Shown: positions 1 to 64,000 of the stretch, piece by piece | How the letters are laid out: each line of letters begins with the position of its first letter | Numbering within the stretch: position 1 is the first letter of the stretch | Notes under the pieces: model-generated | What the model was told of the DNA's origin: nothing | What the model saw: the letters and a program-made list of their open reading frames with translations, nothing else | Databases searched by the model: none | Source of the DNA: an uncultured Chloroflexia bacterium | Lineage (GTDB): Bacteria > Chloroflexota > Anaerolineae > JAAYZQ01 | DNA: 64,000 bases | Assembly: GCA_963783445.1 (NCBI GenBank) | Contig: CAWANP010000015.1 | Span: 216,666-280,665, forward strand | Reading direction: 5' to 3' | Position numbers and translations under genes: made by a program

Positions 1-789
1 TGGACGTGGCCACTTGTGAAGCTGTGGCGGCAAATGTGAGGGATGCGGTGCCTCCGGCTGGTACACGTACCCTGGCCCAGGAGAGGGCCCTGGCCTCAGC
101 GTCGTAGGCGGCAGGGGGCTGGGCGGAATCAGCCGCATAGGTCGTCTCTGCCGGTAGATTGTCGGTTACCTGGACATAGGTGACACCCTCGCTGGCATTG
201 CGCAAGGATATGGTGTAGGTCAGCCTTTCGCCACAGCCTGCCTGAGCGTGCGAGGCATAGGTACGCGATCCAGCCAGATGGGACGGGGGCGCGAGCGGTT
301 CGGGTACCAAGAGCACGGGTACCACGCGCTGCAGGGAGCCGTCTTCCACGGCAATGACGGCCTCATTGATGACGATGGTGGGCGACCTGACCTTGGCGGC
401 CGTGCCCAAGAAAGTGAGGGTTGCCCTGCCCTCCGGCGGTATAATGAGGTCAGGCCAAGAAAGCGCCCTGGCTTGCGCATTGTATGCGGCAGCGGGCAGG
501 GCTGAACCGGCGACATAGCTCACCTCAAGCGGCAAGTGGTCGGTCACCCGGACAGTGGCTTCATCCCTGCCGGTATTTTGCAGCAGGATGGTGTAGGTAA
601 TTGGGTCACCAGAGGTGACCACGTGGTGTGAGGCGATAGTCAGTGAGTCGTTCAGATTGTGGAAGGGAGGCTGGGGTTCGTCTTGTTCTTCCTGTGATGC
701 GACGCCAACGGGTAAGGTAAACAGGTAGATGATACATAGCGCTGCCAGTACCAAGCCTGCCGCCACGAGTCTACGTAGCGGGGGCTCCA
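1..789 (-). CDS. Secreted DUF11 (conserved repeat domain) protein, 5' portion only; the 3' end lies beyond the window start. Start is possibly TTG or GTG.
   Basis: Manual translation of the minus strand gives a signal-peptide-like N-terminus (LVAAGLVLAALCIIYLFTLPVGVAS). Two DUF11-type repeats follow (ITYTILLQNTGRDEATVRVTDHLPLEVSYVAGSA and LTYTISLRNASEGVTYVQVTDNLPAETTYAADSA). The frame is open to position 1. Confidence 0.5.
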
Positions 790-982
790 ACTGACTTGTC
801 AAGGTCTATCCTCCGCCTGCGAGCAGTACCATCTTACCACAAACTTGCGGTGAATGCAAAGGCTGGCTTGGCTGGATGGAAAAGCCTGGCGAAGCCCTGC
901 AAAGGCCCAGCCCACTCGCCGGGCTTTTGCAGGCAAAAGATGTGGCCAGCAAAGATACGGAATTGTCAGTGCGCCAGCGGAG

Positions 983-2440
983 TCAGGCCGCGGCTATCTC
1001 CTCCTCTGCCTGCCGTTTGAGCCGGCTCATCGCGGCCAGGACGTCGTCAGGGAGTGGCGCGACCTCATGGTTCTGGTCGATATCTTCCAGCTTTTCCCGG
1101 ATCCGCTGGTTGATGTCCTTGGCGCCGTCGGCCTGCCAGATAGAGTAGTCTTGCCGGGCCAACAGACTGGGTCGCCACAGTTCCTGCCGGAAACGGCGAT
1201 AGGTATGGTCTTCCTGCAAAAAGTGACCTCCCGGGCCGACCTTTTCCACGACATCCACAGCCAAGGTACCGGCATCGACCTCGATCCCCCGGCAGAAGCG
1301 CTTGGCCATGCCAATCGCTTCGTTACCCAGAACCAGCATCTCTGTAGAGCAGACCATGGCCGAGTCCATGTAGCCTACATCGTGGATCAGGTTCAGGCCA
1401 GCCAGACCCTGGGCCAAAATGGAGAAAGCGCTCTCCATGCCAGCCTGGGGATCCAGAACCTTGGAATCAGTCGCACCCGCCAGGCCCCAGGTGGGCAGGC
1501 CCATCGACCGGGCAACCTCCGCCTGCCCGGCAAGGGCCAGGCTCATTTCTGGCGCAGCTACCGTCAACTGAGTGGTAGACATGTCAAACACCGACATGTT
1601 GGCGCCCAAAACACAGGGAGCGCCAGGCCTGCGCAACTGGGCCAGAACCACGCCCATCAGCGACTCAGCCACAACCTGGGCGATGGCGCCGGCCAGGGTC
1701 ACTGGACCGGTGGCGCCAAATTGGACCGATGGTCCTGGGATCTGGGGCACAAATAGATCGGCCGAGATGAAGATCCGTTCAACGACCTCGTCAGGATACA
1801 CCAGAGGTGAGATGGGCTCCGGATAGGACAGCAGGAAGGGCCGCTCTCTGAGTTCATCCAGGCCGCCGGCGATTTCGGCCGCCATCTCATAGACCCGCTC
1901 CGAGCCGCGAGCGGAGTAGCCGATGAATACGATGGGCTTGGTGGTGTTGGTGACGACGGCCTCAAATTCGTAGACGTCAGCAGCAAGGGCAGGAACGTCC
2001 TGGGACGAACCCATGGGCATCACCCAGTCGATGTTGGGCAGTGCGTCGGCGACCTTGGCCCCAAAGGCAATGTCCGCCACCAGAGTCTCTCGGATCTCGC
2101 CGCTGAATGCGTCCCGGGTCCTGGGGCTGGCCGTCGAAGTGCCGTAGTAGCTTTTCCGCCCTTCAACTTCCATGGCCCGGTTGCCATCGCGGTCAAAGAT
2201 CACAAAGCCCTTGGGAGCCGTCCGGATGCACTCCTCAACGATGTGCTGTGGTACCTTTACCCTTTCCTCCTTGACCAGGGCACCGGCCTGCTTGAGTAGC
2301 CTTCTGGCTCCCTCGTGAAGGACAGTGCAACCGGTGTGTTCCAAGATATCCAGAGCGGCTCGTTTGATCGCCCAGACCTGTGCGTCGTCCAAGACACGAA
2401 AGGATACGGAACTCGATCGAGGAAACGAAGTTTGAATCAT
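983..2440 (-). CDS. MttB-superfamily methyltransferase (trimethylamine / glycine betaine:corrinoid methyltransferase family)
   Basis: The 507-aa ORF 983..2506 matches the MttB family along its length. The likely start is the internal Met (MIQTSFPRS..., ATG complement at 2438-2440). There is no in-frame TAG (pyrrolysine), so this is a non-Pyl MttB homolog. Confidence 0.75.
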   Translation of the reverse strand: MIQTSFPRSSSVSFRVLDDAQVWAIKRAALDILEHTGCTVLHEGARRLLKQAGALVKEERVKVPQHIVEECIRTAPKGFVIFDRDGNRAMEVEGRKSYYGTSTASPRTRDAFSGEIRETLVADIAFGAKVADALPNIDWVMPMGSSQDVPALAADVYEFEAVVTNTTKPIVFIGYSARGSERVYEMAAEIAGGLDELRERPFLLSYPEPISPLVYPDEVVERIFISADLFVPQIPGPSVQFGATGPVTLAGAIAQVVAESLMGVVLAQLRRPGAPCVLGANMSVFDMSTTQLTVAAPEMSLALAGQAEVARSMGLPTWGLAGATDSKVLDPQAGMESAFSILAQGLAGLNLIHDVGYMDSAMVCSTEMLVLGNEAIGMAKRFCRGIEVDAGTLAVDVVEKVGPGGHFLQEDHTYRRFRQELWRPSLLARQDYSIWQADGAKDINQRIREKLEDIDQNHEVAPLPDDVLAAMSRLKRQAEEEIAAA

Positions 2441-2612
2441 GACTGTCGACTCCTTGTGATGGGCTAAGGTTCGCCAATTATAACATAATTGGCAGCCATA
2501 GCACAATCAGCTGCACGTGGGTCGGTGGGGAAGGCTCACCTTTGGAGGTAGGGCCGGTTGAGTGCTCTGCGCGACCTGCGTAGGTGGCGGCGAGATAGAC
2601 TGAGCTGTGAGC

Positions 2613-3086
2613 CTAGGGAACTTGCGACGAAGACTTGTGGTCGGTTGGGCCCGCAACCCCTTGGGTCCGCTTGACCATGCAAAGCGTGTTTCCATCCTTG
2701 GCACTGAAATGATACTGCACGTCATCCATCATCTGGTGCAAAAGATAGACACCGAGGCCGCCCAGAGGCCGCCTTTCAAGGGGGGCCGTCACGTCTGGAA
2801 TGGGTACCTTGGCTGGATCAAAGGTCGTACCCCAGTCACGGATGGTGACTCGGACACAGTCATCCTGCGTCTCCAGGGTTATCTCCATCGGCCCGCCTTG
2901 ACCAGCATAGGCATGCTCGATCACGTTGGTGCAGGCTTCTCCCACGACCGTATGCAGGGTGTACAGAGTCTGGTCGTCCAGATCTTGATCCTGGCCTACC
3001 TGTTCCACAAAAGCGTGGATCGTTGCCATCTGGGAGAGATCGGCAGAGAGACTCAGCGGGGACATGTGGTCAGGACTCACGTTCAA
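2613..3086 (-). CDS. Anti-sigma regulatory factor / RsbW-SpoIIAB-like serine kinase (HATPase_c_2)
   Basis: 157-aa ORF with an N-box-like LHTVVGEACTNVIEHAY and a G-box GGLGVYLL. It lies downstream of the STAS and PP2C genes on the same strand. Confidence 0.7.
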   Translation of the reverse strand: MNVSPDHMSPLSLSADLSQMATIHAFVEQVGQDQDLDDQTLYTLHTVVGEACTNVIEHAYAGQGGPMEITLETQDDCVRVTIRDWGTTFDPAKVPIPDVTAPLERRPLGGLGVYLLHQMMDDVQYHFSAKDGNTLCMVKRTQGVAGPTDHKSSSQVP

Positions 3087-3194
3087 GCATCATCGACGGG
3101 GAATAATCGTCCACTCCCTGAGGAATGGTGCAGCCTGGGGTGTCGACTTGCCATTTCGGGCTGGCCGTACGGTTGCTGCTTCGCCCTGAAGGCA

Positions 3195-5000
3195 TCAGGC
3201 ACCCGAGGGATCTCGGCGGACTACAAACAGGGTAAGGTCATCTGACTGGGGGATGTCACCCGTAAAAGCGCGGATGGCCTTGACAATGGCCTCCTGGAGT
3301 TCCTGCGCACTGGCCCGGTCACTTGCTCTTAACGCCTCCTCGAGCCGGTCTTGGCCAAAGAGCACATGGTTGATGTCCATCGCCTCAGTCACGCCATCGG
3401 TATAAAAGATCAAATAGTCGCCAGGTTCCACGGTGACTTTCAGGTCTTCGAGTTCTATCTCGCCAAAGATACCCAGTACGATGCCCTGGGCGCGAAGCTC
3501 CTGGATCTCACCCGTGCCGGGACGGAACCAAAGTGGAGGGTTGTGACCGGCATTGGTATAGGTGATCTGGCCCGTCCCAACATCGAGCACAGCATAGAAG
3601 GCGGTCAAGAACAGGTCAGCCTTCCTGCCCTGCAGCAACAGGCTGTTGGCCAGCGACAGGGCAGCTTTGGGGCTGCGTCTGGCCAGGGCCGTGGTACGGA
3701 TCATGGTCGATCCTCGGGCCATGAATAGGGCCGCGGGCACACCTTTGCCAGCCACATCGGCAATGACCATGCCCAGACGCTTGGGCTCTCCGGGCAGTTC
3801 AATAAAGTCATAAAAGTCGCCGCCGACCTCGCGCGCAGCCTGGTAGAACGTGGCAAACTCCCAGCCTGGTACCGATGGACATCTCTCTGGCAACAGTCCG
3901 ATCTGAATCTGCTGGCCCAAGGCAAGATCTCTTTCCAGAGCCTGCATCTTGAGCTCTTCTTCGTGCAAACGAGCCTTGTCAATGGCCATAGCGGCCTGGT
4001 TGGCCATCAGGTACAGGAAACGGACTTCACCGGCTTGTGGGGACCGGGGTTCCCGCTGATTCAGGATCAGGACACCTAACGCATCGCCATTCAACAGCAG
4101 GGGCACAATCGCGTACGCGACAAAGCCTTCCTCCTGCAGCCACTCGGGCATCCAGGTAGGTTCTTCCTCATGGATATCTGCCACCAGGAGGGTTTGCCGG
4201 GTGTGCATCACCTGTCCGGGACCGCTTCGGCTGTCCGCCGGAACCTTCCGCCGCTCTTTGCCCGGATCGTGGCGCCAGCCGCTCGTAGCCCGGTACTCGA
4301 GAAAGCCAGGCACATCGCTGGGCAGCAGCAGGGCAGCGGCATCGGCGGAGAGGAGCTTTCGAACTTCTTGGACGAGGTGTTCGATGAGATCAGACAGATC
4401 TAGATGGCTCAAAAGTTGGCGCGAGAGGCTGAGCAGCGCTTCCTGCTCGTGCCAGCGCTGATCGCGCAACAGGTCAAAGAAGCGTGCCCGTTCCAGTGCG
4501 ATCCCCATCTGGCTGCCGACATTGGTCAGCAGGCTCAGAGCCTGGGGACTAAAAGAGTCCCAGTCTGCTGCCGCCACATTCAGCATGCCCAGGACACGGT
4601 CTCCTGAGCGAAGCGGCGCCGATGCGTGTACGGTCAGCCCGCGCCGATCTCCCCGGACCCGGCTGAGACGGTTGCAGTACACTTCGTTGTATGCCTTGGT
4701 CACATCACCAGACATGGCAAGTTCCCGGCAGGTGCAGCTTCCCTCCCAGGCTTCCGTGTTGTCAAGGGACAGAGCTGGGGGCAGGTTGTGGTGCGCGGCC
4801 AGGGCAAAGGTCCCATTTTCCCCGGTACCTTGGTCCTGCGGGTCCTTGAGTATGATCCAGCCGGTCTCCAGGCCCATCAACTCAACCAAATGCGCCAAGG
4901 CGTCGTTGAGCACGCTGCGAACATCTACCGCCTGGTTCAGGGTATCGGAGATGTGGTTCAGGGTTGTCAGTTTCTCAATCAGGTCGGTTTCTGTGGGCAT
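3195..5000 (-). CDS. GAF-GAF-PP2C (SpoIIE/RsbU-type) serine phosphatase
   Basis: 601 aa. There are two GAF-like regions followed by a C-terminal PP2C domain (GDFYDFIEL...GMVIADVAGKGVPAALFMA...FYTDGVTEA). Confidence 0.85.
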   Translation of the reverse strand: MPTETDLIEKLTTLNHISDTLNQAVDVRSVLNDALAHLVELMGLETGWIILKDPQDQGTGENGTFALAAHHNLPPALSLDNTEAWEGSCTCRELAMSGDVTKAYNEVYCNRLSRVRGDRRGLTVHASAPLRSGDRVLGMLNVAAADWDSFSPQALSLLTNVGSQMGIALERARFFDLLRDQRWHEQEALLSLSRQLLSHLDLSDLIEHLVQEVRKLLSADAAALLLPSDVPGFLEYRATSGWRHDPGKERRKVPADSRSGPGQVMHTRQTLLVADIHEEEPTWMPEWLQEEGFVAYAIVPLLLNGDALGVLILNQREPRSPQAGEVRFLYLMANQAAMAIDKARLHEEELKMQALERDLALGQQIQIGLLPERCPSVPGWEFATFYQAAREVGGDFYDFIELPGEPKRLGMVIADVAGKGVPAALFMARGSTMIRTTALARRSPKAALSLANSLLLQGRKADLFLTAFYAVLDVGTGQITYTNAGHNPPLWFRPGTGEIQELRAQGIVLGIFGEIELEDLKVTVEPGDYLIFYTDGVTEAMDINHVLFGQDRLEEALRASDRASAQELQEAIVKAIRAFTGDIPQSDDLTLFVVRRDPSGA

Positions 5001-5060
5001 CGAAGGCGTTCCGTCTCAACGGACTGAAGCCAGGACCTGCCGGCTCCAGATAACTCACTG

Positions 5061-5459
5061 CTAGAATGAGGCCAAGGCTTTGCGCTTGCTGGAGTAGACA
5101 TCCAGAAACATATCAAAACCCGTGGCCTTGAGTACCTGGAGGACATCGGAACTGGGATTCAGCAGCTTCAAGTGGGAGGAGTGATAGGTCCCAGCCTTGA
5201 TCCCATCCCGCATGGCCTCGTCACTTTGCTCGGGCGAATCTGTGCGCAGCAGCAAGAATAGCTGGTGAATGGCACGCAGACCCGCACTGCTCAGAAAAGT
5301 CACCTTGCTCAAGTCGAGCAGCAGATAGCGCATTCCGGCGTCAAAAGAATCCTGAGCTTGCTGGACCAACTGGCCTTCCGTTTCCGCCGTCAGCTCACCC
5401 TTTATCTGGAACACTGTCACGGGGACACGTGCTTTTCCCTCTGACACAACGATCTCCAT
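5061..5459 (-). CDS. STAS-domain anti-sigma-factor antagonist (RsbV/SpoIIAA-like)
   Basis: STAS signature LLLDLSKVTFLSSAGLRAI. The likely start is MEIVV (ATG complement at 5457-5459). An AT-rich promoter-like region lies upstream (5640-5700). Confidence 0.7.
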   Translation of the reverse strand: MEIVVSEGKARVPVTVFQIKGELTAETEGQLVQQAQDSFDAGMRYLLLDLSKVTFLSSAGLRAIHQLFLLLRTDSPEQSDEAMRDGIKAGTYHSSHLKLLNPSSDVLQVLKATGFDMFLDVYSSKRKALASF

Positions 5460-6046
5460 GGTTGATGACCCCTTTCTGTATCCATGGTGCAACTTTGACT
5501 GGAGATCAACCCGTGGGGGGCGTTCTCCTATCCCATCCACTGCGAGAATCTATGCTCTGCAATCTCTTTTCAGAACCATCCCAAGCCGCACCTCCACATG
5601 GTCCTGCTCGTGACCATTATAGACCCAAACGAGCGACTTGTCAAGTTAAAGCAAGATAAAAATGATTATATTTATGGTGAGCGATAGGATCTTCTCCTGA
5701 ACTTGGGGCAGATGACCGATCGTGAGAGTGGCATGGCTCCCTCGCTGCCTACCATCTACTTGGTTGTGCTACTCGCGAGGTAGTTGGCCGATCACCTGGA
5801 ACGTGTTGAGGATCCTGTCAAGCGCTTCAAGGTCCGCTTCGCTAGCGATCTGAATCTGGAGCCAGATCAGGTATGATTGGTCCTCCGGTACGGCAGCCAG
5901 ATTGAGGAAATCACTGCCCTCCCCACCGCAATTGGCATAGTGATCGTACAGACCTGTGTGGGCAGCGTCTTGATACTCTTTGCGTCCTTCGTACTGGCAG
6001 TCGCCAGAGAAATCATACTCCTCCAGGTTCAGCAGTCCCTCTCCCG

Positions 6047-6928
6047 TCATTGCTTCCAGGAGTGTGCTGGAGGCTCCAAAAAACGCGCCTGGCTCTGCCC
6101 AGGGGTACAAAAGCCCTCCAAGCTGGCCGAGGCGACGATGGCGCTTCCAAGGACCTGACCTTCAATCTGCCAGGGCTTGGTGCTAACATTCCCCCAGGCG
6201 ACAAGAGTCTCCATCGTCAACGCGCCCGAGTCGTCCCTGACGAAGGCGTACTCCGAGTAGCTTGAGGTAACGCTGTCGCTGCCAGCGCTGGCGTCGCCGG
6301 TATCGACCTCCTGGGCAAAGGAGAACGCTTGCTCCAGGACCCGGCTGTTGAGCTGGCCCTCAAGAACCTCTTCGGTCGAGAAGCGGACGATCTTCAGGTC
6401 AAGCGTATCGCCCGGCTGGTGCGTGCGCAGGATGTCGCAGCAGTCGGATTTGGCAAAGTCGGTAGCCAGGACGAGTCCCTGCAGCTCGTTGATGATGTCG
6501 CCACCTTTCACGCCAGCCTGGTCGGCGGGAGATCCCGATTCTACCGAGGAGACCCAGATGCCGGACAGGCCCTCGCCATTGTTCACCGCCTCACTGTTTA
6601 CGCCGATTGAATCGACGTCCCGGCCTGCTCTCAACTGCTCGATGACCGGCAGCGCTTCAGCCCGAGCAATGGCAAAATGCTGTTCCGTCTCCGAGTTGCC
6701 CACACAGTGGATGGCTACTACCTTGCCATCCTCGGTGACCACGGGGCCGCCTGAGTTGCCGGGGTTGGTCAGGGCGCTGTGCTCGATGACCGAGTCCACC
6801 GAGGCCCACTTGCTCTCACCACTGGCTTTTTCTTTGGACACGATCCCCTGCAACAGTGTGTATTCTGGGTCGCCCAAGGGGAAGCCGGCGGCCTCTATCT
6901 GCACCGTAGCGCTTTTCACATCCTGCAA
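6047..6928 (-). CDS. Trypsin-like (S1C/HtrA-type) serine protease C-terminal barrel plus PDZ domain. The N-terminal His/Asp half is missing, so this is probably a disrupted gene.
   Basis: GNSGGP active-site Ser motif and a PDZ segment (GIWVSSVESGSPADQAGVKGGDII). The ORF begins with TTG. No His/Asp barrel is encoded upstream in any frame. Confidence 0.55.
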   Translation of the reverse strand: MQDVKSATVQIEAAGFPLGDPEYTLLQGIVSKEKASGESKWASVDSVIEHSALTNPGNSGGPVVTEDGKVVAIHCVGNSETEQHFAIARAEALPVIEQLRAGRDVDSIGVNSEAVNNGEGLSGIWVSSVESGSPADQAGVKGGDIINELQGLVLATDFAKSDCCDILRTHQPGDTLDLKIVRFSTEEVLEGQLNSRVLEQAFSFAQEVDTGDASAGSDSVTSSYSEYAFVRDDSGALTMETLVAWGNVSTKPWQIEGQVLGSAIVASASLEGFCTPGQSQARFLEPPAHSWKQ

Positions 6929-6941
6929 GCTGGATACGGCC

Positions 6942-7439
6942 TTACCCGTGGTGGTCTGTTGAGACTGCGTCGGCCTCGGCTGGCACTGGGGTTGGCGCCT
7001 CGAGGGCGCCGCCAGGCCCGACTACCTCAAACCCGTAGGTTCCAGCGGGAGTCCCATTGACGTACAGCCTCGCCTCATACTCGTTGCCCACAGGGAATGG
7101 GTCGTCGGGGGTCAAAGTGAAACCAACGAGGGTGTTGCCGCCAACCATGAAAATGAGCCCTTCCTCTTGCCACAATTCTGCCAGATCAAGGCTGACCTCG
7201 GTTATCTCCTGGTTCCCATAGATAAAGCGTACACCCACCACGCCCTCTCTGGGATTGCCATCGAGGGTGGCCGAAAGATGGACTGTCTCCTCGGGCAGAA
7301 ATTCGCTGCCTGGATCGATGGGCTCCATCTGTTCGCCCAGACTGCGGGCATAGGTGGCATCCAGGATCTCGGGAGGCCCTTCTGGTTCGTCAGAGCCGCC
7401 ACCACAGGCCGCGACCATCAGGGCCAGAACCACGGGCAT
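6942..7439 (-). CDS. Lipoprotein of unknown function, possibly the N-terminal part of the disrupted protease gene
   Basis: Lipobox-like N-terminus MPVVLALMVAACGGGS. It ends 14 nt before the protease fragment, in another frame. Confidence 0.4.
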   Translation of the reverse strand: MPVVLALMVAACGGGSDEPEGPPEILDATYARSLGEQMEPIDPGSEFLPEETVHLSATLDGNPREGVVGVRFIYGNQEITEVSLDLAELWQEEGLIFMVGGNTLVGFTLTPDDPFPVGNEYEARLYVNGTPAGTYGFEVVGPGGALEAPTPVPAEADAVSTDHHG

Positions 7440-7454
7440 TACCGCCCCGTTTCC

Positions 7455-7898
7455 TCAATTGTCCCCTGCTTCTAGCGGGTAGCCGGCCGCATTCCAGGCT
7501 GCCAGCCCGCCCTCTAGCGCGTAGACTTGGGCCGGATCCGTTCCCTCTTTGATCACTGTCAGCGCCGCACGGGCGCTGGTCTCTTCAGCCGGTCAAGTTC
7601 AGTAGAAAACCAGTGATTTGTCGGCCGGAAGCTCAGCGGAGCGCGCGGCTGCCTCGCCAGCGGGGAAAGAGATGGCTCCAGCTGCGTGGGCCTGCTGGTA
7701 TGCGGCCTCAGAACGGGCGTCGTAGATCAGTGCATCGCCGCTATCCTGCAGTGCCTTGGCGTCTGCCGCAGTGATGCGCTGGATATCGTCAGCACTCTCC
7801 ACCACAACCTGCGGCTCGGTTGCGGGTGCAGAGCTGCCGCAAGCGGCCAATGCGAGGACTAGGCCAGTCAGGACCATCGATACAAACCATCTGTTCAT
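7455..7898 (-). CDS. Rhodanese-like sulfurtransferase lipoprotein with two in-frame TGA codons at the catalytic loop. It is a candidate selenoprotein (UxU); a pseudogene is the alternative.
   Basis: Lipoprotein signal MNRWFVSMVLTGLVLALAACGSS, then a rhodanese fold (...DALIYDARSEAAYQQAHAAGAISFP...KSLVFY). TGA occurs at the complement of 7599-7601 and 7593-7595. The same frame continues PAEETSARAALTVIKEGTDPAQVYALEGGLAAWNAAGYPLEAGDN to a stop at 7455-7457. Confidence 0.5.
7560..7578 (-). ncRNA. Candidate SECIS-like hairpin (CAGCGCC-CGUGC-GGCGCUG) 17 nt downstream of the second in-frame UGA of the rhodanese gene
   Basis: Perfect 7-bp GC stem with a 5-nt loop containing G and U. Its position is in the range typical for bacterial SECIS elements, but it is unverified. 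Confidence 0.3.
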
Positions 7899-7996
7899 TT
7901 GCAGCTCCTTCTTTAGACTGGAGGGGACCCGATCTACTCTGAGGTCTCCCGATCTAGAATCTTCTTCTTCGGCGCATATGCGGGCGGGCAGCCCTT

Positions 7997-8488
7997 TCAT
8001 AGAGCGCTGCGCGCAGCAGTATGGCTACCCCCTGCATTCGTCTCAGCGCCCGCCTGCACCCCCTCCAGGCCAAGCTCCCGCGCCTGATCGCAGAGGTCGG
8101 CAAGGGTGATGGAATCCAAGAACTCTGCCATTGTCGCCGATAGCTGCATCCACAGGTGATGCGTTACGCAACACTCTAGTCTGTGGCAGGGGTCCTCTTG
8201 TACGGGCAGGACGCAATCCACGACGGCAATGGGACCCTCCGCGGCGCGTACTATTTCGCCAATGCGGATCAATCCAGGATCTCGGGCGAGGATATAGCCA
8301 CCGCGCGGTCCTTTGACACCTAGTACCAGCCCGGCGTTGCGAAGTTGCTGGAACAAATGGGCCACATAGTCGGACGAGATCTCCTGCCGAATTGCCAGCT
8401 CATGGCGCGGAACAGGTTCCGCAGAGGCGTGCAGCGCCAGGTCAAGCATCGCTCGCAAGGCGTAGCGCCCGCGCGTTGAGACCTTCAT
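7997..8488 (-). CDS. Rrf2-family transcriptional regulator (IscR/NsrR-like, Cys-containing)
   Basis: MKVSTRGRYALRAMLDLA wHTH N-terminus plus a Cys cluster CVLPVQEDPCHRLECC. Confidence 0.8.
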   Translation of the reverse strand: MKVSTRGRYALRAMLDLALHASAEPVPRHELAIRQEISSDYVAHLFQQLRNAGLVLGVKGPRGGYILARDPGLIRIGEIVRAAEGPIAVVDCVLPVQEDPCHRLECCVTHHLWMQLSATMAEFLDSITLADLCDQARELGLEGVQAGAETNAGGSHTAARSAL

Positions 8489-8524
8489 CATGCGACTCAC
8501 TCCCCCTTTTCCCTATTATACAAT

Positions 8525-8545
8525 AGTTGAGGATTTGTGTCAACT
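8525..8545. promoter_or_regulatory. Inverted repeat AGTTGA-N9-TCAACT immediately upstream of the Rrf2 gene; possible autoregulatory operator
   Basis: Perfect 6-bp arms read directly from the sequence. It lies between the Rrf2 start and the YibE/F gene end. Confidence 0.3.
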
Positions 8546-8678
8546 TCTCACCTTCAGGGCCAAGCTGGCCACGGGCTGGCTTGGAACACAAGGCCGAAGG
8601 AATAGTTCCCTTCAGGGAAGAGTCTGCCCAGGCAGTAGGGGGCTGGTGGCCTCGACAGGGTGGAGTCCTTGAGCGGGA

Positions 8679-9812
8679 CTAGGGTCGCTGCCGGGCGATG
8701 AACACTGCCAGCGCGGTCGTCAGGGGCACGCCGGCCAGCAGTCCCAGGCTGCCCACCAGCGTCCGAACGATCTCCTCAGCGACAATTTCCCGATTGAGAG
8801 TGATGCCCAGCGATTCAGCAAAGACGGTGAACAGAAGCAAGAGTGGCAGCGATGCCCCTACATAGGCCAGGAAAAGCGTGTTGACCATGGCCGCGATATG
8901 GTCTCGACCTACGGTCATCCCGTGCGCAAACAGTTCTCGCCAGCCCAGGGCAGGATTGGCCTTGTTCAGTTCAAAGATGGTTGACGACTGGCCCACAGCG
9001 ATGTCGTCCAGAGCCCCCAGCGTGCCAATGATAATGCCGGCCAGCAATAATCCCTGCGTATCAATCTGAAAGCCGGCAGTCTGGAGAAAGCTCGCCTCCT
9101 CGGCGCCAAACCCAGATAGCCGTGTCCAGTGGACCGACCAGAAGGCCAGCAGTCCGGTGAGGACAAGGGTGACGAAAAGCCCGGCCACGGCAACGTGGGT
9201 TTTTCTATTCCAACCATAGACCAGGTAAAGGCTGACGCCCATCATCACCACGGAGCCGGCGATGGCGACCAGTACCGGATTCCACCCGGCCAGGATACGG
9301 GGTACGATGAACCCGACGATGACAAGGAGGCTAAAGCCCATGCCCAGGAGTGAGCGCACCCCCTGCCGGCCGCTGAGTACCACCGTAGCTACTGCGAATA
9401 GCAGGGTCAGCCACAGCAATGGTCCCGTGCGAACAAAGTCACCGACGAGAAAGACGTGCTCGCCCTCCAGCGTGACGGCGTGGTCCACCAGCACCCGGTC
9501 ACCCGCTCGGAGCATGCGGCTCTCATTGGTAAAGCTTAGCAGGCCATGCTCAATCTCGATTTCCTGACCGGCCAGTGGACCGCCAGACAGCCGCAGCAGT
9601 AGTCGCTGGTAGGGCTGCTCGAATTCACCCTGGCCAATGGTTCTTTCTTCGAGCACTTTTATGACTGAGGCACGGATCGTCTCGCTTTCACCGGGCGCGA
9701 GGCTGGCTGCGGGGTTGAGTCTCTGACGCCCAGCAACGGCGCCCAACAGCACAAGAATGGCGACGGCGATAAGCGCCACAACAAGCCACCATATCCGGTT
9801 CGATCGCAGCAT
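8679..9812 (-). CDS. YibE/F-family integral membrane protein
   Basis: Multi-TM protein with a GALDDIAVGQSS segment typical of YibE/F. The likely start is MLRSNRIWWLVV. Confidence 0.55.
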   Translation of the reverse strand: MLRSNRIWWLVVALIAVAILVLLGAVAGRQRLNPAASLAPGESETIRASVIKVLEERTIGQGEFEQPYQRLLLRLSGGPLAGQEIEIEHGLLSFTNESRMLRAGDRVLVDHAVTLEGEHVFLVGDFVRTGPLLWLTLLFAVATVVLSGRQGVRSLLGMGFSLLVIVGFIVPRILAGWNPVLVAIAGSVVMMGVSLYLVYGWNRKTHVAVAGLFVTLVLTGLLAFWSVHWTRLSGFGAEEASFLQTAGFQIDTQGLLLAGIIIGTLGALDDIAVGQSSTIFELNKANPALGWRELFAHGMTVGRDHIAAMVNTLFLAYVGASLPLLLLFTVFAESLGITLNREIVAEEIVRTLVGSLGLLAGVPLTTALAVFIARQRP

Positions 9813-10044
9813 GTGGGTCAACCTATTCCGAAGGATGGCAGTGTGCCAGAGTGTAGCACATGGCTGAGAACTGGCCAAGTTTCACACTGTGTAGCAACAT
9901 GCATCACTTCTCTACTCAGTAAACCGTTGCCTGGCCTGTCAAACTGTGGTAAGATAGGGTAACTCAGGAGGTGCGGACCGGTACCGTTGGGGTAAGATAG
10001 GTCCAGCTACCAGGGGCAGTACAGACGGGCCGCCGGAGGCCAGG

Positions 10045-13000
10045 ATGCAGGCAAGGCTTTCTCTCAGTCTTCGATCTTTGGTCCTGCTCACAACCCTGCT
10101 CGCCGCCATGCTGTTGGCGGCGGCCTGCAGTAGCACTGCGATGCCCGCGACGCCTGTCCCTGGGGTTCCAGAAGCTACTCCCGGTTCGCGTCTCCGCTTA
10201 CCCGGCCCAGAGGGGCGGCGCCCCCCTCTGGGTACATCACTCAGGTTCGACCGCTACTCCATCGACAATGGCCTCTCTCAGAATTCGGGCAACAGTTTTT
10301 TCCAGGACAGCACAGGATACATCTGGATTGGCACAGAGGATGGGCTGAATCGATTTGATGGGTACGAGTTCCAGGTTTTCAGGCAGGACCCCGGTGACCC
10401 GGCCAGCTTGAGCAATAACCACATCAAGGCTATTGTTGAAGGTTCATCGGGCCTTCTCTGGATTGGGACCTACGGCGGTGGGCTCAATTCGCTGGATCCA
10501 GAGACGAATCAGTTCAAGCACTACCGGAAAGTGCCTGATGATGCCAATAGTTTGAGCGACGATCAGATCCTATCCTTGCTTCAGGATAACCAAGGCATTC
10601 TCTGGATCGGCACCCGAGGAGGGGGCCTCAACCGCTTTGAGCCTGAGACAGGGGAGTGGCGCCGCTTTCAGCGCCACTCGCAGGATCCCGGCAGCCTGGC
10701 CAGTAATGACGTCACCGCGCTGTTCGAGGATTCATCAGGGGTCCTCTGGGTTGGAACCAGCAGCGGACTTGACCGCTTTGACCGCGACACATCAACTTTC
10801 CATCATCATGCGCATGACCCTGCCGATCTGACGAGTATCAGCGGCAATGTGATCGCTGCAATTGGTGAGGACCAGGGAGGCGACCTGTGGGCCGGCACGG
10901 CTGGCGGAGGCTTGAATCGTCTGGATCGGGAGACTGGGTCCTTTGTACACTTTCGGCACGACCCCGATGACCCCTGGAGCTTGAGCAGCGACATTGTTAG
11001 TTCACTGGCCATAGACAGATTCGGGGGACTCTGGGTTGGCACTGACGATGGACTCCATCGCTATGATCAGGATCTGGATGGGTGGCGACGCTACCAGCAT
11101 GATCCCGGTGACCCGCAAAGCCTGAGTGACAATGGTGTTGCAGCGATTCTCCCGGATCAGTCTGGCGGGATATGGATTGGCACCTCAGGCGGTGGCGTGA
11201 ACCGGTACGATTTGCAGATGGACCAGTTTGCATTGTATCGTGCGACCTCAATTGGCGGTGAGGGTCTGAGCGAGAGTACCGTGTGGGGACTTGTTGAGGC
11301 TCAAGATGGTACACTGTGGATTGGGACCGACGGTGGCGGGCTCAATCGCTTCGATAGAGGAGAGCAGAAATGGACCCAATACCGGCATGATCCGGATGAT
11401 CCTCAGAGCTTGAGCAGCGACGTGGTTGTTTCCGTCTACGAAGATCGGTCGGGCGAGCTCTGGTTGGGTACCTGGGGTGGCGGGCTCAACCGATTTGACC
11501 CGAGTACAGAAGATGGACAGAAGGCTCGCTTCACCCGCTATCAATTCGACCCGGCTGACCGTCATAGCCTGAGCAGCAACGTTGTCTGGTCGATCCATGA
11601 AGATCGGCAGGGCATGCTTTGGGTTGGCACGGCCTTGGGGCTGAACGCCTTGGATCCAGAGACTGGGCAGTTCACCCGCTACTTTCACAGCCCGGACGAC
11701 CCGCACACACTGAGCGACAATGATGTGGGTTCCATTCTTGAGGACCGGGAAGGCAACCTATGGTTTGGAACCCATTCGGGCCTGAACCGGCTTGTGCCCG
11801 CAGCGGCAACCGGTGGCGGTCCGCCCCAGTTTACGCGCTACCAGCATGATCCTGAGAATCCTGAAAGCTTGAGTCACGATATCGTCTTCTCGATCCACGA
11901 GGACCGGGCGGGAAAGCTGTGGCTCGGAACCTGGGGTGGTGGACTCAACCGCTTTGACCCTGAGACTGAGAGTTTTGTCCATTACCGGACCAGGGATGGG
12001 CTGCCGAATGACGTGGTGTATGGGATTCTGGAGGATGCGACCTCAACGGATTCGGATACTGTTCCTGGGGATGGAGGCGACTATCTGTGGCTGAGTACCA
12101 ACCTTGGTATCACCAGGTTTAACCCTCTCACTGAGACGTTTCAGAACTATGACGCAGGTGATGGTCTTCAGAGTAACGAGTTCAACTTTAACTCCTACAC
12201 TCAGAGCAGTAGCGGTGAGTTATTTTTCGGTGGGATCGATGGCTTCAACTCTCTCTTCGCCGAGGGTGTCCAACCGAATTCGTTTGTGCCGCCTGTTGTT
12301 CTGGTGTCGTTCACTCAGGGCGGAAAAGGTGTTGAACCTGCCGTGGTTCCCGGAGCGCCGCCAGGTGTGACCCTGGAATGGCAGAACAATGACTTTGAAT
12401 TCTCATTTTCCGCGTTGAGCTACTTTCAGCCGGAGAAGAACGAATTCGCCTATATGCTGGAGGGGTATGATGATGGCTGGAACTATGTGGGAACCAGGCG
12501 TTATGGTAGCTATACCAATCTCCCTGGCGGCGACTATACTCTCAGAGTGAAGGGCGCCAACAATGATGGGCTCTGGAATGAGGAAGGAGTTAGCCTGGCG
12601 GTCCGCATCGTGCCTCCGTTTTGGGCTACGTGGTGGTTCTGGGCTTTCGTCGTGGCTGCGCTCGTTCTGGCCGGGGTCGGTGCGTACCGTCTCCGGATCC
12701 GTGGCATCGAGGCGCGCAGCCGTGAGCTGGAGACTGAGGTGGCGACTCGAACCAAGGAACTGGCTGCTCTCAATGCAATCGCGGCCGTGGTCAGCCGCTC
12801 GCTAGATCGGGATCAGATCCTGTCTGATGCATTAACCAAGACCCTGGAGGTCACAGGGCTTGAGGCGGGTGGGATCTATTTGCTCCAGTGGAACAGCCTG
12901 CAGGAAGACCAGCCCAGTGTGGACGGGCGGGTACTAAAAATTGTGGCCCACCAGGGTCTCGGCGCTGAGTTTGTGGCCGCCATCGACAATTTGATGGTTG

Positions 13001-14925
13001 GCGAGGGGTTTTCCGGTCGTGTAGTACAGAGCTGTGATCCCATGGTCGTCTCCGACCTGGATAAGGACCCCAGACTGACGCGCTCGGTGGTCACGGCTGC
13101 CGGTTTCCGCTCTATCGCCATCGCGCCTCTGGTTTCACGGGCCGAGGTGCTCGGTTCCTTGTTTGTCATGACTCGGGTACTCACCAGCTTTTCTCACGAG
13201 GACGTGGACCTCTTGACTGCCATTGGCGGCCAGATAGGCGTTGCCATCGAAAACGCGCACTTTTTTGAGGGCGAGCAACGCCGCGCCGAGCAGTTCCGCG
13301 TGATCAGCGAAGCAGGGCACCACCTCGCCTCCATCCTCGACGCAGAACAGCTGATGGCCGAGATCGTAGGCCTAATCCACGAGACCTTTGGCTACTATGA
13401 GGTCGGCATCGGCCTCATTGAGGGTGATGATCTGGTGATCAAGACCTCGTCGGGAATCCGTTGGCAGGATCTGGAGGGCCCCCCGGTTCGGATCCAAGTG
13501 GGCGGCGAGGGATCCATGGCCTGGGTGGTGGAAAAGGGCCAGCATTTGCTCATCCCCGACGTGAACAGCGACCCCCGCGATTCTTTCTGGCCCCACACCG
13601 CCAGAACTCTCTCAAGCCTGGCTGTGCCCCTGCGGACCAAATCTGGTGTCATTGGGGTACTGAACGTCGAGAGTGACCAGGTGAAAGCCTTTGACGACAG
13701 CGACGTGATGGTCCTCCAGTCTCTGGCCAACCAGGCCGCTATCGCCATCGACAATGCCCGCTTTTTGGAGGCAGAGCAGCGCCGTGCCGAACAGTTCAGG
13801 ATTCTCGCCGAGGCAGGGCGCCGGATGACCCTGACCCTGGAGATCGACGAGGTATTACAGCAGATGGTGCGGCTGGTTCAGCAGTCCCTGGGCTACTACC
13901 ACGTGGCCATCGGCCTGATCGAGGAGGATGAGGTAGTCTACCGCGTGGGCGCAGGGGTTCTGTGGGACGATCCGGATTTTGATTTCAAACCCTCTCGCTT
14001 GAAAGTAGGGGAGGAAGGCATCACCGGCTGGGTGGCTCTCCGGGGTGAATCGCTCATGGTATCGGATGTCAGCGAGGACAGTCGCTACGTATGGATGGGA
14101 GGCAGCAAAACTTCTTCAGAGCTGACGGTGCCCATTGTTGTCAAAGAACAGGTCATCGGCGTGCTTGATGCCCAGAGCGACCAGCCTGGCGCCTTTGACG
14201 AGACCGATCTGTCGGTGCTCCAGTCAGTGGCCCATCAGGCCGGCGCCGCCATCGAGAACGCACGACTGTATGAGCAGGCCCAGCAGGCAGCGGTGCTTGA
14301 GGAGCGGGGCCGCCTCGCCCGGGACCTGCACGACGCGGTGACCCAGACGCTCTTCTCTGCCAGCCTCATCGCTGAGGCCGTTCCTGCTACGCTGGCGATG
14401 GATGAGGAAGAGGGGCGTGAGTTGCTTCACGAGTTGCAGCGGCTGACGCGAGGGGCGCTGGCCGAGATGCGTACCTTGCTGCTGGAGCTGCGTCCAGCGG
14501 CCCTCATGGAAACGAGTCTGAATGACCTGATCCGTCAGTTGGCGGCGGCCATCGCCGGGAGGGCGGGCGCGCCTGTGGAAATGACCGCGGAGGGTGAATG
14601 TATGGTGCCCCCGGAGGTACATGTCGCTCTCTACCGCATTGCCCAGGAGGCGCTGAACAACGTAGTCAAGCACGCCCGGGCGACCCAGGTGATGGTGGAT
14701 CTCCGCTGTGGCCCCCTGGATGGTGGGCAGACTTTGGGCCAGCGTGTCGAGATCCGCATTCAGGATACCGGGCGCGGTTTTGACCCTGACAAAGTCTCGC
14801 CCGAACACCTGGGCCTGGGTATCATGCGCGAGCGGGCGCAGGCGATTGGGGCTCAATTGACCGTAGAAAGCCAGCCAGGAAAAGGAACTATGGTGACCGT
14901 CGTATGGGAGCCAGAAGGAGTATAG
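10045..14925 (+). CDS. Giant sensor histidine kinase: signal peptide, ~14 two-component-regulator propeller repeats, Y_Y_Y domain, TM helix, three GAF domains, HisKA_3 and HATPase_c
   Basis: 1626 aa. Repeated GLWIGT/GLNRFD motifs are followed by a TM segment WATWWFWAFVVAALVLAGVGAY and then GAF signatures. An H-box LARDLHDAVTQTLF (NarL-type HisKA_3) and the ATPase G-boxes follow. There is no receiver domain. Confidence 0.9.
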   Translation: MQARLSLSLRSLVLLTTLLAAMLLAAACSSTAMPATPVPGVPEATPGSRLRLPGPEGRRPPLGTSLRFDRYSIDNGLSQNSGNSFFQDSTGYIWIGTEDGLNRFDGYEFQVFRQDPGDPASLSNNHIKAIVEGSSGLLWIGTYGGGLNSLDPETNQFKHYRKVPDDANSLSDDQILSLLQDNQGILWIGTRGGGLNRFEPETGEWRRFQRHSQDPGSLASNDVTALFEDSSGVLWVGTSSGLDRFDRDTSTFHHHAHDPADLTSISGNVIAAIGEDQGGDLWAGTAGGGLNRLDRETGSFVHFRHDPDDPWSLSSDIVSSLAIDRFGGLWVGTDDGLHRYDQDLDGWRRYQHDPGDPQSLSDNGVAAILPDQSGGIWIGTSGGGVNRYDLQMDQFALYRATSIGGEGLSESTVWGLVEAQDGTLWIGTDGGGLNRFDRGEQKWTQYRHDPDDPQSLSSDVVVSVYEDRSGELWLGTWGGGLNRFDPSTEDGQKARFTRYQFDPADRHSLSSNVVWSIHEDRQGMLWVGTALGLNALDPETGQFTRYFHSPDDPHTLSDNDVGSILEDREGNLWFGTHSGLNRLVPAAATGGGPPQFTRYQHDPENPESLSHDIVFSIHEDRAGKLWLGTWGGGLNRFDPETESFVHYRTRDGLPNDVVYGILEDATSTDSDTVPGDGGDYLWLSTNLGITRFNPLTETFQNYDAGDGLQSNEFNFNSYTQSSSGELFFGGIDGFNSLFAEGVQPNSFVPPVVLVSFTQGGKGVEPAVVPGAPPGVTLEWQNNDFEFSFSALSYFQPEKNEFAYMLEGYDDGWNYVGTRRYGSYTNLPGGDYTLRVKGANNDGLWNEEGVSLAVRIVPPFWATWWFWAFVVAALVLAGVGAYRLRIRGIEARSRELETEVATRTKELAALNAIAAVVSRSLDRDQILSDALTKTLEVTGLEAGGIYLLQWNSLQEDQPSVDGRVLKIVAHQGLGAEFVAAIDNLMVGEGFSGRVVQSCDPMVVSDLDKDPRLTRSVVTAAGFRSIAIAPLVSRAEVLGSLFVMTRVLTSFSHEDVDLLTAIGGQIGVAIENAHFFEGEQRRAEQFRVISEAGHHLASILDAEQLMAEIVGLIHETFGYYEVGIGLIEGDDLVIKTSSGIRWQDLEGPPVRIQVGGEGSMAWVVEKGQHLLIPDVNSDPRDSFWPHTARTLSSLAVPLRTKSGVIGVLNVESDQVKAFDDSDVMVLQSLANQAAIAIDNARFLEAEQRRAEQFRILAEAGRRMTLTLEIDEVLQQMVRLVQQSLGYYHVAIGLIEEDEVVYRVGAGVLWDDPDFDFKPSRLKVGEEGITGWVALRGESLMVSDVSEDSRYVWMGGSKTSSELTVPIVVKEQVIGVLDAQSDQPGAFDETDLSVLQSVAHQAGAAIENARLYEQAQQAAVLEERGRLARDLHDAVTQTLFSASLIAEAVPATLAMDEEEGRELLHELQRLTRGALAEMRTLLLELRPAALMETSLNDLIRQLAAAIAGRAGAPVEMTAEGECMVPPEVHVALYRIAQEALNNVVKHARATQVMVDLRCGPLDGGQTLGQRVEIRIQDTGRGFDPDKVSPEHLGLGIMRERAQAIGAQLTVESQPGKGTMVTVVWEPEGV

Positions 14926-15119
14926 CAGGGGAGGAGGGCGTGACGGATGTCTTGACCAGGTATCTGGCCTCAGTCGCACGTCGGTTGGACGTCAGACCGG
15001 AGTCAAGTTGTAGCAGCCAATCCATGCTACGATGCCAATCACAGAATAGAGCATTCGATTGGGACTGGTCCTGATCATCGGGATCCAGGGCTGGGCCAAG
15101 TATCGCAAGGAGGCGAAAA

Positions 15120-16073
15120 ATGGACTTTGGAAAAGTGTTGGGCCGCGCTTGGGAGATCACCTGGCGCTGGAAGATCCTCTGGATCCTGGGCTTTCTGGCA
15201 AGCCTGGGCGGCGGGGCCGGTTTCGGCGGCAATTTCTCATCCACAAACAGCGGTGGGGATCTGAGCCAATGGCCCGGAGAAATGCTCGGACCCGGTTTCT
15301 GGGCAGCCATGACTGGCATCATCCTGGCCCTCGTGTGCCTGGGATTGCTTGTGGCCATTGTCGTGTGGGTTCTATCCATCATCGCCCGGGGTGGGTTGAT
15401 AGCGGGCGTGCAACAGGTAGAGGAAGAGGGCAGCACGACCTTTGGTCAGGCTTGGCGCGCCGCTGCCAGCCGCTTCTGGACGCTGTTGGGCATCTCTTTT
15501 CTGGCGATGCTTCCCTTTCTCATCGTGGGGTTCGGTCTGGCCATGGTGGCAGCTGCCGGCGTCCTGGTGGCGATGGGAAGTTCTAGCGGCTTCGGTGACC
15601 CGGCTCCCGGTGGCATCATCGCTGCCATTGCCTGCGGCACGTTGTTCTGTTGCGGCCTGTTTCTCGTGGGCATCGTTCTTGATCAGATCCGGACCTACGC
15701 CGAGCGGGCGGCTATTCTGGAAGGACTGGGCTGGATCGAGGCATTCAAGCGGGGCTGGGAGGTGCTAAAGGACAACCTAGGGCCGACCATCATCCTCTGG
15801 CTCATCTTTTTGGCCCTTGGATTGGTCCTGGTCGCAGCCATGTTTGCCGGGATCGCGGCTGTCACGTTGCCCCTTCTTGCTGTCACTGCCGCGGTCGAGC
15901 CGGGCCTCTGGCTAGTTGCACCGGCTTGCTGTGGGGGTCTACTGGCCTTGATAGTCTTTGCGCTGGTTGGGGCCGTGATCGAGACCTTTACTTCGGCTAC
16001 GTGGACGCTGGCTTATCGCGAGTTGACCGGTATTGCGCCGGAGGTGCCTGCGCAACCCGCGCTCGAAGGATGA
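15120..16073 (+). CDS. Hypothetical polytopic membrane protein (DUF)
   Basis: 317 aa, several hydrophobic helices, Gly-rich. Confidence 0.55.
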   Translation: MDFGKVLGRAWEITWRWKILWILGFLASLGGGAGFGGNFSSTNSGGDLSQWPGEMLGPGFWAAMTGIILALVCLGLLVAIVVWVLSIIARGGLIAGVQQVEEEGSTTFGQAWRAAASRFWTLLGISFLAMLPFLIVGFGLAMVAAAGVLVAMGSSSGFGDPAPGGIIAAIACGTLFCCGLFLVGIVLDQIRTYAERAAILEGLGWIEAFKRGWEVLKDNLGPTIILWLIFLALGLVLVAAMFAGIAAVTLPLLAVTAAVEPGLWLVAPACCGGLLALIVFALVGAVIETFTSATWTLAYRELTGIAPEVPAQPALEG

Positions 16074-16139
16074 TCGGGCTGAAGCGGACTGGCGGCCCTT
16101 CTCAGGGCTGCCAGTCCTTGTCTTCCCCCAGGGTCATGT

Positions 16140-17570
16140 CTACTCCCAGCCCTTGGTGAATCCACGGTCGCCGGGCACGATGCCCAACTCCTCACGCAAT
16201 TGCAGGCATTCCCGTTCAAACTCACTCACCCGCTCGCGCAATTCGGCAATCTCGCTCGGGACTTTCTTGCCGGCATCACCCAGCAGATTCTGAATCTCGG
16301 TAGGATCGCTTCGAAGATCGTAGGCCTCGTCTCCATAGTCGGGGTCGCGCACATAGGAGTGGTCCACCGTGCGGGCACCCTGCAAGAGGCTAGGGTGTCG
16401 GCCAGCGGCTGGCATGCCCGTGGGGTAAGTGGTCCCCAGGTGGCCGTGGTAGTCGCCCACCTGGGCAAAGAGGCAGTCGCGCAGCGGTTCCTGTGCCCCC
16501 TCCTGCACCCAGCGGATCAAGTCATGCCCTTGGGCATAGTCCGGGACCGGGATACCGGCGATGCCCAGGATCGTCGGGAAAAGATCGATGGCATTGACCA
16601 GGCCTGGGACTGTTTCGCCGCGCAGGGGTAGCGCTCCGGATCCTGCGGGCGGTACAATGATCAGCGGTACGTGCAGCAGGCACTCGTAGAGCGATTCGGT
16701 TTTGGCAAACATCCCCTTTTCGCCCGCATAGTCGCCGTGATCAGAGCCGATAATGATCCAGGTATTCTCCAGCAGATCATGTTCGCACAGCGCTTCGAAG
16801 ATGCGTCGCATCTGATCGTTGGCGTTGGCAATCATGCCATAGTAGATGGCGATGAGTTGCCGCATGTCGTCCTCGCTGGCGAGATCGGTCCTGCCTTCCT
16901 GATGAACGGTGAGCTGCCAGTCCGGCTGCTCGCCCTCTGCCGGTAGTACTGGCAATTCGACGTCAGCCGGGTCTACCAGGGTGTCGTAGGGCGGCGGTAC
17001 GAAATAGGGCGGGTGCGGGTCGTCAATGGCCACGTGGAGGAAAAAGGGATCGTCCGGTCTGCAGGGCCGCGTCCAGCATTTGGATGGCGCGGGTGGCGAT
17101 CAGGGCGGAATTGCCCTCCTCAGCCGTGCTGTCGATGGCGCCAGATGACCAGGCATAGTCCTGGCGGCCAGACGCGTACTTGGCCCGCATGGAGCGGTAC
17201 AGCGGCCCAGGTTGCATGAAGGAGATCTGCTCGTGCCAGCCACGGGTCAAGTTCCGCTGCTGCTCATAGTGCCCGATCACGGCCGTATAGTAGCCGGCGC
17301 CTGCAGCAGCTCGGAAAGCTGGGGCAGGTTGTAAGGCGCGCGGTTCTGGTGGCATGTTACCTGGTGGACCAGGGGGTGGACCCCGGTGAGGACCGAGGTC
17401 CGAGATGGGGTGCAGATAGAGCTGGCAGAGTAGGCATGGGCAAAGGCCACGCCCTGGCTCGCCATTTCTTCCTGGAAAGGACTGGGTACCACGGGGTTGC
17501 CATGGATGCTACAGGCCGACGCTTTCTGTTGGTCCGCCATGAGATATACGATGTTTGGACGGCGCTCCAT
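16140..17570 (-). pseudogene. Sulfatase (arylsulfatase family) split into three ORFs by two frameshifts
   Basis: The N-terminal fragment carries the formylglycine motif SICTPSRTSVLTG. The middle (17023..17355) and C-terminal (16140..17033) fragments continue the sulfatase fold in other frames. Frame breaks fall near 17030 (the ggaaaaaggg run) and ~17300. Confidence 0.7.
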
Positions 17571-17991
17571 TGCATGCCTCCTGTGAAACTGGTCTTCGGC
17601 TATGATACCATAGAATCAGCCGCTGTCCAAGAGACCCCGATGGTGCTACCCAGGCCAGACCTTCGAGGTGTCCCAGAAGAACCAGCCGGCACTGCCCCTG
17701 CAGGGGGTTCGGGATTCACAGAAACCCGCGCAGGGCGGAGGAAAGACTTGGAGGGCTTGGATACTCGCGCTTGTGCCTGGCATCACGAAATGGCGGATTG
17801 TCCAGCTTTCCTGTCTGTGCTATAATCAGCGCGCAGCAGGACTCCTGGCGGAGCTGGCGGCTGCGGTTCAGGAGCAGGCAATGGGCGAACAGCTTGAGGT
17901 GGTCGCAGAGTAGTTGATGGAGGCGTCATGATCTCGAGAGGACTGAGCCCTCGTCCCGAGATGGACGGCAGGGGCTGCCGGGAAGGGTAAC

Positions 17992-20804
17992 GTGAACACG
18001 CTGCTCGTAACGACCAAGCTTCACATTCCTCTACCCCGCCCGGAGCGGGTCTACCGTCCCCGCCTCTTGCGGCGGCTGGAGGACGGCTTGAGCCAGGGCC
18101 ACCGGCTGGCCCTGGTCTCTGCCCCGGCTGGCTATGGTAAAACGACGCTGCTCGCTGAATGGGTGCGGCGCGGCGATCGACCAGTGGCCTGGGTTTCACT
18201 GGACGCCGGTGACAACGACTCCGTCCGCTTTTGGTCGCACGTCGCTGCCTCCCTGCAAAAGATCCACGCAGGGGCCGGCGAACCAGCGCTGGCGGCCCTG
18301 CAATCTCCCCAGCCACTTCGCGTCGAGGCTGCTTTGACAGCCTTGATCAATGAGGCCGATGCTATCCCAGAGCCCTTTACCCTCGTCCTCGATGACTATC
18401 ACCTGGTTGACGCAGGGGAGGTGCATGGTGCTCTCAGTTTCCTGCTCGAGCACCAGCCGCTCAACATGCATCTTGTGATCTCTACGCGTTCCGACCCTCC
18501 CTTGCCCATCTTCCGCCTGCGGGCCCGCAGTCAGTTGACCGAACTGCGCAATGAGGATCTTCGCTTCTCGCCTGACGAGGCGCTTGCCTTCCTGAATACG
18601 GTGATGAGCCTGGACCTGACCCGGGAGGATGTTGCCTCACTGGAGGCTCGTACCGAAGGTTGGATCGTTGGTCTACAGCTCGCTGCGCTTTCCTTGCAGG
18701 GCCGTGCGGATACGCAGTCCTTCATTGCTGCCTTCACGGGCAGCCATCACTATGTGTTGGAATACCTTACCGAGGAGGTCGTGCGGCGCCAGCCAGCGCC
18801 GATCCGGCAGTTTCTGATGCAGACGTCGATCCTGGATTGTCTGAGTGGACCGCTATGTGATGCGGTCCTGGACGGGGGTGTGGGACGAAAGATGAGGAAG
18901 CCCAGAGATCCAACCTCGACGATTTGTCCGTCGTGCTTGGGCCTTCGCCGGCGGGCGAGGAGATTCTGGCTTACCTTCAACAGCAAAACCTGTTCGTCGT
19001 TCCCCTGGATGACGAGCGCTGCTGGTACCGCTACCATCATCTGTTCGCTGACTTGTTGGCCAACCTCTTGCGCAAAGAGTGGCCCGTAGAGCATAGCCGC
19101 AAGTTGCACAGGCGCGCCAGCAAATGGTACGAGGAGCATGGCATCCCGGACGATGCCATCAAGCATGCCATACAAGCCCAGGCTTTCGAACGGGCAGCAT
19201 CGCTGATCGAGCAGTCCGCCCAGGCCGCCCTGGCGCAGGGCAGAGTCATGATGCTGCTTGGCTGGCTGGGGCCATTGCCAAATGCGGTGCTGCGCTCCAG
19301 ACCGCGCCTCTGTCTTTACCAGGCATGGGCGCTGCATCTGAGCGGGCAGTCCCGCGCAGCCAACGAGATCCTGCGGAGCGCGAGACGAGTGTTGCAGTCC
19401 CTACCGCCATCCCACGAGGATGAAGGGCTGCGTGGCCAGCTGGCTGCCCTGCTCACCAGCATTGCCATGCTTCACGAAGAACCATCTCAGATTATTGCAG
19501 AAGCCAGGGAAGCTCTGACTTTCCTCCCTGAGGAGGACTCTGTCTCGCGCGCCAGGGTGCACGTGGCGTTGGGCACAGCCCATGCCTACGAGGACGAACC
19601 AGAACAGGCTGCAGAGGCGTGGCGACGGGCCAGTAAGCTGGCACTCGAGGCCGCCAATCCCTTCTTGGCTACAGCCGCTATCGAGCTCCTGGCCGGCATG
19701 CAGATCTACCATCAAGGCCGCCTGCGGGAGGGTGCCCGGACCCTCCAGCAGGTGTTGGATCTGGGGACCACACCGGCTGGTTTGCTTCTTCCCTTCACTG
19801 CGACGGCACATGCTTTGCTGGCAGAAATCTACCTGGAATGGAACGACCTGGATGCCGCTGGCATCTATCTGGAGAGGGGGATTGAGCTGCTGCAGCGGGG
19901 GGGTATCGCCTATGGTATGACCCATACCTACTGCGCCAAAGCGCGTCTCGCGCGAGCGCTGGGCGACCGGCAGGGGCCATAGAAGCGCTTCAGGCGGCAA
20001 GGCGGGCTACCGCGAGCACACCCCATGTGGCACATGATCCTCCACCAGGCATCCTGCCAGACGCGGTTGAGCCTGTGGCTAGGTGATGTGACCGGGGCAG
20101 AGCGGTGGGCCAGCGCCGACCCGGCAACCGTCGAATGTGACCTGCCTGACAAGCTTCCGTGTTATTTGCGTGAAGTTCAACAGATCTCGCTGGCGCGGGT
20201 GTGTCTCGCCAAGGGTGAGGTAGACGATGCCCTGGAGATGCTAGATACGCTGCTTCTGGGAGCTGTGTCAGCAGGCAGGGCGGCGCACGTCGTTGAAGTC
20301 AGCCTGGTGAGGGCCCTCGCGCTGCGAGCACAAGGCAAGATCTGCGCAGCTATGAAATCGCTCGAGACTTCGCTATCAATGGCTGAACCGGAGGGGTATG
20401 TACGGACATATCTGGAAGAGGGCGAACCCTCGCGCCTACTAGTCTCAGAATTTCGGTCTCTGAGCCTGGCACAATCCCGAAAAACTCCGGTTCAGGTATC
20501 TCGTCCCCTGCTGAGATACGCTGATAGACTGTTGGCTGCATTCTCGCACACCGAGACGGAGATAGCTTTGCCACTCACCGAGACGCCGACAGCTAGAATC
20601 CAGAACCTAGTTGAGCCCTTGACAGGACGGGAACGGGAGGTACTGCAACTTATCGGCAAAGGGTACACGAACCAGGAAATTGCCGCGGCACTGGTCGTTA
20701 CCGTGAATACGGTGAAAAAGCATGCAAGCGGGATCTATGGCAAACTGGGCGTGCGCAGCCGTACCCAGGCGGTGGCACGTGCCCGCGATTGTGGGCTACT
20801 ATAG
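17992..20804 (+). pseudogene. MalT/LuxR-type large ATP-dependent transcriptional regulator (AAA ATPase, TPR-like region, LuxR HTH) with at least three frameshifts
   Basis: Walker A SAPAGYGKTTLL; central LFVVPLDDERCWYRYHHLFADLL; C-terminal LuxR HTH EREVLQLIGKGYTNQEIAAAL..VNTVKKHASGIYGKLGV. The ORFs 17992..19089, 18924..19982 and 20025..20804 are in different frames. Confidence 0.75.
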
Positions 20805-20865
20805 AGACTCCCACATCGTTGGCTGGACCTCTTTCCAGTTGCAATCGGGTAGGCCGTCCTGGATC

Positions 20866-21192
20866 TCACTCGTTGACGACGATGGTCACGCCGAATCGAT
20901 CCTGGATGCTTGCATCCCCTTCCCATTCGCACCAGTGCTTCAGGCTGATCTGCACACTGCCGGTCGCTTTGGTCCGGAAGGTCAACACACGCTCTCCTGG
21001 ACCACCAAAGAGGGGCTCAGTTGGCAGCTCAAAGTCGTCGCGCTCCAGCGCCAGAATTCCTGGATCCGTTTCGGTAGGTGCCCACGTATAGGGGGTTGCT
21101 CCGTTCTCCTCGAGGCGCACCTCGATCAGATCACCCCGATTCACTTCAAAGGAACGGCTATTGTCGCCACGTGTCACGTTCAAGACTGACAT
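20866..21192 (-). CDS. Chagasin-family (I42) cysteine-protease inhibitor
   Basis: 108 aa with the ATPYTWAP core matching the I42 NPTTGY-W loop. It lies in the same operon as the C1 peptidase. Confidence 0.65.
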   Translation of the reverse strand: MSVLNVTRGDNSRSFEVNRGDLIEVRLEENGATPYTWAPTETDPGILALERDDFELPTEPLFGGPGERVLTFRTKATGSVQISLKHWCEWEGDASIQDRFGVTIVVNE

Positions 21193-21369
21193 CTCTTCTG
21201 CTTCTCCCTCGCTACCGTTCCAGCCTGAGGTTTCGATCGGACCAGAGCGGGACTGAAGTGCTGGCGGGGGAGGCTCTTGCGATCCCCCGCCAGCATCAAT
21301 CAGTACGACACTGATCCGTAGCTCTGAAGTGGCTGGGCGTGGAGACGCCCAGCCATCCGTACCCTCTGG

Positions 21370-21720
21370 TCAGAAGGTTTTGACGCATCTCACCTGGGTC
21401 AGTTGGTTACCGGTATCCCAGCACACAAGGATTTGGTCGGCTGCCATAGCTACCTGTACCAGGCCAGCTTCCTCGGTCGCGGTCACGTTTCGGTAGCGCC
21501 ACGAACCGCCAGCATAGGCCAGGATGCGTCGAAGCGGTGAGGTAAAGTAGCGATCCATCATCAAGTGCTGCGCTGTCCCGCAACCGGCAGCTGCAGACAA
21601 GGGCCCCGCGGCTTCCATACTCAGCTCTGTTGGCAGTGGCCCGATCTCTGCCAGCCACGGCTCGATCGATGCCTCTGCTTCTTCCATCTCTGCCAGTAGA
21701 TCCGAACCGAACTCGTACAT
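21370..21720 (-). CDS. Small protein with the unassigned ~60-aa domain (GCG.AQHLM...AYAGG.WRYRNV...LVCWD.GNQ...RCVKTF); paralog of the 23012..23367 product
   Basis: Full-length pairwise similarity to the second small ORF and to the C-terminal extension of the C1 peptidase. The likely start is MYEFGSDLL. Confidence 0.5.
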   Translation of the reverse strand: MYEFGSDLLAEMEEAEASIEPWLAEIGPLPTELSMEAAGPLSAAAGCGTAQHLMMDRYFTSPLRRILAYAGGSWRYRNVTATEEAGLVQVAMAADQILVCWDTGNQLTQVRCVKTF

Positions 21721-21816
21721 GTCTACCTCCTGTCCTCGTTTCGACCAGATCGGCATCGCTGCCAGAACCCGCGCTAGGGTGTCTTGATCGCGCGGACCAT
21801 GGTCAGCTTGTTGCCG

Positions 21817-22888
21817 TCATAGCAAGCCACGACTCGGTCGGCAGCAAAAGAGATCTTGGGCAATCCCCACCAGTTCAGCATCGCCGACGATCCGGTGGCG
21901 CCATGCGCTATCGACGTATGCCCACAGAACCACGCCACCGCCAAACTGCTTCTGGACCATCAGATGTTTGGCCTGGGCACAGCCTTTCTCGGGCTTGACG
22001 TCAACACTCACAGAGTAGAAGGCCCAACTGCTGTCGATCAGCAGCTTGCTCTGACCGTAGGCAAGGCGGAAGAAGCCAGCCTCACCCCAGCCTGTCCCCC
22101 AGCTGTTTTTGCCGATCCAGCATCCTGCGCTGTCATCGTAGCCGACGATGCAGATGCAGTGGTAGCCACGCAGAGTCGCTGCGTTGCTCACACGGTACAC
22201 GCCACTCTTGTACGCAGAAAAGTCGTTGTAGACTGCCATTCCTGCGACACCGGCCCGATAGACGAAATGGCCGTTTTGCGGGCCTCCATCGTGCTGTGGG
22301 CCTGAAAGCCCGTGATTTTTGTCAGGCGTGATTGCCAGTTGCTGCACCGGTCACTACACGGCTGATTTCGTGGCTGATAGGGAAAGCATGCATCGTCTGT
22401 CACACCAGTACTTTTGGCGTAGGCCAGACCCGACGTCAATCCCCAGCCGCTGCAGCTTCCACCTCCGCAGAACTGCATAAAGGCCTCTGACAGATCCACG
22501 GCCTTCTGGTGATTGTTGGCTTTGATACGGATGTTGGCCTCAATCGTGGCGCACGTCCCAAAGGAGACGCAGGACCCACAGCCTCCCTGGTTCTTGACCG
22601 GGGTCACATAGTTCTTTCCGTTCACATTCCGCCAGTCCCGTGCCGCAGGGGCAGCTACGGGCGCCCGCACCGTAAAGGCGCGCTTCTCTTCCTCGGCAAG
22701 CGCCTTGGTCTCGGCCGCCATCGCCCTCAGCTCTGCCCGGGTGGCGAATCCACGCCCAGGTACTTGTCCTTCTCCTCGATGGGAAGCGCCGTGAGTGTGG
22801 TTTCGCCTGGGACCCAGCCCAGGTTCTCCTCTTCGACTGCCGCTTTTATCTCAGGCACCGATAGGATCTTTTCTACCTTCTTGGCCAT
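21817..22888 (-). CDS. Papain-family (C1) cysteine peptidase with a C-terminal extension domain; interrupted by about two frameshifts
   Basis: DWR..VTPVKNQGGCGSCVSF (Cys-box), GYHCICIVGYD (His-box) and NSWGTGWGEAGFFRL (Asn/Trp box) are spread over the ORFs 22727..22960, 22188..22721 and 21817..22347. No signal peptide. Confidence 0.7.
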
Positions 22889-23011
22889 TTTACCCTCCGT
22901 GGTCCCTCTGGAAAGAATCCTGCAAGCACTGTACTCGCGACTTTGCCCTTGAAGGCACAATCTGAGAATGGCCGCAGCTGGCTGCTGGGCCTTCTCGATA
23001 TGGGTGGTTCG

Positions 23012-23367
23012 TCAGAAGGTTTTTACGCATCTCATGAGCGTTATCTGATTGCCGGCATCCCAACACACCAAGACTTGGTTGGATGCAAAGGCTACCTGCA
23101 TCAGGCCCGCCTCTTCCGTGGCAGTCACGTTCCGGTAGCGCCATGCGCCTCCTGCATAAGCCATTGCCCGCCGCAGTGGGCTGGTGAAATAGTGATCCAA
23201 CAGTACATTCGTAGCCGCAGCACAGCCTCCCGCTCCCAGTACCGGATCACCAAACTCCGGAATGGCAGCCTCGGTTGGCAGCATCGAGCCAGCGGCTTCC
23301 AGCGTCGCTCGAGTGCTGCTTGCTCCGCATCCAACTGCGCCCAGATCTCTGCACTGATCTCAGACAT
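23012..23367 (-). CDS. Small protein with the same unassigned domain (paralog), with one frameshift
   Basis: The N-terminus MSEISAEIWAQLDAEQAALE (frame of 23125..23367) aligns with the paralog N-terminus. The C-terminal 90 aa are in the frame of 23012..23284. Confidence 0.45.
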
Positions 23368-24116
23368 TGATTGCCTCCTTTGCCTCGTACTTTGAGATGG
23401 ATACCAAAACCTGCACGGGTAACACGGATCTGATCGCTACCACCCCCTTTCTCCGTCAGAAGTGGGCATCCTGACCTGTAGCCTGGGCTTGATCAGAGTG
23501 CTCACTAATCCATGTGGCGGGCTACCACCAGTTTATGCCAAGGCGAATGGCCGGCGCAGAATGGGCAAGGCAGTCTCGTACCCAATATCTGACGCAAGGC
23601 GCTGGGCCGAATCGCCCATGTGCTTTGGCGGATAGCACGCTCAGGCCGTCCGGAAGGGGCTGGATAGCCGGTTGCTTGTGGGTCCTGGCTGCGTAGCGGT
23701 ACCTTGCTCGCTGAGAGCTACGATGACAGGTATAGCGAAGCAGAGTGGCACGGAGTGGAGTGTTGTTGTCTACAAGTCCTGCGATGAGGGCAGTGTTGGA
23801 AGGGACCCCTCCACGTTTCATTATACCATATGTCAAAAGGCTTGTCAATACCGAAATTCTCTTGGCAGTGTATCATTTCAGGTGAAAACTCTGCTTGTAC
23901 AGGCGTCAGGTTTCCTGGCGGTAGCCTACACTTTTGGGTAGGGTATATGCTGATGCACCTCTGACAAACCTTATACTCTCGTGTGCTGACAGGGAGCCGC
24001 CAGCCGGCTATACTACGGCCACGAGGGCTGGTAGGTGGCCTGTCTGATCCCGACATACCGGCCTGACAAGTAGGTGATGCCCTTGGCCCTTCAGATTCCC
24101 GGACCGGCGACCACTT

Positions 24117-25242
24117 TTGGGGGGGAGTGTCATGGAAACCGTTGCGCTGATACTCAGTTGGATCTTGAGCATTCTCTTTGCTCTACTGGCCCTCTCGATG
24201 TTCCTGACCGGCAATCGCCTCAAGGTGATTCCGCTGGCAGTCATCGTCCTGCTGCTGCTTCCACCAGCTAGGGGGCTGATCCAGCAGCTTATCGGCCGCC
24301 CGATTCCTGGCTGGCTGATCGCCGTGCTGGTCATCGCCTTGCTGGCTGTCTTTGTTCTGCTCTTTTCCAGAAACAAACCAGTATCCATCTACCGCACTCC
24401 CGAACATGAAGCCAGGCTGATGGAGATCTATGATGCCAGGCTCGATGCTTGGCCGGTCCCCTATGAGATGCCAAACCGTGGACACCGAGTACGGGCCAGT
24501 ACACGTCATCATCAGTGGGCCGGAGGATGCACCTCCCCTGCTGTTGCTCCACGCCTCCGCTGTGTCCGGCGTCTCGTGGTTGGAGAACATCGAGGAACTG
24601 AATGAGCGCTACCGAACCTATGCGATCGATACCATCGGTGATGTAGGCCGCAGCGAGCTGGACGATCTCGTCCACTTTCCAGGCGACGGCGAGGCTCTGA
24701 GCGACCTGGTCGCGGATGTATCGGGCAAGCTTGGCGTCGAGAGGGCCTCGGTCGTCGGCGCTTCCCAGGGCGGGTTCATCGCTACGAGCTATGCCCTCCA
24801 CGCTCCAGAACGAGTGGAGAAGATGGTCTTGCTTGGGCCTATGGGCTACGCAGGCACGAGTTCTTCGGTGGCGAGGATCCTTCTGGCCAGCTTGTTTCCC
24901 CTCAGGGTCATCCAGGAGGACACGGTCCGCTGGGCTTTTGGCGACGATCCTGGGGTGCTGGAAGCCTATGGAGACTGGCTGCTGACGGTTATCGATGGGG
25001 TCGCCTCCAAGCAGGCGCGGCCGACCACGTTTTCGTCCGAGCAGCTAGGTAGCTTGGAGGCTCCGGTCCTGCTCGTCCTCGGCGCCAGGGACAACCTGGT
25101 AGGTGACCCAGAGAATGCCAGGGAGCTTGTCCAGGGTGCCCCCAACATCCAGGTCGAGGTGGTCGATACCGGGCACCTGGTAGGCGTGGAGCGGCCCGAG
25201 GAAGTCAACGAGTTAATCCTCCAGTTCCTTGGCGCTCGCTAG
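24117..25242 (+). CDS. Membrane-anchored alpha/beta hydrolase (one frameshift near 24475)
   Basis: Two N-terminal TM helices, then an alpha/beta-hydrolase fold (LLLLHASAVSG, nucleophile elbow GASQGG, C-terminal His). Confidence 0.7.
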
Positions 25243-25316
25243 CAGAATTCTGAGCCTCGGCGAGCTGCTTGCTCGTGGCCCAGGTGCTCTAGCCGTAGGC
25301 AATCCGGGGGGATCGC

Positions 25317-25583
25317 ATGAGCACTCTGCAATTCTATGAGATCCGCATCGAGGGTCACTTGGGCGACAGTTGGTCGCCTTGGCTGGATGACATGACGATC
25401 CATCGCGAGGAGAATGGTGAAACGCTTCTGTCTGGACCGCTCCGTGACCAGGCGGCTTTGCATGGCGTCCTCATGCGAATCCGAGACCTGGGTCTACCAC
25501 TGGTGGAAGTAAGGCGCAAAGAAGACCAACCCTTTCGAGAGTTCAAGCAAGGCGTAGCTTTGCCACCTTCGCAAGGATCGTAA
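25317..25583 (+). CDS. Hypothetical 88-aa protein
   Basis: ORF only; no recognisable motif. Confidence 0.3.
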   Translation: MSTLQFYEIRIEGHLGDSWSPWLDDMTIHREENGETLLSGPLRDQAALHGVLMRIRDLGLPLVEVRRKEDQPFREFKQGVALPPSQGS

Positions 25584-25613
25584 CAGGGATCGCAAGTGAC
25601 AAGGAGGGAAGAC

Positions 25614-26461
25614 ATGAACAGAATCTTGGTCCTCGGTGGAACAGGAATGTTAGGCGCCCCGGCTGCCCGCCGGCTGAAGGCCGATGGCTTTGCAGTGCGG
25701 CTGATGGCACGTGATCCGGAGAAAGCCGGGGGCGTGTTCGGAGAGGGGTTTGAGATTGTTGGTGGCGACGTCGCCGACCCTGCCAGCCTGGAGTTGGCGC
25801 TGCAGGGTTGCGAAGGTGTGCACATCAGCGTCGGTGGCCCGGTCGATCAGCTCAGTGCCGAGAACGTCGCCGCCCTGGCCCCCGGACTGGGTTTGGCGCG
25901 CATCACTTATGTCTCCGGCTCGACCGTCTGTGAGGAGAACGGCTGGTTCCCGACGATCAAACAGAAGCTGGTGGCGGAAGAGGCCATCCGGGACTGTGGC
26001 GTGCCCTACACCATCCTTTGCCCCACCTGGCCCATGGAGCAGTTGCCGCGCTTCGTCATGGGTGGCCGGGCAGCCATCTGGGGCGAGCAGCCTACCCCTA
26101 TCACTGGTTCGCGGTGGAGGACCTTGCTACCATGGTCTCAAACGCCTACCAGCGGGAAGAAGCTGCCAACAAGCGGCTATACGTCCATGGGCCGGAAGCC
26201 ATCCGGATGCACGAGGCGCTGGAGCGCTACTGCCAGGGATTCCATCCCGAGATCGAGGCCGTCGCCGTCGTGCCCATCGACGCGGCCCGGGGAATGGCTG
26301 CCTCCAGCGGCAGCGAGATGCTCACGTACTTTGCTGAGCTGATGGCCTACTTTGACCAAGTTGGCGAGTTGGGCGATCCGGCCGAGGCCAACCAACTCCT
26401 TGGCGCGCCGGAGACTACATTGGACGCCTGGATCCAGCAGAGAAGAGATGCTGGCCGATGA
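25614..26461 (+). CDS. NAD(P)H-binding NmrA/SDR-like oxidoreductase (frameshift near 26095)
   Basis: Rossmann motif LVLGGTGMLG. The C-terminal part continues in the ORF 26018..26461. Confidence 0.7.
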
Positions 26462-26465
26462 TGGT

Positions 26466-26504
26466 CAAGACTGGACCAGTCTGGGTCAGGACTGGTCCAG
26501 TCTG
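26466..26504. promoter_or_regulatory. Two tandem 18-bp palindromes, CA(A/G)GACTGG(A/T)CCAGTCTG, with centres 21 bp apart; probable dimeric transcription-factor operator pair
   Basis: Read directly: caagactggaccagtctg ggt caggactggtccagtctg. Each unit is self-complementary. It sits between the NmrA-like gene end and the small membrane protein gene. Confidence 0.4.
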
Positions 26505-26700
26505 AACCCGGTGGAACCTCCACACTGTCTGTCAAGCTCCTCCACAATCCCTCCACAGTTCTCCTGTATCCTTCAGGCACAATCAACTGCGAGAAGGCGA
26601 ACTGCGATGAGTGCAAAGACAGCGACGGGAATTGGAGGAAGAGCTGCTACTGCCACGACAGTGATCTCGGATCTGCGCCGGCCTCGCGCTGGCCACGGCC

Positions 26701-26955
26701 TTGCTCTACGCCCTGCTGGCAGCCGGCTGGCTGCCAGTCAAGGGCCTGGAGGCCACGGGCCGGGAGCAGACCATCGTCGTGGTAGCGGCTGCCTGCTACG
26801 CGCTGGGCGGGCTACTAGTCCTGGCCCGGGGACGCTGGCTGTGGACCATGGGTGCAGTGATGAATGCTCTGGTGATCGTCACCTACCTCGGCTTCTACTT
26901 GGGTAGGCCAGATGTCCTGTTCTGCACGCTGGGGGTGCTGAACAAGGGGCTGTAA
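26701..26955 (+). CDS. Small hydrophobic membrane protein (TTG start)
   Basis: 84 aa, two predicted TM helices. It lies downstream of the palindromic operators. Confidence 0.3.
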   Translation: MLYALLAAGWLPVKGLEATGREQTIVVVAAACYALGGLLVLARGRWLWTMGAVMNALVIVTYLGFYLGRPDVLFCTLGVLNKGL

Positions 26956-27160
26956 ACCCTGCTGGAGATAGGGCTGATCTATCTCAGCGTGACCCACAAA
27001 CCTGATACTGGGGCGCTAGCCCGCGTCTCAGACGGATAGATTCCGCTCTGTCCTGAGTCGCTCATTGTGGCCCGTGTGGCCCTCCGTACCATGGGTGGCA
27101 TCTTCAGCGATGCCACTGCTTCGCGGGCCAGCTGCAGCCTTGCGATGAGTCCGTTGCCTT

Positions 27161-27937
27161 TTACACCTTCCGAACGATGAGCAATTCACGGTGTTCGTTG
27201 GTCTCAATGCCCCGTGGTGTGCTGTATTCTGCGATGATGCGATTCACACCCCGCCAGTGTTCGTCAACATCAAATGGCTCAGGCAGGGGTACTGCATTCA
27301 GCCAAAAGACCAACGACTCCACGTCAGAGAACCAGTATGGGACATCATATTCAGCCTTGGCTACAACCTGGCAGCCCAGCCGCGCAAACTCGGCGGCGAG
27401 CCCCTCCATGGGTTGCCACCAGCCATCACCGAAACTGGCTGGCGTCCAACCGAAAGCGTCGAGTATGTTGAGTGTATTGCGGCGGGCGACTTGTTGCGTC
27501 AGGAAGTAGCCTTTGGTGCGCAGGACTCGGCATACTTCACGGGCGTTCACATTGGAGTGGCGGTTCAGCACCACGTCGAACTGCGCATCTGGATGGGCGA
27601 GGTGGTGGTTGTTCATCAAGACCAAATCGACGTTCCCCGTTGGTGGGCCCACCCAGTTCTGCCGGGCCTGTTCGATCATGTCGGAGTAGGCGTCTATGCC
27701 AATGCCCTTCTCAAAGTAGGGGGCAAGGGTGATAAAGATCTCGCCACCTCCCGTGCCAGTGTCAAGTACAAAGTCGGTTTGATTCAGGAACTGGCGTACA
27801 ACTTTGACATAATCCCACGGAACGGGTGCGCGTTCATCACGTACTCGGGAAAAGTCCCAGCCCGATCGTTGGCCGACAGACGCTGAGAGATCTCTCAGTG
27901 CTTCAAGTGTGAGTTCTCCACATAGTTTAGGTGACAT
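27161..27937 (-). CDS. Class I SAM-dependent methyltransferase
   Basis: Motif I VLDTGTGGGEI and the methyltransferase fold. Confidence 0.75.
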   Translation of the reverse strand: MSPKLCGELTLEALRDLSASVGQRSGWDFSRVRDERAPVPWDYVKVVRQFLNQTDFVLDTGTGGGEIFITLAPYFEKGIGIDAYSDMIEQARQNWVGPPTGNVDLVLMNNHHLAHPDAQFDVVLNRHSNVNAREVCRVLRTKGYFLTQQVARRNTLNILDAFGWTPASFGDGWWQPMEGLAAEFARLGCQVVAKAEYDVPYWFSDVESLVFWLNAVPLPEPFDVDEHWRGVNRIIAEYSTPRGIETNEHRELLIVRKV

Positions 27938-28505
27938 AATACCTCGTCACCAGCCGGCTGAGTCCCTCCGGCGTCAGGTTGCGGAAGCCGGCCCGACGAA
28001 AACTGGCCGGGGAGCCCATATAGGTGTACGAAGGGGAGTCCGGCTCTACCGGATAGCCCTCGACAATCTTGGCGCCCTGTGATCGGGCATAGTTGATTGC
28101 GGCCTTCAACAGGCCAAGCGTGACTCCCTGCCGGCGGAAGCGGCGATCCACAAAGAAGCAGACTACCGACCACACCGGCGCGTCGTCGATGCGCGGCAAG
28201 GCGCGGTACCTTTCCAGGGCAGCATAGGTTTCCCGCGGAGCAATGGAACACCAAGCCACGGGCTCTTCATCCGTGTAGGCAAGGATGCCGACCGGAACAC
28301 CTTGACGAACCAAACCCTCCAAGGCCGCTACTCGCTGCTCCTTGGTCGAGCGCCGGAAATCGGTGCTGGTCATCCGCCAGCGCATGCAGGAGCAGTAGCG
28401 GAACTTGCCGTGCTGAGCAGAGAATCGGTCCAAGTCGGGCAATCGCTCCTGGGTCACCGGGTGGAACTGTACTTGTGGGTTGGACTGCTTATCCGCATCG
28501 TTCAT
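27927..28505 (-). CDS. GNAT-family N-acetyltransferase
   Basis: Motif A FVDRRFRRQGVTLGLLKAAINYARSQGAK. Confidence 0.8.
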   Translation of the reverse strand: MNDADKQSNPQVQFHPVTQERLPDLDRFSAQHGKFRYCSCMRWRMTSTDFRRSTKEQRVAALEGLVRQGVPVGILAYTDEEPVAWCSIAPRETYAALERYRALPRIDDAPVWSVVCFFVDRRFRRQGVTLGLLKAAINYARSQGAKIVEGYPVEPDSPSYTYMGSPASFRRAGFRNLTPEGLSRLVTRYYVT

Positions 28506-29474
28506 GTATTCTGCTAGCGAGCTCCTTCATGGTGCTGCTGAATGGCTGTGAACTGAGCTGCCTATCGAAGAAACACATATGTCCCCGGTCGCTGGGACCG
28601 GGACGGCGCTGCCAGGCAGCTGTGCGGCCTGACTGCAAGGGCGAGATACGGCGCGATCGAAGGCTGGGCCCGGAAGCAGGAGCCGTTGCTACGCGCCTTT
28701 GCTGGTGATGATCACCTCAACCAAAACCCATGAAATCGCCTTCTGAACCTGAACCTGTGTCCTAAATCGAGAAGAAAAAGTGCATGGGCGTAGCCAGGCC
28801 ATCTGGCAAGAGTTGCTTGCATTGTTTCTTGAGAAGCTCCTCGGCCTCTTCAGCGCACCGCGTTCCGGTCTGAACCTGACCCTGGGCTTGATCCTGCATG
28901 GATATCTCCATGAACGCATCAAACTCGATTTCAGTCATGGGTACAAGTCGAACCAATTGCTGCTCCTCCGTTGTGATCGAATCCTGTCATGTGTGCAGCG
29001 TACCAATCTCTGCGTATGCAGAATCAATGTTTCCTGACTCATTGGGCACCCTGGATGGAGATCTCCCGACTTTTTGTGGGACGTGCATGCACGGTATTGA
29101 TTCGCAAGATGAACCTATCCCGGACTTGTTGCTGGGTAGACTCCAACTCTGCCGGGTGCAGCCATTATAAGGGAGAGTTCGGCGACAGTCAAGCTATGGC
29201 GGAGGAGCCAGGATGGGGCTAAGCGAGGAGGAGACTATCTGGCCGCGCAGAGTCCTCTCTACGGTATGCAGAAGTGGCATGCAGGCCCCTGTTCTGGCAT
29301 TCGGCATTTGGTTGCAGCGACAAGCTATGGTAAGATGGCCGTGCACAAGCCAAAAAGGTACGGGTAGAAAAGCAAAGGGCTGCCCGTCGATGTGCGTAGG
29401 ACAGTTGGAGAAAGAGGCCCTGCCCGGTTGACAGGGATATCGACAGGTGCGGGGAAGAGAAAGCGGGACAGGCC

Positions 29475-30299
29475 ATGACGATTCTTATCATCATTCTGTT
29501 GGGACTGGTGGGGCTGGCCGTTCTGGTGGCGCTTTTTGGTTGGCTGGGGCTGCGGCTCAAACCCAAGCCCTTCCCGGCCTATCCGGAACGGATGCCGGAA
29601 CTCAAGACCGTCCCATTGCCGCAGGATCTGCCGGCGCCCGTGGCCCGCTGGTACAGGGCCACCATAGGCGACCAGATCCCGATCATCGATGCGGCCGTGA
29701 TCACTGGCAGGGCCAAGCTGCGTTTCATGGGCATCCCCTTCCTGGGGCGCTACCGCATCGTGCACGACGCCGGCCATGGTTACCGTCACTATCTCGAGGC
29801 CACTCTCTTTGGCCTGCCGATCCTGAAAGTCAACGAAGTTTATCTCGATGGGAAGAGCCGCCTGGAGCTGCCCTTCGGTGTAGTCGAGAACGAGCCCAAG
29901 GTGGACCGCTCTGCGAACCTGGGTCTTTGGGCGGAGTCAGTGTGGCTGCCCTCCATCTTTGTCACCGATCCCCGGGTTCGATGGGAAGCCGTCGACGATG
30001 CGACCGCCCTGCTGGTGGTGCCCTTTGGCGATGAAGAGGAGACGATTGTCGCCCGCTTCGACCCCACCACCGGCTTTCTGCGTCTGCTTGAGGCCATGCG
30101 CTACAGGGAGGCCTCTGACGAGGACAGGGTCCTGTGGATCAATGAAGTACTGGGCTGGCAGGTGTTCAACGGGATCCAGGTCCCGTCGCCGGCCACCGTG
30201 ACCTGGTTGGACGAGGGTACGCCCTGGTCGAGGTGGGAGCACGACGATGTGGTCTACAATGTCGATGTTTCAGCGTATATCCGGGCCAAAGGCCCCTGA
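29475..30299 (+). CDS. Hypothetical membrane-anchored protein
   Basis: N-terminal TM helix, 274 aa; no recognisable catalytic motif. Confidence 0.5.
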
Positions 30300-31039
30300 A
30301 TCTCTTCGACTCCAACCCCGGTTCCAGCCTTGGCTGTTGCTCTTTCCGACTACACTCTACTACTTTTCTCCTGCCCTCATCCTGCAGCGGGCTGCGGAAG
30401 GCATCATCAATGCCAGTCTTCTCGTGTTTGGTTTGATGTTCCTGTCCTCCCTGTTTTTCGGCCGGCTGTGGTGCGGCTGGGCCTGTCCGGCAGGTGCCCT
30501 GCAGGAGTTCGGTGCGCCAATCAACAACAAGCGCACGCCGGGAGGCAAGTTCAACTGGGTCAAGAGGTTCATCTGGCCCCCTGGATTGGTCTCCTCGTTG
30601 TCCTGGCTGTTGGCGCCGGTGGTTACCATAGCGTGGATCCCTTTTTCCAGCTTGAGGGCGGGATGACCATGGCCCTGCCTCTGGGCGGGGGTGGTCCTCG
30701 CTGGTTCTTTGTGTACTATGTCATTATCGCTCTCTTCTTAGGGCTGGCGTTGGTCTTTGGCCGGAGGGCGGGCTGCCACACCAGTTGCTGGATGGTGCCC
30801 TTTATGATTATCGGCCGCAAGATCCGCAACATCGTGGGCTGGCCCGCTCTGCGACTCCAGGCCACGCCTGACAAATGCCGCGATTGCCTGACCTGCACCC
30901 GCAGCGGCCGGTGAGCTTGGACGTCAATGCGATGGTCAGGATGGCGCAGATGGAGGACAGTGAGTGCATCCTGTGTGGCAACTGTGTGGACGGCTGCTCC
31001 AAGGGTGCCATCCGTTTCTCCTTCAGCGGGGGCAAGTAG
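30247..31039 (+). CDS. Membrane 4Fe-4S-binding (polyferredoxin, NapH/MauN-like) protein, with about two frameshifts
   Basis: [17 protein letters not shown], then TM segments, then C..C..C...CP ferredoxin motifs (DKCRDCLTC.. and [12 protein letters not shown]). These are spread over three frames. Confidence 0.6.
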
Positions 31040-31148
31040 GTCTGTCGTACGCGCAATGCGCCCCTTCAATGGCCGAGGGTCTGTATCTGAGACAAGTAGG
31101 GCTCGGTCAGAGACCTTCGCCATCATGGGAGACTGAGACGAGTAGGGC

Positions 31149-32756
31149 TCAGTCAAAGGCCCGATACTTGAACTTGCCATTGACCAAGGTCCCGGCCACA
31201 CGTACCGCCGGCAGGCTTTCGGGACTCAGGCCAAAGATATCGCGGTCGAAAATGGTCAAGTCAGCGAATTTGCCTACGCTGACACTGCCTTGTCGCTGCT
31301 CCTGGCCGCTGGTGATGGCGGCTGCCATGGTGAAGCCATAGATCGCCTCAGCCAGGGTGAGGCACTGCTCGGGATACCAGGCCCGATCGAAGGGGGGCTC
31401 GGGCGCCTGCCGCATCACGGCTGCCATGATGCCCTGCCAGGGATCGATAGGAGCAAAGGGCGCATCTGAGCTGAAAACAACCATCGCGCCCGTCTCCAAT
31501 ACGTCGCGGCAGGCATGGGTGGAACGGCCACGCTCACCCAGAATCTCATCCACAACGTCCCTATCAAAGGCCACGTGGACGGGATTCATCGAGGCAACTA
31601 CATTCAGTGGAGCCAGCCGCACCCTGTCGGCGGGAGTACAGATCTGTAGATGCTCAATGCGGTGCCAGAGTTGCTGGGGGGAAATGCCTCTCTTCGCCTC
31701 GTTGGCGCGTACTGTCTCCAGCACATCGAGCACATCGTGGACCGCCTTGTCACCGATGGCATGGATTGCCAGGCTCAGGCCGTTCTCGCTCGCCCGGCAA
31801 GCCTGCTCGGTCATCAATGCCTTGTCGGTCACAATTATCCCTCTGTTGCCGATGTCATCTCCGTAGGGCGCGTGCAGCAGGGCAGAACGGGTCCCCAAAG
31901 CACCGTCGGCAAAGATCTTGATGCTACCAACCCGTAAGAAGTCGTCGCCAAACCCGCTCCGCAGACCCAGGGCAATCGCGTGGTCCATGAGGTCAACAGG
32001 CAGGTTCTTGATGATGCGTAGTTCCAGTTCGCCGTGCTGGTGCAACCATTGTAGCGCACGGAAACTTGCTTCGCCATCCAGGTCGTGCAGGCCAACCAGC
32101 CCCTTACGCCAACAAAGCTCCTGGGCCTTGCGCATCGCCTCTGCAAGCTTGGGTGTGTTGAGCGGGGGGACGTGCCTGGAAACCAGGGTCACGGCCTCTT
32201 CGAAGAGAATGCCCGTGGGATTCCCGTGTTCATCTCGCTGGATCTTGCCACCGGAGGGATCGGCTGTTTCGGCTGTGATGCCAGCGATTTTCAGCGCCCG
32301 GCTATTCACCCAGGCCTCATGCAGGAAAATCCTGTGATCGAGAAGGACCGGGCAATGCGCAGCAACGCGGTCCAGGTCGGCTGCCGTTGGCGGCGAAGGG
32401 TCAGGCCACACATCGTTTGACCAACCATAACCGTGTACCCATTCGTCCGGTTCCTTGCCGGCCGCTGCCTGGGCCACTCGCTGGACGGCTTCTTCCAGCG
32501 AGGGTACATCGAGCAGGTCGGTGCGGATCAAGGTGGCCGCCAGTCTCTCAAAGTGGACGTGGGCATCGATCAGACCCGGCGTAACGCTCCTTCCGTCTAT
32601 ATTGACGATCTCCGTACCCTGGTCTGCCAACGGCAAGATCTCGTAGTCACGGCCTACGGCCAAAATTATCCCACGTTCTATGGCTACCGCTTCGGCTCTG
32701 GGTTGCCGTGGATCGACGGTGTGTATACTGCCGTTATGCAAGATCGAGTCAGCCAT
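31149..32756 (-). CDS. Amidohydrolase-3 family metal-dependent hydrolase
   Basis: The N-terminal GLIDAHVH metal-binding motif and the overall amidohydrolase-3 length and pattern. The likely start is MADSILHNGSIHTV. Confidence 0.8.
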   Translation of the reverse strand: MADSILHNGSIHTVDPRQPRAEAVAIERGIILAVGRDYEILPLADQGTEIVNIDGRSVTPGLIDAHVHFERLAATLIRTDLLDVPSLEEAVQRVAQAAAGKEPDEWVHGYGWSNDVWPDPSPPTAADLDRVAAHCPVLLDHRIFLHEAWVNSRALKIAGITAETADPSGGKIQRDEHGNPTGILFEEAVTLVSRHVPPLNTPKLAEAMRKAQELCWRKGLVGLHDLDGEASFRALQWLHQHGELELRIIKNLPVDLMDHAIALGLRSGFGDDFLRVGSIKIFADGALGTRSALLHAPYGDDIGNRGIIVTDKALMTEQACRASENGLSLAIHAIGDKAVHDVLDVLETVRANEAKRGISPQQLWHRIEHLQICTPADRVRLAPLNVVASMNPVHVAFDRDVVDEILGERGRSTHACRDVLETGAMVVFSSDAPFAPIDPWQGIMAAVMRQAPEPPFDRAWYPEQCLTLAEAIYGFTMAAAITSGQEQRQGSVSVGKFADLTIFDRDIFGLSPESLPAVRVAGTLVNGKFKYRAFD

Positions 32757-33272
32757 AACACAACCCACCTTTCTGCCCGTGAAGGCGTTGTTGAACATCA
32801 TGCAAACGTCGACTGACGTGTAGATCGGTGGAACAACGATCGTCTGAAGATACACTATACCACAAGGTGGAATAGTGGCAACTTGGGATAGCAGAGCATC
32901 ATTGAGGATCGTTGGTTGCTTGACAAGCCAGCTTGTGGTAAAATGAAAGCTGGGGGAGTTCTGCCAATAGAGTGAGTGTCTTGAGGACGATCCTCCCCCT
33001 GCCGGGTTGTATCCTGGTGTGGGATCGGTGCTCAGAGCGACCGAAGCATAGAACTAACCTTGGCTCACCCCATCTTACCCACGCTCAGTAGAGGTCTCCA
33101 CAAATCCTGCTTCGAGGGCAGATCCGGCCGCTGTGCTGTCGAGGAGAGTAGCGTGCCCCGAGCGCCTTGCGCGTCGAGCGGTACCCGCCGTTATCATCTT
33201 CTCGGTGGCTCGGGCTTCCTGAATGTTGAAGGCGCTTCTCCAGGCGCTTCTGGCAGGGATCCAGACTGAAAG

Positions 33273-35603
33273 GTGAAACGAGGGATGGCCAATCCCGCAG
33301 GCCGGACCAGCAGCGCAAGTTGGGCGCCGATGCTACTCGTGGCTGCGGCCTTAGTCCTGGTGCTGGTGCCTCTGCTTCTGGCTACGAGCCAGGTTCTCTT
33401 GTTGCGGTGGCTGGCGATCATGGTGCTTACCTGGTGGCTGCCGGGGGCACTCCTGGTGGTTGCCTGGCGGCTCCCGGAGCTTGATTTGCCGACCGGCATC
33501 ATCGTGGCATTCGGGCTCGGTCTGTGCTGGATGATCCTGCTGGGGCTTCTGGTACACTGGCTGCCGGGGCCTGTGGATCTCTGGCTTCTGATTGCTGCCT
33601 ATGAGGTGGGTGTGATTGGCCTGCTGGCAGCCTTGCTCTGGCGACGGCCGCAACGGTTGGTGCCAGGAGTGCCAACCTCCTGGGGGTGGTTGGTTTTGCT
33701 GCTTGTCCTGCTTTGTTTGCTGCGGCTGCCAGGGCTGGGCTACCACGACTTGCATATCGATGAGGTGGAGGTGCTGCGTCGCGCCAGGTGGGCCATTGAG
33801 GGGGTCGACGAGATACTGGCCGTGCACACCAAAGGCCCTGGCGAAATCGCGGTCGCCATGGTCACCTACCGTGCCTTGGGCACGGCCACCGAAGCTACCG
33901 CGCGACTGCCCTTCGCGTTGATGAGCATCGGCAGTGTGCTGGCCACCGCCCTGCTGGGTCGCCGGCTCTTTTCGGCAACCACCGGCTTCTGGGGTGGGGC
34001 ACTGCTTGCTTTCAATGGCTTTGCCCTGGGCCTGTCGCGCATCGTTCAGTACCAGCCAGCCGTGCTCTTGCTCTCCGTATTGGCTGTCCTGTCTGCATGC
34101 GAATTCGCCCAGCGCAGCGAGGGACGCTGGCTGGCCCTGGCGGCTGCTTTCAGCGCCTGCGGCGTTGTCATGCATTACGAGTTTGCGCTCCTCGCACCGG
34201 TCCTGGCGGTACTGACCTGGGCTGGCTGGAAGCGCGCGCTTGATAGGGGAGCGCTTTTGCGCCTGTCGCTATGGGCCACGATCTTGGGGGCGGTCCTCAT
34301 AGCCGCGGCCTACGTCCCCGCCATCTTGAGTCCACACCTGGCCAAGACGCAGAGACAGCTCGGGGTGCGGATGGGCGGTTTTGGCACATTCAATATCCCG
34401 ACACTCGTTGAGCTGGGCACGTTGTACAATTCCAGCTACTTCTTCGGAGGGCTGATCCTTCTGGGGGCAGCCGGAATCGTCCTGGGCTGGCGTAGGGCGC
34501 GGCGGCAGACCCTATTGCTCGTGTTGTGGTTCCTGCCATTCTTGATCTTGCTTCTCTTCGTGATGCGCCTGCCTGGTACCCACTTTTACGTGCTCATGCC
34601 AAGCTGGTCGCTGTTGGCAGCGCTGCCCCTGGCAGCCGTGACAGAGTCAAGGGCGCCGTGGCCTCTTGTGCGCGGGGGTCTGCACGGCCTGGCCGTCGTC
34701 TGGCTGGCCTTGTCAGCTGGCTACCTGTACTTGGCCTTCTTCCGGCAGGACCCCGAATACATTGTCAACTACCAGGAGGAGCGGCTGCCCGTCTACGTGG
34801 CGCCATACGGCGAGGGCGTGCCGCGTGAACCCCGTTACGGCTTTCCCATCCGGGAAGGGTGGAAGACGCTGGGCTTGCTGGCCAAGTGGGGGTGCCTGCA
34901 GGGCACCTATGGCAGCAACGAGGCGTCGCGCATCCACCAGCGCTGGTACCTCAAAGACTTGGCCTACGTTGGCCCGGAGCGATCGCCCGACTATGTCTTT
35001 GTGGCCAAGCATGTGCAAGTCCTCCACCACAAGTACGACGAGAGCAGGCTTCAAGGCTACCGGCAGGTAGGCGAGGTGCGGGTGCGGGATGAGCCGCGCA
35101 TCGAGATCTGGGCGCGCCAGCCTCTGCCGGCATCCTATGTGACCTATGGGCTGGAGGAGTATGCCGGTGTTTTCGACAGCGTGCAACCCAGCCTCGAGGA
35201 CTGGCCCGGGATGCCGGTTCAGGTACGCGGGGACAGGTTCGCTGAGGAGTTGACCCTGGAGGCTGCAGGCCTGGCCCAGACGATCTACAGGCGAGGGGAT
35301 GTCCTCCACCTGCTGCTGGTGTGGCGTCCCGAAATGCCTCTGGCCAAGGACTATAAGCTCTTTGTCCACGTAGCGGACGAAAGCGAGCGTCCGCTGACGC
35401 AGTGGGACGGTTTCCCTTGCTTGAACCTGAGTCGCACGAGTCAGTGGGCGGCTGGTGCATCGATCGCTGACCACGTGGTAATGTCCATCCCCGACGATCT
35501 GCCGCCAGGCCATTACTCACTGTTGGTGGGCCTATACGACGAGGCTAGTGGGGAGCGGCTGGGCGGCCAGTTTGTCAAGATCGCAACGATTACGATACGT
35601 TGA
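33273..35603 (+). CDS. GT39/ArnT-like (PMT_2) integral membrane glycosyltransferase with a C-terminal soluble domain
   Basis: 776 aa, at least 12 TM helices in the N-terminal ~480 aa with DE-containing loops, followed by a ~280-aa hydrophilic C-terminal domain. Confidence 0.6.
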   Translation: MKRGMANPAGRTSSASWAPMLLVAAALVLVLVPLLLATSQVLLLRWLAIMVLTWWLPGALLVVAWRLPELDLPTGIIVAFGLGLCWMILLGLLVHWLPGPVDLWLLIAAYEVGVIGLLAALLWRRPQRLVPGVPTSWGWLVLLLVLLCLLRLPGLGYHDLHIDEVEVLRRARWAIEGVDEILAVHTKGPGEIAVAMVTYRALGTATEATARLPFALMSIGSVLATALLGRRLFSATTGFWGGALLAFNGFALGLSRIVQYQPAVLLLSVLAVLSACEFAQRSEGRWLALAAAFSACGVVMHYEFALLAPVLAVLTWAGWKRALDRGALLRLSLWATILGAVLIAAAYVPAILSPHLAKTQRQLGVRMGGFGTFNIPTLVELGTLYNSSYFFGGLILLGAAGIVLGWRRARRQTLLLVLWFLPFLILLLFVMRLPGTHFYVLMPSWSLLAALPLAAVTESRAPWPLVRGGLHGLAVVWLALSAGYLYLAFFRQDPEYIVNYQEERLPVYVAPYGEGVPREPRYGFPIREGWKTLGLLAKWGCLQGTYGSNEASRIHQRWYLKDLAYVGPERSPDYVFVAKHVQVLHHKYDESRLQGYRQVGEVRVRDEPRIEIWARQPLPASYVTYGLEEYAGVFDSVQPSLEDWPGMPVQVRGDRFAEELTLEAAGLAQTIYRRGDVLHLLLVWRPEMPLAKDYKLFVHVADESERPLTQWDGFPCLNLSRTSQWAAGASIADHVVMSIPDDLPPGHYSLLVGLYDEASGERLGGQFVKIATITIR

Positions 35604-35843
35604 GTGACCCCTGCTAGATGCATGGGCCTGAGTTGCCCTACGGCGGAGTCCATGGTAGAATAGGTTGGCTGTAGTGCGCGCCTCGGCTTGGTGGAGGCGA
35701 CGGCCGAGTCGCAGCGTCGGCTCTTCTTGGGAGGAGAGAAATGCGGCTTGGCAGCCGATAAACCTGCCCTGAGTGGCAGTGTGGTTCTGGCCGTTTTCTC
35801 TTCTGGGAACAGGAGCAACCCATTCATCTGAAGGAGGGAAAGG

Positions 35844-36269
35844 ATGTCTGACCAACCACAGTACGAGCAACAGCGCGACGAGAAGGACGAGAAGCAGGAA
35901 AAGGGAAACGGGGACAGTTGGGACGAAAAGTGGCGCCGTGATCCAGTTGACGCCGCCATGTGGGCCCTCATCCTGATCTGGGTCGGGGTGGTGCTGCTTG
36001 GCGCCAACCTGGGCTTCTTTCGGGGATTGCCCCTGGAATCCTGGTCCATTGGCTTCCTTGGAGCTGGCGTCATTGTACTCTTGACGGTACTCTTTCGCTT
36101 GCTGGTGCCGGCTTACCGGAAACCTGTGGGTGGCACCGTCATTCTGGGGGTGGTCTTTATCGGGATCGGCCTGGGCGAGCTGGTCGGATGGATCATCATC
36201 GGGCCCTTGGTTCTGATTGGCATCGGTGTGGGCATCATTCTGACCGGCATCTTTCGGAAACGCGAGTAG
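35844..36269 (+). CDS. Small membrane protein with an acidic N-terminus
   Basis: 141 aa with three hydrophobic helices. Confidence 0.5.
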   Translation: MSDQPQYEQQRDEKDEKQEKGNGDSWDEKWRRDPVDAAMWALILIWVGVVLLGANLGFFRGLPLESWSIGFLGAGVIVLLTVLFRLLVPAYRKPVGGTVILGVVFIGIGLGELVGWIIIGPLVLIGIGVGIILTGIFRKRE

Positions 36270-36388
36270 ACCCGACAGGTTGCGCCCGTACCGGTTCGTG
36301 GCAGTTGCTTTGGCACCATTGAGGCGCGCCCGGGCGCCTGGTGCCTGGCAGAGCTAAAAAGGTTCATCAGCGCCGTCTCGGCATATGA

Positions 36389-36448
36389 GCCAGTCTGAAC
36401 CTGGCGGCAAAATGCGTTGGACTGTGGTCCAACGCGAGCCAGACTGGC
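36389..36448 (+). promoter_or_regulatory. Nested hairpin element upstream of the B12-radical SAM gene
   Basis: An outer stem gccagtctg (36389-36397) pairs with cagactggc (36440-36448). An inner hairpin ttggac-tgtg-gtccaa lies at 36418-36433. The element shares the word CCAGTCTGAACC(C/T)GG with the operator pair at 26466-26510. Confidence 0.3.
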
Positions 36449-36541
36449 TGGAAACTCGCTTGTTTCTCGTGCCGTGGGGCGCGTTTACAGTAAAGCGTCT
36501 GGAATTGAGTCGCTTTCCCTCCTGCAGAAAGGAATTGTATT

Positions 36542-37952
36542 TTGCGCGTTCTGCTGCTCGAACCTCCCAAGGTTCCCTGGGAGATGATGGGCGATGTGGT
36601 GGCCCCGCCGTTGGGACTGGCCCAACTGGCCGGTTGTCTGGAAGAGGCCGGCATCCCAGTCGAGGTCCTGGATGCCAACGCCCTGGAGATTGGTTGGGAC
36701 AGGCTGGGATCCTCTATTGCTGGGGCCGAGCCGGACCTGATCGGCATAACGGTCTATACCCCCTTTGTGCCTGAAGTAACCCGCGCCGTGCGCATCGCCC
36801 GCCGGGCAGCGCCTCAGGCAACTATCGCCTTGGGCGGCCCCCACGTCACCTTCACCGTCGAAGAGACGCTGCAGACCATGCCCGAGGTGGACGTTGTGGC
36901 GCGGGGCGAGGGCGACCGGATCATCGTCGATCTGGCTCGTGCGGTGGAGGGCGGCGAAGGGCTCGACCGGGTGCCGGGTATCAGCTACCGGTGCGACGAT
37001 CAAATCGTGGAGACTCCTGCACCGCCAGCCCCGGACCTCGCCAGCCTGCCGCTGCCCGCCTTCCACCTGATGCCCATGGAACGCTACTATTTTCAGGTAC
37101 TTGGCGGTCCCTTTGCTACCGTCGTCGCCAGTCGTGGCTGTCCGTTCCAGTGTACTTTTTGCTCCGAGTGGCCTTTCTGGGGCGGCGGCTGGCGTCCCTA
37201 TGATCCCGAGCAGATCGTTGAGCAGCTAGATATCTTGGTGAACCGCTATGGGCGCACGAACATCTGGTTTGGCGACGATTGCTTCAATGTGGACGGCGAT
37301 CACGTGGCCGCCATCTGCGAGGGGATCCTGAGCCGGGGGATCAAAGCCAGCTGGTACTACCAGGGGCGCGCCGACCTGCTGGTCAAGTACAAGGACCTGC
37401 TGCCGCTGATGCGCCGGGCTGGCAACCGCATGGCCCAGATCGGCATCGAGGCCTCCAACGACGAGCAGCGGGATGAGCTGAACAAGAAATTGGGCACCGA
37501 GACGGTCGCAGAGGCGGTAAGCCTGCTGCGGCAGCATGGCATCGTCTGCCAGGGTATGTTCATCGTCGGCCTGCCCAGCGATACCCCGCGCACGATCGAG
37601 CAAAAGGTGCGGTTGGCTACCCGTCTCGACGTCGACTTTCCCATCTTTGTCATATACACCCTCTTTCCCGGTGTCCGCCGACTATGAGCGGGCCGTCGCC
37701 GAGGGCCGGCTGGAACTCCCGGCGGACTATGGCCGCCACGACATGGCCCACGTGCTGGTCGCCCCCGACAAGATGGCCCCCCGCCAGGTCTATGCCTATA
37801 CCCGGTGGGCAGTGACGAGCATCTACTTGCACCCAGTGCGGCTTGCGCGGGCCCTGTTCTCGCCCAACGACTGGCAGCGGCATAGTTCCGGATCGATGCT
37901 CCTCTACCTGGGTAAGCAGTTCGCCCGCAATCTCGTACCCAGGTTTGGGTGA
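36542..37952 (+). CDS. Cobalamin (B12)-binding domain radical SAM enzyme (class B rSAM, methyltransferase-like); frameshift near 37670
   Basis: N-terminal B12-binding fold, CxxxCxxC SRGCPFQCTFCSEW, and the C-terminus continuing in the ORF 37536..37952. Confidence 0.8.
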
Positions 37953-38401
37953 CCAGTTCGACCGGCGGCGAGACTGTCGAGGTCGACGTGGTCAGCATCG
38001 GTGTGGAGATATTCGTCGTATGCCCTTCATCCCCCGGGGCAACTGTAGTTGACTTTGCCCTCGTCGGTTTCCTGCGCCTGCGCTCGCCAAAGATCTCCGA
38101 CTGAGGCGATTCGGGGTCGATGAGAGCCAAGGCCATCGGAGGCTCAACCGGTTCGTGGAGTTCGGCGGCGGATGGCATGCAGGCCGGATCCGCTGATTGC
38201 TCCATCGTCCTGGTGTGACCTGTCCACTCATAGGCGCCCGCACGATGGCGCAGTGGGGACAATCTTGGGGCCCCATCACCTGGCCTTTTAGTGATCAGTG
38301 GTTGCAGCGGCTCAATGCAGCCAGTGAGGCGACAGTGCTCAGGTATCCCTACGATTTCATACCGGTTCAATGAGCCATACATAGAAGGCAGGAGGTTGGG
38401 C

Positions 38402-39579
38402 GTGAGCTTTCCGCAGACTGCAGATGTAGTCGTCATCGGCGGCGGGATCATTGGGACAAGCATCGCCTTTCACCTGGCATGCATGGGCGTGGGCAAGGTC
38501 GTGGTGCTGGAGCGAGAAGTATCTGGCGGCCGGCGCTACCGGCCTGAGCTGCGGGCTGGTACGGCAACACGCAGACAATCCGTTGGACGCCCAGATGGTT
38601 TCCAAGAGCATGGAGACGTACCGGTACTTTGACAGTCTCGTGGGTGGGGACTGCGGTTGGGTGAGCACGGGCTTTCTCTATTTGACCTCTCCAAGAAACC
38701 TTGAGCCGATGAAGGCCAATATCGCCATGCTGCAGGACATGGGGATCCGTACCCGGCTGGTTGATTCCGGCTGAGATCCGCGAGCTGGCCCCCTACCTGA
38801 GTGTTGACGAGCCCATGTACGCCGCCTACGAGCCGGATTCAGGCTACGCCGATCCCTACTCGGCGACGATGGGCTTTGCTGAGGGGGCGCGCCGCCATGG
38901 AGCCCAGATCTTCCAGGGTGTAGAAGCAACGGGCATCGTCACCGGCAACGGTCGCGTGACAGGCGTGCAGACGCCCCAAGGTGAAATCTCTGCTCCTGTC
39001 GTCATTGATGCGGCCGGACCGTGGGGCGGGTTGGTGGCGGCCATGGGCGGCGTGCCCACCGATCTGGAGATCGAGCACCATCAGGTCGGTACGCTCGAGG
39101 TCCCGCCGGAGGTAACCTGGCCGCACCTGACGGTGATAGACACGTTACGCTACACCTACTTTCGGCCCGAAACCGGCCGGATGACGCTGGTTGGCGCCTC
39201 GTTCGCCAACCGCATCATCGGCGCCGAACAACTGGAAAGCTACAGCCAGAACCTGACACCGGATACGGAGTATGAGTTGCTGGAGCGGTTCTGTGCCCGC
39301 TTCCCTGGCATGGAGGTGGCAGGGGTACGCAAGGGCCACGCTGGCGTCTATATCAATACGCAGGATCTGCATGGATTGTTGGGGCCAGCGCCCGGCGTGG
39401 AGGGCTTTTATCTGGCCACGGGTCTCAGCGGCCAAGGCTTCAAGATGGCGCCTGTGGTTGGCCAGGCCATGGCCGAGCTGATCCTGAACGGCCGCGCGGA
39501 CGTAGTGGACATAAGACCCCTGCGTGTGACCCGCTTTGAGGAAAGCGAACCGATCAGGGGGCTGCATCCCTACGGGTAG
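38402..39579 (+). CDS. FAD-dependent oxidoreductase (DAO family, sarcosine/glycine oxidase-like), with about two frameshifts
   Basis: GTG start with an AGGAGG RBS; dinucleotide motif VVVIGGGIIGTSIAFHLA; the fold continues across the ORFs 38291..38632, 38451..38774 and 38761..39579. Confidence 0.7.
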
Positions 39580-39599
39580 CTCCAACAGACACTCATGGA

Positions 39600-40793
39600 T
39601 TGAGAATGACAGGCAGACATTATGATGTGCTGATCGTTGGTGGTGGGATTATGGGCTGTTCCATCGCCTACCATCTCGTGGCGCAAGATGACCGGCTCAG
39701 AATTGTCGTCGTCGAGATGGATCCATCCTACTCCTACGCGTCAACCACCCTGTCCGTGGCCAATGTAAGGGTTCAGTTTGCCATCAAGGAGAATGTCCAA
39801 ATCTCTCTGTATGCGCTGGATTTTCTTCAGCGGTTTGGCGACGAGATGGCTGTGGGTGACCAGAATCCGGATGTGGGATTCCGCCACCAGGGCAACCTCT
39901 TCCTGGTAGATAAGGCAGAGCGCGCGCAGGCTGAGCAGAGACTGGCGCTGCAGAGGAGCTTGGGTTGCCAAGTTGAGTGGCTGTCACCAGACGAGATCAC
40001 GCAGCGCTACCCCCTCTACGATGCCGAAAAGTACGCTGGGGGTACCTTTGGGTGCCGGGATGGCACGATAGATGCCCATGCGGTTCTCATGGCCTATCGG
40101 GCCAAGGCTAGATCTCTGGGCGCCGAGTTCCTTCACGACGAGGTGGTGGAGATTCTGCGCGACGGAAGCAGGGTCACAGGAGTCCGGCTGGCCTCAGGGG
40201 GCGCGCTGGTGGCCAGGTCTGTGGTAAACTGTAGTGGGGCCTGGGCGGCCCAGGTCGCCCAGACGGCAGGCGTGAGAATTCCGGTCAAGCCGCAAAAGTG
40301 CCAGGTCTTTGTGTTGGACACTCGGGTCAAGCCGGACCACAGCCTGCCGCTGACGATCCTCCCATCGGGCCTCTGCATTCTTGATGAGACCGGAGGCCTG
40401 ATTCTTTGCGTGCGGTCCATCGAAGCATCAGACCAGATCGATTTCACGTTGGAGAGAAGGAGGTTCACCGATGGGCTATGGGAAGAGCTGGTCGCATTCG
40501 TTCCAGCCTTTGACCGCCTCAGGCTCATCAGCGGTTGGGTAGGGCTCTTTGCCATGAGCACCCTGGACAGCAACGCGTTTTTGGGCGAGTGGCCCGAGTT
40601 GCAGGGGTTCTACCTGGCCAACGGCTTCTCGGGGCACGGATTCCAACAGAGTCATGCAGTGGGACGCTACCTGGCTGAGCAGATCACGGGCTGCACACCG
40701 ACGCTGGATCTATCGATCTTTGCTCCACGGCGCATTCTGGAGAATCGGCCGATCCACGAGGCGATGGCGGGCGGCTCGTCGGGACACGATTGA
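39600..40793 (+). CDS. FAD-dependent oxidoreductase (DAO family), intact
   Basis: VLIVGGGIMGCSIAYHL Rossmann motif; 397 aa. Confidence 0.8.
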   Translation: MRMTGRHYDVLIVGGGIMGCSIAYHLVAQDDRLRIVVVEMDPSYSYASTTLSVANVRVQFAIKENVQISLYALDFLQRFGDEMAVGDQNPDVGFRHQGNLFLVDKAERAQAEQRLALQRSLGCQVEWLSPDEITQRYPLYDAEKYAGGTFGCRDGTIDAHAVLMAYRAKARSLGAEFLHDEVVEILRDGSRVTGVRLASGGALVARSVVNCSGAWAAQVAQTAGVRIPVKPQKCQVFVLDTRVKPDHSLPLTILPSGLCILDETGGLILCVRSIEASDQIDFTLERRRFTDGLWEELVAFVPAFDRLRLISGWVGLFAMSTLDSNAFLGEWPELQGFYLANGFSGHGFQQSHAVGRYLAEQITGCTPTLDLSIFAPRRILENRPIHEAMAGGSSGHD

Positions 40794-40857
40794 GATAGAG
40801 AGGATTTGCAGAGTATGAACTGTCTATCCTCTGGCAACTCTCGCCCGCAAAGGGCTG

Positions 40858-42001
40858 CTAGTCAATTTGGAGGTCAATCAGGATTGGCCCTGAGGACGCA
40901 TGCGCCCGGGCAAGGGCTGATTCAGCCTCTTGTCGGTTTCTGGCCTGCAGTCCAGGAATACCGTAGGCTCTCGCCAACCTGACAAGGTCTGGTCCCATCA
41001 GCCCATTGTCGGGGAACCCCTTCCTGGTAGATGGAGCGGTTGCCGAGGATTCGGCAGCCGTGTGGCCTCCATTCACAACCACGATCCGGATGGCAAGGTC
41101 TTCCTGGACGACAGTTGCCAGCTCCTGCAAAGTGGCCTGAAAACCATCGTTGCCAGCCAGGACCCACACCTGCTCCTGGGCCAGGGCCATCTGGGCACCG
41201 ATGGCGGCCGGAAGCGCAAAGCCTCTTGTCGCCAGGTTCCCCGGGCCGAGCAGGCATCGTGGACCGCGAGTCTCAAGATCGAGTATGTCGCCCATAGGAT
41301 CGGCCACCAAGACAATTTCTCCCCGCGTGGCGTCGCAGATCTGTTGTGCTACAGCCCCAAGCATGCCATCGCCGCTCTCCACCTGTGCAGCAGGCGGCCT
41401 CGCCCATCGATCTCCTGCCCTCTCTGTCGGGTGAGCAAGATTGCTCCACAGGATCGTATTCCGAGAAACGGGTCTGTTCGGGATCAGCGGACTCACACTC
41501 GTCTTTCTGTACGTCATTGGCAACCACAACCAGTACGGGGCCTGGCCGGCCGGTCCGAGCGATGTGGAATGCCTCTTTCATGACCTGAGGGATCTCTTGC
41601 GCGGCCGCTACAAGGTAGTTGTGCTTGGTAACGGGTTCGGTGAGCGACACGATATCGACTTCCTGAAAGGCATCGGTGCCCAGCACTCTTAGGGGGGACT
41701 GGCCGCACAGCGCCACGATGGGGGCACCGGCCACATAGGCAGTTGCCAAACCGGTGGCAAGGTTCGTCGCCCCGGGGCCAGAGGTCGTCAGGCAGACGCC
41801 AACGCTTCCTGTCGCCCGGGCATAGCCGTCGGCCGCGTGGACCGCTCCCTGTTCGTGGCGCATCAGCACGTGATGGATGGGATAGTCCGCCAGCGAGTGA
41901 TACAGTGGGATGACCGAACCACCAGGGATGCCAAAGACTGTGGCAACTCTTTCGTGGAGGAGGCTCTCGCACACGAGTTGAGCCCCGGTTCTTCTCTGCA
42001 A
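40858..42001 (-). CDS. Short thiamine-diphosphate enzyme (Pyr + PP domains only; sulfopyruvate/phosphonopyruvate decarboxylase-like), with one frameshift
   Basis: N-terminal TPP Pyr domain ([11 protein letters not shown]...HEQGA...GPGATN). The C-terminal PP domain has GNDGFQ...VVNGG. The middle domain is absent. Confidence 0.6.
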
Positions 42002-42016
42002 AGTTGTTCCTGTTCC

Positions 42017-42805
42017 TTATTTGCCCAACACCATGCCCGTGGGGTCGATCTCCTGGAGTAGCGTGCGCTCCTCAAGAGTTGGCGGCTCTGACTCTGGCAC
42101 CTGGCCCTTGACCAGGATCTCAAACTGGCTGTTGGCCTGGACGTCGCTCAGGCTTACGCCCGGGTGCAGGGCGAGCAGCTCAAGTCTCTTGCTCTCCTCC
42201 TCAAAACCATAAACTCCCAGTTGGGTGATGACCCGGTAGGGCCCGCAGTCCGCTGGCAAGCCAGCCCGCTCCCGGCTGCCGGGCCCATCCAGATAGCCCG
42301 GCGTCGTCAGAAAGTCCAGATCGTTGACAAAGGTCCGCGTGCTCTGATTGCGCATGACGTAAATGGTCCGCCAGCAGAAGGAGCCCAGATCGTTCGCCCC
42401 TCCGGAACCTGGCAATCGCACCTTGGGCCGGTCCCAATCGCCGATGACGGTGGTATTGATGTTGCCATAGGCGTCCATGGCCGCGGCGCCCAGAAAGCCA
42501 TAATCAATAAAGCCTGCCTGCGCAGCCGACATGATGTCGTGCATCGTCGTGGCCACCAATGCCCTGTGAAAGGTGCGCGAATCCCCTACCGAAACAGGCA
42601 GCGATGGCAATTGGGGACCCATACCGCCTGCCTCAAAGACCATCATGATGTTGGGCGCATGGAGGCGTTGGGCAAGCATGGTGGCGGTCATGGGCAACCC
42701 TGTGCCGACAAAGACGGCCCGATTATCCTCCAGCATTCGGGCGGCCACACAGCACAGCAGTTCTGCAAGGGTATAGCCTCCACCTGACCCGTTGTTTCGT
42801 ACCAT
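42017..42805 (-). CDS. CoA-transferase family I, subunit B
   Basis: 262 aa matching 3-oxoacid/glutaconate CoA-transferase beta subunits (ESGxG-type region MMVFEAGG). Confidence 0.8.
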   Translation of the reverse strand: MVRNNGSGGGYTLAELLCCVAARMLEDNRAVFVGTGLPMTATMLAQRLHAPNIMMVFEAGGMGPQLPSLPVSVGDSRTFHRALVATTMHDIMSAAQAGFIDYGFLGAAAMDAYGNINTTVIGDWDRPKVRLPGSGGANDLGSFCWRTIYVMRNQSTRTFVNDLDFLTTPGYLDGPGSRERAGLPADCGPYRVITQLGVYGFEEESKRLELLALHPGVSLSDVQANSQFEILVKGQVPESEPPTLEERTLLQEIDPTGMVLGK

Positions 42806-42821
42806 TGTCTGTTTCCTCCCC

Positions 42822-43829
42822 CTACAGTTTTCCCTTGCCGCCTTTTTCGATGGCTGCCAGTTCCTCCAGCCGCTTCATACCGCCCACAAGATCCAGATAG
42901 CCCCCAAAGTCGGCCACGCCGTGCACGTACCTGTCCATGTACTCCTGGGCGCCCTCCGGGGTCTTGCTCAGGCTCAACCATTCGCCGATGTGCGCTTCGT
43001 CAAAGAAATAGCGGTAGGGCATCTGGCCTGGATGGCCGCCAAAGGGTACCTCGCACACGGCGTCTACCACGTAAAAGGGTACCACGGTTCGGTCTGGCTG
43101 GCGCCGGATCTCTTCCTCGTCAATGATCTCCTCGGCGGTGATGACGACGCGCCGCCCGGCCCGGGCCAGCTCCACATCTTCCATGGGGATACCGTCGATC
43201 TGGGCGTTGCCGAATCGGTCGCATCGCGGGACGTGCAAAAGGGCCACGTCAGGGTAAGCGGCCGGGATCAGAGTCACTGGTTTCTCGCTCCAGGGATCCT
43301 GGATCACGATGGCCGAGCTTTTCTCAAAGGTGTCGGTGCCGGCCAGACTGCGGACAGGGATGAAGGGGATGCCCATCATCCCTGCCAGGAAGCGCCACTG
43401 ATAGGTACCGTTGGACAGTTCCCCGATCACGCGTACGGTGCCGTTTTCTACCGCGCGCCGGCCCGAGGGCGAGAGCCCGCGCAACTCGTGTCCAAAGGCG
43501 TAGGCGCACTCAACTCTGCTGACGCAGCCGGCTCCGATCAGCACGTCAATGTCGTGTACCCCCGTCTTGCCCGCCACGGCCAGGTCCCGGCGGCCCTGGC
43601 GGATGATCTCATAGATCACGGCCATGGGAACGCGAACGTGGCCAAAGCCGCCGATGGCCACAAAGTCGCCATCGTGAACAAAGCGCTCGACGGCCTCGCG
43701 TACTGTCATCCGCTTGTCGACAAGCCCCCTGGGCTTGTGGTCGCGTACCCAGGCCCGGTGCTCATCGGGGTCGTGCCATCCTATCAGTTCCCCCTGGCCT
43801 TGCTTCAGGATCCTGATGTTGTCTGTCAT
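42822..43829 (-). CDS. CoA-transferase family I, subunit A
   Basis: 336 aa from the MTDNIRIL start; alpha-subunit fold. Confidence 0.8.
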   Translation of the reverse strand: MTDNIRILKQGQGELIGWHDPDEHRAWVRDHKPRGLVDKRMTVREAVERFVHDGDFVAIGGFGHVRVPMAVIYEIIRQGRRDLAVAGKTGVHDIDVLIGAGCVSRVECAYAFGHELRGLSPSGRRAVENGTVRVIGELSNGTYQWRFLAGMMGIPFIPVRSLAGTDTFEKSSAIVIQDPWSEKPVTLIPAAYPDVALLHVPRCDRFGNAQIDGIPMEDVELARAGRRVVITAEEIIDEEEIRRQPDRTVVPFYVVDAVCEVPFGGHPGQMPYRYFFDEAHIGEWLSLSKTPEGAQEYMDRYVHGVADFGGYLDLVGGMKRLEELAAIEKGGKGKL

Positions 43830-43919
43830 GGATGTGCCTCTTTCTCCCTCTTGCTCAAAGTAAGTGACTCTCTTCTCCCTGGCGAACCTTGCGGTGAGAC
43901 CCTGGTACAACCGCTGCGA

Positions 43920-44900
43920 TCAGTACTGGCTGGGCGACGGTGACAGATCCAGCATCTCGCGGGCCTGTGCTGCTGTAGCGATCTCCCTGTTCAGATCTTG
44001 TGCAATGCGCACCACCCGCTCTACAGCCTCGACGTTGCTTTCCAGGAGCCGGCCTCGTTTGTAGTATACATTGTCCTCCATACCCACACGTACCATCTGC
44101 GCCCCCAAGATCATGGCCAGGCTGGTCATGGGCAGTTGGAAGGGACCAACGCCTGATACCTCGACGACACACTGGGATGGCAGTTGTTCAAAAAAGTTGA
44201 TGAGGTTGCCTGGCGTTGCCCAGGGCGACATGCCGTAGCCCATGACAAACTGGATCAGATAGGGTGGCTCAACCAGCCCTTGCTCCATCAAGTCAAATAC
44301 GCTCCACAGTTGCCCAGGGTGGTAGACCTCCATCTCGGGCTTGATGTTTCGTTCTCGCATGGCTTGGGCAAATCGCTGCAGTTCCTTGTGGGTGATGGGT
44401 AGGGTTCCGCTCACCTCCTGGGCGGGTCGCGGGTGAGGCAGGGGTGCCTTTCGCTCCTTGAGCCTGAGTTTGTACATATCCGGCCCCATATTCAGTGTGG
44501 CAACCTCTGGCGCTGCATCCAGGCAGGCCACCCGGTCCTCGACGGACATGCCGAAGGAACCGCCGGTGCTATTGTTGATGATGATCTCGGGGCAGGCTTC
44601 GCGGATCAGGGCATGGACCTTGCGGTACTGCGCCACGTCGCCCGAACCGTCCCACCACTTTTCGGGGTCGCGCACGTGCAGATGCACCATTGAGGCGCCA
44701 GCTTGGTAGCAGGCGAGGGTCTGCTCCACCTGCTCCTCCGGTGTTTCGGGCAGGTTGGGGTTTGCTTCCTTGCCCTGCACGCCGCCGGTGATGGCGACAG
44801 TGATGGCCAGGGGGGGAAAGCTGGACTTTCGCACTCGCTCGAGCCATTCGTAGGGGTTGTGATAGTCCCAGACATGATTCTGCATCGTTGCATGCTCCAA
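43920..44900 (-). CDS. BKACE-family (3-keto-5-aminohexanoate cleavage enzyme-like, DUF849) beta-keto acid cleavage enzyme
   Basis: TIM-barrel BKACE signatures ITVAITGG, HLHVRD and EVSGVGPFQ. Confidence 0.8.
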   Translation of the reverse strand: MEHATMQNHVWDYHNPYEWLERVRKSSFPPLAITVAITGGVQGKEANPNLPETPEEQVEQTLACYQAGASMVHLHVRDPEKWWDGSGDVAQYRKVHALIREACPEIIINNSTGGSFGMSVEDRVACLDAAPEVATLNMGPDMYKLRLKERKAPLPHPRPAQEVSGTLPITHKELQRFAQAMRERNIKPEMEVYHPGQLWSVFDLMEQGLVEPPYLIQFVMGYGMSPWATPGNLINFFEQLPSQCVVEVSGVGPFQLPMTSLAMILGAQMVRVGMEDNVYYKRGRLLESNVEAVERVVRIAQDLNREIATAAQAREMLDLSPSPSQY

Positions 44901-45093
44901 TGCCTTCAGTTTTGCTCTGGTAGAGGTCCTCAGGATCCGGGGCGCAGACTGCCCACGGTAGTATAACGGCAGAGACCCATCTGGTCAAGACGGCCGCATC
45001 ATAGATTCGGTGCGCTCGGCAACTGGCTGTCGCGATCTACAGATCCGCGGTTGGGGCACCGTTCCCACAGAAGGCCCCACTGACCTGCCGCCA

Positions 45094-46287
45094 TCAGGCG
45101 CGACCAAAATCCAGGTACCGGACGCCATTCAGCCGGTACCACCACTTGGTCCAGCGGCCCTCGCGACCTACGCAGCGAAAGTAGGGCGGATCAAAAGCGC
45201 GTACCAGATCTCCGATCCGGTAGCGGGGCAGGACCGGGGTGGACACGATCAGGCTGCCATACTCGCCCGGCCGCATCTCGTGCAGCATCTTGACCGTCCC
45301 TGATTCGAGAAGAACCTCAAAGACATACAGGTCATAGTTGGGCACCAGAAGCTGGCGGTCGTCGAGCTGCTGGGCAAAGGCGCCCTCGGTGGCGATGTAC
45401 ATCTCGATCACGTCCACGGGGCCGTACAGGGCGCGCAAGGCCGGTTTGTATTGGGTATGGATTCCGGGCACGCTGGTGGCAGCAATGGCGCGCATGGACC
45501 AAAGATTCTTGGGCAGTACGCGGTGGTGGCGCTGGAGGTAGTGTCCGAACTCGAGGATAGAGGGGCAGACCCCGGCGCACATGGTGATGGACGCTTCCTT
45601 GGTGCGCTGGTAGACCCACTCGAAGCGACGCTGCCAGGCGCTGGGCGTGTTTCCCCCGCCCAGGGCATCGATCTCTTCCTGGGGCGGAAGGATCTCGACG
45701 GGGGTGGCCTCGGCCGCGTGCCGGACATAGATGCCGGAACTGAATCCGTAGGGTGTTTCCTGCCCAGCCACCTCCATGATTCCTACTACGGAAGGGTAGT
45801 TGAGGTTGAGACTGCAGCCCTCGATGGCATCAAGCTGGTCGGTCCGCAGTAGGTGGTTGAGCAGGCCGCGGGCGGCGGCCACGCGGATGCCCAGATCGGT
45901 CTCGGTGATGGGAATACGCTTGGGTATGCCCCGGGTGGTACCCCGGGTCATGGCCCAGGCGACCGGCGGTTCTGGCAGCAGGGCCTCAACCTGGCCGGCA
46001 ATGACCTTGTCGATCCAGGGTTTGACCTCATCATAGGTGACGATGGGGAAGGTGCTGCGGTAGGCCTCAAAGAGGCGGGGTGGATCGCCGGCCAGGTCCG
46101 GAAGTATGGACGCGCCGTACTGCTGGCCGTAGGTTGTCTTGGCATAACCTTCGAGCAGCCACGCCAGCGTCTGTGCCTGGGCCAGAGCCGGATTCTGCAG
46201 CCCCTTGTGCCACAGTTCAACAAAGAGCTGGATGAACTCGCGATACTGCTCCATTCTCCATGCGCTCCAGGTGGGGTCGATTCGCAC
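45094..46287 (-). CDS. GH3-family acyl-acid amido synthetase homolog lacking the C-terminal domain (truncated)
   Basis: GH3 N-terminal motifs (YGQQYG...FPIVTYDEV...TRGTTRGIPKRIP); it ends where the GH3 C-terminal domain normally begins. Confidence 0.55.
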   Translation of the reverse strand: MRIDPTWSAWRMEQYREFIQLFVELWHKGLQNPALAQAQTLAWLLEGYAKTTYGQQYGASILPDLAGDPPRLFEAYRSTFPIVTYDEVKPWIDKVIAGQVEALLPEPPVAWAMTRGTTRGIPKRIPITETDLGIRVAAARGLLNHLLRTDQLDAIEGCSLNLNYPSVVGIMEVAGQETPYGFSSGIYVRHAAEATPVEILPPQEEIDALGGGNTPSAWQRRFEWVYQRTKEASITMCAGVCPSILEFGHYLQRHHRVLPKNLWSMRAIAATSVPGIHTQYKPALRALYGPVDVIEMYIATEGAFAQQLDDRQLLVPNYDLYVFEVLLESGTVKMLHEMRPGEYGSLIVSTPVLPRYRIGDLVRAFDPPYFRCVGREGRWTKWWYRLNGVRYLDFGRA

Positions 46288-46559
46288 CGTGTACAGATTC
46301 TACCACATCGAGCTGGCGAGGGCAAGGTCATCGTTGAGCGCAAACCGCTGTTGGGCATGAGGGTTAGGGGTGCCAGCTCCCCAAGACCTCGGAGGCAACG
46401 AACCTGCAGTTCGTCCGAACCCTCCGAGGTCTGTCTGCAGGGTACAGACCTGTGGCGTCGCTGTCACGATAAGTGGAGGCTTGACGCCGGATCTGACCTA
46501 TGGTAGGATGCATCTAGCCACTTGCTCATCGTAGCCGATCCAAAATCTGGAGGTCCACA

Positions 46560-48232
46560 GTGTTGGGAATTGACACTTTTCTGGAAATTCTCGCCGCTTC
46601 TGGCGTACAGTACATTTTTGGTAATCCGGGCTCGACCGAACTGCCCCTCAGCGATGCCCTGGCCAGGGACTCGCGCTTTCAATACATTTTTGGCTTGCAC
46701 GAAGGGCCCCTCACTGCCATGGGCGACGGCTATGCCATGGCTTCGGGCAAACCGGGTGTGGTCTGCGTACACATTTCCTGCGGAGTGGGCAACGCCATGG
46801 GCATGCTCTACAATGCCTACAGCGCCGGTTCGCCGCTCCTGCTCGTCGCCGGCCAGCAGGACCGGCGCCTGCGTTTGGGAGAGCCGGTACTGGCCGGTGA
46901 GACCGTTGAGCGTGACGCGTCCCTGGACCAAGTGGTCGTACGAGGTGCAGCGCGTTGAGGATGTGCCGCTGGCCGTACGCCGGGCCGTACAGACGGCACT
47001 CACGCCGCCAACGGGCCCGGTCTTTCTGTCGCTGCCGGTAGATGTCCAGCTTGAGCCGCGCGCAAGGGCTTGACCTGAGCCCGCCGTACATACCCGACCG
47101 GCGGGTCCGACCGCCGTCGGATGCCCTGCGCCAGGCCGCAGAGATGCTGGCCCAGGCCCGCAACCCGGCCATCCTGGCCGGCAGCCGGGTGACGGAGGCG
47201 GGCGCTGTGCCCGAACTGGTCGCGCTGGCCGAGCAGCTCGGCGCGCCTGTGCTGGCCGAACAGCAGACTTCCCACGCGCGGCTGCCCATGCCGGCTGACC
47301 ATCCGCTCTATGCGGGCGGCCTGCCCCTATGGGGGCCGGAGGTGCACGAGACGCCTGGCGGAATTCGACATAATCCTGGTGGTTGGCATGGATCTGCTGC
47401 GCCTCTACATTCACCAGGAGCCGCCACGGCCCATGCCGGAACAGGTGCGCCTGATCCACCTGGACGCGGACCCCTGGCAGATCGGCAAGAACTATCCGGT
47501 AGAAGTGGGCCTGGTGGGCGACCCGAAGGCCGGCCTGGCGGAGCTGGCTCAGCACCTGGCAGAGCTTCTGTCAGCGGAGCAGATCCAGGCGGCTGCCGAG
47601 CGCCGTGGAGCGCACGCCGTCCGGCGCAGGGCCGAGCAAGAGGCACTGCTGGTCCGAGATCGACAGCCAGTGGGACCTGCGGCCCATGACGCCCTACGCC
47701 TTTATGGGCGCGCTGTGCCGCGTCCTGCCGCCGGATGCCGCCGTGGTGGAGGAAGCCGTTACCACGCACCAGTACCTGCTGGAGAGGCTGGGCGTGCTGA
47801 AGGATCCCAGCGGCTACATCGGCCATCGCGGCTGGGCCCTGGGCTGGGGGCTGGGTTGCGCCATGGGCGTCAAGCTGGCCTGGCCCGACCGGCCGGCCGT
47901 GGCCCTGTCCGGTGACGGGGCGGCGCATGTATGGCATTCAGGCCCTCTGGACGGCGGCCCATCACCGCATCCCGGTGCTCTTTGTGATTGCCAACAACGC
48001 CCAGTACAAGATCCTGAAGGTCAGCGGCGACGTGATGCAGTTGCCCCAGATGGTCCAAAAGAACTACCTGGCCATGGACCTGGTCGGACCGGAGATCGAT
48101 TTCGTGGGTCTGGCCCGCTCCCTGGGTGTCCGGGCACTGCGGGTGACTGGTCCGGATGAGCTGAGCGACTGTGTAGGGGATGCACTGGCGGGCAGCGAAC
48201 CGGTTCTATTGGACGTAGTGGTCGATCGCTAA
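46560..48232 (+). pseudogene. Thiamine-diphosphate enzyme (benzoylformate decarboxylase / acetolactate synthase-like), with at least five frameshifts
   Basis: The Pyr domain (GNPGSTELPL...HEGPLTAMGDGYA), a central domain and the PP domain (GWALGWGLGCAMG...SGDGAA...NNAQY) are spread over six ORFs in different frames. Confidence 0.65.
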
Positions 48233-48376
48233 GCCTGTACTTCCACATCGGTCCTTCGTAGTGTGCAAGGTACCGGGCGCAGGCGCCAGGCTGGACAGAC
48301 TCATTTGCGCGGACCAAGCGCGGCAGGATTGGCGATATGACCTCTACCTTCGCCAATTCTGGCAAGGGAGCGATGC

Positions 48377-50435
48377 ATGGAAGACTGGTTGCTAGCCATC
48401 GCGAGGAGGTTCGGGCTTGACCCTGAGACCTCGAGCCCACTCGATCAGGCGGCTGCCGCTTGGGGTTTCTTTGGTGTTCTCTACTCGGTACCGCTGGCGC
48501 TCGCAGGCCTCGTGTGGCTCGCTGCCGCTACGGATGTGCGCCTGATCCGTGCCGAATGGCCGACACTATTGCTCCTCTGCGCGTTCCTCTTTCTCTTCAA
48601 GAGGTTCAGGTTCTTCTTTTTCATCGAGTCGCCTGGCAGACAGCAGACCAGATTTGATAGCACATTCGAGCCCATTGTCTACTGGTCGGCAGCCCTGATA
48701 TTCGGCCCCACCGCCCTGTGGCTGCCCGTGCTTCTGGACACGCTAGACTACGCCCACAGGGTGCGCCAGGAGCCCAGGATCTTTGGACGCTGGGATATCT
48801 CTCGCAACCTGCTACACAACCTGGTCAGCATAACGCTCGCCAGCCTGATCGCGCTGGCCCTCTACGAGTACTGGGGTGGTGAGTTCCCTTTCCCGGGCCT
48901 GACAGTGACGGCCGTCCTGCCTGCTGTCCTGGCGACGCTCGTTCACATGTGCCTGCAGATACTACTCTATGCGCCCCTGCTGTTCTACATCGCAGCGGGC
49001 TGGTCACCGGCGTTTCGCCAGGATCCGGGTTGGCTGAGTACGCTTACCTGGGGTCTGGGCATCACCCTGGGGGCCGTCGGCCTGATCGAACTCTTTGCCA
49101 TTCTGGCGGCGGGTCTGTACACCGACAATGGTCTCGGTGTCTATTTCGCCTTTCTCATTGGCCTGCTACTGGTGAGCTGGCTAGCCTTTAGGCTGAGCAC
49201 GTACTTGGAGCGCAGTCAGCAACGGTCGCGCGAGCTGGAGAGATTGGAGGAGCTGGGGCGTGCCATCCTGAGAGCGCCGCCAGACGCCTCCACGCTGCCT
49301 GACCTGCTGGACGAGCACGCCGGCAGCATGTTCCTGCGAAGCCAGATCGAGATTCACCTCTATCCCAACCGGACGCTGTTGCACAGCCCTGACAACTGGC
49401 CGCCGGTCAGTGGTCCAACCTGGAAGTGGCTGCGAGCAAACCCCGAGGCGCGCTTCTATCTGCCTGAGACCAGCCTTCCCTGGGATGAACAAGTGGATCA
49501 CACCGTCGGGATGGCCCTGGCCCCGATCTTTGAAGCCGAAAGTGGGGGGGATGCTCCATCGCTGCCCATGGGTGGCATCTATTTGCGGCGAGATCACGAT
49601 CCTCTCGATGTGGCCAGCCTTCTGCCAGCCCTGCAGTCGCTGGCTGCCCAGATCGCATCCGCGTTACACAGGGCCAAAGTGTTCCGGATCGAGCAGGAAC
49701 TGGCTGTCGCCGGCCGGATCCAGGCCAGTTTCCTACCGGAAAGCTTGCCCCAGATCCCTGGCTGGCAGTTGGCAGCGGCGTTGGTACCCGCTCGGGAGAC
49801 CTCGGGCGATTTCTACGACGTCATCCCGCTGCCGGATGGCTCCTGGGGCCTACTGGTGGCCGACGTGGCCGACAAGGGCACCGGGGCTGCGCTGTATATG
49901 GCCCTGAGCCGGACGCTCGATCCGCACCTTTGCCGTAGAATACCCCCAGCAGCCGGATCTCGCCTTGGGAGCCGCCAACCGGCGCATCCTGGCCGATGCC
50001 AGCGCCGATCTCTTTGTCACGGTCTTTTACGGCGTACTGAATCCGGACTCAGGCACGCTGACCTACTGCAATGCAGGCCACAATCCACCCTTCCTCCTGG
50101 AGAATGAGGCTGGCGACCGGCCCCAGGCTCTGACCGGTACGGGGCTGCCGTTGGGGGTCCTGGAGGACGAGATCTGGGAGCCACGCTCCGTCCGGCTCGA
50201 CGAAGGGAGCGCCCTGGTGCTGTACACGGATGGAGTAACGGAGGCGCGGAATGCCCAGGACGAGCTGTTTGGCAAGGAGCGGTTGCTCGAGGTCCTGAGA
50301 GCAAGCCAGGGGACGACTGCACAGGGGATCCAGGAGGCTGTACTTGGGGCAGTGCATGAATTCGCAGCGGATTCTCCCCATTCACAGTACGATGACATCA
50401 CGCTTATGGTCCTGGTGCGGGGTGGGCCGCGATAG
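48377..50435 (+). CDS. Polytopic membrane sensor fused to a PP2C (SpoIIE) phosphatase; frameshift near 49950
   Basis: About 8 TM helices, then PP2C motifs ([29 protein letters not shown]). Confidence 0.75.
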
Positions 50436-50603
50436 GACCGATGCTTGTCCGCCGCGGACCTGTGCTTCTTGACAACCCAATCAGGCTGTCAGAGTTCATC
50501 AGTCCGCGCGCAGCCTGCGAGAAAGGACGTTGGGCCATAGTCCGAGCGTCCAGTTGTAGCAAACTCATGATGGCCCCCGAGAGGGGCAAGGAGGTCCGAC
50601 AGC

Positions 50604-51317
50604 ATGCAAACAAGAACGTTGATCCAAGCGGTCGTCCTGGGTACTTTTCTGGTTCTCGCTGGTGTTCTGTTGCTGCTGCAGACCTTTGTCGACCTCAGCG
50701 CCTGGCTCTGGTTTGCCCTGATGGCTGCTGGGGGGCTGGTTGCTCTGGTTCTGTACCTTGCAGACCGCTCCAACCTGGCTATGCTCATCATGGCCTACGT
50801 ACTGTTGGCCCTTGCCGGGTTGGTGGCCCTGATCATGCTCAACGTCCTGCGCGATGAGGGCGTGGCTGTCTATGTCCTTGCAGCCGTAGCTCTGCCCTTT
50901 TGGGCGGTCTATGGTCGCGACCGACAGAAGTGGTGGGCGCTCATTCCAGCCTACGTCTTGCTGGCCGTGGCCCTGATGATTGGCCTAATGGGACTGGGCA
51001 TCCTGGGCGAGCGCCTGGTGCCGGCCTATGTCATGTTCGCCATCGCTATTCCTTTCTATGTGGTGTACGCCTGGAATCGTGGCCTGTGGTGGGTATTGAT
51101 TCCAGCCGGGGTGATGACGGCCATCGGACTGTTTTTCCTGGTGGCTGAGGAGGCTCTCCAGTGGCTTGTACCGGTCCTTCTGATACTAGTGGGCATCTGG
51201 ATCTTGGCCCGGTTGCTTTCGAGGCGACGCTCTGACAGGATCGAAAGGACGGAAGCACGGACGCCGGAGCGAGGTGACCCGGAGTGGGATCAACCCCGCA
51301 AATGGAAAGAAGACTAG
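50604..51317 (+). CDS. Membrane protein with internal ~40-aa hydrophobic repeats
   Basis: Repeats VYVLAAVALPFWAVYGRDRQKWWALIPAYVLLAV and AYVMFAIAIPFYVVYAWNRGLWWVLIPAGVMTAI. Confidence 0.55.
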   Translation: MQTRTLIQAVVLGTFLVLAGVLLLLQTFVDLSAWLWFALMAAGGLVALVLYLADRSNLAMLIMAYVLLALAGLVALIMLNVLRDEGVAVYVLAAVALPFWAVYGRDRQKWWALIPAYVLLAVALMIGLMGLGILGERLVPAYVMFAIAIPFYVVYAWNRGLWWVLIPAGVMTAIGLFFLVAEEALQWLVPVLLILVGIWILARLLSRRRSDRIERTEARTPERGDPEWDQPRKWKED

Positions 51318-51392
51318 GGGACGCCCGCCGGCCCGCAGCAGCCTGGTTCTGCGCAGTCCATGGCACAACCCTCATTTCAGAGAAATGAAAAG

Positions 51393-51432
51393 GCCGAAAG
51401 CAGACCGGGCACAATGACCGGTTGCTTTCGGC
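51393..51432. terminator. Strong GC hairpin between convergent genes (candidate bidirectional terminator), preceded by a small catttc-agag-gaaatg hairpin
   Basis: gccgaaagcagaccgg pairs with ccggttgctttcggc. There is no clear U-tract. Confidence 0.3.
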
Positions 51433-51572
51433 AGCTCTAGCTCTACAGCTATGTCATCCGCCGCTACAGTGGGACTGCGACGCGACTTGTCACACGCTCT
51501 CTAGTCTTCACCAATCCCGAGGCTTGCCCCCGAGCCTGTCCGCAACATGCACTACGATTCACGCACGACGCT

Positions 51573-52160
51573 TCAAGGCTCCCAATGCTGCCGCCGAATC
51601 ACGGGCAAGAATATCTCCCACCTGCACGGTGGCAAGGCCACCACCGGCCCGTAGAACGTGCTGGTCTCATCGACGTCCATGGCTTCCACCCAATACACGT
51701 AGACTTGGCGGGGGTTAACCGTCTCGTCCAGCCATTCATACTGCGCGCCCTGGGTGGCATTGCCCTTGCCGGGGATCAGCTTGGCTGTGATCCGAGTTCG
51801 GGGTCCCGTAGGCGTCTCGGCGCGGTGGAGGTAAAAACCGAGCAGGTCCACTTCGCTGGCCGTTTTCCAGCGGACGCGGACGGCCATGCCCGAGACGCTG
51901 GCAGTGAACGAGGTCAGGACGATACTGGTGGGGCCGTCGCTCTCTCCCTGCCAGAAGCTGGCAGCCTGGGCAGCGTCGCCGCCCAGCGACGTTCCGGGAA
52001 CGCACTGGCCATAGGTATCGCTCAACCCGGTGTTGCTGGCGCTGCTGTCCGGGACGTGCCAGCCGGGGTCGGTATTACCGTTGGGCTGGGCCAGGTAGAC
52101 TTGGGTGAGCGCCAGCAAGATGGCCAAGACGAGTAGCGCGGTCGCTGATCTCTTGTGCAT
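51573..52160 (-). CDS. Secreted hypothetical protein, paralog 1 of a tandem duplication
   Basis: Signal peptide MHKRSATALLVLAILLALTQVYLAQ. It shares ~65% identity with the 52664..53275 product. Confidence 0.6.
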   Translation of the reverse strand: MHKRSATALLVLAILLALTQVYLAQPNGNTDPGWHVPDSSASNTGLSDTYGQCVPGTSLGGDAAQAASFWQGESDGPTSIVLTSFTASVSGMAVRVRWKTASEVDLLGFYLHRAETPTGPRTRITAKLIPGKGNATQGAQYEWLDETVNPRQVYVYWVEAMDVDETSTFYGPVVALPPCRWEIFLPVIRRQHWEP

Positions 52161-52163
52161 GGT

Positions 52164-52440
52164 CTACATCCTCCTTGATACTGGTTGTGGAACGGGTCGA
52201 TTGGAAAACTGGTACGTAGCGCAGAGATGCCGTCTCGCGGTGGAGGGTCCCGAGAAATCCGCCGAGATCCACCCGATTCCAGCAGAATTGGCATCGCCGT
52301 ACTTCCGGGGCGTGGTGGCCCCGGGCGTGACCGCGACCACCGGCACGACGAGGACCAAGGCGATGACGAGCGGTCAGTGCCAGGCACCATCGCTTCTGTC
52401 CCATTCTGGACACGAGGGGCATCTCCTTTCGCCTCAGATT
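52164..52440 (-). pseudogene. 5' remnant of a 53373..54461-like gene left by the tandem duplication
   Basis: It encodes VLVVPVVAVTPGATTPRKY, homologous to VLVVLLVAVTPGVTAHLKEI. The upstream DNA (52380-52440) is near-identical to 54400-54450. Confidence 0.4.
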
Positions 52441-52663
52441 TTTGGGAACCAGCGCATTCGCAGGCGGGAAGCCTCGAACGCCCACCGTTTACATTATAAT
52501 ACAGCCTCACGACGATGTCAAACCGGGGCGCGTGGGCTTTGGGATGGAAACGCTGCGGCCCACAAGCAACCAGACCTCAAGCCTGCCGGCAGCAGATCCG
52601 CACCCTCAGGGTCCCAGGAGTGGCCACCCGAGGCTATCGCCCACCCAGTGAACGTACCACGCC

Positions 52664-53275
52664 TCACGGCTCCAAGTGCTGCCGCCGAATCACAGGCAGA
52701 AAGATCTGCCACTCGCACTCCGGCAAGGCCACCACCGGCCCGTAGAACGTGCTCCTGCTATCGGCGTCCACGGCCTCCAACCAATACGCATAGGGCTGGC
52801 CCGGGGTCACCGTTTCATCCAGCCAGTCGTATTTCGCGCCCGTCAGTGGTCCCTGCGCCTTGGCGGGGATCAGTTTGTCGTTGAGCTGCGTCCGGGGTCC
52901 GACGGGAGTCATGGCCCGGTGGAGGTTGAAGCCGAGCAGGTCCACCTCGCTGGCCGTTTCCCAGCGGACGCGGACGGCGGTCCCCTCCCACACGGCGCTG
53001 AAAGAGGACAGGATGACAACGGTGGGGTCGTCTTCGCCCTGTCCCTGCCAGTAGCCGGTCTGCAGGGTCGCGTTGCCACTGCTCGAAGCTCCGGTGGCGA
53101 ACTGGCCCAGGGTTCCGCCCAGCACAGTGCTGGCGCCGCTGCTGGCCGTCGTTCCCCCGCTGCCCAGGACGCGCAGGCCGAGATCAATGCTGCCGCCGGT
53201 CTGGGCCAGGTAGACCTGGGTCAGGGCCAGCAGGGCGGCCAATACGAGCGCCAGGGTCAATAGTCTCTTGCGCAT
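52664..53275 (-). CDS. Secreted hypothetical protein, paralog 2
   Basis: Signal peptide MRKRLLTLALVLAALLALTQVYLAQ, with the conserved core VRVRWETASEVDLLGF..WLDETV..FYGPVVALP. Confidence 0.6.
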   Translation of the reverse strand: MRKRLLTLALVLAALLALTQVYLAQTGGSIDLGLRVLGSGGTTASSGASTVLGGTLGQFATGASSSGNATLQTGYWQGQGEDDPTVVILSSFSAVWEGTAVRVRWETASEVDLLGFNLHRAMTPVGPRTQLNDKLIPAKAQGPLTGAKYDWLDETVTPGQPYAYWLEAVDADSRSTFYGPVVALPECEWQIFLPVIRRQHLEP

Positions 53276-53372
53276 GTTCGTCTCCCTTGGTCAGTTGCCA
53301 AATGGAGGCAAAGTGGGATACACTGTCCTGAGATGCCGATTCCCTTGAGGGATTCAGGATCATGCCTGACGC

Positions 53373-54461
53373 TCACCGGACTTCCTCTACCTCGAGCACG
53401 GTCGGGCCGTGGCCCAGTGAGCATATGCCGAGGCTCCTCCGTGCCCAGACTTGAATCGTATACTCGTCCGCTGGTAGCGATCTGCAGTAACCCACCACGG
53501 CTATGCTGCGTGTTGAGTAGCCTGACGTGGAGTTGCTGTGAGTATACCAGAGCGGAAACCCAGGGCACGAATTGCCATCGACTCTGATCTCAAGGTCGCA
53601 CCATGAGTCAGGGGTTGTTTGTATTCCCTCCGTGTATGTGATACGCAGATCTGTGTCGGAGTCCAGCTTGTCTACAATCACGGTGCGACCTAGCACCGGG
53701 ACCCAGCTATCATTGTTTACATGGTGAGTCGCCAAGTATCCAGTCATACGCGCAATCGTACGCGGATCGGTCCTCTGCCGAAGATCCGCAAGCTCCCCTT
53801 GCAGTTCATTCATGTCCTCAAAAACGCTGGCGACATCGCCATATAGTGTGGCCACGTCAGCACTGAGGGCGGCTACGTCGGTGCTCTCCGCGTAGTGACT
53901 GGGGCCCTGACAACCCAGGGCGTCGGCGTCGCTGGCCCGCAAGGCATAGGGTACGCTGGCGATGCGCTGGTTGGGCTCCAGGGCATCGTCGCTTTCTACG
54001 GGCGATGTCGTACTGAACCAGACCCGCAGGTAGGTTGCCGTCTCCGCGAAAACGGAGCCGTCGAGGGCGGTCATGCCCTCCAGGCTGGTGTCGCCCAGCA
54101 GGACGTCAAACAGCCCGTCGCTGACGGTCAGCGCCACCTCGTTGCTGCTCCAGTAGGGCGTACCGTCGCCGGTGGACGTATTGGTGACGGAGAACGTGAA
54201 GTAGCCGGTGCCGGTGTAGGGCTGGCCGTTGTCCTTGACCAGGCCCTGGTAGCTGACAATGTCCGGCGGTGGGCCAGCCTCAGGGGCCAATATCTCCTTC
54301 AGATGCGCCGTGACCCCGGGCGTGACTGCGACCAGCAGCACGACGAGGACCAGATTGACGACGACGAGGGACCAGCGCCCGAGCAGGCGCCACCGATTCT
54401 TTCCCATCTCGGACATGAGGGGCATCTCCTTTCGCCCAAGCTGACAGGGCAACTTGGGCAC
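53373..54461 (-). CDS. Signal-anchored hypothetical protein (membrane-anchored, extracytoplasmic domain)
   Basis: N-terminal TM helix WSLVVVNLVLVVLLVAV and a ~300-aa Thr/Ser-rich domain with no recognisable motif. Confidence 0.55.
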   Translation of the reverse strand: MPKLPCQLGRKEMPLMSEMGKNRWRLLGRWSLVVVNLVLVVLLVAVTPGVTAHLKEILAPEAGPPPDIVSYQGLVKDNGQPYTGTGYFTFSVTNTSTGDGTPYWSSNEVALTVSDGLFDVLLGDTSLEGMTALDGSVFAETATYLRVWFSTTSPVESDDALEPNQRIASVPYALRASDADALGCQGPSHYAESTDVAALSADVATLYGDVASVFEDMNELQGELADLRQRTDPRTIARMTGYLATHHVNNDSWVPVLGRTVIVDKLDSDTDLRITYTEGIQTTPDSWCDLEIRVDGNSCPGFPLWYTHSNSTSGYSTRSIAVVGYCRSLPADEYTIQVWARRSLGICSLGHGPTVLEVEEVR

Positions 54462-54834
54462 TGAAACCGGTATTGGGGATCAGGCCGGCTGCTGGCACGC
54501 CCGTGGGCCGGCTGGGGTAGGAGATTGCTGCGGAAGACAACGGTATTGCCTGGAGAGGATCCTTTTGGGAACCGGGGTATTTTCTGGCGAGCAGCCTTGA
54601 ATACCCACGGGTAACATTACAGCATATATCGGTGAAAACGTCAAGCGAGGTTGTGTGGTCCTGGTGGAACTGATGTTTCTCAACGAGGAATCTGCTAGCT
54701 TGGCCAGCGACACAGGGCAAGTTGCCAACTTGCCCTACAAGAGAGGCTTGTTCACCTGGAGGCGATACTTCATTGAGGACTGTGTTCGCGCTGGAACACA
54801 GTCCGCGCGGAGCGGAGGATGGTTACGGTTGGGG

Positions 54835-55635
54835 CTACTGGCTCTGGGCTACCGGGTTGGCCACGACGTAGATGCGCTGGGCAAAAGGCGCGACGTTGCC
54901 GCCAGAACAGGTCACCAGCGTGAGGCGTTCTGGCCCACCGCGATAGAGCAGGTCGCTGTGCTGCTCGAGTTCGGCGGCGTTCTTTCGCCGCCACGGAAGC
55001 CGCTGCACGTAGGATACGCGATAGGCAAAGGTCTGCCCGTCCCGGTCAACGACCTCAACTTCCTGACCTGGTTGCAGCCGGCCCAAGGGCAGAAATACCC
55101 CTGTGCCGGTGTAGCTGTAGTTGTGGCCGACTAGGACGACGTTGCCCTCTCCACCGGGATAGGCTGACCCGCCCCAATGGCCTACGAGATCCGGGCGTCC
55201 ACGCCGGAAGAGTTGATCCACGTCTCGTGTCCAGGTGCCGGTGCGCGGGTTACGGATCTGCTGTAGCTCGACGATGGCCCGATCGACGTCGATAGCAGGG
55301 ATCCGGACGCGGGCTGGCGCGGCGCGGCCGGAAGTCAAATCAAGCCAGGTGGTCTCTTGCACACCAGCCTGAGCGTAGGCTGGCGTGGGGAGGACGGGAG
55401 TAGGGGTTCGGGTCGGCATAATAAGCGTATGGTCCACGATGCCATTGCCCGCCAGGAAGCGGTCCTGCGCGCTGAACCAACCGGTCAGGACAGCAAGGAC
55501 CACGTAGCAGCCGGCCAGAGCAAGGAGCACAATGCCCACGGCGTACAACAGCTTGCCCCTTGCCCGACTGCGCCAGGCGTGTTGGTCCGCTACAGGTTCG
55601 GATGAACCCTGGTCTGGCTCCCATAGTTTTTCCAT
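54835..55635 (-). CDS. Sortase (class E/F-like transpeptidase)
   Basis: N-terminal TM anchor; catalytic His in VLVGHNY; TLxTC motif LTLVTCSGG; conserved Arg downstream. Confidence 0.8.
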   Translation of the reverse strand: MEKLWEPDQGSSEPVADQHAWRSRARGKLLYAVGIVLLALAGCYVVLAVLTGWFSAQDRFLAGNGIVDHTLIMPTRTPTPVLPTPAYAQAGVQETTWLDLTSGRAAPARVRIPAIDVDRAIVELQQIRNPRTGTWTRDVDQLFRRGRPDLVGHWGGSAYPGGEGNVVLVGHNYSYTGTGVFLPLGRLQPGQEVEVVDRDGQTFAYRVSYVQRLPWRRKNAAELEQHSDLLYRGGPERLTLVTCSGGNVAPFAQRIYVVANPVAQSQ

Positions 55636-55918
55636 AGACGCATTATACCCTCAACCAACCCCGGCGTCAATCTGGCGCAGTGACCTGCTCAAAGTTCGTT
55701 GATTCTGCTCGTTCCGGTCAAGATCTGAGAGTAACCACCTGCTCCGGTTGACATACTGTGTACAATGTGGTACACTTGACGGGAAGCTGGGGGCCGCCGC
55801 AGGTACATCCTGAGGTCGGGTTCTCAATGGCATCATGGCCTGGTGAGGGTATGGATCTTTTGGGATGGGGCGTGGTTCAGGCAGTGCGTGGCGCATGCGT
55901 GTGACAGGAGGTGGAGAG

Positions 55919-57601
55919 ATGAAAGGGTCAACTCTGTGGAAGTATCTGGCAGCGGGTCTGGCAATAGCGCTCCCGTTGGGCCTGTTGCTCATGGCCTTGC
56001 CGATAGTGGTTTGGGCGTCTACTCCCGCTTCTCGCCTCTACGAGTCTCTGCCTACCATCCAGGTGGCCAAGTCAGCCAATCCGGCCCAAGTACCCGAGCC
56101 GGGCGGCACGGTGACTTTTCAGGTCAAGGTCAGGAATACGAGTAGCGACGACCTGGCTGTGACCCTGGTGCGCCTTGAGGACAACCTCTATGGTGATCTG
56201 ACCAACTCGGGGAACTCGAACATCTCCAACAGCACCTGCTCTTCGGTCGCCATCCAGGCTGGGGATACCTACCAATGTACCTTTCAGGCCGAGGTGAGTG
56301 GCAGCGGTGGCAGCAGTGTGACGGATACGGTGACGGCCAAGGTCAAAGATGCTGTGGGCAACGCGGCGCAAGCCAGCGCCCAGGCCACGGTCACCATCAC
56401 CGCTGGCGAACCATCCGCGCTTGAGGTCGCCAAAAGCGCCAATCCGACGCAAGTGACCGAGCCTGGTGGTACAGTGACCTTCCAGGTGAAGGTGCGCAAC
56501 AGTGGCGGTGGGCAGGCCTTGACGCTGGTCCGCCTGGAGGACAATCCCTACGGCGACCTGACCAGTGGGGGCAATTCAAACATCTCCAATACTACTTGTT
56601 CCCTGGCTACGATTCAACCCGGGGATACCTACCAGTGTAAATTCGAGGCCGGGGTCACGGGCAGCGGGGGCAGCACGGCGACCGATACGGTGACGGCCAA
56701 GGCCAAGGATGCTGCGGGCAACGCGGTTCAGGCCAGTGCCCAGGCCTCTGTGGACATCATTGCCGGGGAAAAGCTGGGGATCACGGTGGAAAAGAGCGCC
56801 AACCCGTCGCAAGTCACAGAGCCGGGGGGTACCGTGACCTACCAGGTCAAAGTGCGCAACAGCTCAGGCGGGGTGAGCCTGCAACTCGCGCGCTTGGAGG
56901 ATAACCTCTATGGTGATCTCACCAGTGCAGGCAACGCGAGTATCTCCAACAGCACCTGTGGGCTGACCACCATCTCACCCGGGGGCACCTACCAGTGCTC
57001 CTTCCAGGCGGAGGTGACTGGCAGCAATGGCACCAGTGTGACAGATACAGTGACCGCCAAGGCCAAAGATCCTGCGGGCAACGCAGTACAAGCCAGCGAC
57101 CAGGCCACGGTGACCATCGGCGCCCAGCCGAAGCCTGGTATCGGCGTCAAAAAGAAGGCCAACCCTACCTGGGTGCTTGAGCCAGGTGGCACGGTGACTT
57201 TTAAGGTGCAGGTGTCGAACAATAGTCCGGCCGGCTTGCCGGTGACCTTGTCCCAGATGCAGGACAACGTCTACGGCGACCTGACCGACCTGGCAAACCC
57301 CAACATCTCTAATAGCAACTGCCAACTTGCCACGATTCAACCGGGCAATACTTACCAGTGCTCTTTCCAAGGCCAAGTGTCAGGTAATGCGGGAACTACA
57401 GTCACCGACACGGTAAGCGTCATCGCCAAGGACAACTCGGGCAACCAGGTGCAGGTCAGTGCCAAGGCCACCGTCCAAATTCTCAGCGAGCCTCCGGATA
57501 CGGGTGTTCCCTTGCCACCCCCGGTTATCGCCGGTGGTCTCATGGCCCTGGGTGCGGCAGCTCTAGGAGCGGGTGCGCTGGTGAATCGCCGGGCAAGCTG
57601 A
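55919..57601 (+). CDS. Secreted surface protein with four ~115-aa DUF11 repeats and a C-terminal hydrophobic/RR tail
   Basis: Signal peptide. The unit AKSANP.QV.EPGGTVT.QVKVRN...L.LVRLEDN.YGDLT..GN.NISN.TC...TIQ.GDTYQC.F.A.V.GS.G...TDTVTAK.KD is repeated four times. The C-terminus is PPDTGVPLPPPVIAGGLMALGAAALGAGALVNRRAS. Confidence 0.8.
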   Translation: MKGSTLWKYLAAGLAIALPLGLLLMALPIVVWASTPASRLYESLPTIQVAKSANPAQVPEPGGTVTFQVKVRNTSSDDLAVTLVRLEDNLYGDLTNSGNSNISNSTCSSVAIQAGDTYQCTFQAEVSGSGGSSVTDTVTAKVKDAVGNAAQASAQATVTITAGEPSALEVAKSANPTQVTEPGGTVTFQVKVRNSGGGQALTLVRLEDNPYGDLTSGGNSNISNTTCSLATIQPGDTYQCKFEAGVTGSGGSTATDTVTAKAKDAAGNAVQASAQASVDIIAGEKLGITVEKSANPSQVTEPGGTVTYQVKVRNSSGGVSLQLARLEDNLYGDLTSAGNASISNSTCGLTTISPGGTYQCSFQAEVTGSNGTSVTDTVTAKAKDPAGNAVQASDQATVTIGAQPKPGIGVKKKANPTWVLEPGGTVTFKVQVSNNSPAGLPVTLSQMQDNVYGDLTDLANPNISNSNCQLATIQPGNTYQCSFQGQVSGNAGTTVTDTVSVIAKDNSGNQVQVSAKATVQILSEPPDTGVPLPPPVIAGGLMALGAAALGAGALVNRRAS

Positions 57602-57906
57602 GAATCCCTCAGGAGCAAGAGCTATCTCATCGTGGGTCTCGCCCGTTTGCATCTGGGGATGCTCACTCCACGAGGGAAGAGATGGCTTGAATACTGAGGT
57701 GTGGAGCATTCCTTGATGCGGAGAGGTCTTTGCCCGGCGACTGGATCCCTTCCTATCTAAGAATGCTCACTCCGCTGTCGTGGCGGCTGTACTCCCCGCG
57801 GCCCGATGGAGATTCACCAAGTCAAATCGTACAGCGCCCTGTTGCACCTATGGACAGGATGTGGTAGAATGGGGCATCTCATTTGAGGGAGAGGAGTCAT
57901 CGGGTC

Positions 57907-58479
57907 ATGAAGGCTCTAAAAAGCGCAGGTGTTGTACTCATCATCGGGGCGATCCTTTTTGCCATTGGTTCCTTTTCACCAAGCATCGGCGTATTCTGGG
58001 AGTCTGATGCGACCAGCAAGCTGCAGCAGATCGAGGAGGCCAAGGGGCTCTGGCAGATCACCCACCTATTGTGGGCCGTGGGCGCTCTGGTCACCGTCGT
58101 CGGGCTGGGCCTGGTGACCTACCATCTCCGCAAGTCGCACGTCGCCGTGCTGGCCTTCCTCGGCTTTGTCGCCGTGGCCCTGGGCGCTGCCATCGGCGCC
58201 TGGCAGTTCTACCTGCGGGCGACAGATCCCGCAGCCTTTGTCCAAGGCGCGCTGGCCGGCTGGCACTATGGCGTCTTCACCGTACTGACCTTGCTTGGCC
58301 TGGCGATCTATGGCTTTGTGTACCTCCGTTCGGGGCTTCCCCGCTGGCTCGGCTATGTCACCATTGGCGGCGCGGCGCTGGCCTTCATCGGCTTTGTTGT
58401 CCTTCAAGACCGCTGGCCACCCCTCAGCTACTACATCCTCACGTTGTTGGCGGGTGTGGTTCTAGTCCGTCTCGACTGA
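57907..58479 (+). CDS. Hypothetical polytopic membrane protein
   Basis: Five hydrophobic helices, 190 aa. Confidence 0.5.
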   Translation: MKALKSAGVVLIIGAILFAIGSFSPSIGVFWESDATSKLQQIEEAKGLWQITHLLWAVGALVTVVGLGLVTYHLRKSHVAVLAFLGFVAVALGAAIGAWQFYLRATDPAAFVQGALAGWHYGVFTVLTLLGLAIYGFVYLRSGLPRWLGYVTIGGAALAFIGFVVLQDRWPPLSYYILTLLAGVVLVRLD

Positions 58480-58881
58480 GCACACGCAAAAGGGCGTGAT
58501 GGCGCCTGTTTGGCGCCGTCCGGCCTGGCAGACCCGGGAACCGAAGCGGCGCGTCTGCATGCTTGGTCCTCCATAGAGTTATCTTCTGGCAAACACTGGC
58601 CAGGTCGCCGATCGAAAGGCTGGCGACTTGGCCAATTCGATCCAGGAACCTTCGAGGTCCGGTTGGACCGGCCCTTCCTCTTTCTCATCCGCGACATTCA
58701 GACCGGGACCATTCTCTCCCTCGGCCGTGTCCTGGATCCCAGCCACGCTTGAGTGCCGAGAACAAGGGGAGCACTTGATCCTCAGCCTGGGAAATAGTCC
58801 ATCTGGCCTACCCGAAATGGGCCATCTGTCCAGTCAAAGATTGTCCATCTGGCCGATACGTTTTCGCAACTGTGGCGTATA

Positions 58882-59793
58882 ATGAGTCAAGACAGTACAA
58901 TCGGACGTGGAGGTAAAGAGATGGAATCTAAGAATCGAGGCATCTGGCTCATCGTGGCTGTGATCGTCGTCCTTGCCTGCTGCTGCCTGCTGGCTTGTTC
59001 GGCGGTAGGCGTGGGCCTGCTTGCATGGCCGTCGCTGCAGCGGGTTTCAGACCAGCTACCAGTAGGAGACACGGAGGGCGGTCCTCATACGCAGCGCATC
59101 AACGAGAGCTTTGATGTTGGGGGTGAGCCCACCTTGCGGATCGACGGCTTTGCCGGAGGGGTCACGGTTCGCGGTGACGAGGTGGAGGCGATCCAGGTCG
59201 TCGCCAAGAAAAAGGCCCGGCGCCGGAGCGATCTGGACCGGATCGAGATCAGCATGGTTGAGCACGACGGCAGTCTGGAGATCAAGACCAGGAACCCATC
59301 CCGCGCCAACAACGCCTCTGTCTCGTTTGAGATCACGGTACCGGCTGCCACTCATCTGGAGGTGGATTTGGCAGCGGGGAGTGTCGTTGTGGAAGGCCTG
59401 ACTGGGGGTGTGCGGCTGGACAACGCGGCTGGGGCAATCGTACTCAAGGACGTCAGCGGTGGGATCGGCGCCCGTACCGCCGCAGGGACTGTTAGCGCCC
59501 ACGGGGCGACCGGCCCGGTGAGCCTGGAGTCTGCCGCCGGCGTCATCGAATACCAGGGAACGCCCCAGGGCGACTGCCACTTTGGCGCGGCTGTCGGCAG
59601 CATCTCCCTCGACCTGCCCGCCGATCCGGACGTGGCCGTCGATCTCCAGGCCACCATCGGCGCCGTCGACGCGGCCTGTGACGTGGAGGGACTGACTACA
59701 GGGCGAAAGCTCAGCGGCATCATCGGTACCGGCGCCCAGGGTACTGTCACAGCGCGCGCGACCGTGGGAGACATTGATATGGTCTGCCGGTAG
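58882..59793 (+). CDS. DUF4097-like putative adhesin / beta-helix repeat protein with an N-terminal TM anchor
   Basis: TM helix WLIVAVIVVLACCCLLA, then repetitive G.V.V-type beta-strand repeats typical of DUF4097. Confidence 0.6.
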   Translation: MSQDSTIGRGGKEMESKNRGIWLIVAVIVVLACCCLLACSAVGVGLLAWPSLQRVSDQLPVGDTEGGPHTQRINESFDVGGEPTLRIDGFAGGVTVRGDEVEAIQVVAKKKARRRSDLDRIEISMVEHDGSLEIKTRNPSRANNASVSFEITVPAATHLEVDLAAGSVVVEGLTGGVRLDNAAGAIVLKDVSGGIGARTAAGTVSAHGATGPVSLESAAGVIEYQGTPQGDCHFGAAVGSISLDLPADPDVAVDLQATIGAVDAACDVEGLTTGRKLSGIIGTGAQGTVTARATVGDIDMVCR

Positions 59794-59900
59794 GGAAAGA
59801 GGGGGGACGACGGACGGCAGACGACGGACGAAAGACGCAACACGAATTTCGCAACACGCAACACGTGGTACGAGTCACGAACGACCAAGGAGGAGTCAAG

Positions 59901-60304
59901 TGAATCAATTGAATGAACACGAGATGAAACTGCACGTGACTATCATCGGCTGGCTGAATATCGTCTCCAATGCCATGCTATTGGGGGTGGGGTTGTGTGG
60001 CTGCCTGTTCTTTGCAGGCATCGGTATCTTTGCCGCCGCCGATAGCGGCGACGCGGTCGCCCTGGGCATCTTGGGTACCATCGGTGCGGTAGCCCTGCTG
60101 TTCTTTGCGGTGCTGGCCTTGCCAGGCATGCTGGCAGGCTACGGCCTTCTGAGGCGCAAGAAATGGGGGCAGATCCTGGGCATCGTCGTCGGTATTCTGA
60201 GCCTGATCAACTTTCCAATCGGGACCGCCATCGGCGCCTACACGCTGTTCGTCCTTTTTCAGGATGCGGCGACCGACTACTTTGCAGGTGCGGAAGCGGG
60301 CTAG
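59901..60304 (+). CDS. Small membrane protein
   Basis: Three TM helices; GTG or internal ATG start. Confidence 0.4.
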
Positions 60305-60516
60305 TTCGCTCGGGCGCATCGCTCCTACCAGGTGCGTTGCGCCTCGGATATTTGGGCTTCGCTGCCAGGACCAGGTCTGGGCAGCCACAGCGGTGGTCTT
60401 TCCCACAGGCGGTCTCGGCGCCAGGGCCGCAGGTCACGGATCGGCAAGCAGATAGTGAGCCTTGACAGGATGCTGAGTCCTGACGAGCGCAGCGCCTACA
60501 GGTCTGGGAGGGTACC

Positions 60517-61400
60517 ATGGACAGAATGCGGCTCATACCGGTCATCCTGGCCGTCCTCTTGGGCCTGACCGCGTGCCGAGAGGCACGAGGCCCCGCCCCG
60601 GCGCCGATTGCGACTGTCGAACTTGCAGAGATCCATCTCGTCCTGTATGTAGACAGAGACTTGGGCATCAGAGGTGTCATACCTGATGGTTGGTTCGAGA
60701 CCATGCCTGGCCTCTTTCCCGGCATGTACCTGGCGAGCCCTCCAGAGACCCGTCCCGGGACGGTACTCATCCAACCGCTGGAGGCAGGCGCCACGTTTGA
60801 CCAGGCGGCCGAGGAGTGGGCACCCCGGCTGGGCCTGGAGGAAGAGCCAAAACTCACCGGCAGCCGGGAGTCGGGAGTCGGCTAGTCTGGCTTGGGTTCT
60901 GTACACGTTCAGCAGCGTGGATCCCAATCTGGGGCCCAGAAAGGCCGACATCGCCGTGGCTGAAGGTGACGATGGCGTCTACCTGGTCATCATGGTCACT
61001 GCAGAGGACGAGTACCTGGCTTTGCATGACGCCCTGTTCCTGCCCGCTGTAGACGCCCTGAAGCCAGCCGTTGATGTGGAATCCCGGTATGCGGACTATG
61101 TGGACTGGCCCATCGTCGCCAGCATTGGGGAGGTAGGCAGCGACGCGCACGAGACGATCGACTTTCGACTGGATGCCTGTACCCGCCTGCGCCTGTATAC
61201 CATTGGACAGGGCGATCGGACAGGCATGGTAGACCTTGCCTTCGTCGAGGACGCGGCAAAGGGTCAGGTTCGTCTGGCGGATGCGCTACGCCGATACCGA
61301 GTCCGCCGGCTACCACCTGAACCGCCGTGTGGACCGCGTCCTGACACTGCCGGCCGGCGACTATCGCCTGCATTTCTTGACGGACGGCTCCCATGACTAT
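60517..61400 (+). CDS. Lipoprotein of unknown function (about two frameshifts)
   Basis: Lipobox LGLTAC. The protein continues in the ORFs 60674..61396 and 61236..61583. Confidence 0.4.
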
Positions 61401-61405
61401 GACGA

Positions 61406-61900
61406 ATGGGGCGCCTGCCCGGGCACCGCTTTTGGGGCGTCACCCCGTGGCAGGACCGGACGGCTGGAACAGAGCCTGCCGCGTGCTGGCCGCGGGTGGG
61501 CAGGCCCGAAGACCTGGGTTGGTCTTCCGCTGGCCTGGATGAGCTCAGCGGTGTACTGGAGGGGAGTGAGGTCGCGGCGCTGATGGTCGTAACCAAGGGC
61601 TATCTTGTCTTTGAGTGGGGCAACACGGCCAACAACTTGAGCGCACATTCGATCCGCAAGAGTCTGCTGAGCGCGCTCTATGGTGTCTACGTCGGCGAAG
61701 GGGTGATCGAAGCTAAAGAGGCTGGCCGAAATGTGGTGGGTCGCCGAGGAGAGCCTGGCCGGCATCAAGAAAGGGCCCTACGCCGCCAGTGGCTGGGGCG
61801 GCCATACGCTGGAGGTCTTGCCCCTCCTGAATACGGTTGTCGTCATCCGCTACGACACTGACGACCCCGCTTTCACCGGGGACTATGCAGGTGCCTCATT
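61406..61900 (+). pseudogene. Remnant of a beta-lactamase-family serine hydrolase (N-terminal SxxK region plus C-terminal end; the middle ~200 aa are absent)
   Basis: LDELSGVLEGSEVAALMVVTKGYLVFEWGNTANNLSAHSIRKSL (SxxK) joins, in another frame, to ...KKGPYAASGWGGHTLEVLPLLNTVVVIRYD. Confidence 0.4.
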
Positions 61901-62188
61901 AGACCGGTGAGATTGCTGCGACGAGCCGGGCAGTACCCACTGCCTTATCCCTCAAAGATGTGGACGAGGTCGTCGACCAAAGCACGGGAACTTGCCTGGT
62001 GGCTCTAGCTCCAGGTTCCCGGAATGAGTCGACGGCAACGATGACCAGTTGCGCATGGACCACAGTCCACGCCCCGCAGCCAAGCGCTGGACTCTTGGCC
62101 AAACCTGTGCTATAGTCTATGAGAACCCAGCCGGTACTCTGGCCAGTCTGCGTCCCAACGACGCTTGCGGTGGAGAAAGGTGGTCAAG

Positions 62189-62620
62189 ATGAAGCGCATT
62201 GTTGCCCTGTGGGGAAGCAAGCGATGGCGGACGACGATCATCTATATAATCATCGGCGCGGTCGCCCTGATCGCGGCCTTTCTGGTAGGCGTGGCCGACA
62301 ACCTTCCGGGGCTGGCCCTGGTCTACGTGGCCGTCACCGCCTTCATGCTGGCCCTGGTGCACACCTGGCGCAGTGTCAAGAGGTTCCTCGATCCTCCTCG
62401 GGGCGTCGCTGCTGGGCTTCCCGCTCGCCGTGGTACTGCACAATCTGTTCTATGCCCTGGCCGAGTTGGCTTCTGATTTCGTGGGGCTGGTGCAGTTCCT
62501 GGGCTTGCTGGAAGTGCTGTTCTTCCTGGTGGCGGTGGTCATCTGCCCGCCGGGCGCCCTAGTCGGGGCGGTGGGCGCCGCGGTCATGGCCATCTCTCCG
62601 CGCCAGGCACAAACGGGGCC
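62189..62620 (+). CDS. Hypothetical membrane protein (frameshift near 62380)
   Basis: Hydrophobic helices in the ORFs 62165..62476 and 62373..62801. Confidence 0.35.
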
Positions 62621-62757
62621 CGGATGGGATGTCCTTGTAGCGAGGCGTACCAGGCTTCCGAAGTCGCGAACCCTCCGACTGCGCTCAGGGCAGGCCTGTG
62701 GTGCGTCCGAGACTTCGGAGGTGTATGACTATGGCTATGACAGAGTGGGAGTAGCCC

Positions 62758-63427
62758 ATGACAGCAGAGATCAAAGAAACCCTCAAAAAAACGGTGGTTG
62801 AGGCTGGGCAGACGATGGTCCGAGAGCGCCTGACGCTTGGGTACCTGGGGCAACGTCAGCCTGCGCGACCCTGTGACGGGATTCATCTATATTACCCCCA
62901 GTGGCATCCCCTACATGGAGATCCAGGTTTCGGACATTGTGGTGATGAACAGCGACCAGGAGATCGTCGGCGGCCATCGCATTCCCTCCATCGAACGGGG
63001 CATGCACATCGCCGTCTACAATGCCCGCGAAGACGTGAACGCCGTCGTGCATTCCCATCCCCTCTATTCGAGCGTGCTGGGCGTCAACCACATGGAGTTG
63101 CCGGGCATGAGCGAGGATTTTGTCCAGATTGTAGCAGACAAGATCATCTGCTCCGAGTACGCCCTGCCCGGCACACCCGAGCTGGCCCGCAACGTGGTGG
63201 CGGCCCTGGGCGAGCGGAACGCGGTGCTGCTGCCCAACCACGGGACGCTATGCGCCGGCGAGGACATGACGCGTACCCTGTTGATCAGCCAGGCGGTGGA
63301 AAAGACGGCCCAGATCTATATCATGGCCAAGAGTATCGGCACGCCGCACCTGATCTCCCAGGAGCACATCGAGGCCATGCAGTGGTACGCCCGGAACGTC
63401 TACGGCCAGCGGCCGGAGACCCAGTGA
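62758..63427 (+). CDS. Class II aldolase/adducin-family protein (fuculose-phosphate aldolase-like); frameshift near 62840
   Basis: LGTWGNVSLRD (after frame correction), metal ligands HSHP and His residues, AVLLPNHG. Confidence 0.7.
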
Positions 63428-63569
63428 CCCTGCTGTAGGCCGGGTTTCCATACCCGCATAAGGAGATGGATTTCCCAGGCCAGGCTTCCGAGAAGGTTCA
63501 CAGCCCAGGTACCGCACTATGCTCTGCTGATGAGGGCGGCTTGGCCGCTACAGAGGTGGCCTGCGGACG

Positions 63570-64000
63570 ATGACCACGGAAAAGCCGGACGCAAGATCAA
63601 CTGACCTCTCCTTCCTGAGGCGCTGCCAGTATCTGCTGGGCGTGGGTCCCCTCCTGCTCCTGGTGGGGCTCATTCTCGAGGGTCTGACCCTCTTTGTCCA
63701 GGGTTGGATCTCGTTTCCGATAGCCCTGACGATCGAGATGCAGCTTTTACTCACGGCCTGCTGTGTCGCGGCCTGCCTGGCGGGCATGATCTGGTTCAAC
63801 CGCACGCTGGACCTGGTGAGGGCCCACCTGCAGCAAGGAGAACATGAGCTGGTAACCTGGGGTCCCTTTGCCTACGTGCGGCATCCGCTGTACGCAGCCA
63901 TCATACTGACCGTTCCACCTCTGTTCGTTATCTGGTTCTCTGATCTCCTGTTTCTCCTGCCCTGGGTCCTCATCGTCGTCGCTGCACACTATGTGGTCTC
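63570..64000 (+). CDS. Isoprenylcysteine carboxyl methyltransferase / PEMT-family membrane methyltransferase; 3' end beyond the window
   Basis: Manual translation MTTEKPD...LVTWGPFAYVRHPLYAAIILTVPPLF. The frame is open to the window end. Confidence 0.6.
   Translation, partial: MTTEKPDARSTDLSFLRRCQYLLGVGPLLLLVGLILEGLTLFVQGWISFPIALTIEMQLLLTACCVAACLAGMIWFNRTLDLVRAHLQQGEHELVTWGPFAYVRHPLYAAIILTVPPLFVIWFSDLLFLLPWVLIVVAAHYVV

Follow-up and report, generated by a model that had tools for sequence, protein, structure and literature searches.

Most of the reading-frame breaks in this segment of an uncultured Chloroflexota genome very probably arose as errors in the consensus of a Nanopore-type metagenome assembly rather than from biology. 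Within the window (the whole stretch of 64,000 nucleotides analyzed here, part of a 382,826-bp contig), genes were counted between 5.8 and 63.4 kb, where 15 of ~43 are split across frames by ~31 frame changes, 22 with an extra base and 9 with a missing base (Table 1). The breaks are demonstrably present and private to this assembly, and nothing indicates that constraint on the split genes has been relaxed. An assembly origin is favored because the breaks are not shared with relatives, relaxed selection and nonsense codons are absent, repair restores the length of orthologs, and Nanopore-only relatives are similarly damaged.

Extent and sequence context of the frame changes

The pervasive frameshifts of the original prediction, which was made from the letters and open reading frames (ORFs) of the window, are borne out by profile and ortholog alignments that run across frames. 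Far more often than expected by chance, neighboring same-strand ORFs that lie in different frames divide between them a single ortholog or a single profile from Pfam, NCBIfam, or PDB, each matching the next part, and tblastn searches with orthologs agree with the profile searches. Apart from the single-base indels that interrupt them, the ORFs keep the same linear order as intact homologs, and alignments span the junctions in, e.g., the SpoIIE, NmrA, NapH-like polyferredoxin, MalT TPR region, and α/β hydrolase genes. Fourteen of the 15 genes originally named as split were confirmed; “small protein A” could not be matched to a gene, and a 149-aa membrane protein (h149) missing from that list is also split. 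The sulfatase and the MalT/LuxR regulator were reassigned to the coordinates in Table 1. As a further correction to the original prediction, 58921-59790 and 59900-60298 are two separate intact genes.

Table 1. Split genes of the window, with the positions of their frame changes
Gene	Position	Strand	Frame changes
Trypsin-like/PDZ protease lipoprotein	5772-7451	-	Missing base ~6110 (A4 run); net +1 ~6961-6971
Sulfatase	16143-17570	-	Missing base ~17301, extra base ~17054; 82 codons between out of frame
MalT/LuxR-type regulator (AAA_16, TPR_MalT, GerE)	17992-20804	+	Missing base ~18882 (G5 run)
Papain-family C1 peptidase	21781-22748	-	~22266 and ~21845
α/β hydrolase, N-terminal membrane anchor	24117-25242	+	Extra base ~24470
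NmrA-like NAD(P)-binding protein	25614-26461	+	Missing base ~26090
NapH-like polyferredoxin	30247-31041	+	Missing bases ~30555-30577 (C5 run) and ~30905 (GGCCGG)
B12-binding radical SAM enzyme	36542-37949	+	One extra G at 37673 (GGT[G]TCC)
FAD-dependent (DAO) oxidoreductase	38396-39579	+	Extra bases ~38514 and ~38773
Short TPP enzyme (TPP_N + TPP_C)	40861-42001	-	One extra base at 41415
Benzoylformate-decarboxylase-like (large) TPP enzyme	46560-48232	+	Insertions at 46911 (C), 47058 (G), 47353 (G), 47649 (C), 47926 (C)
Membrane sensor with SpoIIE/PP2C phosphatase domain	48377-50435	+	One extra C at 49918
Lipoprotein, beta-lactamase-family C-terminal domain	60517-62115	+	~5 frame changes: 60872, 61287, 61415, 61722, 61906
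149-aa membrane protein (h149)	62189-62640	+	Extra G at 62390, extra T at 62595
Class II aldolase	62758-63427	+	One extra T at 62837

The breaks occur at 0.52 per kb and are spread almost randomly (nearly Poisson, with only mild clustering; dispersion index, 1.3 to 2.1), striking adjacent unrelated genes. The survival of long genes, which had been remarked on, is correct for the 1626-aa kinase but carries no statistical weight, and its intactness is unsurprising because at this density the probability of no hits is 0.08. No nonsense codon was verified, versus ~31 frame changes; the in-frame stops that came into question proved to be ends of genes, conserved TGA codons, or part of a double frame change.

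Several break points had been placed at homopolymers; such an association holds for the missing-base class, in which 7 of 9 sites lie ≤10 nt from a run of ≥4 (background, 22%; P = 6e-4), but not for the extra-base class, in which 7 of 22 sites do so, a background level. The homopolymers first quoted lie ~10 nt off and are not the break points themselves: the protease break assigned to 6088-6097 adjoins the A4 run, the sulfatase break assigned to 17030-17040 lies at ~17054 in GGGATCGTCCGG, and the polyferredoxin break assigned to 30655 is near the C5 run at ~30573. Extra bases in nonrepetitive sequence depart from the textbook error of Nanopore reads, a point against such an origin.

Split genes and their repair

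Several genes show one profile distributed over frames. The Pfam Sulfatase profile is matched at 1-89 and then 161-301; the 476-aa ortholog of relative L001 aligns over the full span, with garbage sequence and stops confined between the two break sites. In the papain-family peptidase, the Peptidase_C1 profile occupies separate frames at 2-145 and 140-211, and the repaired C-terminal tail aligns over the second junction with a paralogous small protein (21373-21816). DAO profile positions 1-35, 29-121, and 112-353 fall in three frames, and the repaired oxidoreductase can be aligned over 5-369 to sarcosine oxidase 1y56_B. The NmrA match extends from 3-149 in the fragment to 3-250 in the repaired protein, and carboxylesterase NP (PDB 4ccw; residues 7-155) aligns right through the junction of the repaired α/β hydrolase. 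The Pfam pieces of the MalT/LuxR regulator are collinear, and three-frame reading places a short double change at ~19972 (G4) and ~20015; these flank the apparent stop at 19980, which was rejected as a nonsense codon, and after repair TPR_MalT is contiguous over 148-325 (100.2 bits). Three-frame reading of the polyferredoxin finds CX3CP in frame 0, DPF and a second motif in frame 2, and CxxCxxCxxxC in frame 1, and the NCBIfam NapH match (54-210) spans the first junction.

For other genes, intact orthologs define the lesions. The radical SAM enzyme is intact (477 to 478 aa) in L023, L021, and L024, nucleotide alignment reduces the difference to one insertion in the window, and repair gives a single uninterrupted ORF of 469 aa. 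The short TPP enzyme has its TPP_N and TPP_C domains in different frames; among the JGI contigs, L023 alone supplies an intact ortholog (402 aa, read from stop to stop), which matches the window in two frames, and the repaired gene is a single uninterrupted ORF of 380 aa. The large TPP enzyme matches its profiles piecewise (TPP_M 2-67 and 69-137; TPP_C 3-58 and 59-151), and the L026 ortholog, 555 aa like >100 homologs, aligns in six successive frames. Without the five inserted bases, the window copy reads with no stops and no gaps, none of 88 invariant columns is violated, and a relative-rate count gives 5 for the window and 9 for L026. The SpoIIE sensor (686 aa in L025 and L026) and the class II aldolase (222 aa in both) have intact orthologs, and the L026 ortholog of h149 aligns in three frames. 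Removal of only the mapped inserted bases matched the L026 length exactly or within one residue in four of six genes (large TPP enzyme, 555/555; h149, 149/149; aldolase, 222/222; SpoIIE sensor, 685/686).

Two genes carry larger changes. In the PDZ protease, to which the intact 656-aa L001 ortholog aligns in frames -3/-1/-3, the net +1 comes from a Pro/Ala linker whose length differs by 10 nt; in addition, a 285-nt in-frame deletion at ~6884-6903, located at a 9-nt microhomology, has removed the catalytic His and Asp, and the Pfam Trypsin_2 profile is matched only at 82-144 in the window versus 1-144 in L001. The lipoprotein at 60517 is collinear with intact homologs P0196 and P0197, which carry the Beta-lactamase domain, over residues 5-405 but lacks ~170 residues (~500 nt) at ~61715-61731; at the same locus, L025 and L026 lack 1185 nt, and the gene is almost wholly deleted.

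Comparison with relatives and selection

Relatives compared were L001/L026 (MAG MFD09964.bin.2.208), L025, and the JGI contigs L023, L021, and L024. Every comparable break site is missing from all of them, i.e., private to the window assembly; on the question of frameshifts common to relatives, none is shared with L001/L026, L025, or L023. In a collection of 15 billion proteins the broken fragments are present on this contig alone, and, as a point against assembly error, the exactly repaired proteins had no match in the protein collection searched. Exact look-ups of the kinase, the glycosyltransferase, the 601-aa protein, the CoA-transferase subunit, and P0001 gave no database record. Values of dN/dS for the split pieces, including those downstream of breaks, are 0.04 to 0.26 (0.086 for the out-of-frame middle piece of the sulfatase), similar to those of intact neighbors (0.07 to 0.17).

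Programmed ribosomal frameshifts, or another form of recoding by which the genes are expressed in full, would explain the functional appearance of the repaired proteins, and nothing beyond that appearance speaks for them. As in prfB, dnaX, and IS3-family transposases, the full protein requires a frame change. Unlike in these cases, the ~31 sites have no common slippery motif or context and up to five events would be required in one gene, and programmed frameshifting is effectively refuted because the orthologs are uninterrupted and preserve none of the sites.

The MFD-LR MAGs are Nanopore-only and were assembled with Flye --nano-hq and one Medaka round (PMC12313526); ~40-fold coverage is required for near-finished quality (PMC9262707). 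The two Nanopore-only relatives carry single-base indels of their own at other positions, at the same density as the window; the kinase, for example, has two insertions in L001. L025 and L026 are conspecific (97 to 98% identical) and differ by ~20 single-base indels over ~20 kb, mostly in nonhomopolymer coding sequence, such that the AMP-binding and TPP genes are broken in one MAG and the GH3 gene is broken in the other; synonymous-to-nonsynonymous ratios nevertheless remain normal.

The same comparison bears on strain mixing, in which the consensus switches between coassembled haplotypes and indels arise where strains differ, rather than from low read accuracy. Genes with indels in L025/L026 are more diverged (13 to 22% of codons differ) than indel-free genes (1.6 to 10%), the breaks are mildly clustered, and the window shows occasional substitutions relative to contigs of the same strain (below). 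Split-gene fragments in the window are, however, as ortholog-like as intact genes, and we consider strain mixing a possible but rather doubtful source of the breaks.

Assembly error or gene decay

The original prediction left a choice between indel-prone sequencing or assembly and active genome decay; the former is favored at most sites, with a possible small component of real decay. Decay would mean that the frame changes are real mutations and that the lineage has very recently inactivated about one-third of its genes, e.g., after a lifestyle change or the loss of a repair function. The multiple hits in several genes recall old pseudogenes, and the microhomology deletion in the PDZ protease and the loss of ~170 residues from the beta-lactamase-like gene, which L025 and L026 lack almost entirely, fit such a process, as does the recurrence of the polyferredoxin breaks in a Logan contig (below). 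Both deletions (285 and ~500 nt) are at odds with assembly error because single-base consensus noise cannot produce them. Real mutation in bacteria is deletion biased, and pseudogene-rich reductive genomes (Mycobacterium leprae, Sodalis glossinidius, and host-restricted Salmonella) resemble the window in having a large fraction of interrupted genes, some with several lesions, and internal deletions in two genes. Unlike those genomes, the window has no nonsense codons, no IS elements in Pfam scans, no increase in dN/dS, and no lesions shared with relatives. The five-insertion TPP gene has neither lost invariant residues nor accelerated, runs of adjacent unrelated genes are hit in a nearly Poisson manner, and the same kind of lesion appears at other positions in Nanopore-only relatives. 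Among sites placed to the base by nucleotide alignment, 12 of 14 are insertions; this excess, in nonrepeat contexts contrary to known mutational spectra, counts for an artifact because it is opposite to the deletion bias of real mutation. Recent decay on this scale is therefore unlikely.

Contigs L027 to L029 from Logan (run ERR11523668) represent essentially the window strain, with two substitutions and one G3/G2 indel in 5,181 nt compared. The polyferredoxin is the only split gene that they cover, and both of its frame changes recur in L028. If the run is Illumina, both breaks are real; the platform was presumably Nanopore, because Illumina data of the MFD project went to the NCBI SRA and long-read data to the ENA. 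A small component of real decay may comprise the PDZ protease, the beta-lactamase-like lipoprotein, and the polyferredoxin. A real, very recent burst of single-base insertions in a free-living Chloroflexota population, inactivating about one-third of the genes before substitutions accrued, is highly improbable; its cause would be, e.g., a defective polymerase or repair system that leaves an unusual +1 signature, and the polyferredoxin breaks in the Logan contig would be its first hint.

The preferred explanation, assembly error, is consistent with the gene-fragmenting indels known from Nanopore-only (Flye plus Medaka) assemblies and MAGs, which the IDEEL test measures (PMC12313526, PMC9262707, PMC12007338). 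Like those assemblies, the window has assembly-private single-base indels that cut conserved ORFs at ~0.5 per kb, with missing bases at homopolymers, and its relatives in the Nanopore-only MFD-LR catalogue carry similar lesions. Unlike in the usual Nanopore homopolymer error, two-thirds of the events are extra bases in nonrepetitive sequence, and we infer the sequencing technology of the window, and hence the cause of the breaks, indirectly, from the 382,826-bp contig present in NCBI and ENA and from nearest relatives that are Nanopore-only MFD-LR MAGs. In all probability, the contig is an assembly of Nanopore reads that received no polishing with short reads. Two classes of error would then have remained: single missing bases, mostly beside G, C, or A runs of 4 to 5, i.e., the classic homopolymer undercall, and single extra bases in ordinary, nonrepetitive sequence. 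Gene callers would then have divided every such gene into between two and six fragments. Some genes, namely, the PDZ protease, the beta-lactamase-like lipoprotein, and perhaps the polyferredoxin, may also be truly defective.

Implications

The exact coding sequence boundaries of the window, for which the original prediction had already advised caution, are untrustworthy: ~35% of the genes would be misannotated as fragments, and every boundary and every “pseudogene” call is unreliable here and probably throughout the MAG. Extra-base errors in ordinary sequence, beyond homopolymer deletions, dominate this kind of assembly, which is relevant to frameshift-correcting tools. If the breaks were real, they would represent an unusual, explosive inactivation of genes in a free-living bacterium, and the evidence is against this. 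The repaired reading frames are the better gene models for this organism.

Extent of the split genes

The original prediction was that at least 15 genes between 5769 and 63427 are split across reading frames, and this was confirmed: adjacent open reading frames (ORFs) in different frames cover successive parts of a single profile (see the table). The G+C content of the window is ∼60%. Frames were followed with a codon-usage tracer trained on the long ORFs of the window, GC3 frame plots being too weak, and the coding signal keeps its strand and switches frame at many places. In total, 15 of ∼43 genes are split, by ∼31 frame changes (22 with an extra base and 9 with a missing base). Fourteen of the 15 genes originally named were recovered, while “small protein A” could not be matched to any gene; a 149-amino-acid membrane protein (h149) is an additional split gene outside that list. 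The ORFs at 58921-59790 and 59900-60298, considered as one split gene, are two intact genes.

Breaks are distributed along the window in a nearly Poisson manner (dispersion index, 1.3 to 2.1), with runs of adjacent unrelated genes affected. The survival of long genes had been seen as part of the pattern; the 4.9-kb kinase is indeed unbroken, but this is unremarkable at the window's break rate [P(0) = 0.08]. Scanned against Rfam and for tRNA genes, the window gave no matches.

Coordinates of the features, profile coverage of the split genes, and gene lengths after undoing the frame changes and in relatives
Feature	Window position (strand)	Coverage in Pfam scan	Repaired reading	Repaired length (aa)	Length in relative (aa)	Indels placed to the base
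PDZ protease	5772-7451 (minus)			 	656, intact	deletion 6110
Rhodanese-like lipoprotein	7458-7900 (minus)
Sulfatase	16143-17570	1-89, then 161-301, different frames			476, intact	insertion 17054; deletion 17301
MalT/LuxR regulator	17992-20804	AAA_16, TPR_MalT 1-176, then TPR_MalT 196-325 + GerE	TPR profile 148-325 across junction
C1 peptidase cassette	20866-22748 (minus)	Peptidase_C1 2-145, then 140-211, different frames	peptidase tail straight through junction (paralogous domain)
Radical SAM (rSAM) gene	36542-37949			469	477-478, intact; 477 in L023, stop-to-stop	insertion 37673 (G)
Further placed site	41415					insertion 41415
Large TPP enzyme	46560-48232	TPP_N 5-106, TPP_M 2-67 + 69-137, TPP_C 3-58 + 59-151		555	555, intact	insertions 46911 (C), 47058 (G), 47353 (G), 47649 (C), 47926 (C)
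SpoIIE sensor	48377-50435	30-189, beyond frame change		685	686, intact	insertion 49918 (C)
DUF11/CLIPPER protein	55865-57601				680
h149	62189-62640			149	149, intact	insertions 62390 (G), 62595 (T)
Aldolase	62758-63427			222	222, intact	insertion 62837 (T)
Short TPP enzyme		TPP_N and TPP_C on separate neighboring ORFs, different frames		380	402, intact (L023, stop-to-stop)
DAO oxidoreductase		1-35, 29-121, 112-353, different frames	straight through junction (solved structure 1y56_B)
α/β hydrolase			straight through junction (solved structure 4ccw)
NmrA-like			profile 3-250 across junction
NapH-like polyferredoxin			straight through junction (curated family)
β-Lactamase-like lipoprotein			residues 5-405 across junctions (intact homologs P0196, P0197)

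Orthologs in related genomes

Contig L001 of MAG MFD09964.bin.2.208 (uncultured Chloroflexia bacterium), whose kinase was 90% identical in a genome scan, is syntenic with the window at 1.5 to 17.6 kb (∼87% nucleotide identity). The window from 44 to 63 kb is syntenic with L026, on the same contig, and with L025, from a conspecific MAG (97 to 98% identical to L026); the region from 36 to 46 kb is covered by JGI contig L023, with L021, L022, and L024. At each comparable break the gene is intact in the relative, and no frameshift is common to the window and its relatives at comparable sites.

The relatives carry breaks of their own. The kinase, intact in the window, has two single-base insertions in L001 (14166 and 14253). 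L025 and L026 are separated by ∼20 single-base indels over ∼20 kb, which break the AMP-binding and TPP genes in L025 and GH3 in L026 and also affect MFS in both; the clusters (2182-2912 and 18103 in L025 and 20319-20729 in L026) fall where the two MAGs are locally more divergent. Despite the indels, their synonymous-to-nonsynonymous pattern is normal. MAGs named MFDxxxxx.bin.x.y belong to the Nanopore-only MFD-LR catalogue, assembled with Flye --meta --nano-hq and one Medaka round (PMC12313526). The same group reported that a near-finished consensus takes ∼40-fold coverage and that at lower coverage indels fragment gene calls (PMC9262707; see also PMC12007338).

The window from 17.6 to ∼35.8 kb and from 51.1 to 54.8 kb has no nucleotide match in the retrieved loci of related genomes, which suggests that gene content in these parts varies among species with ∼87% identity. 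A DUF11/CLIPPER repeat surface protein beside a sortase has 578 amino acids in the window and 680 in L025/L026 (7680-9722); the gap is one of repeat copy number, either real or caused by assembly collapse.

Selection and repaired reading frames

Active decay, the second cause originally proposed, is improbable as a genome-wide process. The dN/dS values of split-gene fragments (0.04 to 0.26) lie in the same range as those of intact neighbors (0.07 to 0.17), and values are low even in pieces that a real frameshift would leave untranslated (0.086 for the middle of the sulfatase and 0.069 for the rSAM tail). Natural accrual of five neutral indels would, on known indel-to-substitution ratios, be expected to bring several stop codons into the same gene, along with dozens of substitutions free of constraint. 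Removal of the five inserted bases from the large TPP gene gives 555 amino acids with no stop and no gap, the length of >100 homologs. The repaired enzyme is 90% identical to its L026 ortholog, violates none of the 88 columns invariant among 114 homologs, and has 5 lineage-specific changes at conserved sites, compared to 9 in the intact ortholog. Five further genes (SpoIIE, aldolase, h149, rSAM, and short TPP) each became a single uninterrupted ORF when the mapped extra bases alone were removed.

No nonsense codon was verified in the window. The in-frame stop at 19980 (MalT) is a short double frame change, and the candidates at 21370, 21817, and 25581 are gene ends. Pfam scans of the window contained no transposase or insertion sequence domains. 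In a collection of 15 billion proteins, the exactly repaired proteins had no match and the broken fragments occurred only on the source contig (382,826 bp, deposited in NCBI and ENA); neither result is decisive.

Logan contigs L027, L028, and L029, from run ERR11523668, represent essentially the same strain: over 5,181 nucleotides, 2 substitutions and one G3/G2 indel separate them from the window. That sole indel, at 29206 (GG in the window and GGG in L028), is apparently intergenic. The polyferredoxin is the only split gene that these contigs cover, and both of its missing-base changes are present there too. Noise of one assembler is thereby excluded as their origin; either the two changes are real or the reads carry them systematically. 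The contig near SpoIIE ends 258 nucleotides before the SpoIIE break. A Nanopore origin is inferred for the run from the places of deposition, the NCBI SRA for MFD Illumina data and ENA for the long-read data; no mention of the run or of the ERZ accessions was found in the papers and supplements searched.

Kind and placement of the indels

Nucleotide alignment with relatives placed 14 sites to the base, 12 of them single-base insertions and 2 deletions. The insertions lie in ordinary sequence. The proposed association with homopolymers holds for the minority missing-base class, in which 7 of 9 events are within 10 nucleotides of a run of at least 4 (P = 6 × 10−4), but not for the extra-base class, in which 7 of 22 is the background level (22%); the homopolymer coordinates first quoted do not match the actual break points. 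GATC is overrepresented in the window (449 sites, versus 293 ± 17 in dinucleotide-preserving shuffles) and lies within 5 nucleotides of 4 of the 14 placed sites (P of ∼0.04, post hoc, for a motif that is very frequent here). This proximity might hint at methylation-linked basecalling error, a weak signal on which we do not rely.

Larger deletions and other features

Two deletions are beyond the reach of single-base error, and the genes concerned may be truly defective. First, the PDZ protease (minus strand) has an in-frame deletion of 285 nucleotides (95 codons) at ∼6884-6903 relative to L001, which is bounded by 9-nucleotide microhomologies, GC(T/C)GC(T/C)GGC, and costs the trypsin-like domain its catalytic His and Asp. 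Its dN/dS is still ∼0.15 to 0.17, and the gene is either a recent real inactivation or a noncatalytic variant. Second, the β-lactamase-like lipoprotein lacks ∼170 residues of its β-lactamase domain compared to homologs P0196 to P0200, a deletion of roughly 500 nucleotides at ∼61715-61731. L025 and L026 (∼4709) are without 1,185 nucleotides of this gene (395 codons, in frame; window 60850-62034), and a 91-amino-acid ORF remains. In the clade as a whole, deletions seem to be eroding this gene.

The rhodanese-like lipoprotein has two in-frame TGA codons in its active-site loop (...LVFY*T*PAEETSARAAL...; TGA ACT TGA at 7593-7601). A pseudogene was rejected. Both TGAs are also present in the L001 ortholog (6381-6890, minus strand). 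A stretch of 54 nucleotides that starts at the first TGA shows 100% identity to L001, against ∼85% in its flanks, and contains a hairpin (CAGCGCC-CGUGC-GGCGCUG) 16 to 22 nucleotides past the UGAs. The top NCBIfam match is NF041203 (“rhodanese_LYCAU rhodanese-related (seleno)protein”; 77.9 bits, below the cutoff of 115). We regard this protein as a probable UxU-motif selenoprotein; CxU is the form already known (PMC13188914).

After the C1 peptidase come a small protein and then a chagasin-family I42 peptidase inhibitor, in what looks like a protease-inhibitor cassette. The peptidase and the adjoining small protein have a C-terminal domain in common (…CYDGNKLTMVRAIKTP / …CWDTGNQLTQVRCVKTF).

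Conclusions

Indel-prone sequencing or assembly is the best-supported cause of the breaks, and we hold it with considerable confidence; a minority of genuinely damaged genes possibly remains. As biology, the split-gene pattern is not a real feature. The value of the finding is as a warning on every coding sequence boundary in the window.

Follow-up and report, generated by a model that had tools for sequence, protein, structure and literature searches.

A candidate two-selenocysteine rhodanese lipoprotein with a conserved SECIS hairpin in Chloroflexota

We describe a gene of an uncultured Chloroflexia bacterium whose product is predicted, with a probability that we put at roughly 0.9, to be a selenoprotein with two selenocysteines (Sec). 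It would be a lipid-anchored, extracytoplasmic, single-domain rhodanese, in which the Cys-x-Cys-Pro-x-Glu motif is replaced by Sec-Thr-Sec-Pro-Ala-Glu. The gene lies on a 64-kb stretch of DNA, hereafter the window. A preliminary description of this DNA had proposed the same, and both its observation and its interpretation turned out to be essentially right. The comparative checks that we ran from among those it proposed all came out in its favour, and we regard the gene as a genuine candidate for a two-Sec selenoprotein whose SECIS element is conserved.

Results

Gene and predicted protein

The gene occupies the minus strand and comprises the following features.

7455..7898, minus strand: predicted selenoprotein gene, complete, 147 residues plus stop; orthologues have the same layout
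7905..7910, minus strand: Shine-Dalgarno sequence AAGGAG, 6 nt 5' of the ATG, as read from the sequence
7896..7898, minus strand: start codon ATG, supported by the homologue N-termini MN(R/K)W
7839..7898, minus strand: lipoprotein signal peptide with lipobox L-A-A-C at residues 17-20 (Cys20), as read from the sequence
7485..7772, minus strand: rhodanese domain, residues 43-138 (PF00581)
7599..7601, minus strand: UGA1, residue 100, predicted Sec; 31 of 51 distinct relatives have a Cys codon here (TGC/TGT)
7593..7595, minus strand: UGA2, residue 102, predicted Sec; TGA throughout the Chloroflexota clade, Cys in the wider CxC family
7560..7578, minus strand: bacterial SECIS (bSECIS)-type hairpin, 7-bp stem (7578-7572 with 7566-7560) and 5-nt loop CGUGC (7571-7567), from folding and covariation
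7455..7457, minus strand: genuine stop codon TGA, with no hairpin downstream

The N-terminal lipoprotein signal of the protein is MNRWFVSMVLTGLVLALAAC. Around the active site, the frame runs ADKSLVFY-TGA-ACT-TGA-PAEETSARAALTVIKEGTDPAQVYALEGGLAAWNAAGYPLEAGDN-TGA, giving the active-site peptide LVFY-U-T-U-PAEETSARAA. Between UGA2 and the stop there are 45 codons and not 49, as had been counted before. With Cys substituted at both TGAs, residues 43-138 match Pfam Rhodanese with E=5.7e-13 and a score of 49.6 bits against a gathering threshold of 22.2, placing the protein within PF00581. The lipobox and this match bear out the original reading of the gene as a minus-strand rhodanese lipoprotein.

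At its N-terminus, each member of the family has a lipoprotein signal (LLAGCG) or else a basic tail with one transmembrane helix. From this we predict that the rhodanese domain is located outside the cytoplasmic membrane. As for the window protein itself, its signal peptide predicts export and lipid anchoring.

Two in-frame UGA codons recur in homologues

The two TGAs are reproduced in a separate assembly. A contig assembled by Logan from run ERR11523668 matches window positions 8467-7559 exactly, both TGAs included, which argues against their being errors. A syntenic orthologue with 80% protein identity and the same TGA-ACT-TGA is present in the metagenome-assembled genome 'uncultured Chloroflexia bacterium MFD09964.bin.2.208'.

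Gene callers end the window protein at 99 residues. The same happens in its relatives: in a collection of 5.8 billion proteins, 17 of 20 homologues end exactly at FY (position 1) or at FYCT (position 2). Since gene calls are cut at one or the other UGA, the active site and the C-terminal third of these proteins are absent from public protein sets.

We fetched 65 loci from genomes and metagenomes, at least 60 of which were translated in frame. Essentially all Chloroflexota relatives (Anaerolineae and Chloroflexia) read Y-TGA-T-TGA-P, Y-C-T-TGA-P or Y-C-T-TGA-G-Q-E, followed 3' of the TGAs by about 45 conserved codons (ALxGGLAAWxxAGYP) and a true stop. Throughout the family alignment, in-frame TGAs are restricted to these two columns, with the conserved hairpin beside them. 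Position 2 is TGA in all 51 distinct sequences of the Chloroflexota clade, and it is likewise invariant in the 44 (44/44) that were aligned. Position 1 is variable among the same 51: TGA in 20 (UxU) and TGC or TGT in 31 (CxU). Evidently, an arrangement recurring in some 50 distinct homologues from independent assemblies points to something other than chance, and the earlier argument that these two codons are no random nonsense mutations is upheld.

Close relatives differ in their position-1 state, so that the exchange of Cys and Sec at this position has taken place repeatedly. One such pair is 86% identical (L033.1 with TGA, L037.1 with TGT), others 77% (L035 and L031) and 82% (L041.2 and L033.2). 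This agrees with the classic TGC/TGT-to-TGA interchange that had been invoked for the window gene. Downstream of the TGAs, the window sequence and its close relative L024 differ at 5, 2 and 12 sites at codon positions 1, 2 and 3, respectively. Because close relatives differ mostly at the third base of codons, the downstream frame is evidently translated and under purifying selection.

The hairpin downstream of UGA2 covaries at synonymous sites

The hairpin of the window gene has the sequence CAGCGCC-CGUGC-GGCGCUG. Its stem begins 14 nt after UGA2, and its apical loop is 21 nt away from UGA2 and 27 nt away from UGA1. The perfect 7-bp GC hairpin at SECIS distance had been recognized correctly, only the interval of 17 nt first given for it was too long.

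For comparison, 44 distinct sequences were aligned without gaps over a stretch that begins four codons ahead of position 1 and ends 17 codons past position 2. RNAalifold predicts a single hairpin for them (columns 38-42 with 48-52), extended to 7 bp (columns 36-42 with 48-54) in the subclade of the window gene. The core of the hairpin is retained in all 44 sequences. The pair 39-51 is C-G in 23 of them, U-A in 20, U-G in one and broken in none; each column is a third codon position at which the change is synonymous, the one in a Ser (AGC/AGU) and the other in an Ala (GCG/GCA) codon. A second pair, 36-54, switches as well (G-C 17, C-G 3). Of the 44 sequences, 42 have GCC as the Ala codon 5' of the loop. 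The third base of this codon, with which the 5' arm ends, never varies, nor does its pairing partner, the third base of the G(C/U)G codon 3' of the loop. The loop consensus is C-G-(U/G)-G-(U/C), with GGUGC in three paralogues. In controls with slid register and with shuffled sequences, pairing and covariation were well under those observed.

The hairpin is also far more stable than the peptide demands: it folds with -13.6 kcal/mol, compared to -5.5±2.5 kcal/mol for synonymous recodings, of which one in 300 was equally stable. Between the window gene and its orthologue, nucleotide identity is 100% exactly from UGA2 through the end of the hairpin, and third-position identity is 0.95 over codons 100-119 versus 0.60 upstream. 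The Cys/Cys homologue L010, the one Cys/Cys gene whose DNA was read, has the same S-A-R-A peptide with the hairpin degraded. Covariation, the recoding control, third-position identity and this loss together argue strongly that selection acts on the RNA structure beyond the peptide.

The published bSECIS model allows a stem of 4-16 bp, a loop of 3-9 nt, 16-37 nt from UGA to loop and a minimum free energy of at most -7.5 kcal/mol, with a G at loop position 1 or 2 and then G or U (PMC13188914, Fig. 2). The window hairpin lies within all of these limits, with both UGA spacings inside the range, and together with its covariation this supports a bacterial SECIS here. Some members of the G-Q-E subclade have a local hairpin of only 4-5 bp and -5 kcal/mol, weaker than the model threshold.

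Cysteine homologues and the active site

An exhaustive HMMER search with a full-length Cys/Cys homologue (P0018) as query matched 4,426 cluster representatives at E<=1e-3, of which 686 reached E<=1e-10. Among the best 150 representatives, about 110 contain [LVF]-Y-C-x-C-P-[NSG]-E, about ten retain the first Cys alone and 11 end at LYC(T/S), which marks the last as further Sec forms. Cys thus occupies both columns in homologues, as L010 and P0018 exemplify. In many Cys/Cys forms, the rhodanese domain is the C-terminal part of a DedA/VTT membrane protein, and one such form is fused to an AhpC/TSA domain, a redox context. Since these homologues read C-x-C-P-x-E, both TGA columns correspond to conserved Cys positions of a large membrane-associated family.

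The AlphaFold model of P0018 (pLDDT 91) has the canonical rhodanese fold and superimposes on solved rhodanese domains with rmsd 1.6-2.3 Å. Its central beta-strand ends at residue 96, directly followed by the first Cys (C97), and the second Cys (C99) immediately precedes a helix starting at P100. Which of the two corresponds to the canonical catalytic Cys depends on the evidence used. In HMMER alignments to the solved chains 1yt8 and 6mxv, it is the second Cys that coincides with the catalytic one, whereas in the alignment to 3tp9, which needs a two-residue gap, it is the first. The end of the strand in the model and the single-Cys relatives agree with 3tp9. These relatives keep the first Cys, whereas in the Chloroflexota clade it is the second position that is an obligatory Sec codon. 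Because alignments and relatives are split between the two positions, we read the motif as a two-residue chalcogen centre spanning the canonical catalytic position. The preliminary description had placed the TGAs on two catalytic Cys residues; both are indeed Cys columns in homologues, but only one can be the canonical catalytic Cys, and the other lies two residues away.

Relation to known rhodanese selenoproteins

Rhodanese-related sulfurtransferases had been named in the preliminary description as a minor selenoprotein family, and the literature agrees. A 'rhodanese-related sulfurtransferase' is listed as a selenoprotein family in the Sargasso Sea study (PMC1088965). Reviews describe the CxU rhodanese as COG0607 form 2 or 'form 3' (NF041203, example TKB26178.1) and trace it to Zhang and Gladyshev 2005 (PMC9312934, PMC13188914). 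The U-x-U arrangement, which had been called unusual, is not new. Zhang and Gladyshev reported in 2007 that a second Sec evolved beside the known one, giving a U-x-U rhodanese in symbionts of Olavius algarvensis (PMC1976440, Fig. 3A). The motif of that protein is identical to that of ours, although it belongs to Deltaproteobacteria and not to Chloroflexota.

NF041203 (rhodanese_LYCAU) resembles the window protein in having a single rhodanese domain with Sec two residues after the position of a conserved Cys, which itself comes next to the end of the L-Y strand. The model reads L-Y-C-A-U, relatives of the window protein L-Y-C-T-U and the window protein F-Y-U-T-U, all in the same register, and the prematurely ended database relatives stop at model position 84. 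The window protein differs by its additional Sec at the first position and by its lipoprotein signal. NF041203 is its top NCBIfam match (77.9 bits) and also that of all ten relatives scanned, which score 67-94 bits. All of these, and the Cys/Cys forms too, stay below the cut-off of 115 bits, so the Chloroflexota clade falls outside the curated equivalog. On these sequence comparisons, it is a sister group of NF041203 within a broad CxC/CxU rhodanese superfamily.

Other relatives are more distant. The C-x-C-P-(N/S)-E rhodaneses share membrane association, the Pro and Glu residues and the fold with the window protein, but they have Cys in place of Sec at both columns, and many are domain fusions instead of small lipoproteins. 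GlpE and PspE have the rhodanese fold in common with the window family, and PspE is likewise extracytoplasmic. The GlpE structure 1gmx is a structural match of the P0018 model, and the window protein scores 33.7 bits with the GlpE model (NF001195), far below its cut-off of 102; the PspE model gave no reported match in the NCBIfam scan. In contrast to the basic loops of thiosulfate sulfurtransferases, the active-site region of the window protein is acidic (P-A-E-E-T) and contains a second chalcogen residue. There is also a model of a two-Sec rhodanese fusion (572 positions), in which the two Sec residues are spaced differently and with which the window protein scores 28 bits (cut-off 805).

Genomic neighbourhood and Sec machinery

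Three features adjoin the gene.

7997..8500, minus strand: upstream gene of an Rrf2-family regulator (PF02082, E=2.3e-39)
8515..8543, minus strand: TTGACA-17-TATAAT, which matches the sigma-70 consensus perfectly, 5' of the Rrf2 gene; a match to the consensus only
5772..7439, minus strand: downstream HtrA-like (trypsin/PDZ) lipoprotein gene, split over three frames and syntenic with the orthologous locus

The consensus at 8543-8515 is likely the operon promoter, and there is no further promoter-like site between it and the rhodanese gene. The Rrf2 and selenoprotein genes are probably co-transcribed. The HtrA-like gene begins 16 nt past the rhodanese stop. Two assemblies of the sister species disagree on which genes are split, and together with the split genes of the window this pattern suggests indel errors of long reads.

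The Rrf2 neighbour had been regarded as consistent with a redox role. It is indeed adjacent, but this adjacency is kept only in the nearest relatives (L004, L024 and L006) and not family-wide, and in the orthologous locus nadA is inserted between the two genes. The only genuine conserved neighbours, rpoD and a membrane protein in the G-Q-E subclade, reflect synteny and give no functional clue. When neighbouring ORFs were clustered across loci, no conserved functional partner gene emerged, with antisense ORFs dominating the output. For this reason any function assigned to the rhodanese is a guess.

Genes for selA, selB, selD and tRNA-Sec were found neither within the window nor in any fetched locus. 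ARAGORN detected no tRNA-Sec in the window or in 52 related loci, Rfam no curated RNA family in the window, and Pfam scans no selenium-related gene among 33 window ORFs. A tblastn search with SelA, SelB and SelD of E. coli as queries, run against the window and every fetched locus, returned a single match, an AIRS-family gene beside the Cys/Cys rhodanese in L010. We rejected it as SelD, for it reads as thiamine-monophosphate kinase ThiL (GEFGLI, GIGDDAAVW, TTDTMVEGIHF). Selenoproteins are on record for Chloroflexi (PMC1794560). A scan of the DNA for further in-frame TGAs flanked by coding-like sequence was swamped by noise at 61% GC.

Alternative readings of the UGA codons

Could the gene be a pseudogene, or the TGAs errors of sequencing or assembly? 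Frameshifts interrupt several window genes (HtrA-like, sulfatase, MalT-like regulator and DAO), so the assembly does contain errors or decayed genes. These defects are nevertheless indels and not substitutions, while both TGAs recur in the ERR11523668 assembly and in the 80%-identical orthologue, and the same codons stand in about 50 distinct sequences of unrelated metagenomes, with the downstream frame intact and selected. We consider decay or error extremely improbable. No more credible is a reassignment of TGA to Trp or Gly (genetic codes 4 and 25), which would put one of these residues in place of Sec. It would suit an uncultured lineage for which the window and fetched loci revealed no Sec machinery. 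However, TGA is the commonest stop in the window, where it ends 38 of 66 putative genes, and it terminates the window rhodanese gene itself and 25 of 55 family genes overall. Being an ordinary stop, it excludes recoding of the genetic code. Moreover, both columns hold Cys in homologues and neither Trp nor Gly, and in-frame TGAs occur nowhere but there, beside the conserved hairpin.

More serious, though still unlikely, is that SECIS-dependent decoding is confined to UGA2. UGA1 would then be read through by a near-cognate tRNA (as Cys or Trp) or mostly terminate translation, and the U-x-U genes would be low-expression or attenuated variants without a diselenide. The invariable TGA at position 2, next to a facultative one at position 1, fits this. 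UGA1 is also 6 nt farther from the hairpin, and work in E. coli indicates that the spacing between UGA and SECIS is critical. Experimental proof that one bacterial SECIS inserts Sec twice was not found in the literature surveyed. On the other hand, TGA at position 1 is found in several separate subclades and in paralogues, 20 distinct sequences in all, and its rise or persistence there argues that it is tolerated and selected. The Cys family has an invariant Cys at this position. UxxU, UxxxxU and UxU proteins have been catalogued as multi-Sec proteins. Finally, UGA1, at 27 nt, still keeps to the 16-37 nt that the bSECIS model allows (PMC13188914). We therefore retain Sec at both codons as the preferred reading.

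Discussion

The window gene can be understood as follows. Both UGAs would be decoded as Sec by the SelB·GTP·Sec-tRNASec complex, with SelB recruited by one SECIS hairpin which lies inside the coding sequence and could serve both codons. Transcription would probably start at the promoter upstream of the adjacent Rrf2 gene. In the exported protein, residues 100 and 102 would form a redox-active pair, a diselenide in the window protein and a selenenylsulfide in the C-T-U relatives. Such a Sec-x-Sec or Cys-x-Sec pair is, in our opinion, the most plausible chemistry. On the rhodanese scaffold, the pair may function as a chalcogen relay, or else the protein may be a thiol/selenol oxidoreductase of the cell surface; in either case its role would differ from that of a classical thiosulfate sulfurtransferase.

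This is not a new category of selenoprotein, as the CxU rhodanese and its UxU variant were both described between 2005 and 2007. What is new is a widespread clade of such proteins in Chloroflexota, exported or anchored, with repeated toggling between Cys and Sec at position 1. New as well are the systematic truncation of the genes of this clade in databases together with their escape from the curated NF041203 model, and the clear synonymous-site covariation in a SECIS which is positioned to serve both UGAs.

We advance a wider interpretation only tentatively and regard it as rather doubtful as a whole. A single intragenic SECIS might direct Sec to two UGAs 6 nt apart, and Sec-x-Sec might constitute an extracytoplasmic diselenide redox centre, with a function other than sulfur transfer, in a Chloroflexota-wide clade of exported rhodaneses. 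The toggling of position 1 between Cys and Sec might perhaps follow selenium supply or redox potential.

As a candidate, the window gene extends the known selenoproteome of Chloroflexota. In its clade, one active-site position has switched repeatedly between Cys and predicted Sec, next to another at which predicted Sec is obligatory. If the wider interpretation is true, the clade would offer a natural system in which to study how much variation in spacing the bacterial SECIS tolerates, and the chemistry of diselenide versus selenenylsulfide.

Active-site positions and selenocysteine in the rhodanese family

The two active-site positions are not always kept together among the proteins related to the lipoprotein rhodanese of the window. 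Some database homologs (P0028, P0037, P0086, P0108, P0120, P0127 and P0130) have lost the second Cys of the C-x-C motif and retain the first alone, such single-Cys family members reading, for example, VLYCSRPNEATSA or VFYCAEPKEATSA. The selenoprotein clade stands in contrast to them, since here Sec at the second position is obligatory.

In some Anaerolineae loci, paralogues are located 3' of the lipoprotein rhodanese gene (L026 2000-3300, L033 2000-3300, L041 2000-2700 and L005 2000-2700). One of them is anchored by a transmembrane segment and carries two rhodanese domains, both with the motif FYCT*PAE (the asterisk denoting in-frame TGA); two Sec residues are predicted, each with a separate hairpin. 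In L041, one paralogue has the motif FY*D*PAE.

In part of the Chloroflexota subclade reading YCT*GQE (L011, L050, L056 and other loci, all of the C-T-U type), the conserved hairpin, about 20 nt after the TGA, comprises only 4-5 bp. At -5 kcal/mol, its folding is weaker than the published bacterial SECIS model asks for (-7.5 kcal/mol), and a longer or different RNA structure may be involved in these relatives.

Public gene calls of the rhodanese selenoprotein family terminate at the UGA, so that the active site and the C-terminal third are missing (P0001-P0017, P0090, P0099, P0107, P0123, P0151, P0152, P0162, P0164, P0166 and P0169). Several are annotated under labels like 'hypothetical protein' and '3-mercaptopyruvate sulfurtransferase SseA'.

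Cys/Cys forms of the domain abound, with 686 cluster representatives at E<=1e-10, and are frequently fused to a DedA/VTT membrane domain; P0022, P0024, P0082 and P0166 are examples of the VTT/DedA-rhodanese arrangement. Fusion with an AhpC/TSA (peroxiredoxin-like) domain was found in a single case, P0039. Because the gene call of P0166 ends at LYCT, this protein is predicted to be a Sec form of the DedA fusion.

Genomic surroundings of the rhodanese gene

The following features of the window are considered here.

8515-8543 (-), sigma-70 consensus match TTGACA-17-TATAAT (12/12 positions), directly upstream of the Rrf2 gene
5772-7439 (-), HtrA-like trypsin/PDZ gene, 3' of the rhodanese gene, spread across three reading frames
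16140-17355 (-), sulfatase, apparently broken
17992-20804 (+), MalT/LuxR-type regulator (AAA_16, TPR_MalT, GerE), apparently broken
38451-39579 (+), DAO oxidoreductase, apparently broken
983-2506 (-), 38451-40793 (+) and 42017-44900 (-), MttB-family, DAO, BKACE and CoA-transferase genes

The Rrf2 and rhodanese genes are separated by a 98-nt spacer (7899-7996) without nadA, which lies between them in the orthologous locus L003 (8887-9945). The HtrA-like gene is about 75 residues shorter than its 656-aa orthologue in L003 and represents either a pseudogene or an assembly indel artefact. The sulfatase, MalT/LuxR-type and DAO genes each appear to be divided among two or three ORFs that adjoin or overlap one another. 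In L002 and L003, two assemblies of the sister species, different genes are split; this disagreement, together with the split genes of the window, suggests that long-read indel errors are behind the broken sulfatase, regulator and oxidoreductase genes.

The MttB-family methyltransferase (507 aa) is uninterrupted and contains no in-frame TAG. Together with two DAO oxidoreductases, a BKACE enzyme and CoA-transferase subunits, it may constitute a neighbourhood devoted to quaternary-amine catabolism.

Follow-up and report, generated by a model that had tools for sequence, protein, structure and literature searches.

Within 64,000 nucleotides of a contig from an uncultured Chloroflexia bacterium (the window), a gene cluster on the minus strand places a papain-family cysteine peptidase beside a chagasin-family inhibitor and two small proteins that repeat the C-terminal domain of the peptidase, which raises the question of what a domain shared by an enzyme and its small neighbours might do. 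The gene order proposed by a first-pass annotation runs from small protein A through a C1 peptidase and small protein B to an I42 inhibitor; Pfam matches and open reading frames bear it out at the following positions, where X denotes the shared domain.

20866..21192, minus strand: I42 chagasin-family inhibitor, 108 aa, intact (Pfam PF09394, E 1.8e-17)
21259..21355, no strand: pair of perfect hairpins within the 177 nt that separate the B and inhibitor genes (sequence scan)
21370..21720, minus strand: small protein B, 116 aa, intact, identical to P0001 (ORF and AF2 model)
21373..21591, minus strand: free-type X domain of B (hmmsearch, E 6.7e-38)
21774..22888, minus strand: C1 (papain-family) peptidase, X at its C-terminus, 371 codons after frame repair (PF00112, E 1.7e-42)
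21777..21987, minus strand: fused-type X at the peptidase C-terminus (KGCAQAKHLMVQKQFGGG...MVRAIKTP), in two frames with a switch at about 21850 (BLASTP and domain profile)
23012..23367, minus strand: small protein A, built as helix-linker-X, 118 aa after frame repair (intact 118-aa orthologues P0005 and P0006, and L001 349-705)
23015..23233, minus strand: free-type X domain of A (AGGCAAATNVLLDHYF...RCVKTF) (hmmsearch with the domain profile, E 1.7e-37)

We favor, with a probability of about 0.4, a combined reading in which this cluster would be a conserved, horizontally scattered, cytoplasmic cassette, the fused and free copies of X would be two ancient paralogous classes that form a docking pair, the I42 protein would control the peptidase, and the indels that break two of the genes would likely be assembly errors.

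The frame-repaired peptidase scores 146.4 bits against PF00112 (cutoff 20.7), and both of its fragments in the window also match singly. Its catalytic set is complete, with Gln and Cys in NQGGCGSC, His in GYHC and Asn in KNSWG, matching the invariant columns and cathepsin C. The inhibitor scores 63.8 bits against PF09394 (cutoff 27.2) and aligns over residues 5-105 with Trypanosoma cruzi chagasin (2fo8, E 1.2e-5). The binding loops of chagasin carry the motifs NPTTG, GxGG and RPW; at these positions of the alignment the inhibitor has ENGATPYTW, FGGPGE and KHWCEWEG, which are related but diverged. Direct reading of the N-termini revealed no signal peptide in A, the peptidase, B or the inhibitor, as had been noted for the small proteins, whose N-termini are acidic and helical (from the sequence, and from an AF2 model for B). 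In this model B consists of an acidic helix (residues 6-25), a disordered linker (26-42) and X (46-113). The two small proteins are 55% identical overall (E 2e-47), and the C-terminal identity of about 70% reported earlier holds over the last ~71 aa, as counted from the alignment. A lipoprotein reading of the stretch LSAAAG/C was rejected, since the N-terminal segment lacks hydrophobic character and is acidic instead, and most relatives have Ser, Tyr, Gly or Asn in place of the Cys. Matches to Pfam DUF3131 (E 0.04-0.09) fell under the cutoff and were treated as noise. The hairpins between B and the inhibitor gene have stems of 13 bp (21259-21295) and 11 bp (21330-21355), they have no T-run, and they were not scored as intrinsic terminators in the terminator scan. 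Promoter and terminator matches are no more frequent than chance predicts, and searches of the window for tRNAs and Rfam families found none.

The first-pass annotation identified the peptidase correctly and overlooked three breaks in its reading frame. DNA alignment to the intact loci L001 and L003 places the frame switches near 22751, 22249 and 21850. The gene for A carries a 1-nt deletion relative to its orthologues near 23308, which splits it into MSEISAEIWAQLDAEQAALE... and ...MLPTEAAIPEF...RCVKTF, the latter ending at the stop codon. Intact orthologues encode 370 aa (peptidase) and 118 aa (A), and as encoded in the window the only intact cassette genes are those of B and the inhibitor. 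The third copy of X quoted in the annotation is homologous to the other two; the end of the quoted peptide, ...DLFCC, is out of frame, and the remainder of the domain, FAADRVVACYDGNKLTMVRAIKTP followed by a stop, lies in another frame.

It is possible, if on balance doubtful, that these lesions are real and that the cassette here is a decaying pseudogene cluster in a strain-variable island, in which nothing works except perhaps B and the inhibitor. The four frame-disrupting indels of A and the peptidase fall within 1.6 kb, the MalT-like regulator next to the cassette carries both a frameshift and an in-frame TAG, and the lesions of the region are bunched in few genes (three in the peptidase, two in the regulator and at least three in a TPP enzyme). 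The broken cassette contrasts with unbroken ORFs of 1626, 776 and 601 aa, among them one of 4.9 kb lying 6 kb away. Furthermore, synteny with a sister contig (87% identical) ends at about 17617, and public gene calls include only a 140-aa fragment of the peptidase (P0059). Against decay, the repaired peptidase has no in-frame stop, retains every catalytic residue and is 76-84% identical to its orthologues, and the form of the lesions is typical of long-read consensus errors. All four indels are single-base length changes at short homopolymers. The window has about 21 further candidate frame-switch junctions spread along it, although part of them may be no more than overlaps of adjacent genes. 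Genes are also split on the sister contig, which bears a generic 'contig_NNNN' name, and among them is the 1626-aa gene whose reading frame is whole in the window. Because the indels lie at homopolymers, frame switches occur window-wide and genes are split on the sister contig, the four 1-nt-scale indels in the peptidase and A are probably long-read assembly errors rather than real decay.

X is present three times, fused in the peptidase and free in A and B, and all three copies are real. The fused copy aligns with the small-protein copies at 41% identity over 70 aa (BLASTP, E 3e-15), in agreement with the homology proposed for the C-terminal extension of the peptidase. In Smith-Waterman comparisons it reaches z = 26 against B and z = 23 against A, and none of 2000 shuffles attained the observed score; the homology is thus not an artefact of composition, a concern raised with the original alignment and now ruled out. 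The domain had been left without a family assignment and keeps that status, as X has no match in Pfam, NCBIfam, PDB sequences, PADLOC or PHROG. Against the PADLOC models of known anti-phage defence systems, no match at E <= 0.1 was returned for six proteins (the four of the cassette, one Kelch-X protein and the small X protein paired with it), and the PHROG search returned none. Searched alone against 5.8 billion proteins, the C-terminal extension of the peptidase gave no match, which reflects a word-index limit, and a profile of fused and free copies was needed. The X profile also gave weak partial matches, spread over multiple stretches, in giant repeat proteins (SUEL-lectin/Sushi, RTX/cadherin), which were judged unrelated.

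The AF2 model of B gives its X domain a pLDDT of about 90 and the order b1-b2-b3-alpha-b4-b5, which is the strand order of the OB fold (E46-57, bent; E64-70; E73-79; H81-93; E96-101; E106-113). The fused copy has the same order of strands and helix in a full-length peptidase model of moderate quality (pLDDT 75.7). X is therefore predicted to be an undescribed beta-barrel of ~70 residues with OB-fold topology. Its closest structural matches are OB domains that bind ssDNA/RNA or sugars, at scores that are not significant (E >= 0.23), and a significant structural match to one specific OB family was not found. Thus a match to a common fold with an established function, against which the first-pass annotation had set its interpretation, was recovered in part: the common OB-like fold is predicted, with no link to a family of known function.

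Conservation of the gene neighbourhood, which the annotation had left to be checked, proved strong. The arrangement small-X / C1-X / (small-X) / I42 recurs across bacterial phyla, with intact cassettes on metagenome contigs, in Psychromonas ingrahamii 37 (a complete 4.56-Mb genome, Ping_1672 and neighbours) and in MAGs of Desulfobacteraceae, Acidimicrobiaceae and Gammaproteobacteria; one Gram-negative MAG has the cassette without B. At every informative locus a fused-X protein adjoins a free-X protein. Among these loci, an I42 gene is present in every C1-type one that reaches past the second small gene (the window, L005, L006, L010, L012, L020 and the P0003 contig), and in L005, L006, L010, L012 and L020 the homologues occupy the same position. 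The five-gene variant at L020 adds to an active peptidase-X a paralogue that lacks the Cys, His and Asn and keeps X. The linker is very variable in length, as in the repeat linker of P0125.

The pairing of fused and free X extends beyond peptidases. Actinomycetota have this pair on Kelch proteins of ~530 aa with a galactose-oxidase-like E-set domain, with no inhibitor. In a neighbor-joining tree, free X and fused X form separate clades whatever the enzyme type, and two diagnostic 1-residue indels also part them. The C1-fused X scores 182 against the Kelch-fused X and 138 against its own neighbour B; the identity margins that separate the classes are modest (0.44-0.46 versus 0.38-0.42). Since the Kelch proteins carry the pair and a dead peptidase keeps X, the role of X appears not to be tied to proteolysis. 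Among the candidate roles put forward in the first-pass annotation (a regulatory, decoy or substrate module, or a conflict or maturation system), this weakens the 'decoy' and 'dedicated protease substrate' interpretations, and it favors a general docking or assembly module.

From the separation of fused and free clades irrespective of enzyme, we infer a heterotypic docking pair. A fused X at the C-terminus of the enzyme and a free X that closes a small protein of ~117 aa, behind its conserved acidic helix and variable flexible linker, would dock barrel to barrel, in the manner of heteromeric OB assemblies already described. In RPA32-RPA14, Stn1-Ten1 and the editosome, which are among the structural neighbours of X, small OB barrels with a helix between strands 3 and 4 pair as paralogous domains on different chains. 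Through docking, the enzyme, and the dead paralogue where present, would gain a small subunit, or two, with an adaptor or regulatory function, while the I42 protein would keep the cysteine peptidase inactive in the cytoplasm. The tethered acidic helix might serve in targeting, autoinhibition or partner recruitment.

Two other accounts of X are unlikely. The small proteins could be dedicated substrates or precursors, recognized through X-X docking or more simply, with the enzyme cutting or modifying the linker near FGAAG(S/C)G to free the helix peptide or the barrel. The linker is disordered and variable and joins two conserved parts, the junction of the peptidase to its own X likewise begins G(S/C)G-x-AK(H/Y), and the inhibitor would suit a tightly controlled processing enzyme. 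However, the same pair resides on Kelch/galactose-oxidase-like proteins, the dead paralogue retains X, and the alignment shows no conserved cleavage-site residue with a hydrophobic P2 across both cassette types. X could, with no better odds, be an OB-type module that binds a nucleic acid, oligosaccharide or other polymer, on which enzyme and small proteins would meet without X-X contact; the acidic helix may then mimic the ligand and autoinhibit a basic barrel. The OB-like topology, the ligands of its structural neighbours, and the invariant Trp, Arg and Lys and near-invariant Tyr of X are consistent with this idea, as is our residue count for B, with a charge of about -10 at the N-terminus and a net basic X. 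Indeed, the conserved W, Y, H, R and K would fit a ligand-binding OB surface as well as a docking surface. Ligand binding leaves unexplained the division of X into fused and free classes that are inherited together and always lie side by side, and no ligand-related genes are conserved near the cassettes among the loci examined. That X is the receptor-binding ring of an AB5-like toxin or a cleavable C-terminal pre-peptidase domain of a secreted protease is highly improbable, given that no signal-peptide-like N-terminus occurs in the four proteins or in the Psychromonas and Actinomycetota loci read, the N-termini of all members read being acidic and not hydrophobic, that no secretion genes are conserved nearby among the loci examined, that the structural scores are not significant, and that the bacterial PPC domain is unmatched, PF00112 being the only Pfam family in the 371-aa protein at E <= 1.

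The docking reading can be set against known systems. Cruzipain of Trypanosoma cruzi is likewise a papain-family peptidase with a C-terminal extension and an endogenous chagasin; its extension is longer than X, is not known to have free-standing copies or an operon, and was not recovered in any X profile search. In prokaryotes, chagasins are regarded as natural inhibitors of C1 peptidases (PMC2784779, citing Rigden et al. 2002), and PMC10380794 notes C1A peptidases that are intracellular and lack a signal peptide. Like such pairs, the cassette joins a complete C1 peptidase and an I42 protein in one cluster, which suggests endogenous control of the peptidase. It differs from them in the C-terminal barrel of the enzyme, in having one or two small proteins that share this barrel as constant members and, in some cassettes, in the dead paralogue; the extra barrel and the small proteins are not mentioned in PMC2784779 or in PMC10380794. 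Cathepsin C, an oligomeric papain-fold enzyme with an added domain (PMC10380794), is, among solved structures, the one most closely related to the catalytic domain, over residues 80-287 only (E 7e-38); residues ~300-371, which form X, have no PDB sequence match, and the added domain of cathepsin C is an N-terminal exclusion domain unrelated to X.

The locus carries a caution for annotation, as single-base indels in the window keep its key gene from showing up as one ORF. What is new is a rare domain family, X, with two subclasses, fit for a database entry. One lineage of bacterial intracellular papain-family peptidases is always accompanied by small proteins that bear the enzyme's own domain, and the same pair has been transplanted onto an unrelated enzyme class. 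Heterotypic docking is a concrete and testable hypothesis, and since an intact copy exists in Psychromonas ingrahamii 37, an organism that public records name, experiments look feasible. By analogy with the logic of cohesin and dockerin, fused and free X might form a hitherto unrecognized two-part docking system that bolts acidic-helix adaptors to cytoplasmic enzymes; this bolder proposal, which we consider unlikely as it stands, would make the C1 cassette an inhibitor-gated complex of active and dead peptidase, two adaptors and chagasin. If true, such a multi-subunit protease complex could represent a new system of regulated intracellular proteolysis or of conflict.

Six-frame translation of 20780-23480 places four genes on the minus strand, in which a C1 peptidase lies between two small proteins, A and B, and is accompanied by a chagasin-family (I42) inhibitor. 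A domain of about 70 residues, designated X, is fused to the C-terminus of the peptidase and occurs in free form in A and B.

23367 (ATG) to 23012 (stop), minus strand: small protein A
22888 (ATG) to 21774 (stop), minus strand: papain-family peptidase, preceded by a GGAGGG ribosome-binding site
21720 (ATG) to 21370 (stop), minus strand: small protein B
21192-20866, minus strand: chagasin-family inhibitor
17992-20804, plus strand: MalT-like LuxR regulator (AAA_16, TPR_MalT, GerE) in three ORFs, convergent with the 3' end of the inhibitor gene

In Pfam, the peptidase (PF00112, E 1.7e-42) and the inhibitor (PF09394, E 1.8e-17) score far over the curated cutoffs; for the small proteins the only match, to DUF3131, is sub-threshold. 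No cassette protein matched NCBIfam. The four-gene anatomy described in the first-pass annotation is thus borne out. Hidden from that annotation was the distribution of the peptidase coding sequence over three reading frames and of that of A over two. Two perfect GC-rich hairpins that lack a T-run occupy the gap between B and the inhibitor gene (21259-21295, 13-bp stem; 21330-21355, 11-bp stem), and may act in transcript processing or stability, or be a terminator type outside the model of the scan.

The lesions were located by DNA alignment to L001 and L003, intact orthologous metagenome loci of 75-79% nucleotide identity.

~23308, in A: one base absent (GAG-CG vs GAGCCG)
~22751, in the peptidase: two additional bases, equivalently one additional codon with one base absent from a C run
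~22249, in the peptidase: one base absent (GGT-GTC vs GTGGTC)
~21850, in the peptidase: one additional T within a T run

The frame-repaired peptidase is 371 residues long, has no internal stops and shares 76-84% identity with the nearest full-length relatives (P0117 and the L001 and L003 enzymes, 370 residues). By alignment it retains the oxyanion Gln and all three catalytic residues: Cys in NQGGCGSC, His in GYHC and Asn in KNSWG. The last part of the third X copy (FAADRVVACYDGNKLTMVRAIKTP) is readable only once the lesion at ~21850 is repaired.

Assembly error is a somewhat likelier source of these frame breaks than genuine pseudogenisation. The four lesions all lie at short homopolymers and alter length by a single base, and a codon-usage scan marked about 21 more candidate frame-switch junctions spread across the 64 kb, part of which may be ordinary overlapping neighbours; among them are the genes of an NmrA-like NAD-binding protein (25596-26461, plus strand), split across two frames, and of a TPP-dependent enzyme (46522-48159, plus strand), in at least four pieces in different frames. 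Split genes are also present in the sister contig L019 (ENA; 87% nucleotide identity), which bears a generic 'contig_NNNN' name in the style of long-read assemblers and in which the gene of a 1626-residue GAF/Y_Y_Y protein (10045-14925), intact in the window, is split into 340 and 1290 residues. Real decay, a possible but less probable cause, would fit the clustering of lesions in few genes, with ORFs of 1626, 776 and 601 residues clean, and the state of the adjacent regulator, which carries a frameshift (near 18900-19090) plus an in-frame TAG (19980-19982). It would also fit the end of synteny with L019, which extends over 2551-17617 and gives way to divergence immediately ahead of the regulator and cassette. 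Because synteny stops there, the segment carrying regulator and cassette may be a strain-variable island.

The three X copies are homologous. BLASTP aligned B with the repaired peptidase at 41% identity across 70 residues (E 3e-15) and A with B at E 2e-47, and Smith-Waterman scores between copies lay 15-55 standard deviations over 2000 shuffles, which refutes an artefact of compositional bias. The first-pass annotation had recognised no known family in X, and searches of PDB sequences, PADLOC and PHROGs likewise returned no match. Searched with one sequence, 5.8 billion proteins yielded only six relatives; a profile built from both the fused and the free form found 91, and among 1.84 billion cluster representatives scanned exhaustively with HMMER only 47 clusters reached E <= 0.001. 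By these comparisons X is real and very rare. Weak partial matches to the profile in multiple stretches (E 3e-7 to 3e-4) occurred in large repeat proteins (P0127, P0129, P0133-P0135) of SUEL-lectin/Sushi and RTX/cadherin type, one of 5384 residues with 20 stretches; these probably reflect a common beta-hairpin motif and not homology.

The gene neighbourhood is conserved in relatives, the same cassette being found at every related locus long enough to show it.

Two metagenome contigs: A (118)-peptidase (370)-B (116), and B-I42 (108 residues)
Psychromonas ingrahamii 37: 117-368-117-109 residues, the second small protein being Ping_1672
A Gram-negative MAG without B: 119-370-114 residues
Desulfobacteraceae and Gammaproteobacteria MAGs: cassette present
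An Acidimicrobiaceae MAG contig: a small protein, then the peptidase start, where the contig ends
L020, a five-gene variant: at 2521-3621 a pseudo-peptidase paralogue that keeps X, inserted between B and I42

The inhibitor is present in all C1-type loci that extend far enough to show it. The second small-X copy, dispensable in at least one lineage, appears to have arisen, or been homogenised, repeatedly, because A-B identity is 90% in Psychromonas (L005 6324-6677 vs 8001-8354; counted from the sequences) and only 55% in the window's clade, and in the Desulfobacteraceae MAG the two X domains do not differ (L010 4208-4663 vs 5860-6354). These direct repeats bracketing the peptidase suggest repeated duplication or gene conversion between them. 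The L020 pseudo-peptidase has lost its catalytic residues (Cys to Gly, His to Thr, Asn to Lys); P0113 and P0120 are similar dead forms.

X is also found outside C1 peptidases. In Actinomycetota (Sinomonas, Pseudonocardiales and several MAGs) it terminates a protein of about 530 residues with a Kelch propeller and a galactose-oxidase-like E-set domain, and the next gene encodes a 129-residue protein with the helix-linker-X layout of A and B. A search of these Kelch-X loci found no I42 homologue. After the small X protein, both Sinomonas genomes encode an ordinary C1 peptidase that lacks X (L015 3918-4706; L016 6182-6994), which hints that X pairs and C1 peptidases are recurrently linked even in the Kelch-type cassette. 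Sinomonas sp. ASV322 (L015 1641-3914) encodes Kelch-X and small X in a single ORF that contains both X copies and no intervening stop, through either natural fusion or loss of the stop codon; S. terricola (L016) has a gene for each.

The primary division in an alignment of 32 domains is between free and fused X and does not follow enzyme type; two single-residue indels, together with several motifs, distinguish the classes (free: DHY, TSSxRR, EEQG, RCWK; fused: D(K/R)x, GGG, (D/E)LxG, R(P/G/A)WK). Because of this split, and because the window's fused X scores 182 against Kelch-fused X and 138 against its own neighbour B, fused and free X are old paralogues inherited as a travelling pair.

An AlphaFold2 model of B, built with 48 homologues, places a compact domain (residues 46-113, pLDDT about 90) after a low-confidence N-terminal helix (6-25) and a disordered linker (26-42). 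The predicted strand order of this domain, b1-b2-b3-helix-b4-b5, is that of an OB fold; element order is identical in the fused X of the full-length peptidase model. Linkers of small X proteins range from about 15 residues to the long MGP(Y/D)R tandem repeat of P0125, an extreme expansion in a 178-residue metagenome protein.

The fused/free pair is co-inherited, always adjacent, not dependent on enzyme chemistry and kept by a dead enzyme. We infer, with a probability of about 0.4, that fused X docks on free X, such that the small protein would be an enzyme subunit bringing a flexibly tethered, conserved acidic helix, and that I42 would hold the cytoplasmic peptidase silent. Docking might instead recruit the small proteins as substrates, an unlikely reading that is weakened by the Kelch-type hosts and by the dead peptidase. 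It is similarly doubtful that X is a ligand-binding OB module without X-X contact: its conserved aromatic and basic residues would suit such a role, but the pairing of fused and free classes would not. An AB5-like or secreted arrangement is highly improbable, as no signal-peptide-like N-terminus was seen among the proteins whose N-termini were read.

Prokaryotic C1 peptidases with chagasin-family inhibitors are known, chagasins being considered their natural inhibitors (PMC2784779), and a survey of the papain family reports intracellular prokaryotic members (PMC10380794). Because the main text of that survey mentions neither chagasin, domain architecture nor Psychromonas, a cassette-like architecture is undescribed there, and no paper was retrieved by a literature search on the Psychromonas locus tag. 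The window cassette shares its peptidase-inhibitor cluster with the known pairs, but adds an undescribed, paired accessory domain. X would merit its own family entry, divided into two subfamilies, and the regularity with which its fused and free forms are paired in two enzyme classes is unexpected and open to direct test.

Follow-up and report, generated by a model that had tools for sequence, protein, structure and literature searches.

A putative beta-keto acid cleavage cassette inserted within a conserved radical SAM/GH3-like gene pair in an uncultured Chloroflexota bacterium

The reaction scheme of beta-keto acid cleavage enzymes (BKACE), their inhibition by acetoacetate and their coupling to a CoA-transferase and thiolase have been described (PMC11961710). 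The known BKACE pathways with an acetoacetate-activating CoA-transferase are lysine fermentation (kce with an acetoacetate:butyrate CoA-transferase), the carnitine route (carnitine dehydrogenase with the dehydrocarnitine cleavage enzyme) and the engineered CORE cycle. Among CoA-transferases, GctAB (PDB 1POI) is related to AibAB (5MZW) and IpdAB (6CO6), and other members of the GctAB subgroup act as decarboxylase or ring-opening hydrolase. GH3 enzymes activate a carboxylate by adenylation and turn it into an amide, and their active site sits between two domains (PMC12493201). Class-B radical SAM enzymes such as BchE, HpnR, HpnJ and the lipid-associated TIGR04072 combine an N-terminal B12-binding domain with a CxxxCxxC core. 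Relatives of all these proteins, together with flavoenzymes and thiamin diphosphate (ThDP) enzymes, are encoded side by side in the DNA analysed here.

The window is a 64,000-nucleotide stretch of a Nanopore-type MAG contig from an uncultured Chloroflexota bacterium. Between 36.4 and 48.2 kb, Pfam and NCBIfam confirmed nine domain assignments, so that all enzyme domains named in an earlier note made from the sequence alone were recovered. The two divergent blocks of that note were not: the plus-strand block from the radical SAM gene (rSAM) to the DAO oxidoreductase genes converges on the minus-strand BKACE block, and only the GH3-like gene (−) and the second TPP gene (+) diverge. We consider it likely that four units with separate evolutionary histories (modules A to D) make up the interval as a mosaic. 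The BKACE/CoA-transferase cassette and the two oxidase genes form an insert within a widely conserved rSAM/GH3-like pair. Across 80 metagenome loci carrying rSAM (L061-L140, without taxonomy), the conserved rSAM partners were a small membrane protein and the GH3-like enzyme, not BKACE, CoA-transferase, TPP or DAO proteins.

Module A begins with TM141 (35844..36269, +), a small membrane protein of 141 aa with a weak Pfam LiaF-TM match (E 0.0025 here, 3e-5 for the homologue in L108). It is followed by the class-B rSAM gene (36542..37952, +; PF02310 and PF04055), encoding 469 aa once a single inserted base is removed, with the motif CPFQCTFC at residue 200. The site of this insertion could be located because an intact 469-aa orthologue is present in L049. 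Among NCBIfam models, BchE fits the protein best, but its 261 bits are under the cutoff of 481, and the protein is therefore not assigned to this equivalog; it lies far under the cutoffs of all other equivalogs as well and, unlike BchE and the hopanoid enzymes, has no photosynthesis or hopanoid context. TM141 was found just upstream of rSAM in all 36 testable loci with an rSAM at least 65% identical, and in 14 of 30 loci at 47-64% identity.

The third member is the GH3-like adenylating enzyme (45094..46254, −; PF03321, E 2e-19). It shares the PF03321 N-terminal domain and three nucleotide-binding motifs (TRGTT at 103, YIATEG at 286, YRIGD at 345) with GH3 amido synthetases and OlsH. Unlike these, it comprises only the large N-terminal domain, without the C-terminal one, has a B12-rSAM and a small membrane protein as its partners, and scores 25 bits with the OlsH model against a cutoff of 620. 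The protein had been called truncated, but its 386 aa are a natural length: relatives from 43 loci have a median of 393 aa, and we found no decay. The gene converges on rSAM in 21/21 loci at 65% rSAM identity or more and in 15/25 at 47-64%. In relatives, the distance from the rSAM stop to the convergent GH3 gene is usually 7-31 bp; in 41 of 43 loci no more than 700 bp separate a GH3 frame from the rSAM stop, and the widest gap (7871 bp) belongs to L049, a contig that carries the cassette. TM141, rSAM and the convergent GH3-like gene are thus a real, conserved gene set. A literature search for this combination found nothing.

Within the 272-nt rSAM leader lies an inverted repeat (36388..36451, +) that had been noticed as a structured hairpin. 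The repeat is genuine, and the leader has a minimum free energy of −64.4 kcal/mol (z = −2.83). Conservation was not found: the leader did not align with that of L049, although the rSAM proteins are 87% identical, and Rfam returned nothing at gathering score, its lone weak match to a miRNA family (E 0.81) being noise. The hairpin is probably not a conserved regulatory RNA.

Module B, a predicted catabolic cassette, sits as an insertion between the convergent rSAM and GH3 genes in one small clade, the only one in which it occupies this position. Its first gene encodes a Zn-dependent BKACE (43920..44885, −; PF05853, 281 bits; 321 aa) with conserved catalytic residues (motifs HLH, EVY and ED), whose best PDB match is Kce (2Y7D, E 6e-51). 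Then follow the GctA-like alpha subunit (CoAT-A; 42822..43829, −; PF01144; 335 aa) and the GctB-like beta subunit (CoAT-B; 42017..42805, −; PF01144; 262 aa) of a CoA-transferase, with best PDB matches 1POI_A (E 8e-40) and 1POI_B (E 1e-47). The beta subunit keeps a Glu (VFEAGG) at the position of the GctB active-site Glu in the alignment. All 120 of 120 CoAT-A homologues among the matches listed were at least 70% identical. The dN/dS values of BKACE, CoAT-A and CoAT-B were 0.06, 0.07 and 0.03.

Like the known BKACE pathways, the cassette places a canonical enzyme (Zn ligands, catalytic Glu and Tyr) next to a two-subunit family-I transferase. The earlier note had taken this combination as the marker of a beta-keto acid cleavage route, and in this it is supported: the three genes are adjacent in L007, L048, L049, L050 and L020 and lie within ~4 kb of each other in L015, L021 and L022. 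In the first four of these loci the order BKACE-CoAT-A-CoAT-B-short TPP is identical to that of the window. Unlike Kce and the 3-oxoadipate and 3,5-dioxohexanoate enzymes, the window BKACE falls under their equivalog cutoffs, as it does for every NCBIfam equivalog. Glu14 of Kce, a contact to the substrate amino group, is not conserved. Further differences from known pathways are that the transferase belongs with GctAB and not with AtoAD/ScoAB, that the operon ends with a ThDP protein derived from acetohydroxyacid synthase (AHAS), and that no thiolase, ammonia-lyase or transporter gene lies near the cassette. The transferase pair resembles GctAB and its relatives in subunit size and beta Glu, and unlike GctAB it lacks a hydroxyglutarate-pathway context. 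Since subgroup members have other activities, CoA transfer is only its inferred function.

Judging from what is known of these families, BKACE would convert a beta-keto acid and acetyl-CoA into acetoacetate and an acyl-CoA two carbons shorter, and the GctAB-like enzyme would pass CoA to acetoacetate or to the incoming acid. This transfer would remove the inhibitory acetoacetate and supply a thiolase, by which acetyl-CoA would be regenerated. Genes of this BKACE clade stand most often in the context 3-hydroxyacyl-CoA dehydrogenase (3HCDH), ACS alpha, ACS beta and BKACE; in L049, a sister lineage, a 3HCDH gene and 35 aa left over from an ACS beta subunit lie upstream of BKACE. Such a dehydrogenase would supply the keto acid from a beta-hydroxy acid ahead of BKACE, a likeness to the carnitine route; its gene has been lost from the window cassette.

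The last gene of module B encodes a two-domain ThDP protein (sTPP; 40858..42001, −), which has TPP_N and TPP_C without a central domain and measures 380 aa after removal of one inserted base. That it is truly short, as first noted, was borne out by intact forms of 378-379 aa in L048 and L049; the proposed likeness to phosphono- or sulfopyruvate decarboxylases was not, because the protein is descended from AHAS and from neither Ppd nor ComDE. Its N-terminal Pyr domain shares 65-70% identity with Anaerolineae IlvB (acetohydroxyacid/acetolactate synthase) and keeps the catalytic Glu (RHEQG), its PP domain is recognisable, and its best sequence and fold matches are AHAS. Unlike IlvB, it lacks the entire central domain (~150 residues), is encoded in catabolic rather than ilv operons and belongs to a very small family: only ~10 short forms were among the hits of a search against 5.8 billion proteins, and at 50% identity ~10-13 clusters were counted in 1.84 billion representatives. 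One member, in L059, lies beside 2-oxoacid:ferredoxin oxidoreductase genes with no BKACE.

We suggest that sTPP probably plays an accessory part as a ThDP-dependent enzyme whose substrate would be a 2-oxo or 2-hydroxy product, though it may be a poor ThDP binder or non-catalytic. Alternatively, it could be what is left of a duplicated ilvB gene, inactive and without a part in the cassette. This has a real but minor chance of being right: besides the central domain, the GQNQMW segment is deleted, the ThDP/Mg motif is degenerate (GNDG...NG instead of GDG...NN, replacing the Mg-binding Asp in the window clade), the AlphaFold model has low confidence (pLDDT 59), and dN/dS is 0.31 (against L048). 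That value is still well under 1, however. The central deletion is identical in all short forms, its boundaries being common to members just 52-74% identical whose frames are still open; ~100 columns spanning both domains are invariant over nine short forms, and operons of three different architectures pair a family member with a neighbouring BKACE gene.

Single extra bases (+1) interrupt four of the nine genes: rSAM (G at 37673), sTPP (T at 41416), the first DAO gene (two, near 38515 and 38763) and the second TPP gene (five, at 46911, 47056, 47353, 47649 and 47926). With a C at 49918 in the SpoIIE gene downstream, the stretch from 36 to 50 kb has ten frameshifts, each of them a +1 insertion and none a deletion; further split genes are present elsewhere in the window. 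Intact orthologues of rSAM, sTPP, the second TPP and SpoIIE exist in relatives. If the frameshifts were real, the region would be a decaying graveyard with five recent pseudogenes. In favour of decay, the insertions lie outside homopolymers, unlike typical Nanopore errors, and are concentrated in some genes (five in the second TPP gene, zero in a 5-kb kinase gene); the first DAO gene was separately degraded in a sister species, and constraint on sTPP is relaxed. We nevertheless regard decay as unlikely. The second TPP gene has a dN/dS of 0.107 and no in-frame stop once its five insertions are removed, and every event is of the same sign. Moreover, the near-identical assemblies L048 and L007 (98% overall, 99.75% in the flanks) do not have the same genes broken, and their ratios of indels to substitutions are implausible: the 1.3 kb of the GH3 region differ by 123 mismatches and 10 gaps, the adjoining 7.7 kb by 19 mismatches and no gap. 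Flye-style contigs make up the nearest relatives, which include one Microflora Danica MAG, from a Nanopore-only catalogue polished with one Medaka round (PMC12313526); Nanopore-only assembly is the likely source. Going by these sequence comparisons, the apparent truncations of rSAM, the first DAO, sTPP and the second TPP are probably errors of the assembly consensus and not decay.

Module C consists of two DAO-family flavoenzymes and is strain-specific cargo. DAO1 (38315..39579, +; two +1 shifts) is FAD-dependent and sarcosine/glycine-oxidase-like; its Pfam DAO match covers profile positions 120-353 in the last frame, and the FAD-binding N-terminus DVVVIGGG lies in another frame. The fetched loci contained no DAO1 orthologue; L007 and L048 hold only a 187-bp remnant (82% identical to window positions 38773-38959), and different genes occupy the site of DAO1 there. 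DAO2 (39600..40793, +; 397 aa) is an intact FAD-dependent oxidoreductase with a full-length PF01266 match of 212 bits. It corresponds to no NCBIfam equivalog, the best being soxB with 99 bits against a cutoff of 529, and it is absent from L007, L048, L049 and the rSAM loci L061-L140.

Module D comprises TPP2 and a phosphatase. TPP2 (46560..48232, +) is a benzoylformate-decarboxylase-like three-domain ThDP enzyme of 555 aa without its five insertions; it reaches 395 bits with NF005485 against a cutoff of 493, and its orthologue in L007 is an uninterrupted frame of 571 codons. The SpoIIE/PP2C membrane phosphatase (48377..50435, +), which lies outside the interval of the earlier note, has 686 aa when the extra C is disregarded, as does the intact orthologue in L048.

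A fusion of modules A and B has to be weighed as well: the GH3-like gene could have been recruited into a new operon GH3-BKACE-CoAT-sTPP, activating a carboxylate for the CoA steps. It lies directly upstream on the BKACE strand, 208 bp away in the window, L007 and L048, which makes read-through co-transcription possible in this lineage; in L049 it is upstream of 3HCDH-BKACE, and in the distant locus L104 a pair of CoA-transferase genes shares the strand of GH3. In L104, however, an M50 peptidase gene separates the genes. The GH3-like protein is 75-85% identical to its cassette-less orthologues, and there is therefore no divergence hinting at a new role. A sigma-70-like promoter match (44960..44988, −; TTGACC-17-TATACT, 10/12), by consensus only, lies between GH3 and BKACE and is compatible with the cassette having its own predicted promoter. 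As plain insertion into the gap between convergent genes accounts for the position, recruitment seems improbable.

Very little speaks for the reading of the earlier note, in which all nine genes serve one pathway of quaternary-amine or amino-acid catabolism or of a small natural product (DAO enzymes making a keto acid, rSAM methylating, BKACE and CoA-transferase cleaving, and ThDP enzymes decarboxylating intermediates): the genes are tightly packed, rSAM, GH3 and the cassette lie close together in L048 and L049 too, and a DAO-type oxidase can in principle make keto acids from amino acids, but the reading fails because the DAO, rSAM, TPP2 and BKACE genes are not co-conserved across relatives, which had been set beforehand as the test. 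The sister species dropped the DAO genes and kept the rest, ~40 other loci have rSAM and GH3 adjacent with no BKACE, CoAT, TPP or DAO gene, BKACE homologues 75-82% identical are placed in other operons, and TPP2 was beside neither module outside the genus in the rSAM metagenome loci searched. No transporter, PEP mutase or thiolase gene was found near the nine genes, and the window has no PEP-mutase motif that would support the likeness to phosphono- or sulfopyruvate decarboxylases. For a quaternary-amine route, no nearby gene is in favour, the sole related gene being of the MttB family and 40 kb away.

In a mosaic of separate units, the chemistry of the conserved module A can be considered on its own. 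It would most plausibly join ATP-dependent carboxylate activation or amide formation with cobalamin-dependent radical methylation or rearrangement on one substrate, and the putative substrate is most plausibly a membrane-associated or small molecule.

The window (G+C ~61%) contains numerous shadow ORFs, and Pfam and NCBIfam scans recovered every domain named in the earlier note. The plus strand carries a B12-binding radical SAM gene (rSAM, 36542-37952), two DAO genes (DAO1, about 38315-39579; DAO2, 39600-40793) and the gene of a three-domain ThDP enzyme (TPP2, 46560-48232), beyond which lies a SpoIIE phosphatase gene (48377-50435). On the minus strand, in order of transcription, are a GH3-like gene (46254-45094), BKACE (44885-43920), the alpha and beta subunits of a CoA-transferase (CoAT-A, 43829-42822; CoAT-B, 42805-42017) and sTPP, a short ThDP protein with TPP_N and TPP_C domains (42001-40858). 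These genes had been described as two divergent blocks; instead, the rSAM-DAO and BKACE blocks are convergent, and the only divergent pair is that of the GH3-like gene and TPP2. The gap between these two holds sigma-70-like promoter matches in both directions, and one further such match lies between the GH3-like gene and BKACE.

Several genes of the window span more than one reading frame. We aligned the window to a Chloroflexia MAG from Microflora Danica (L007) and to a contig from ENA (L048), each of which is ~90% identical to it and 98% to the other; a third relative, the JGI contig L049, encodes an rSAM protein 87% identical to that of the window. Every break is a single-base insertion: at 37673 in rSAM, at about 38515 and 38763 in DAO1, at 41416 in sTPP, at 46911, 47056, 47353, 47649 and 47926 in TPP2, and at 49918 in the SpoIIE gene. 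Unbroken versions were found in the relatives for rSAM (469 aa in L049), sTPP (379 aa in L048, 378 aa in L049), SpoIIE (686 aa in L048) and TPP2 (an open frame of 571 codons in L007). Both DAO1 shifts were deduced from frame changes alone because the fetched loci hold no DAO1 orthologue.

Judged from the sequence, consensus errors of the assembly are the most probable cause of the truncations. Only Nanopore reads underlie the long-read catalogue of Microflora Danica, which was assembled with Flye, followed by one round of Medaka polishing (PMC12313526). With its five insertions deleted, TPP2 yielded a dN/dS of 0.107 against L007 and zero in-frame stops; the dN/dS values of BKACE, CoAT-A and CoAT-B were 0.06, 0.07 and 0.03. 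We keep alive the explanation that the broken genes are real pseudogenes because the +1 insertions of the window lie outside homopolymers. L048 has its own cluster of 1-bp indels in its GH3 region (8560-9860, 1.3 kb), where 123 mismatches and 10 gaps separate it from L007, compared with 19 mismatches and 0 gaps over the adjacent 7.7 kb; either the allele is a recombined one or the consensus is poor at this spot.

Indels of this kind, or else decay of genes, affect the window as a whole. We also observed a split HtrA-like protease (6047-7454, minus strand), the C-terminal half of a sulfatase (16140-17615, minus), a MalT-like AAA_16/TPR regulator split over two frames (17947-20006, plus), a papain-family fragment (21817-22350, minus) and, at 20-24 kb, a 4-kb stretch with few long ORFs. 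Unlike the frameshift-rich genes elsewhere, a sensor histidine kinase gene (9958-14925, plus; 1655 aa) with Reg_prop beta-propeller, Y_Y_Y, three GAF, HisKA_3 and HATPase_c domains is unbroken over 5 kb.

The earlier note had read the nine enzyme genes as one pathway, for quaternary-amine or amino-acid catabolism or for a natural product, and had named co-conservation as a measure of that reading. Comparison of the DAO, BKACE and rSAM neighbourhoods refutes it. L007 and L048 are syntenic with the window from sTPP through SpoIIE, and synteny ends at the end of sTPP. Both retain just 187 bp of DAO1; the DAO space is filled by a caspase-family peptidase, a 360-aa protein and a two-component pair, followed by the 3' end of rSAM, and the corresponding space in L049 holds an aspartic protease. 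The DAO genes are therefore dispensable cargo. Homologues of BKACE with 75-82% identity occur in other operons, most commonly in the order 3HCDH, ADP-forming acyl-CoA synthetase (ACS) alpha and beta, BKACE; another operon has an omega-aminotransferase downstream.

Quaternary-amine catabolism was rejected; the sole hint of it, or of methylamine metabolism, in the window is an MttB-family methyltransferase homologue (PF06253, 322 bits; 983-2506, minus, intact) that lies 40 kb from the cluster without a link to it. The SpoIIE phosphatase downstream of TPP2 has a counterpart in the window: the SpoIIE/PP2C phosphatases at 3195-5015 (minus) and 48377-50435 (plus) are ~40% identical over the catalytic domain. 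GAF domains are present in one of them, whereas the N-terminus of the other is a polytopic membrane region. The gene at 3195-5015 is adjoined by that of a STAS-domain protein (5061-5549).

We scanned metagenomes with the corrected rSAM and obtained 80 loci (L061-L140) with 47-88% identity, whose neighbours were determined by tBLASTn and ORF clustering. Where rSAM was at least 65% identical, all testable loci carried a homologue of TM141, a 141-aa LiaF-TM-like membrane protein (35844-36269, plus, in the window), upstream (36/36) and a convergent GH3-like gene downstream (21/21). Below 65% identity the TM141-like gene was upstream in 14 of 30 loci and the convergent GH3-like gene downstream in 15 of 25. 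The stop-to-stop gap between the rSAM and GH3 frames was 7-31 bp in 21 loci and <700 bp in 41 of 43; the widest, 7871 bp, belongs to the cassette-bearing L049 contig. BKACE, CoAT, sTPP, DAO, TPP2 and the glycosyltransferase PMT_2 were absent from the 80 loci, except for L061 (the L049 contig itself) and one distant CoAT pair, in L104. The latter is a single case in which an M50 peptidase intervenes between the pair and rSAM/GH3, and we treated it as chance. PMT_2 of the window (33273-35603) was rejected as a member of the rSAM module, having no homologue beside any of the 80 loci; a PMT_2 near a CoAT pair in L051 showed no detectable relation to it. Because of these adjacency counts, the GH3-like gene belongs with rSAM and not with BKACE. 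We conclude that the cassette of BKACE, CoAT-A, CoAT-B and sTPP, together with further cargo, entered the gap between rSAM and the GH3-like gene in the ancestor that the window shares with L007/L048 and L049.

A second GH3-like paralogue (~48% identical, ~390 aa) often lies 3' of the first (L064, L068, L069, L077, L079, L081, L097, L112 and L131), and a LiaF-TM/toast-rack membrane protein lies beyond it in L064, L069, L079, L081 and L097. This paralogue is absent from the window.

The rSAM protein matches PF02310 (77 bits) and PF04055 (75 bits), and its B12 domain and CxxxCxxC motif (CPFQCTFC at residue 200) place it in class B. It matches none of the equivalogs and scores below the cutoffs of the named ones BchE (261 versus 481 bits), HpnR (162 versus 650), HpnJ (147 versus 578) and TIGR04072 (123 versus 360). 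The GH3-like protein (PF03321, 70 bits) carries the three nucleotide-binding motifs of GH3: TRGTT at residue 103, YIATEG at 286 and YRIGD at 345. Its sequence stops 37 residues past YRIGD, and it therefore lacks the C-terminal domain. In GH3 enzymes a smaller C-terminal domain normally completes the active site, and two domains are required (PMC12493201). The protein had been called truncated; the median length of its relatives is 393 aa, and it is naturally short. An assignment as the lyso-ornithine lipid synthetase OlsH was rejected (NF052613, 25 bits versus a cutoff of 620; negligible similarity). A literature search for GH3-like genes paired with radical SAM genes gave nothing relevant.

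As for the structured hairpin claimed for the rSAM leader (36388-36451), an inverted repeat does exist there (z = -2.8), but it is unconserved and matches nothing significantly in Rfam. A riboswitch 5' of rSAM was likewise rejected: none reached the Rfam gathering score, a single miRNA match was at noise level (E 0.81), and the leader is unconserved. For the rSAM/GH3-like module as a whole, we can only hypothesize that a carboxylate is activated or an amide formed, and that this is combined with radical methylation of a substrate associated with the membrane.

The logic of pairing BKACE with a CoA-transferase stands. BKACE matches PF05853 (DUF849) over profile positions 1-274 of 274 with 281 bits (cutoff 24.8). 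Against the Kce structure 2Y7D (E 6e-51) its HxH, E-x-Y and ED motifs are intact, with VHLHV, EMEVYH and GMEDN aligning with IHLHI, EVEVYE and GFEDN. By alignment, the residues of canonical BKACEs are thus in place: His-x-His and Glu as Zn ligands, a catalytic Glu/Asp, and the conserved Tyr. The roles of the Zn-ligand and catalytic residues other than Tyr were reportedly described by Bellinzoni et al. in 2011; that of Tyr was taken from the flavophos preprint. Scores are below every NCBIfam equivalog cutoff, including those of the characterised isofunctional subfamilies Kce (241 versus 382 bits), 3-oxoadipate (183 versus 350) and 3,5-dioxohexanoate (183 versus 430).

The CoAT subunits are encoded by adjacent genes, each with a PF01144 domain, and are nearest to glutaconate CoA-transferase (1POI_A, E 8e-40; 1POI_B, E 1e-47), followed by AibAB and IpdAB. 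The Glu in VFEAGG of CoAT-B aligns with that in IVESGL of 1POI_B, presumably the catalytic Glu that forms the CoA thioester. A 3-oxoacid CoA-transferase (ScoAB/PcaIJ, AtoDA) was rejected (TIGR02428 and TIGR02429, 24 bits versus 244 and 35 versus 129). BKACE enzymes convert a beta-keto acid and acetyl-CoA into acetoacetate and acyl-CoA; acetoacetate inhibits them, and acetyl-CoA is recycled by a CoA-transferase together with a thiolase (PMC11961710).

In L049, a 3HCDH-family dehydrogenase gene lies 5' of BKACE, and between the two is a remnant (2593-2697) of 35 aa that is 63% identical to residues 178-212 of ADP-forming ACS beta. Their retention suggests that the cassette descends from the common 3HCDH-ACS-BKACE operon, with a CoA-transferase replacing the synthetase; the dehydrogenase was lost in the lineage of the window. 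Database matches to BKACE and CoAT-A occurred on contigs of the same size (5172, 5473, 4651, 3517, 9262 and 11265 bp), which indirectly indicates further adjacent pairs. In L053/L054, a set resembling a diversity-generating retroelement (11968-19721; a reverse transcriptase, bAvd and two NACHT/FGE-sulfatase-domain proteins) lies beside a BKACE fragment and CoAT pair.

The short TPP protein had been likened to sulfo- or phosphonopyruvate decarboxylases, but acetohydroxyacid synthases (AHAS) head its matches in NCBIfam, PDB and Foldseek throughout. Over its N-terminal domain it shares 65-70% identity with Anaerolineae IlvB. A phosphonate pathway was rejected, given this likeness and the absence of the PEP-mutase motif EDKxxxxxNS from every frame of the window. 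The whole TPP_M domain is missing from sTPP, and ~150 central residues are missing in all short forms; sTPP lacks the GQNQMW segment too, and TIGR00118 (AHAS large subunit) matches it in two fragments of 252 and 81 bits, below the cutoff of 538. It retains the Pyr-domain catalytic Glu (RHEQG at residue 48). In place of the AHAS ThDP motif GDG-x(24-27)-NN are GNDG...NG in the window and GDDG...N[RKQ] in most relatives. TPP2, once corrected, retains all three domains and a GDGAA...NN motif; it matches benzoylformate decarboxylase (NF005485) with 395 bits, below the cutoff of 493.

Short forms are scarce, with about ten among matches from 5.8 billion proteins and roughly 10-13 clusters at 50% identity among 1.84 billion representatives. 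All have common deletion boundaries, and ~100 columns are invariant across nine of them. It is possible that sTPP is an inert relic, a reading favoured by its dN/dS of 0.31 and by the pLDDT of 59 of its AlphaFold model; this poor model was built from nine sequences, and its sole use was to confirm that the nearest fold is that of AHAS.

Short forms occur in the orders BKACE-CoATA-CoATB-sTPP, BKACE-Aminotran_4-PanB-like-sTPP and M20-Aminotran_3-BKACE-PanB-like-sTPP, and in a fourth context with 2-oxoacid:ferredoxin oxidoreductase subunits in place of BKACE. The BKACE of both PanB-like contexts is just 28% identical to that of the window. In L025 (10001-12851), from an unrelated genome, a BKACE with 39% identity is followed directly by a full-length three-domain ThDP enzyme. 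We infer that the link between BKACE and ThDP proteins is real and recurrent. On the more speculative view that sTPP is a new kind of ThDP partner of BKACE, it might act on a 2-oxo or 2-hydroxy acyl product or provide the beta-keto acid.

Taken together, the earlier observation is confirmed in part, and the cassette is an ordinary catabolic one with an unusual ThDP accessory, inside a conserved rSAM/GH3-like module. Gene packing in one noisy long-read MAG had suggested a pathway and truncated enzymes, and comparison with relatives dissolves both, which calls for caution. Useful remainders are the clean, conserved cassette of BKACE and GctAB-type CoA-transferase, and the strongly conserved pairing of B12-radical SAM and GH3-like genes, a lead without a literature match. 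As a very rare AHAS derivative found repeatedly beside BKACE, sTPP is a concrete target for enzymology, and the enzyme family of this lead serves synthetic carbon-fixation designs. It is rather doubtful that two undescribed associations hold jointly, TM141-rSAM-GH3 as a widespread pathway and sTPP as a new ThDP class working with BKACE. The TM141-rSAM-GH3 trio may represent an uncharacterised pathway in sediment and soil Chloroflexota that could make and C-methylate, for example, an N-acyl amino compound or an envelope lipid, and the gap between rSAM and the GH3-like gene may be an integration hotspot for variable cargo.
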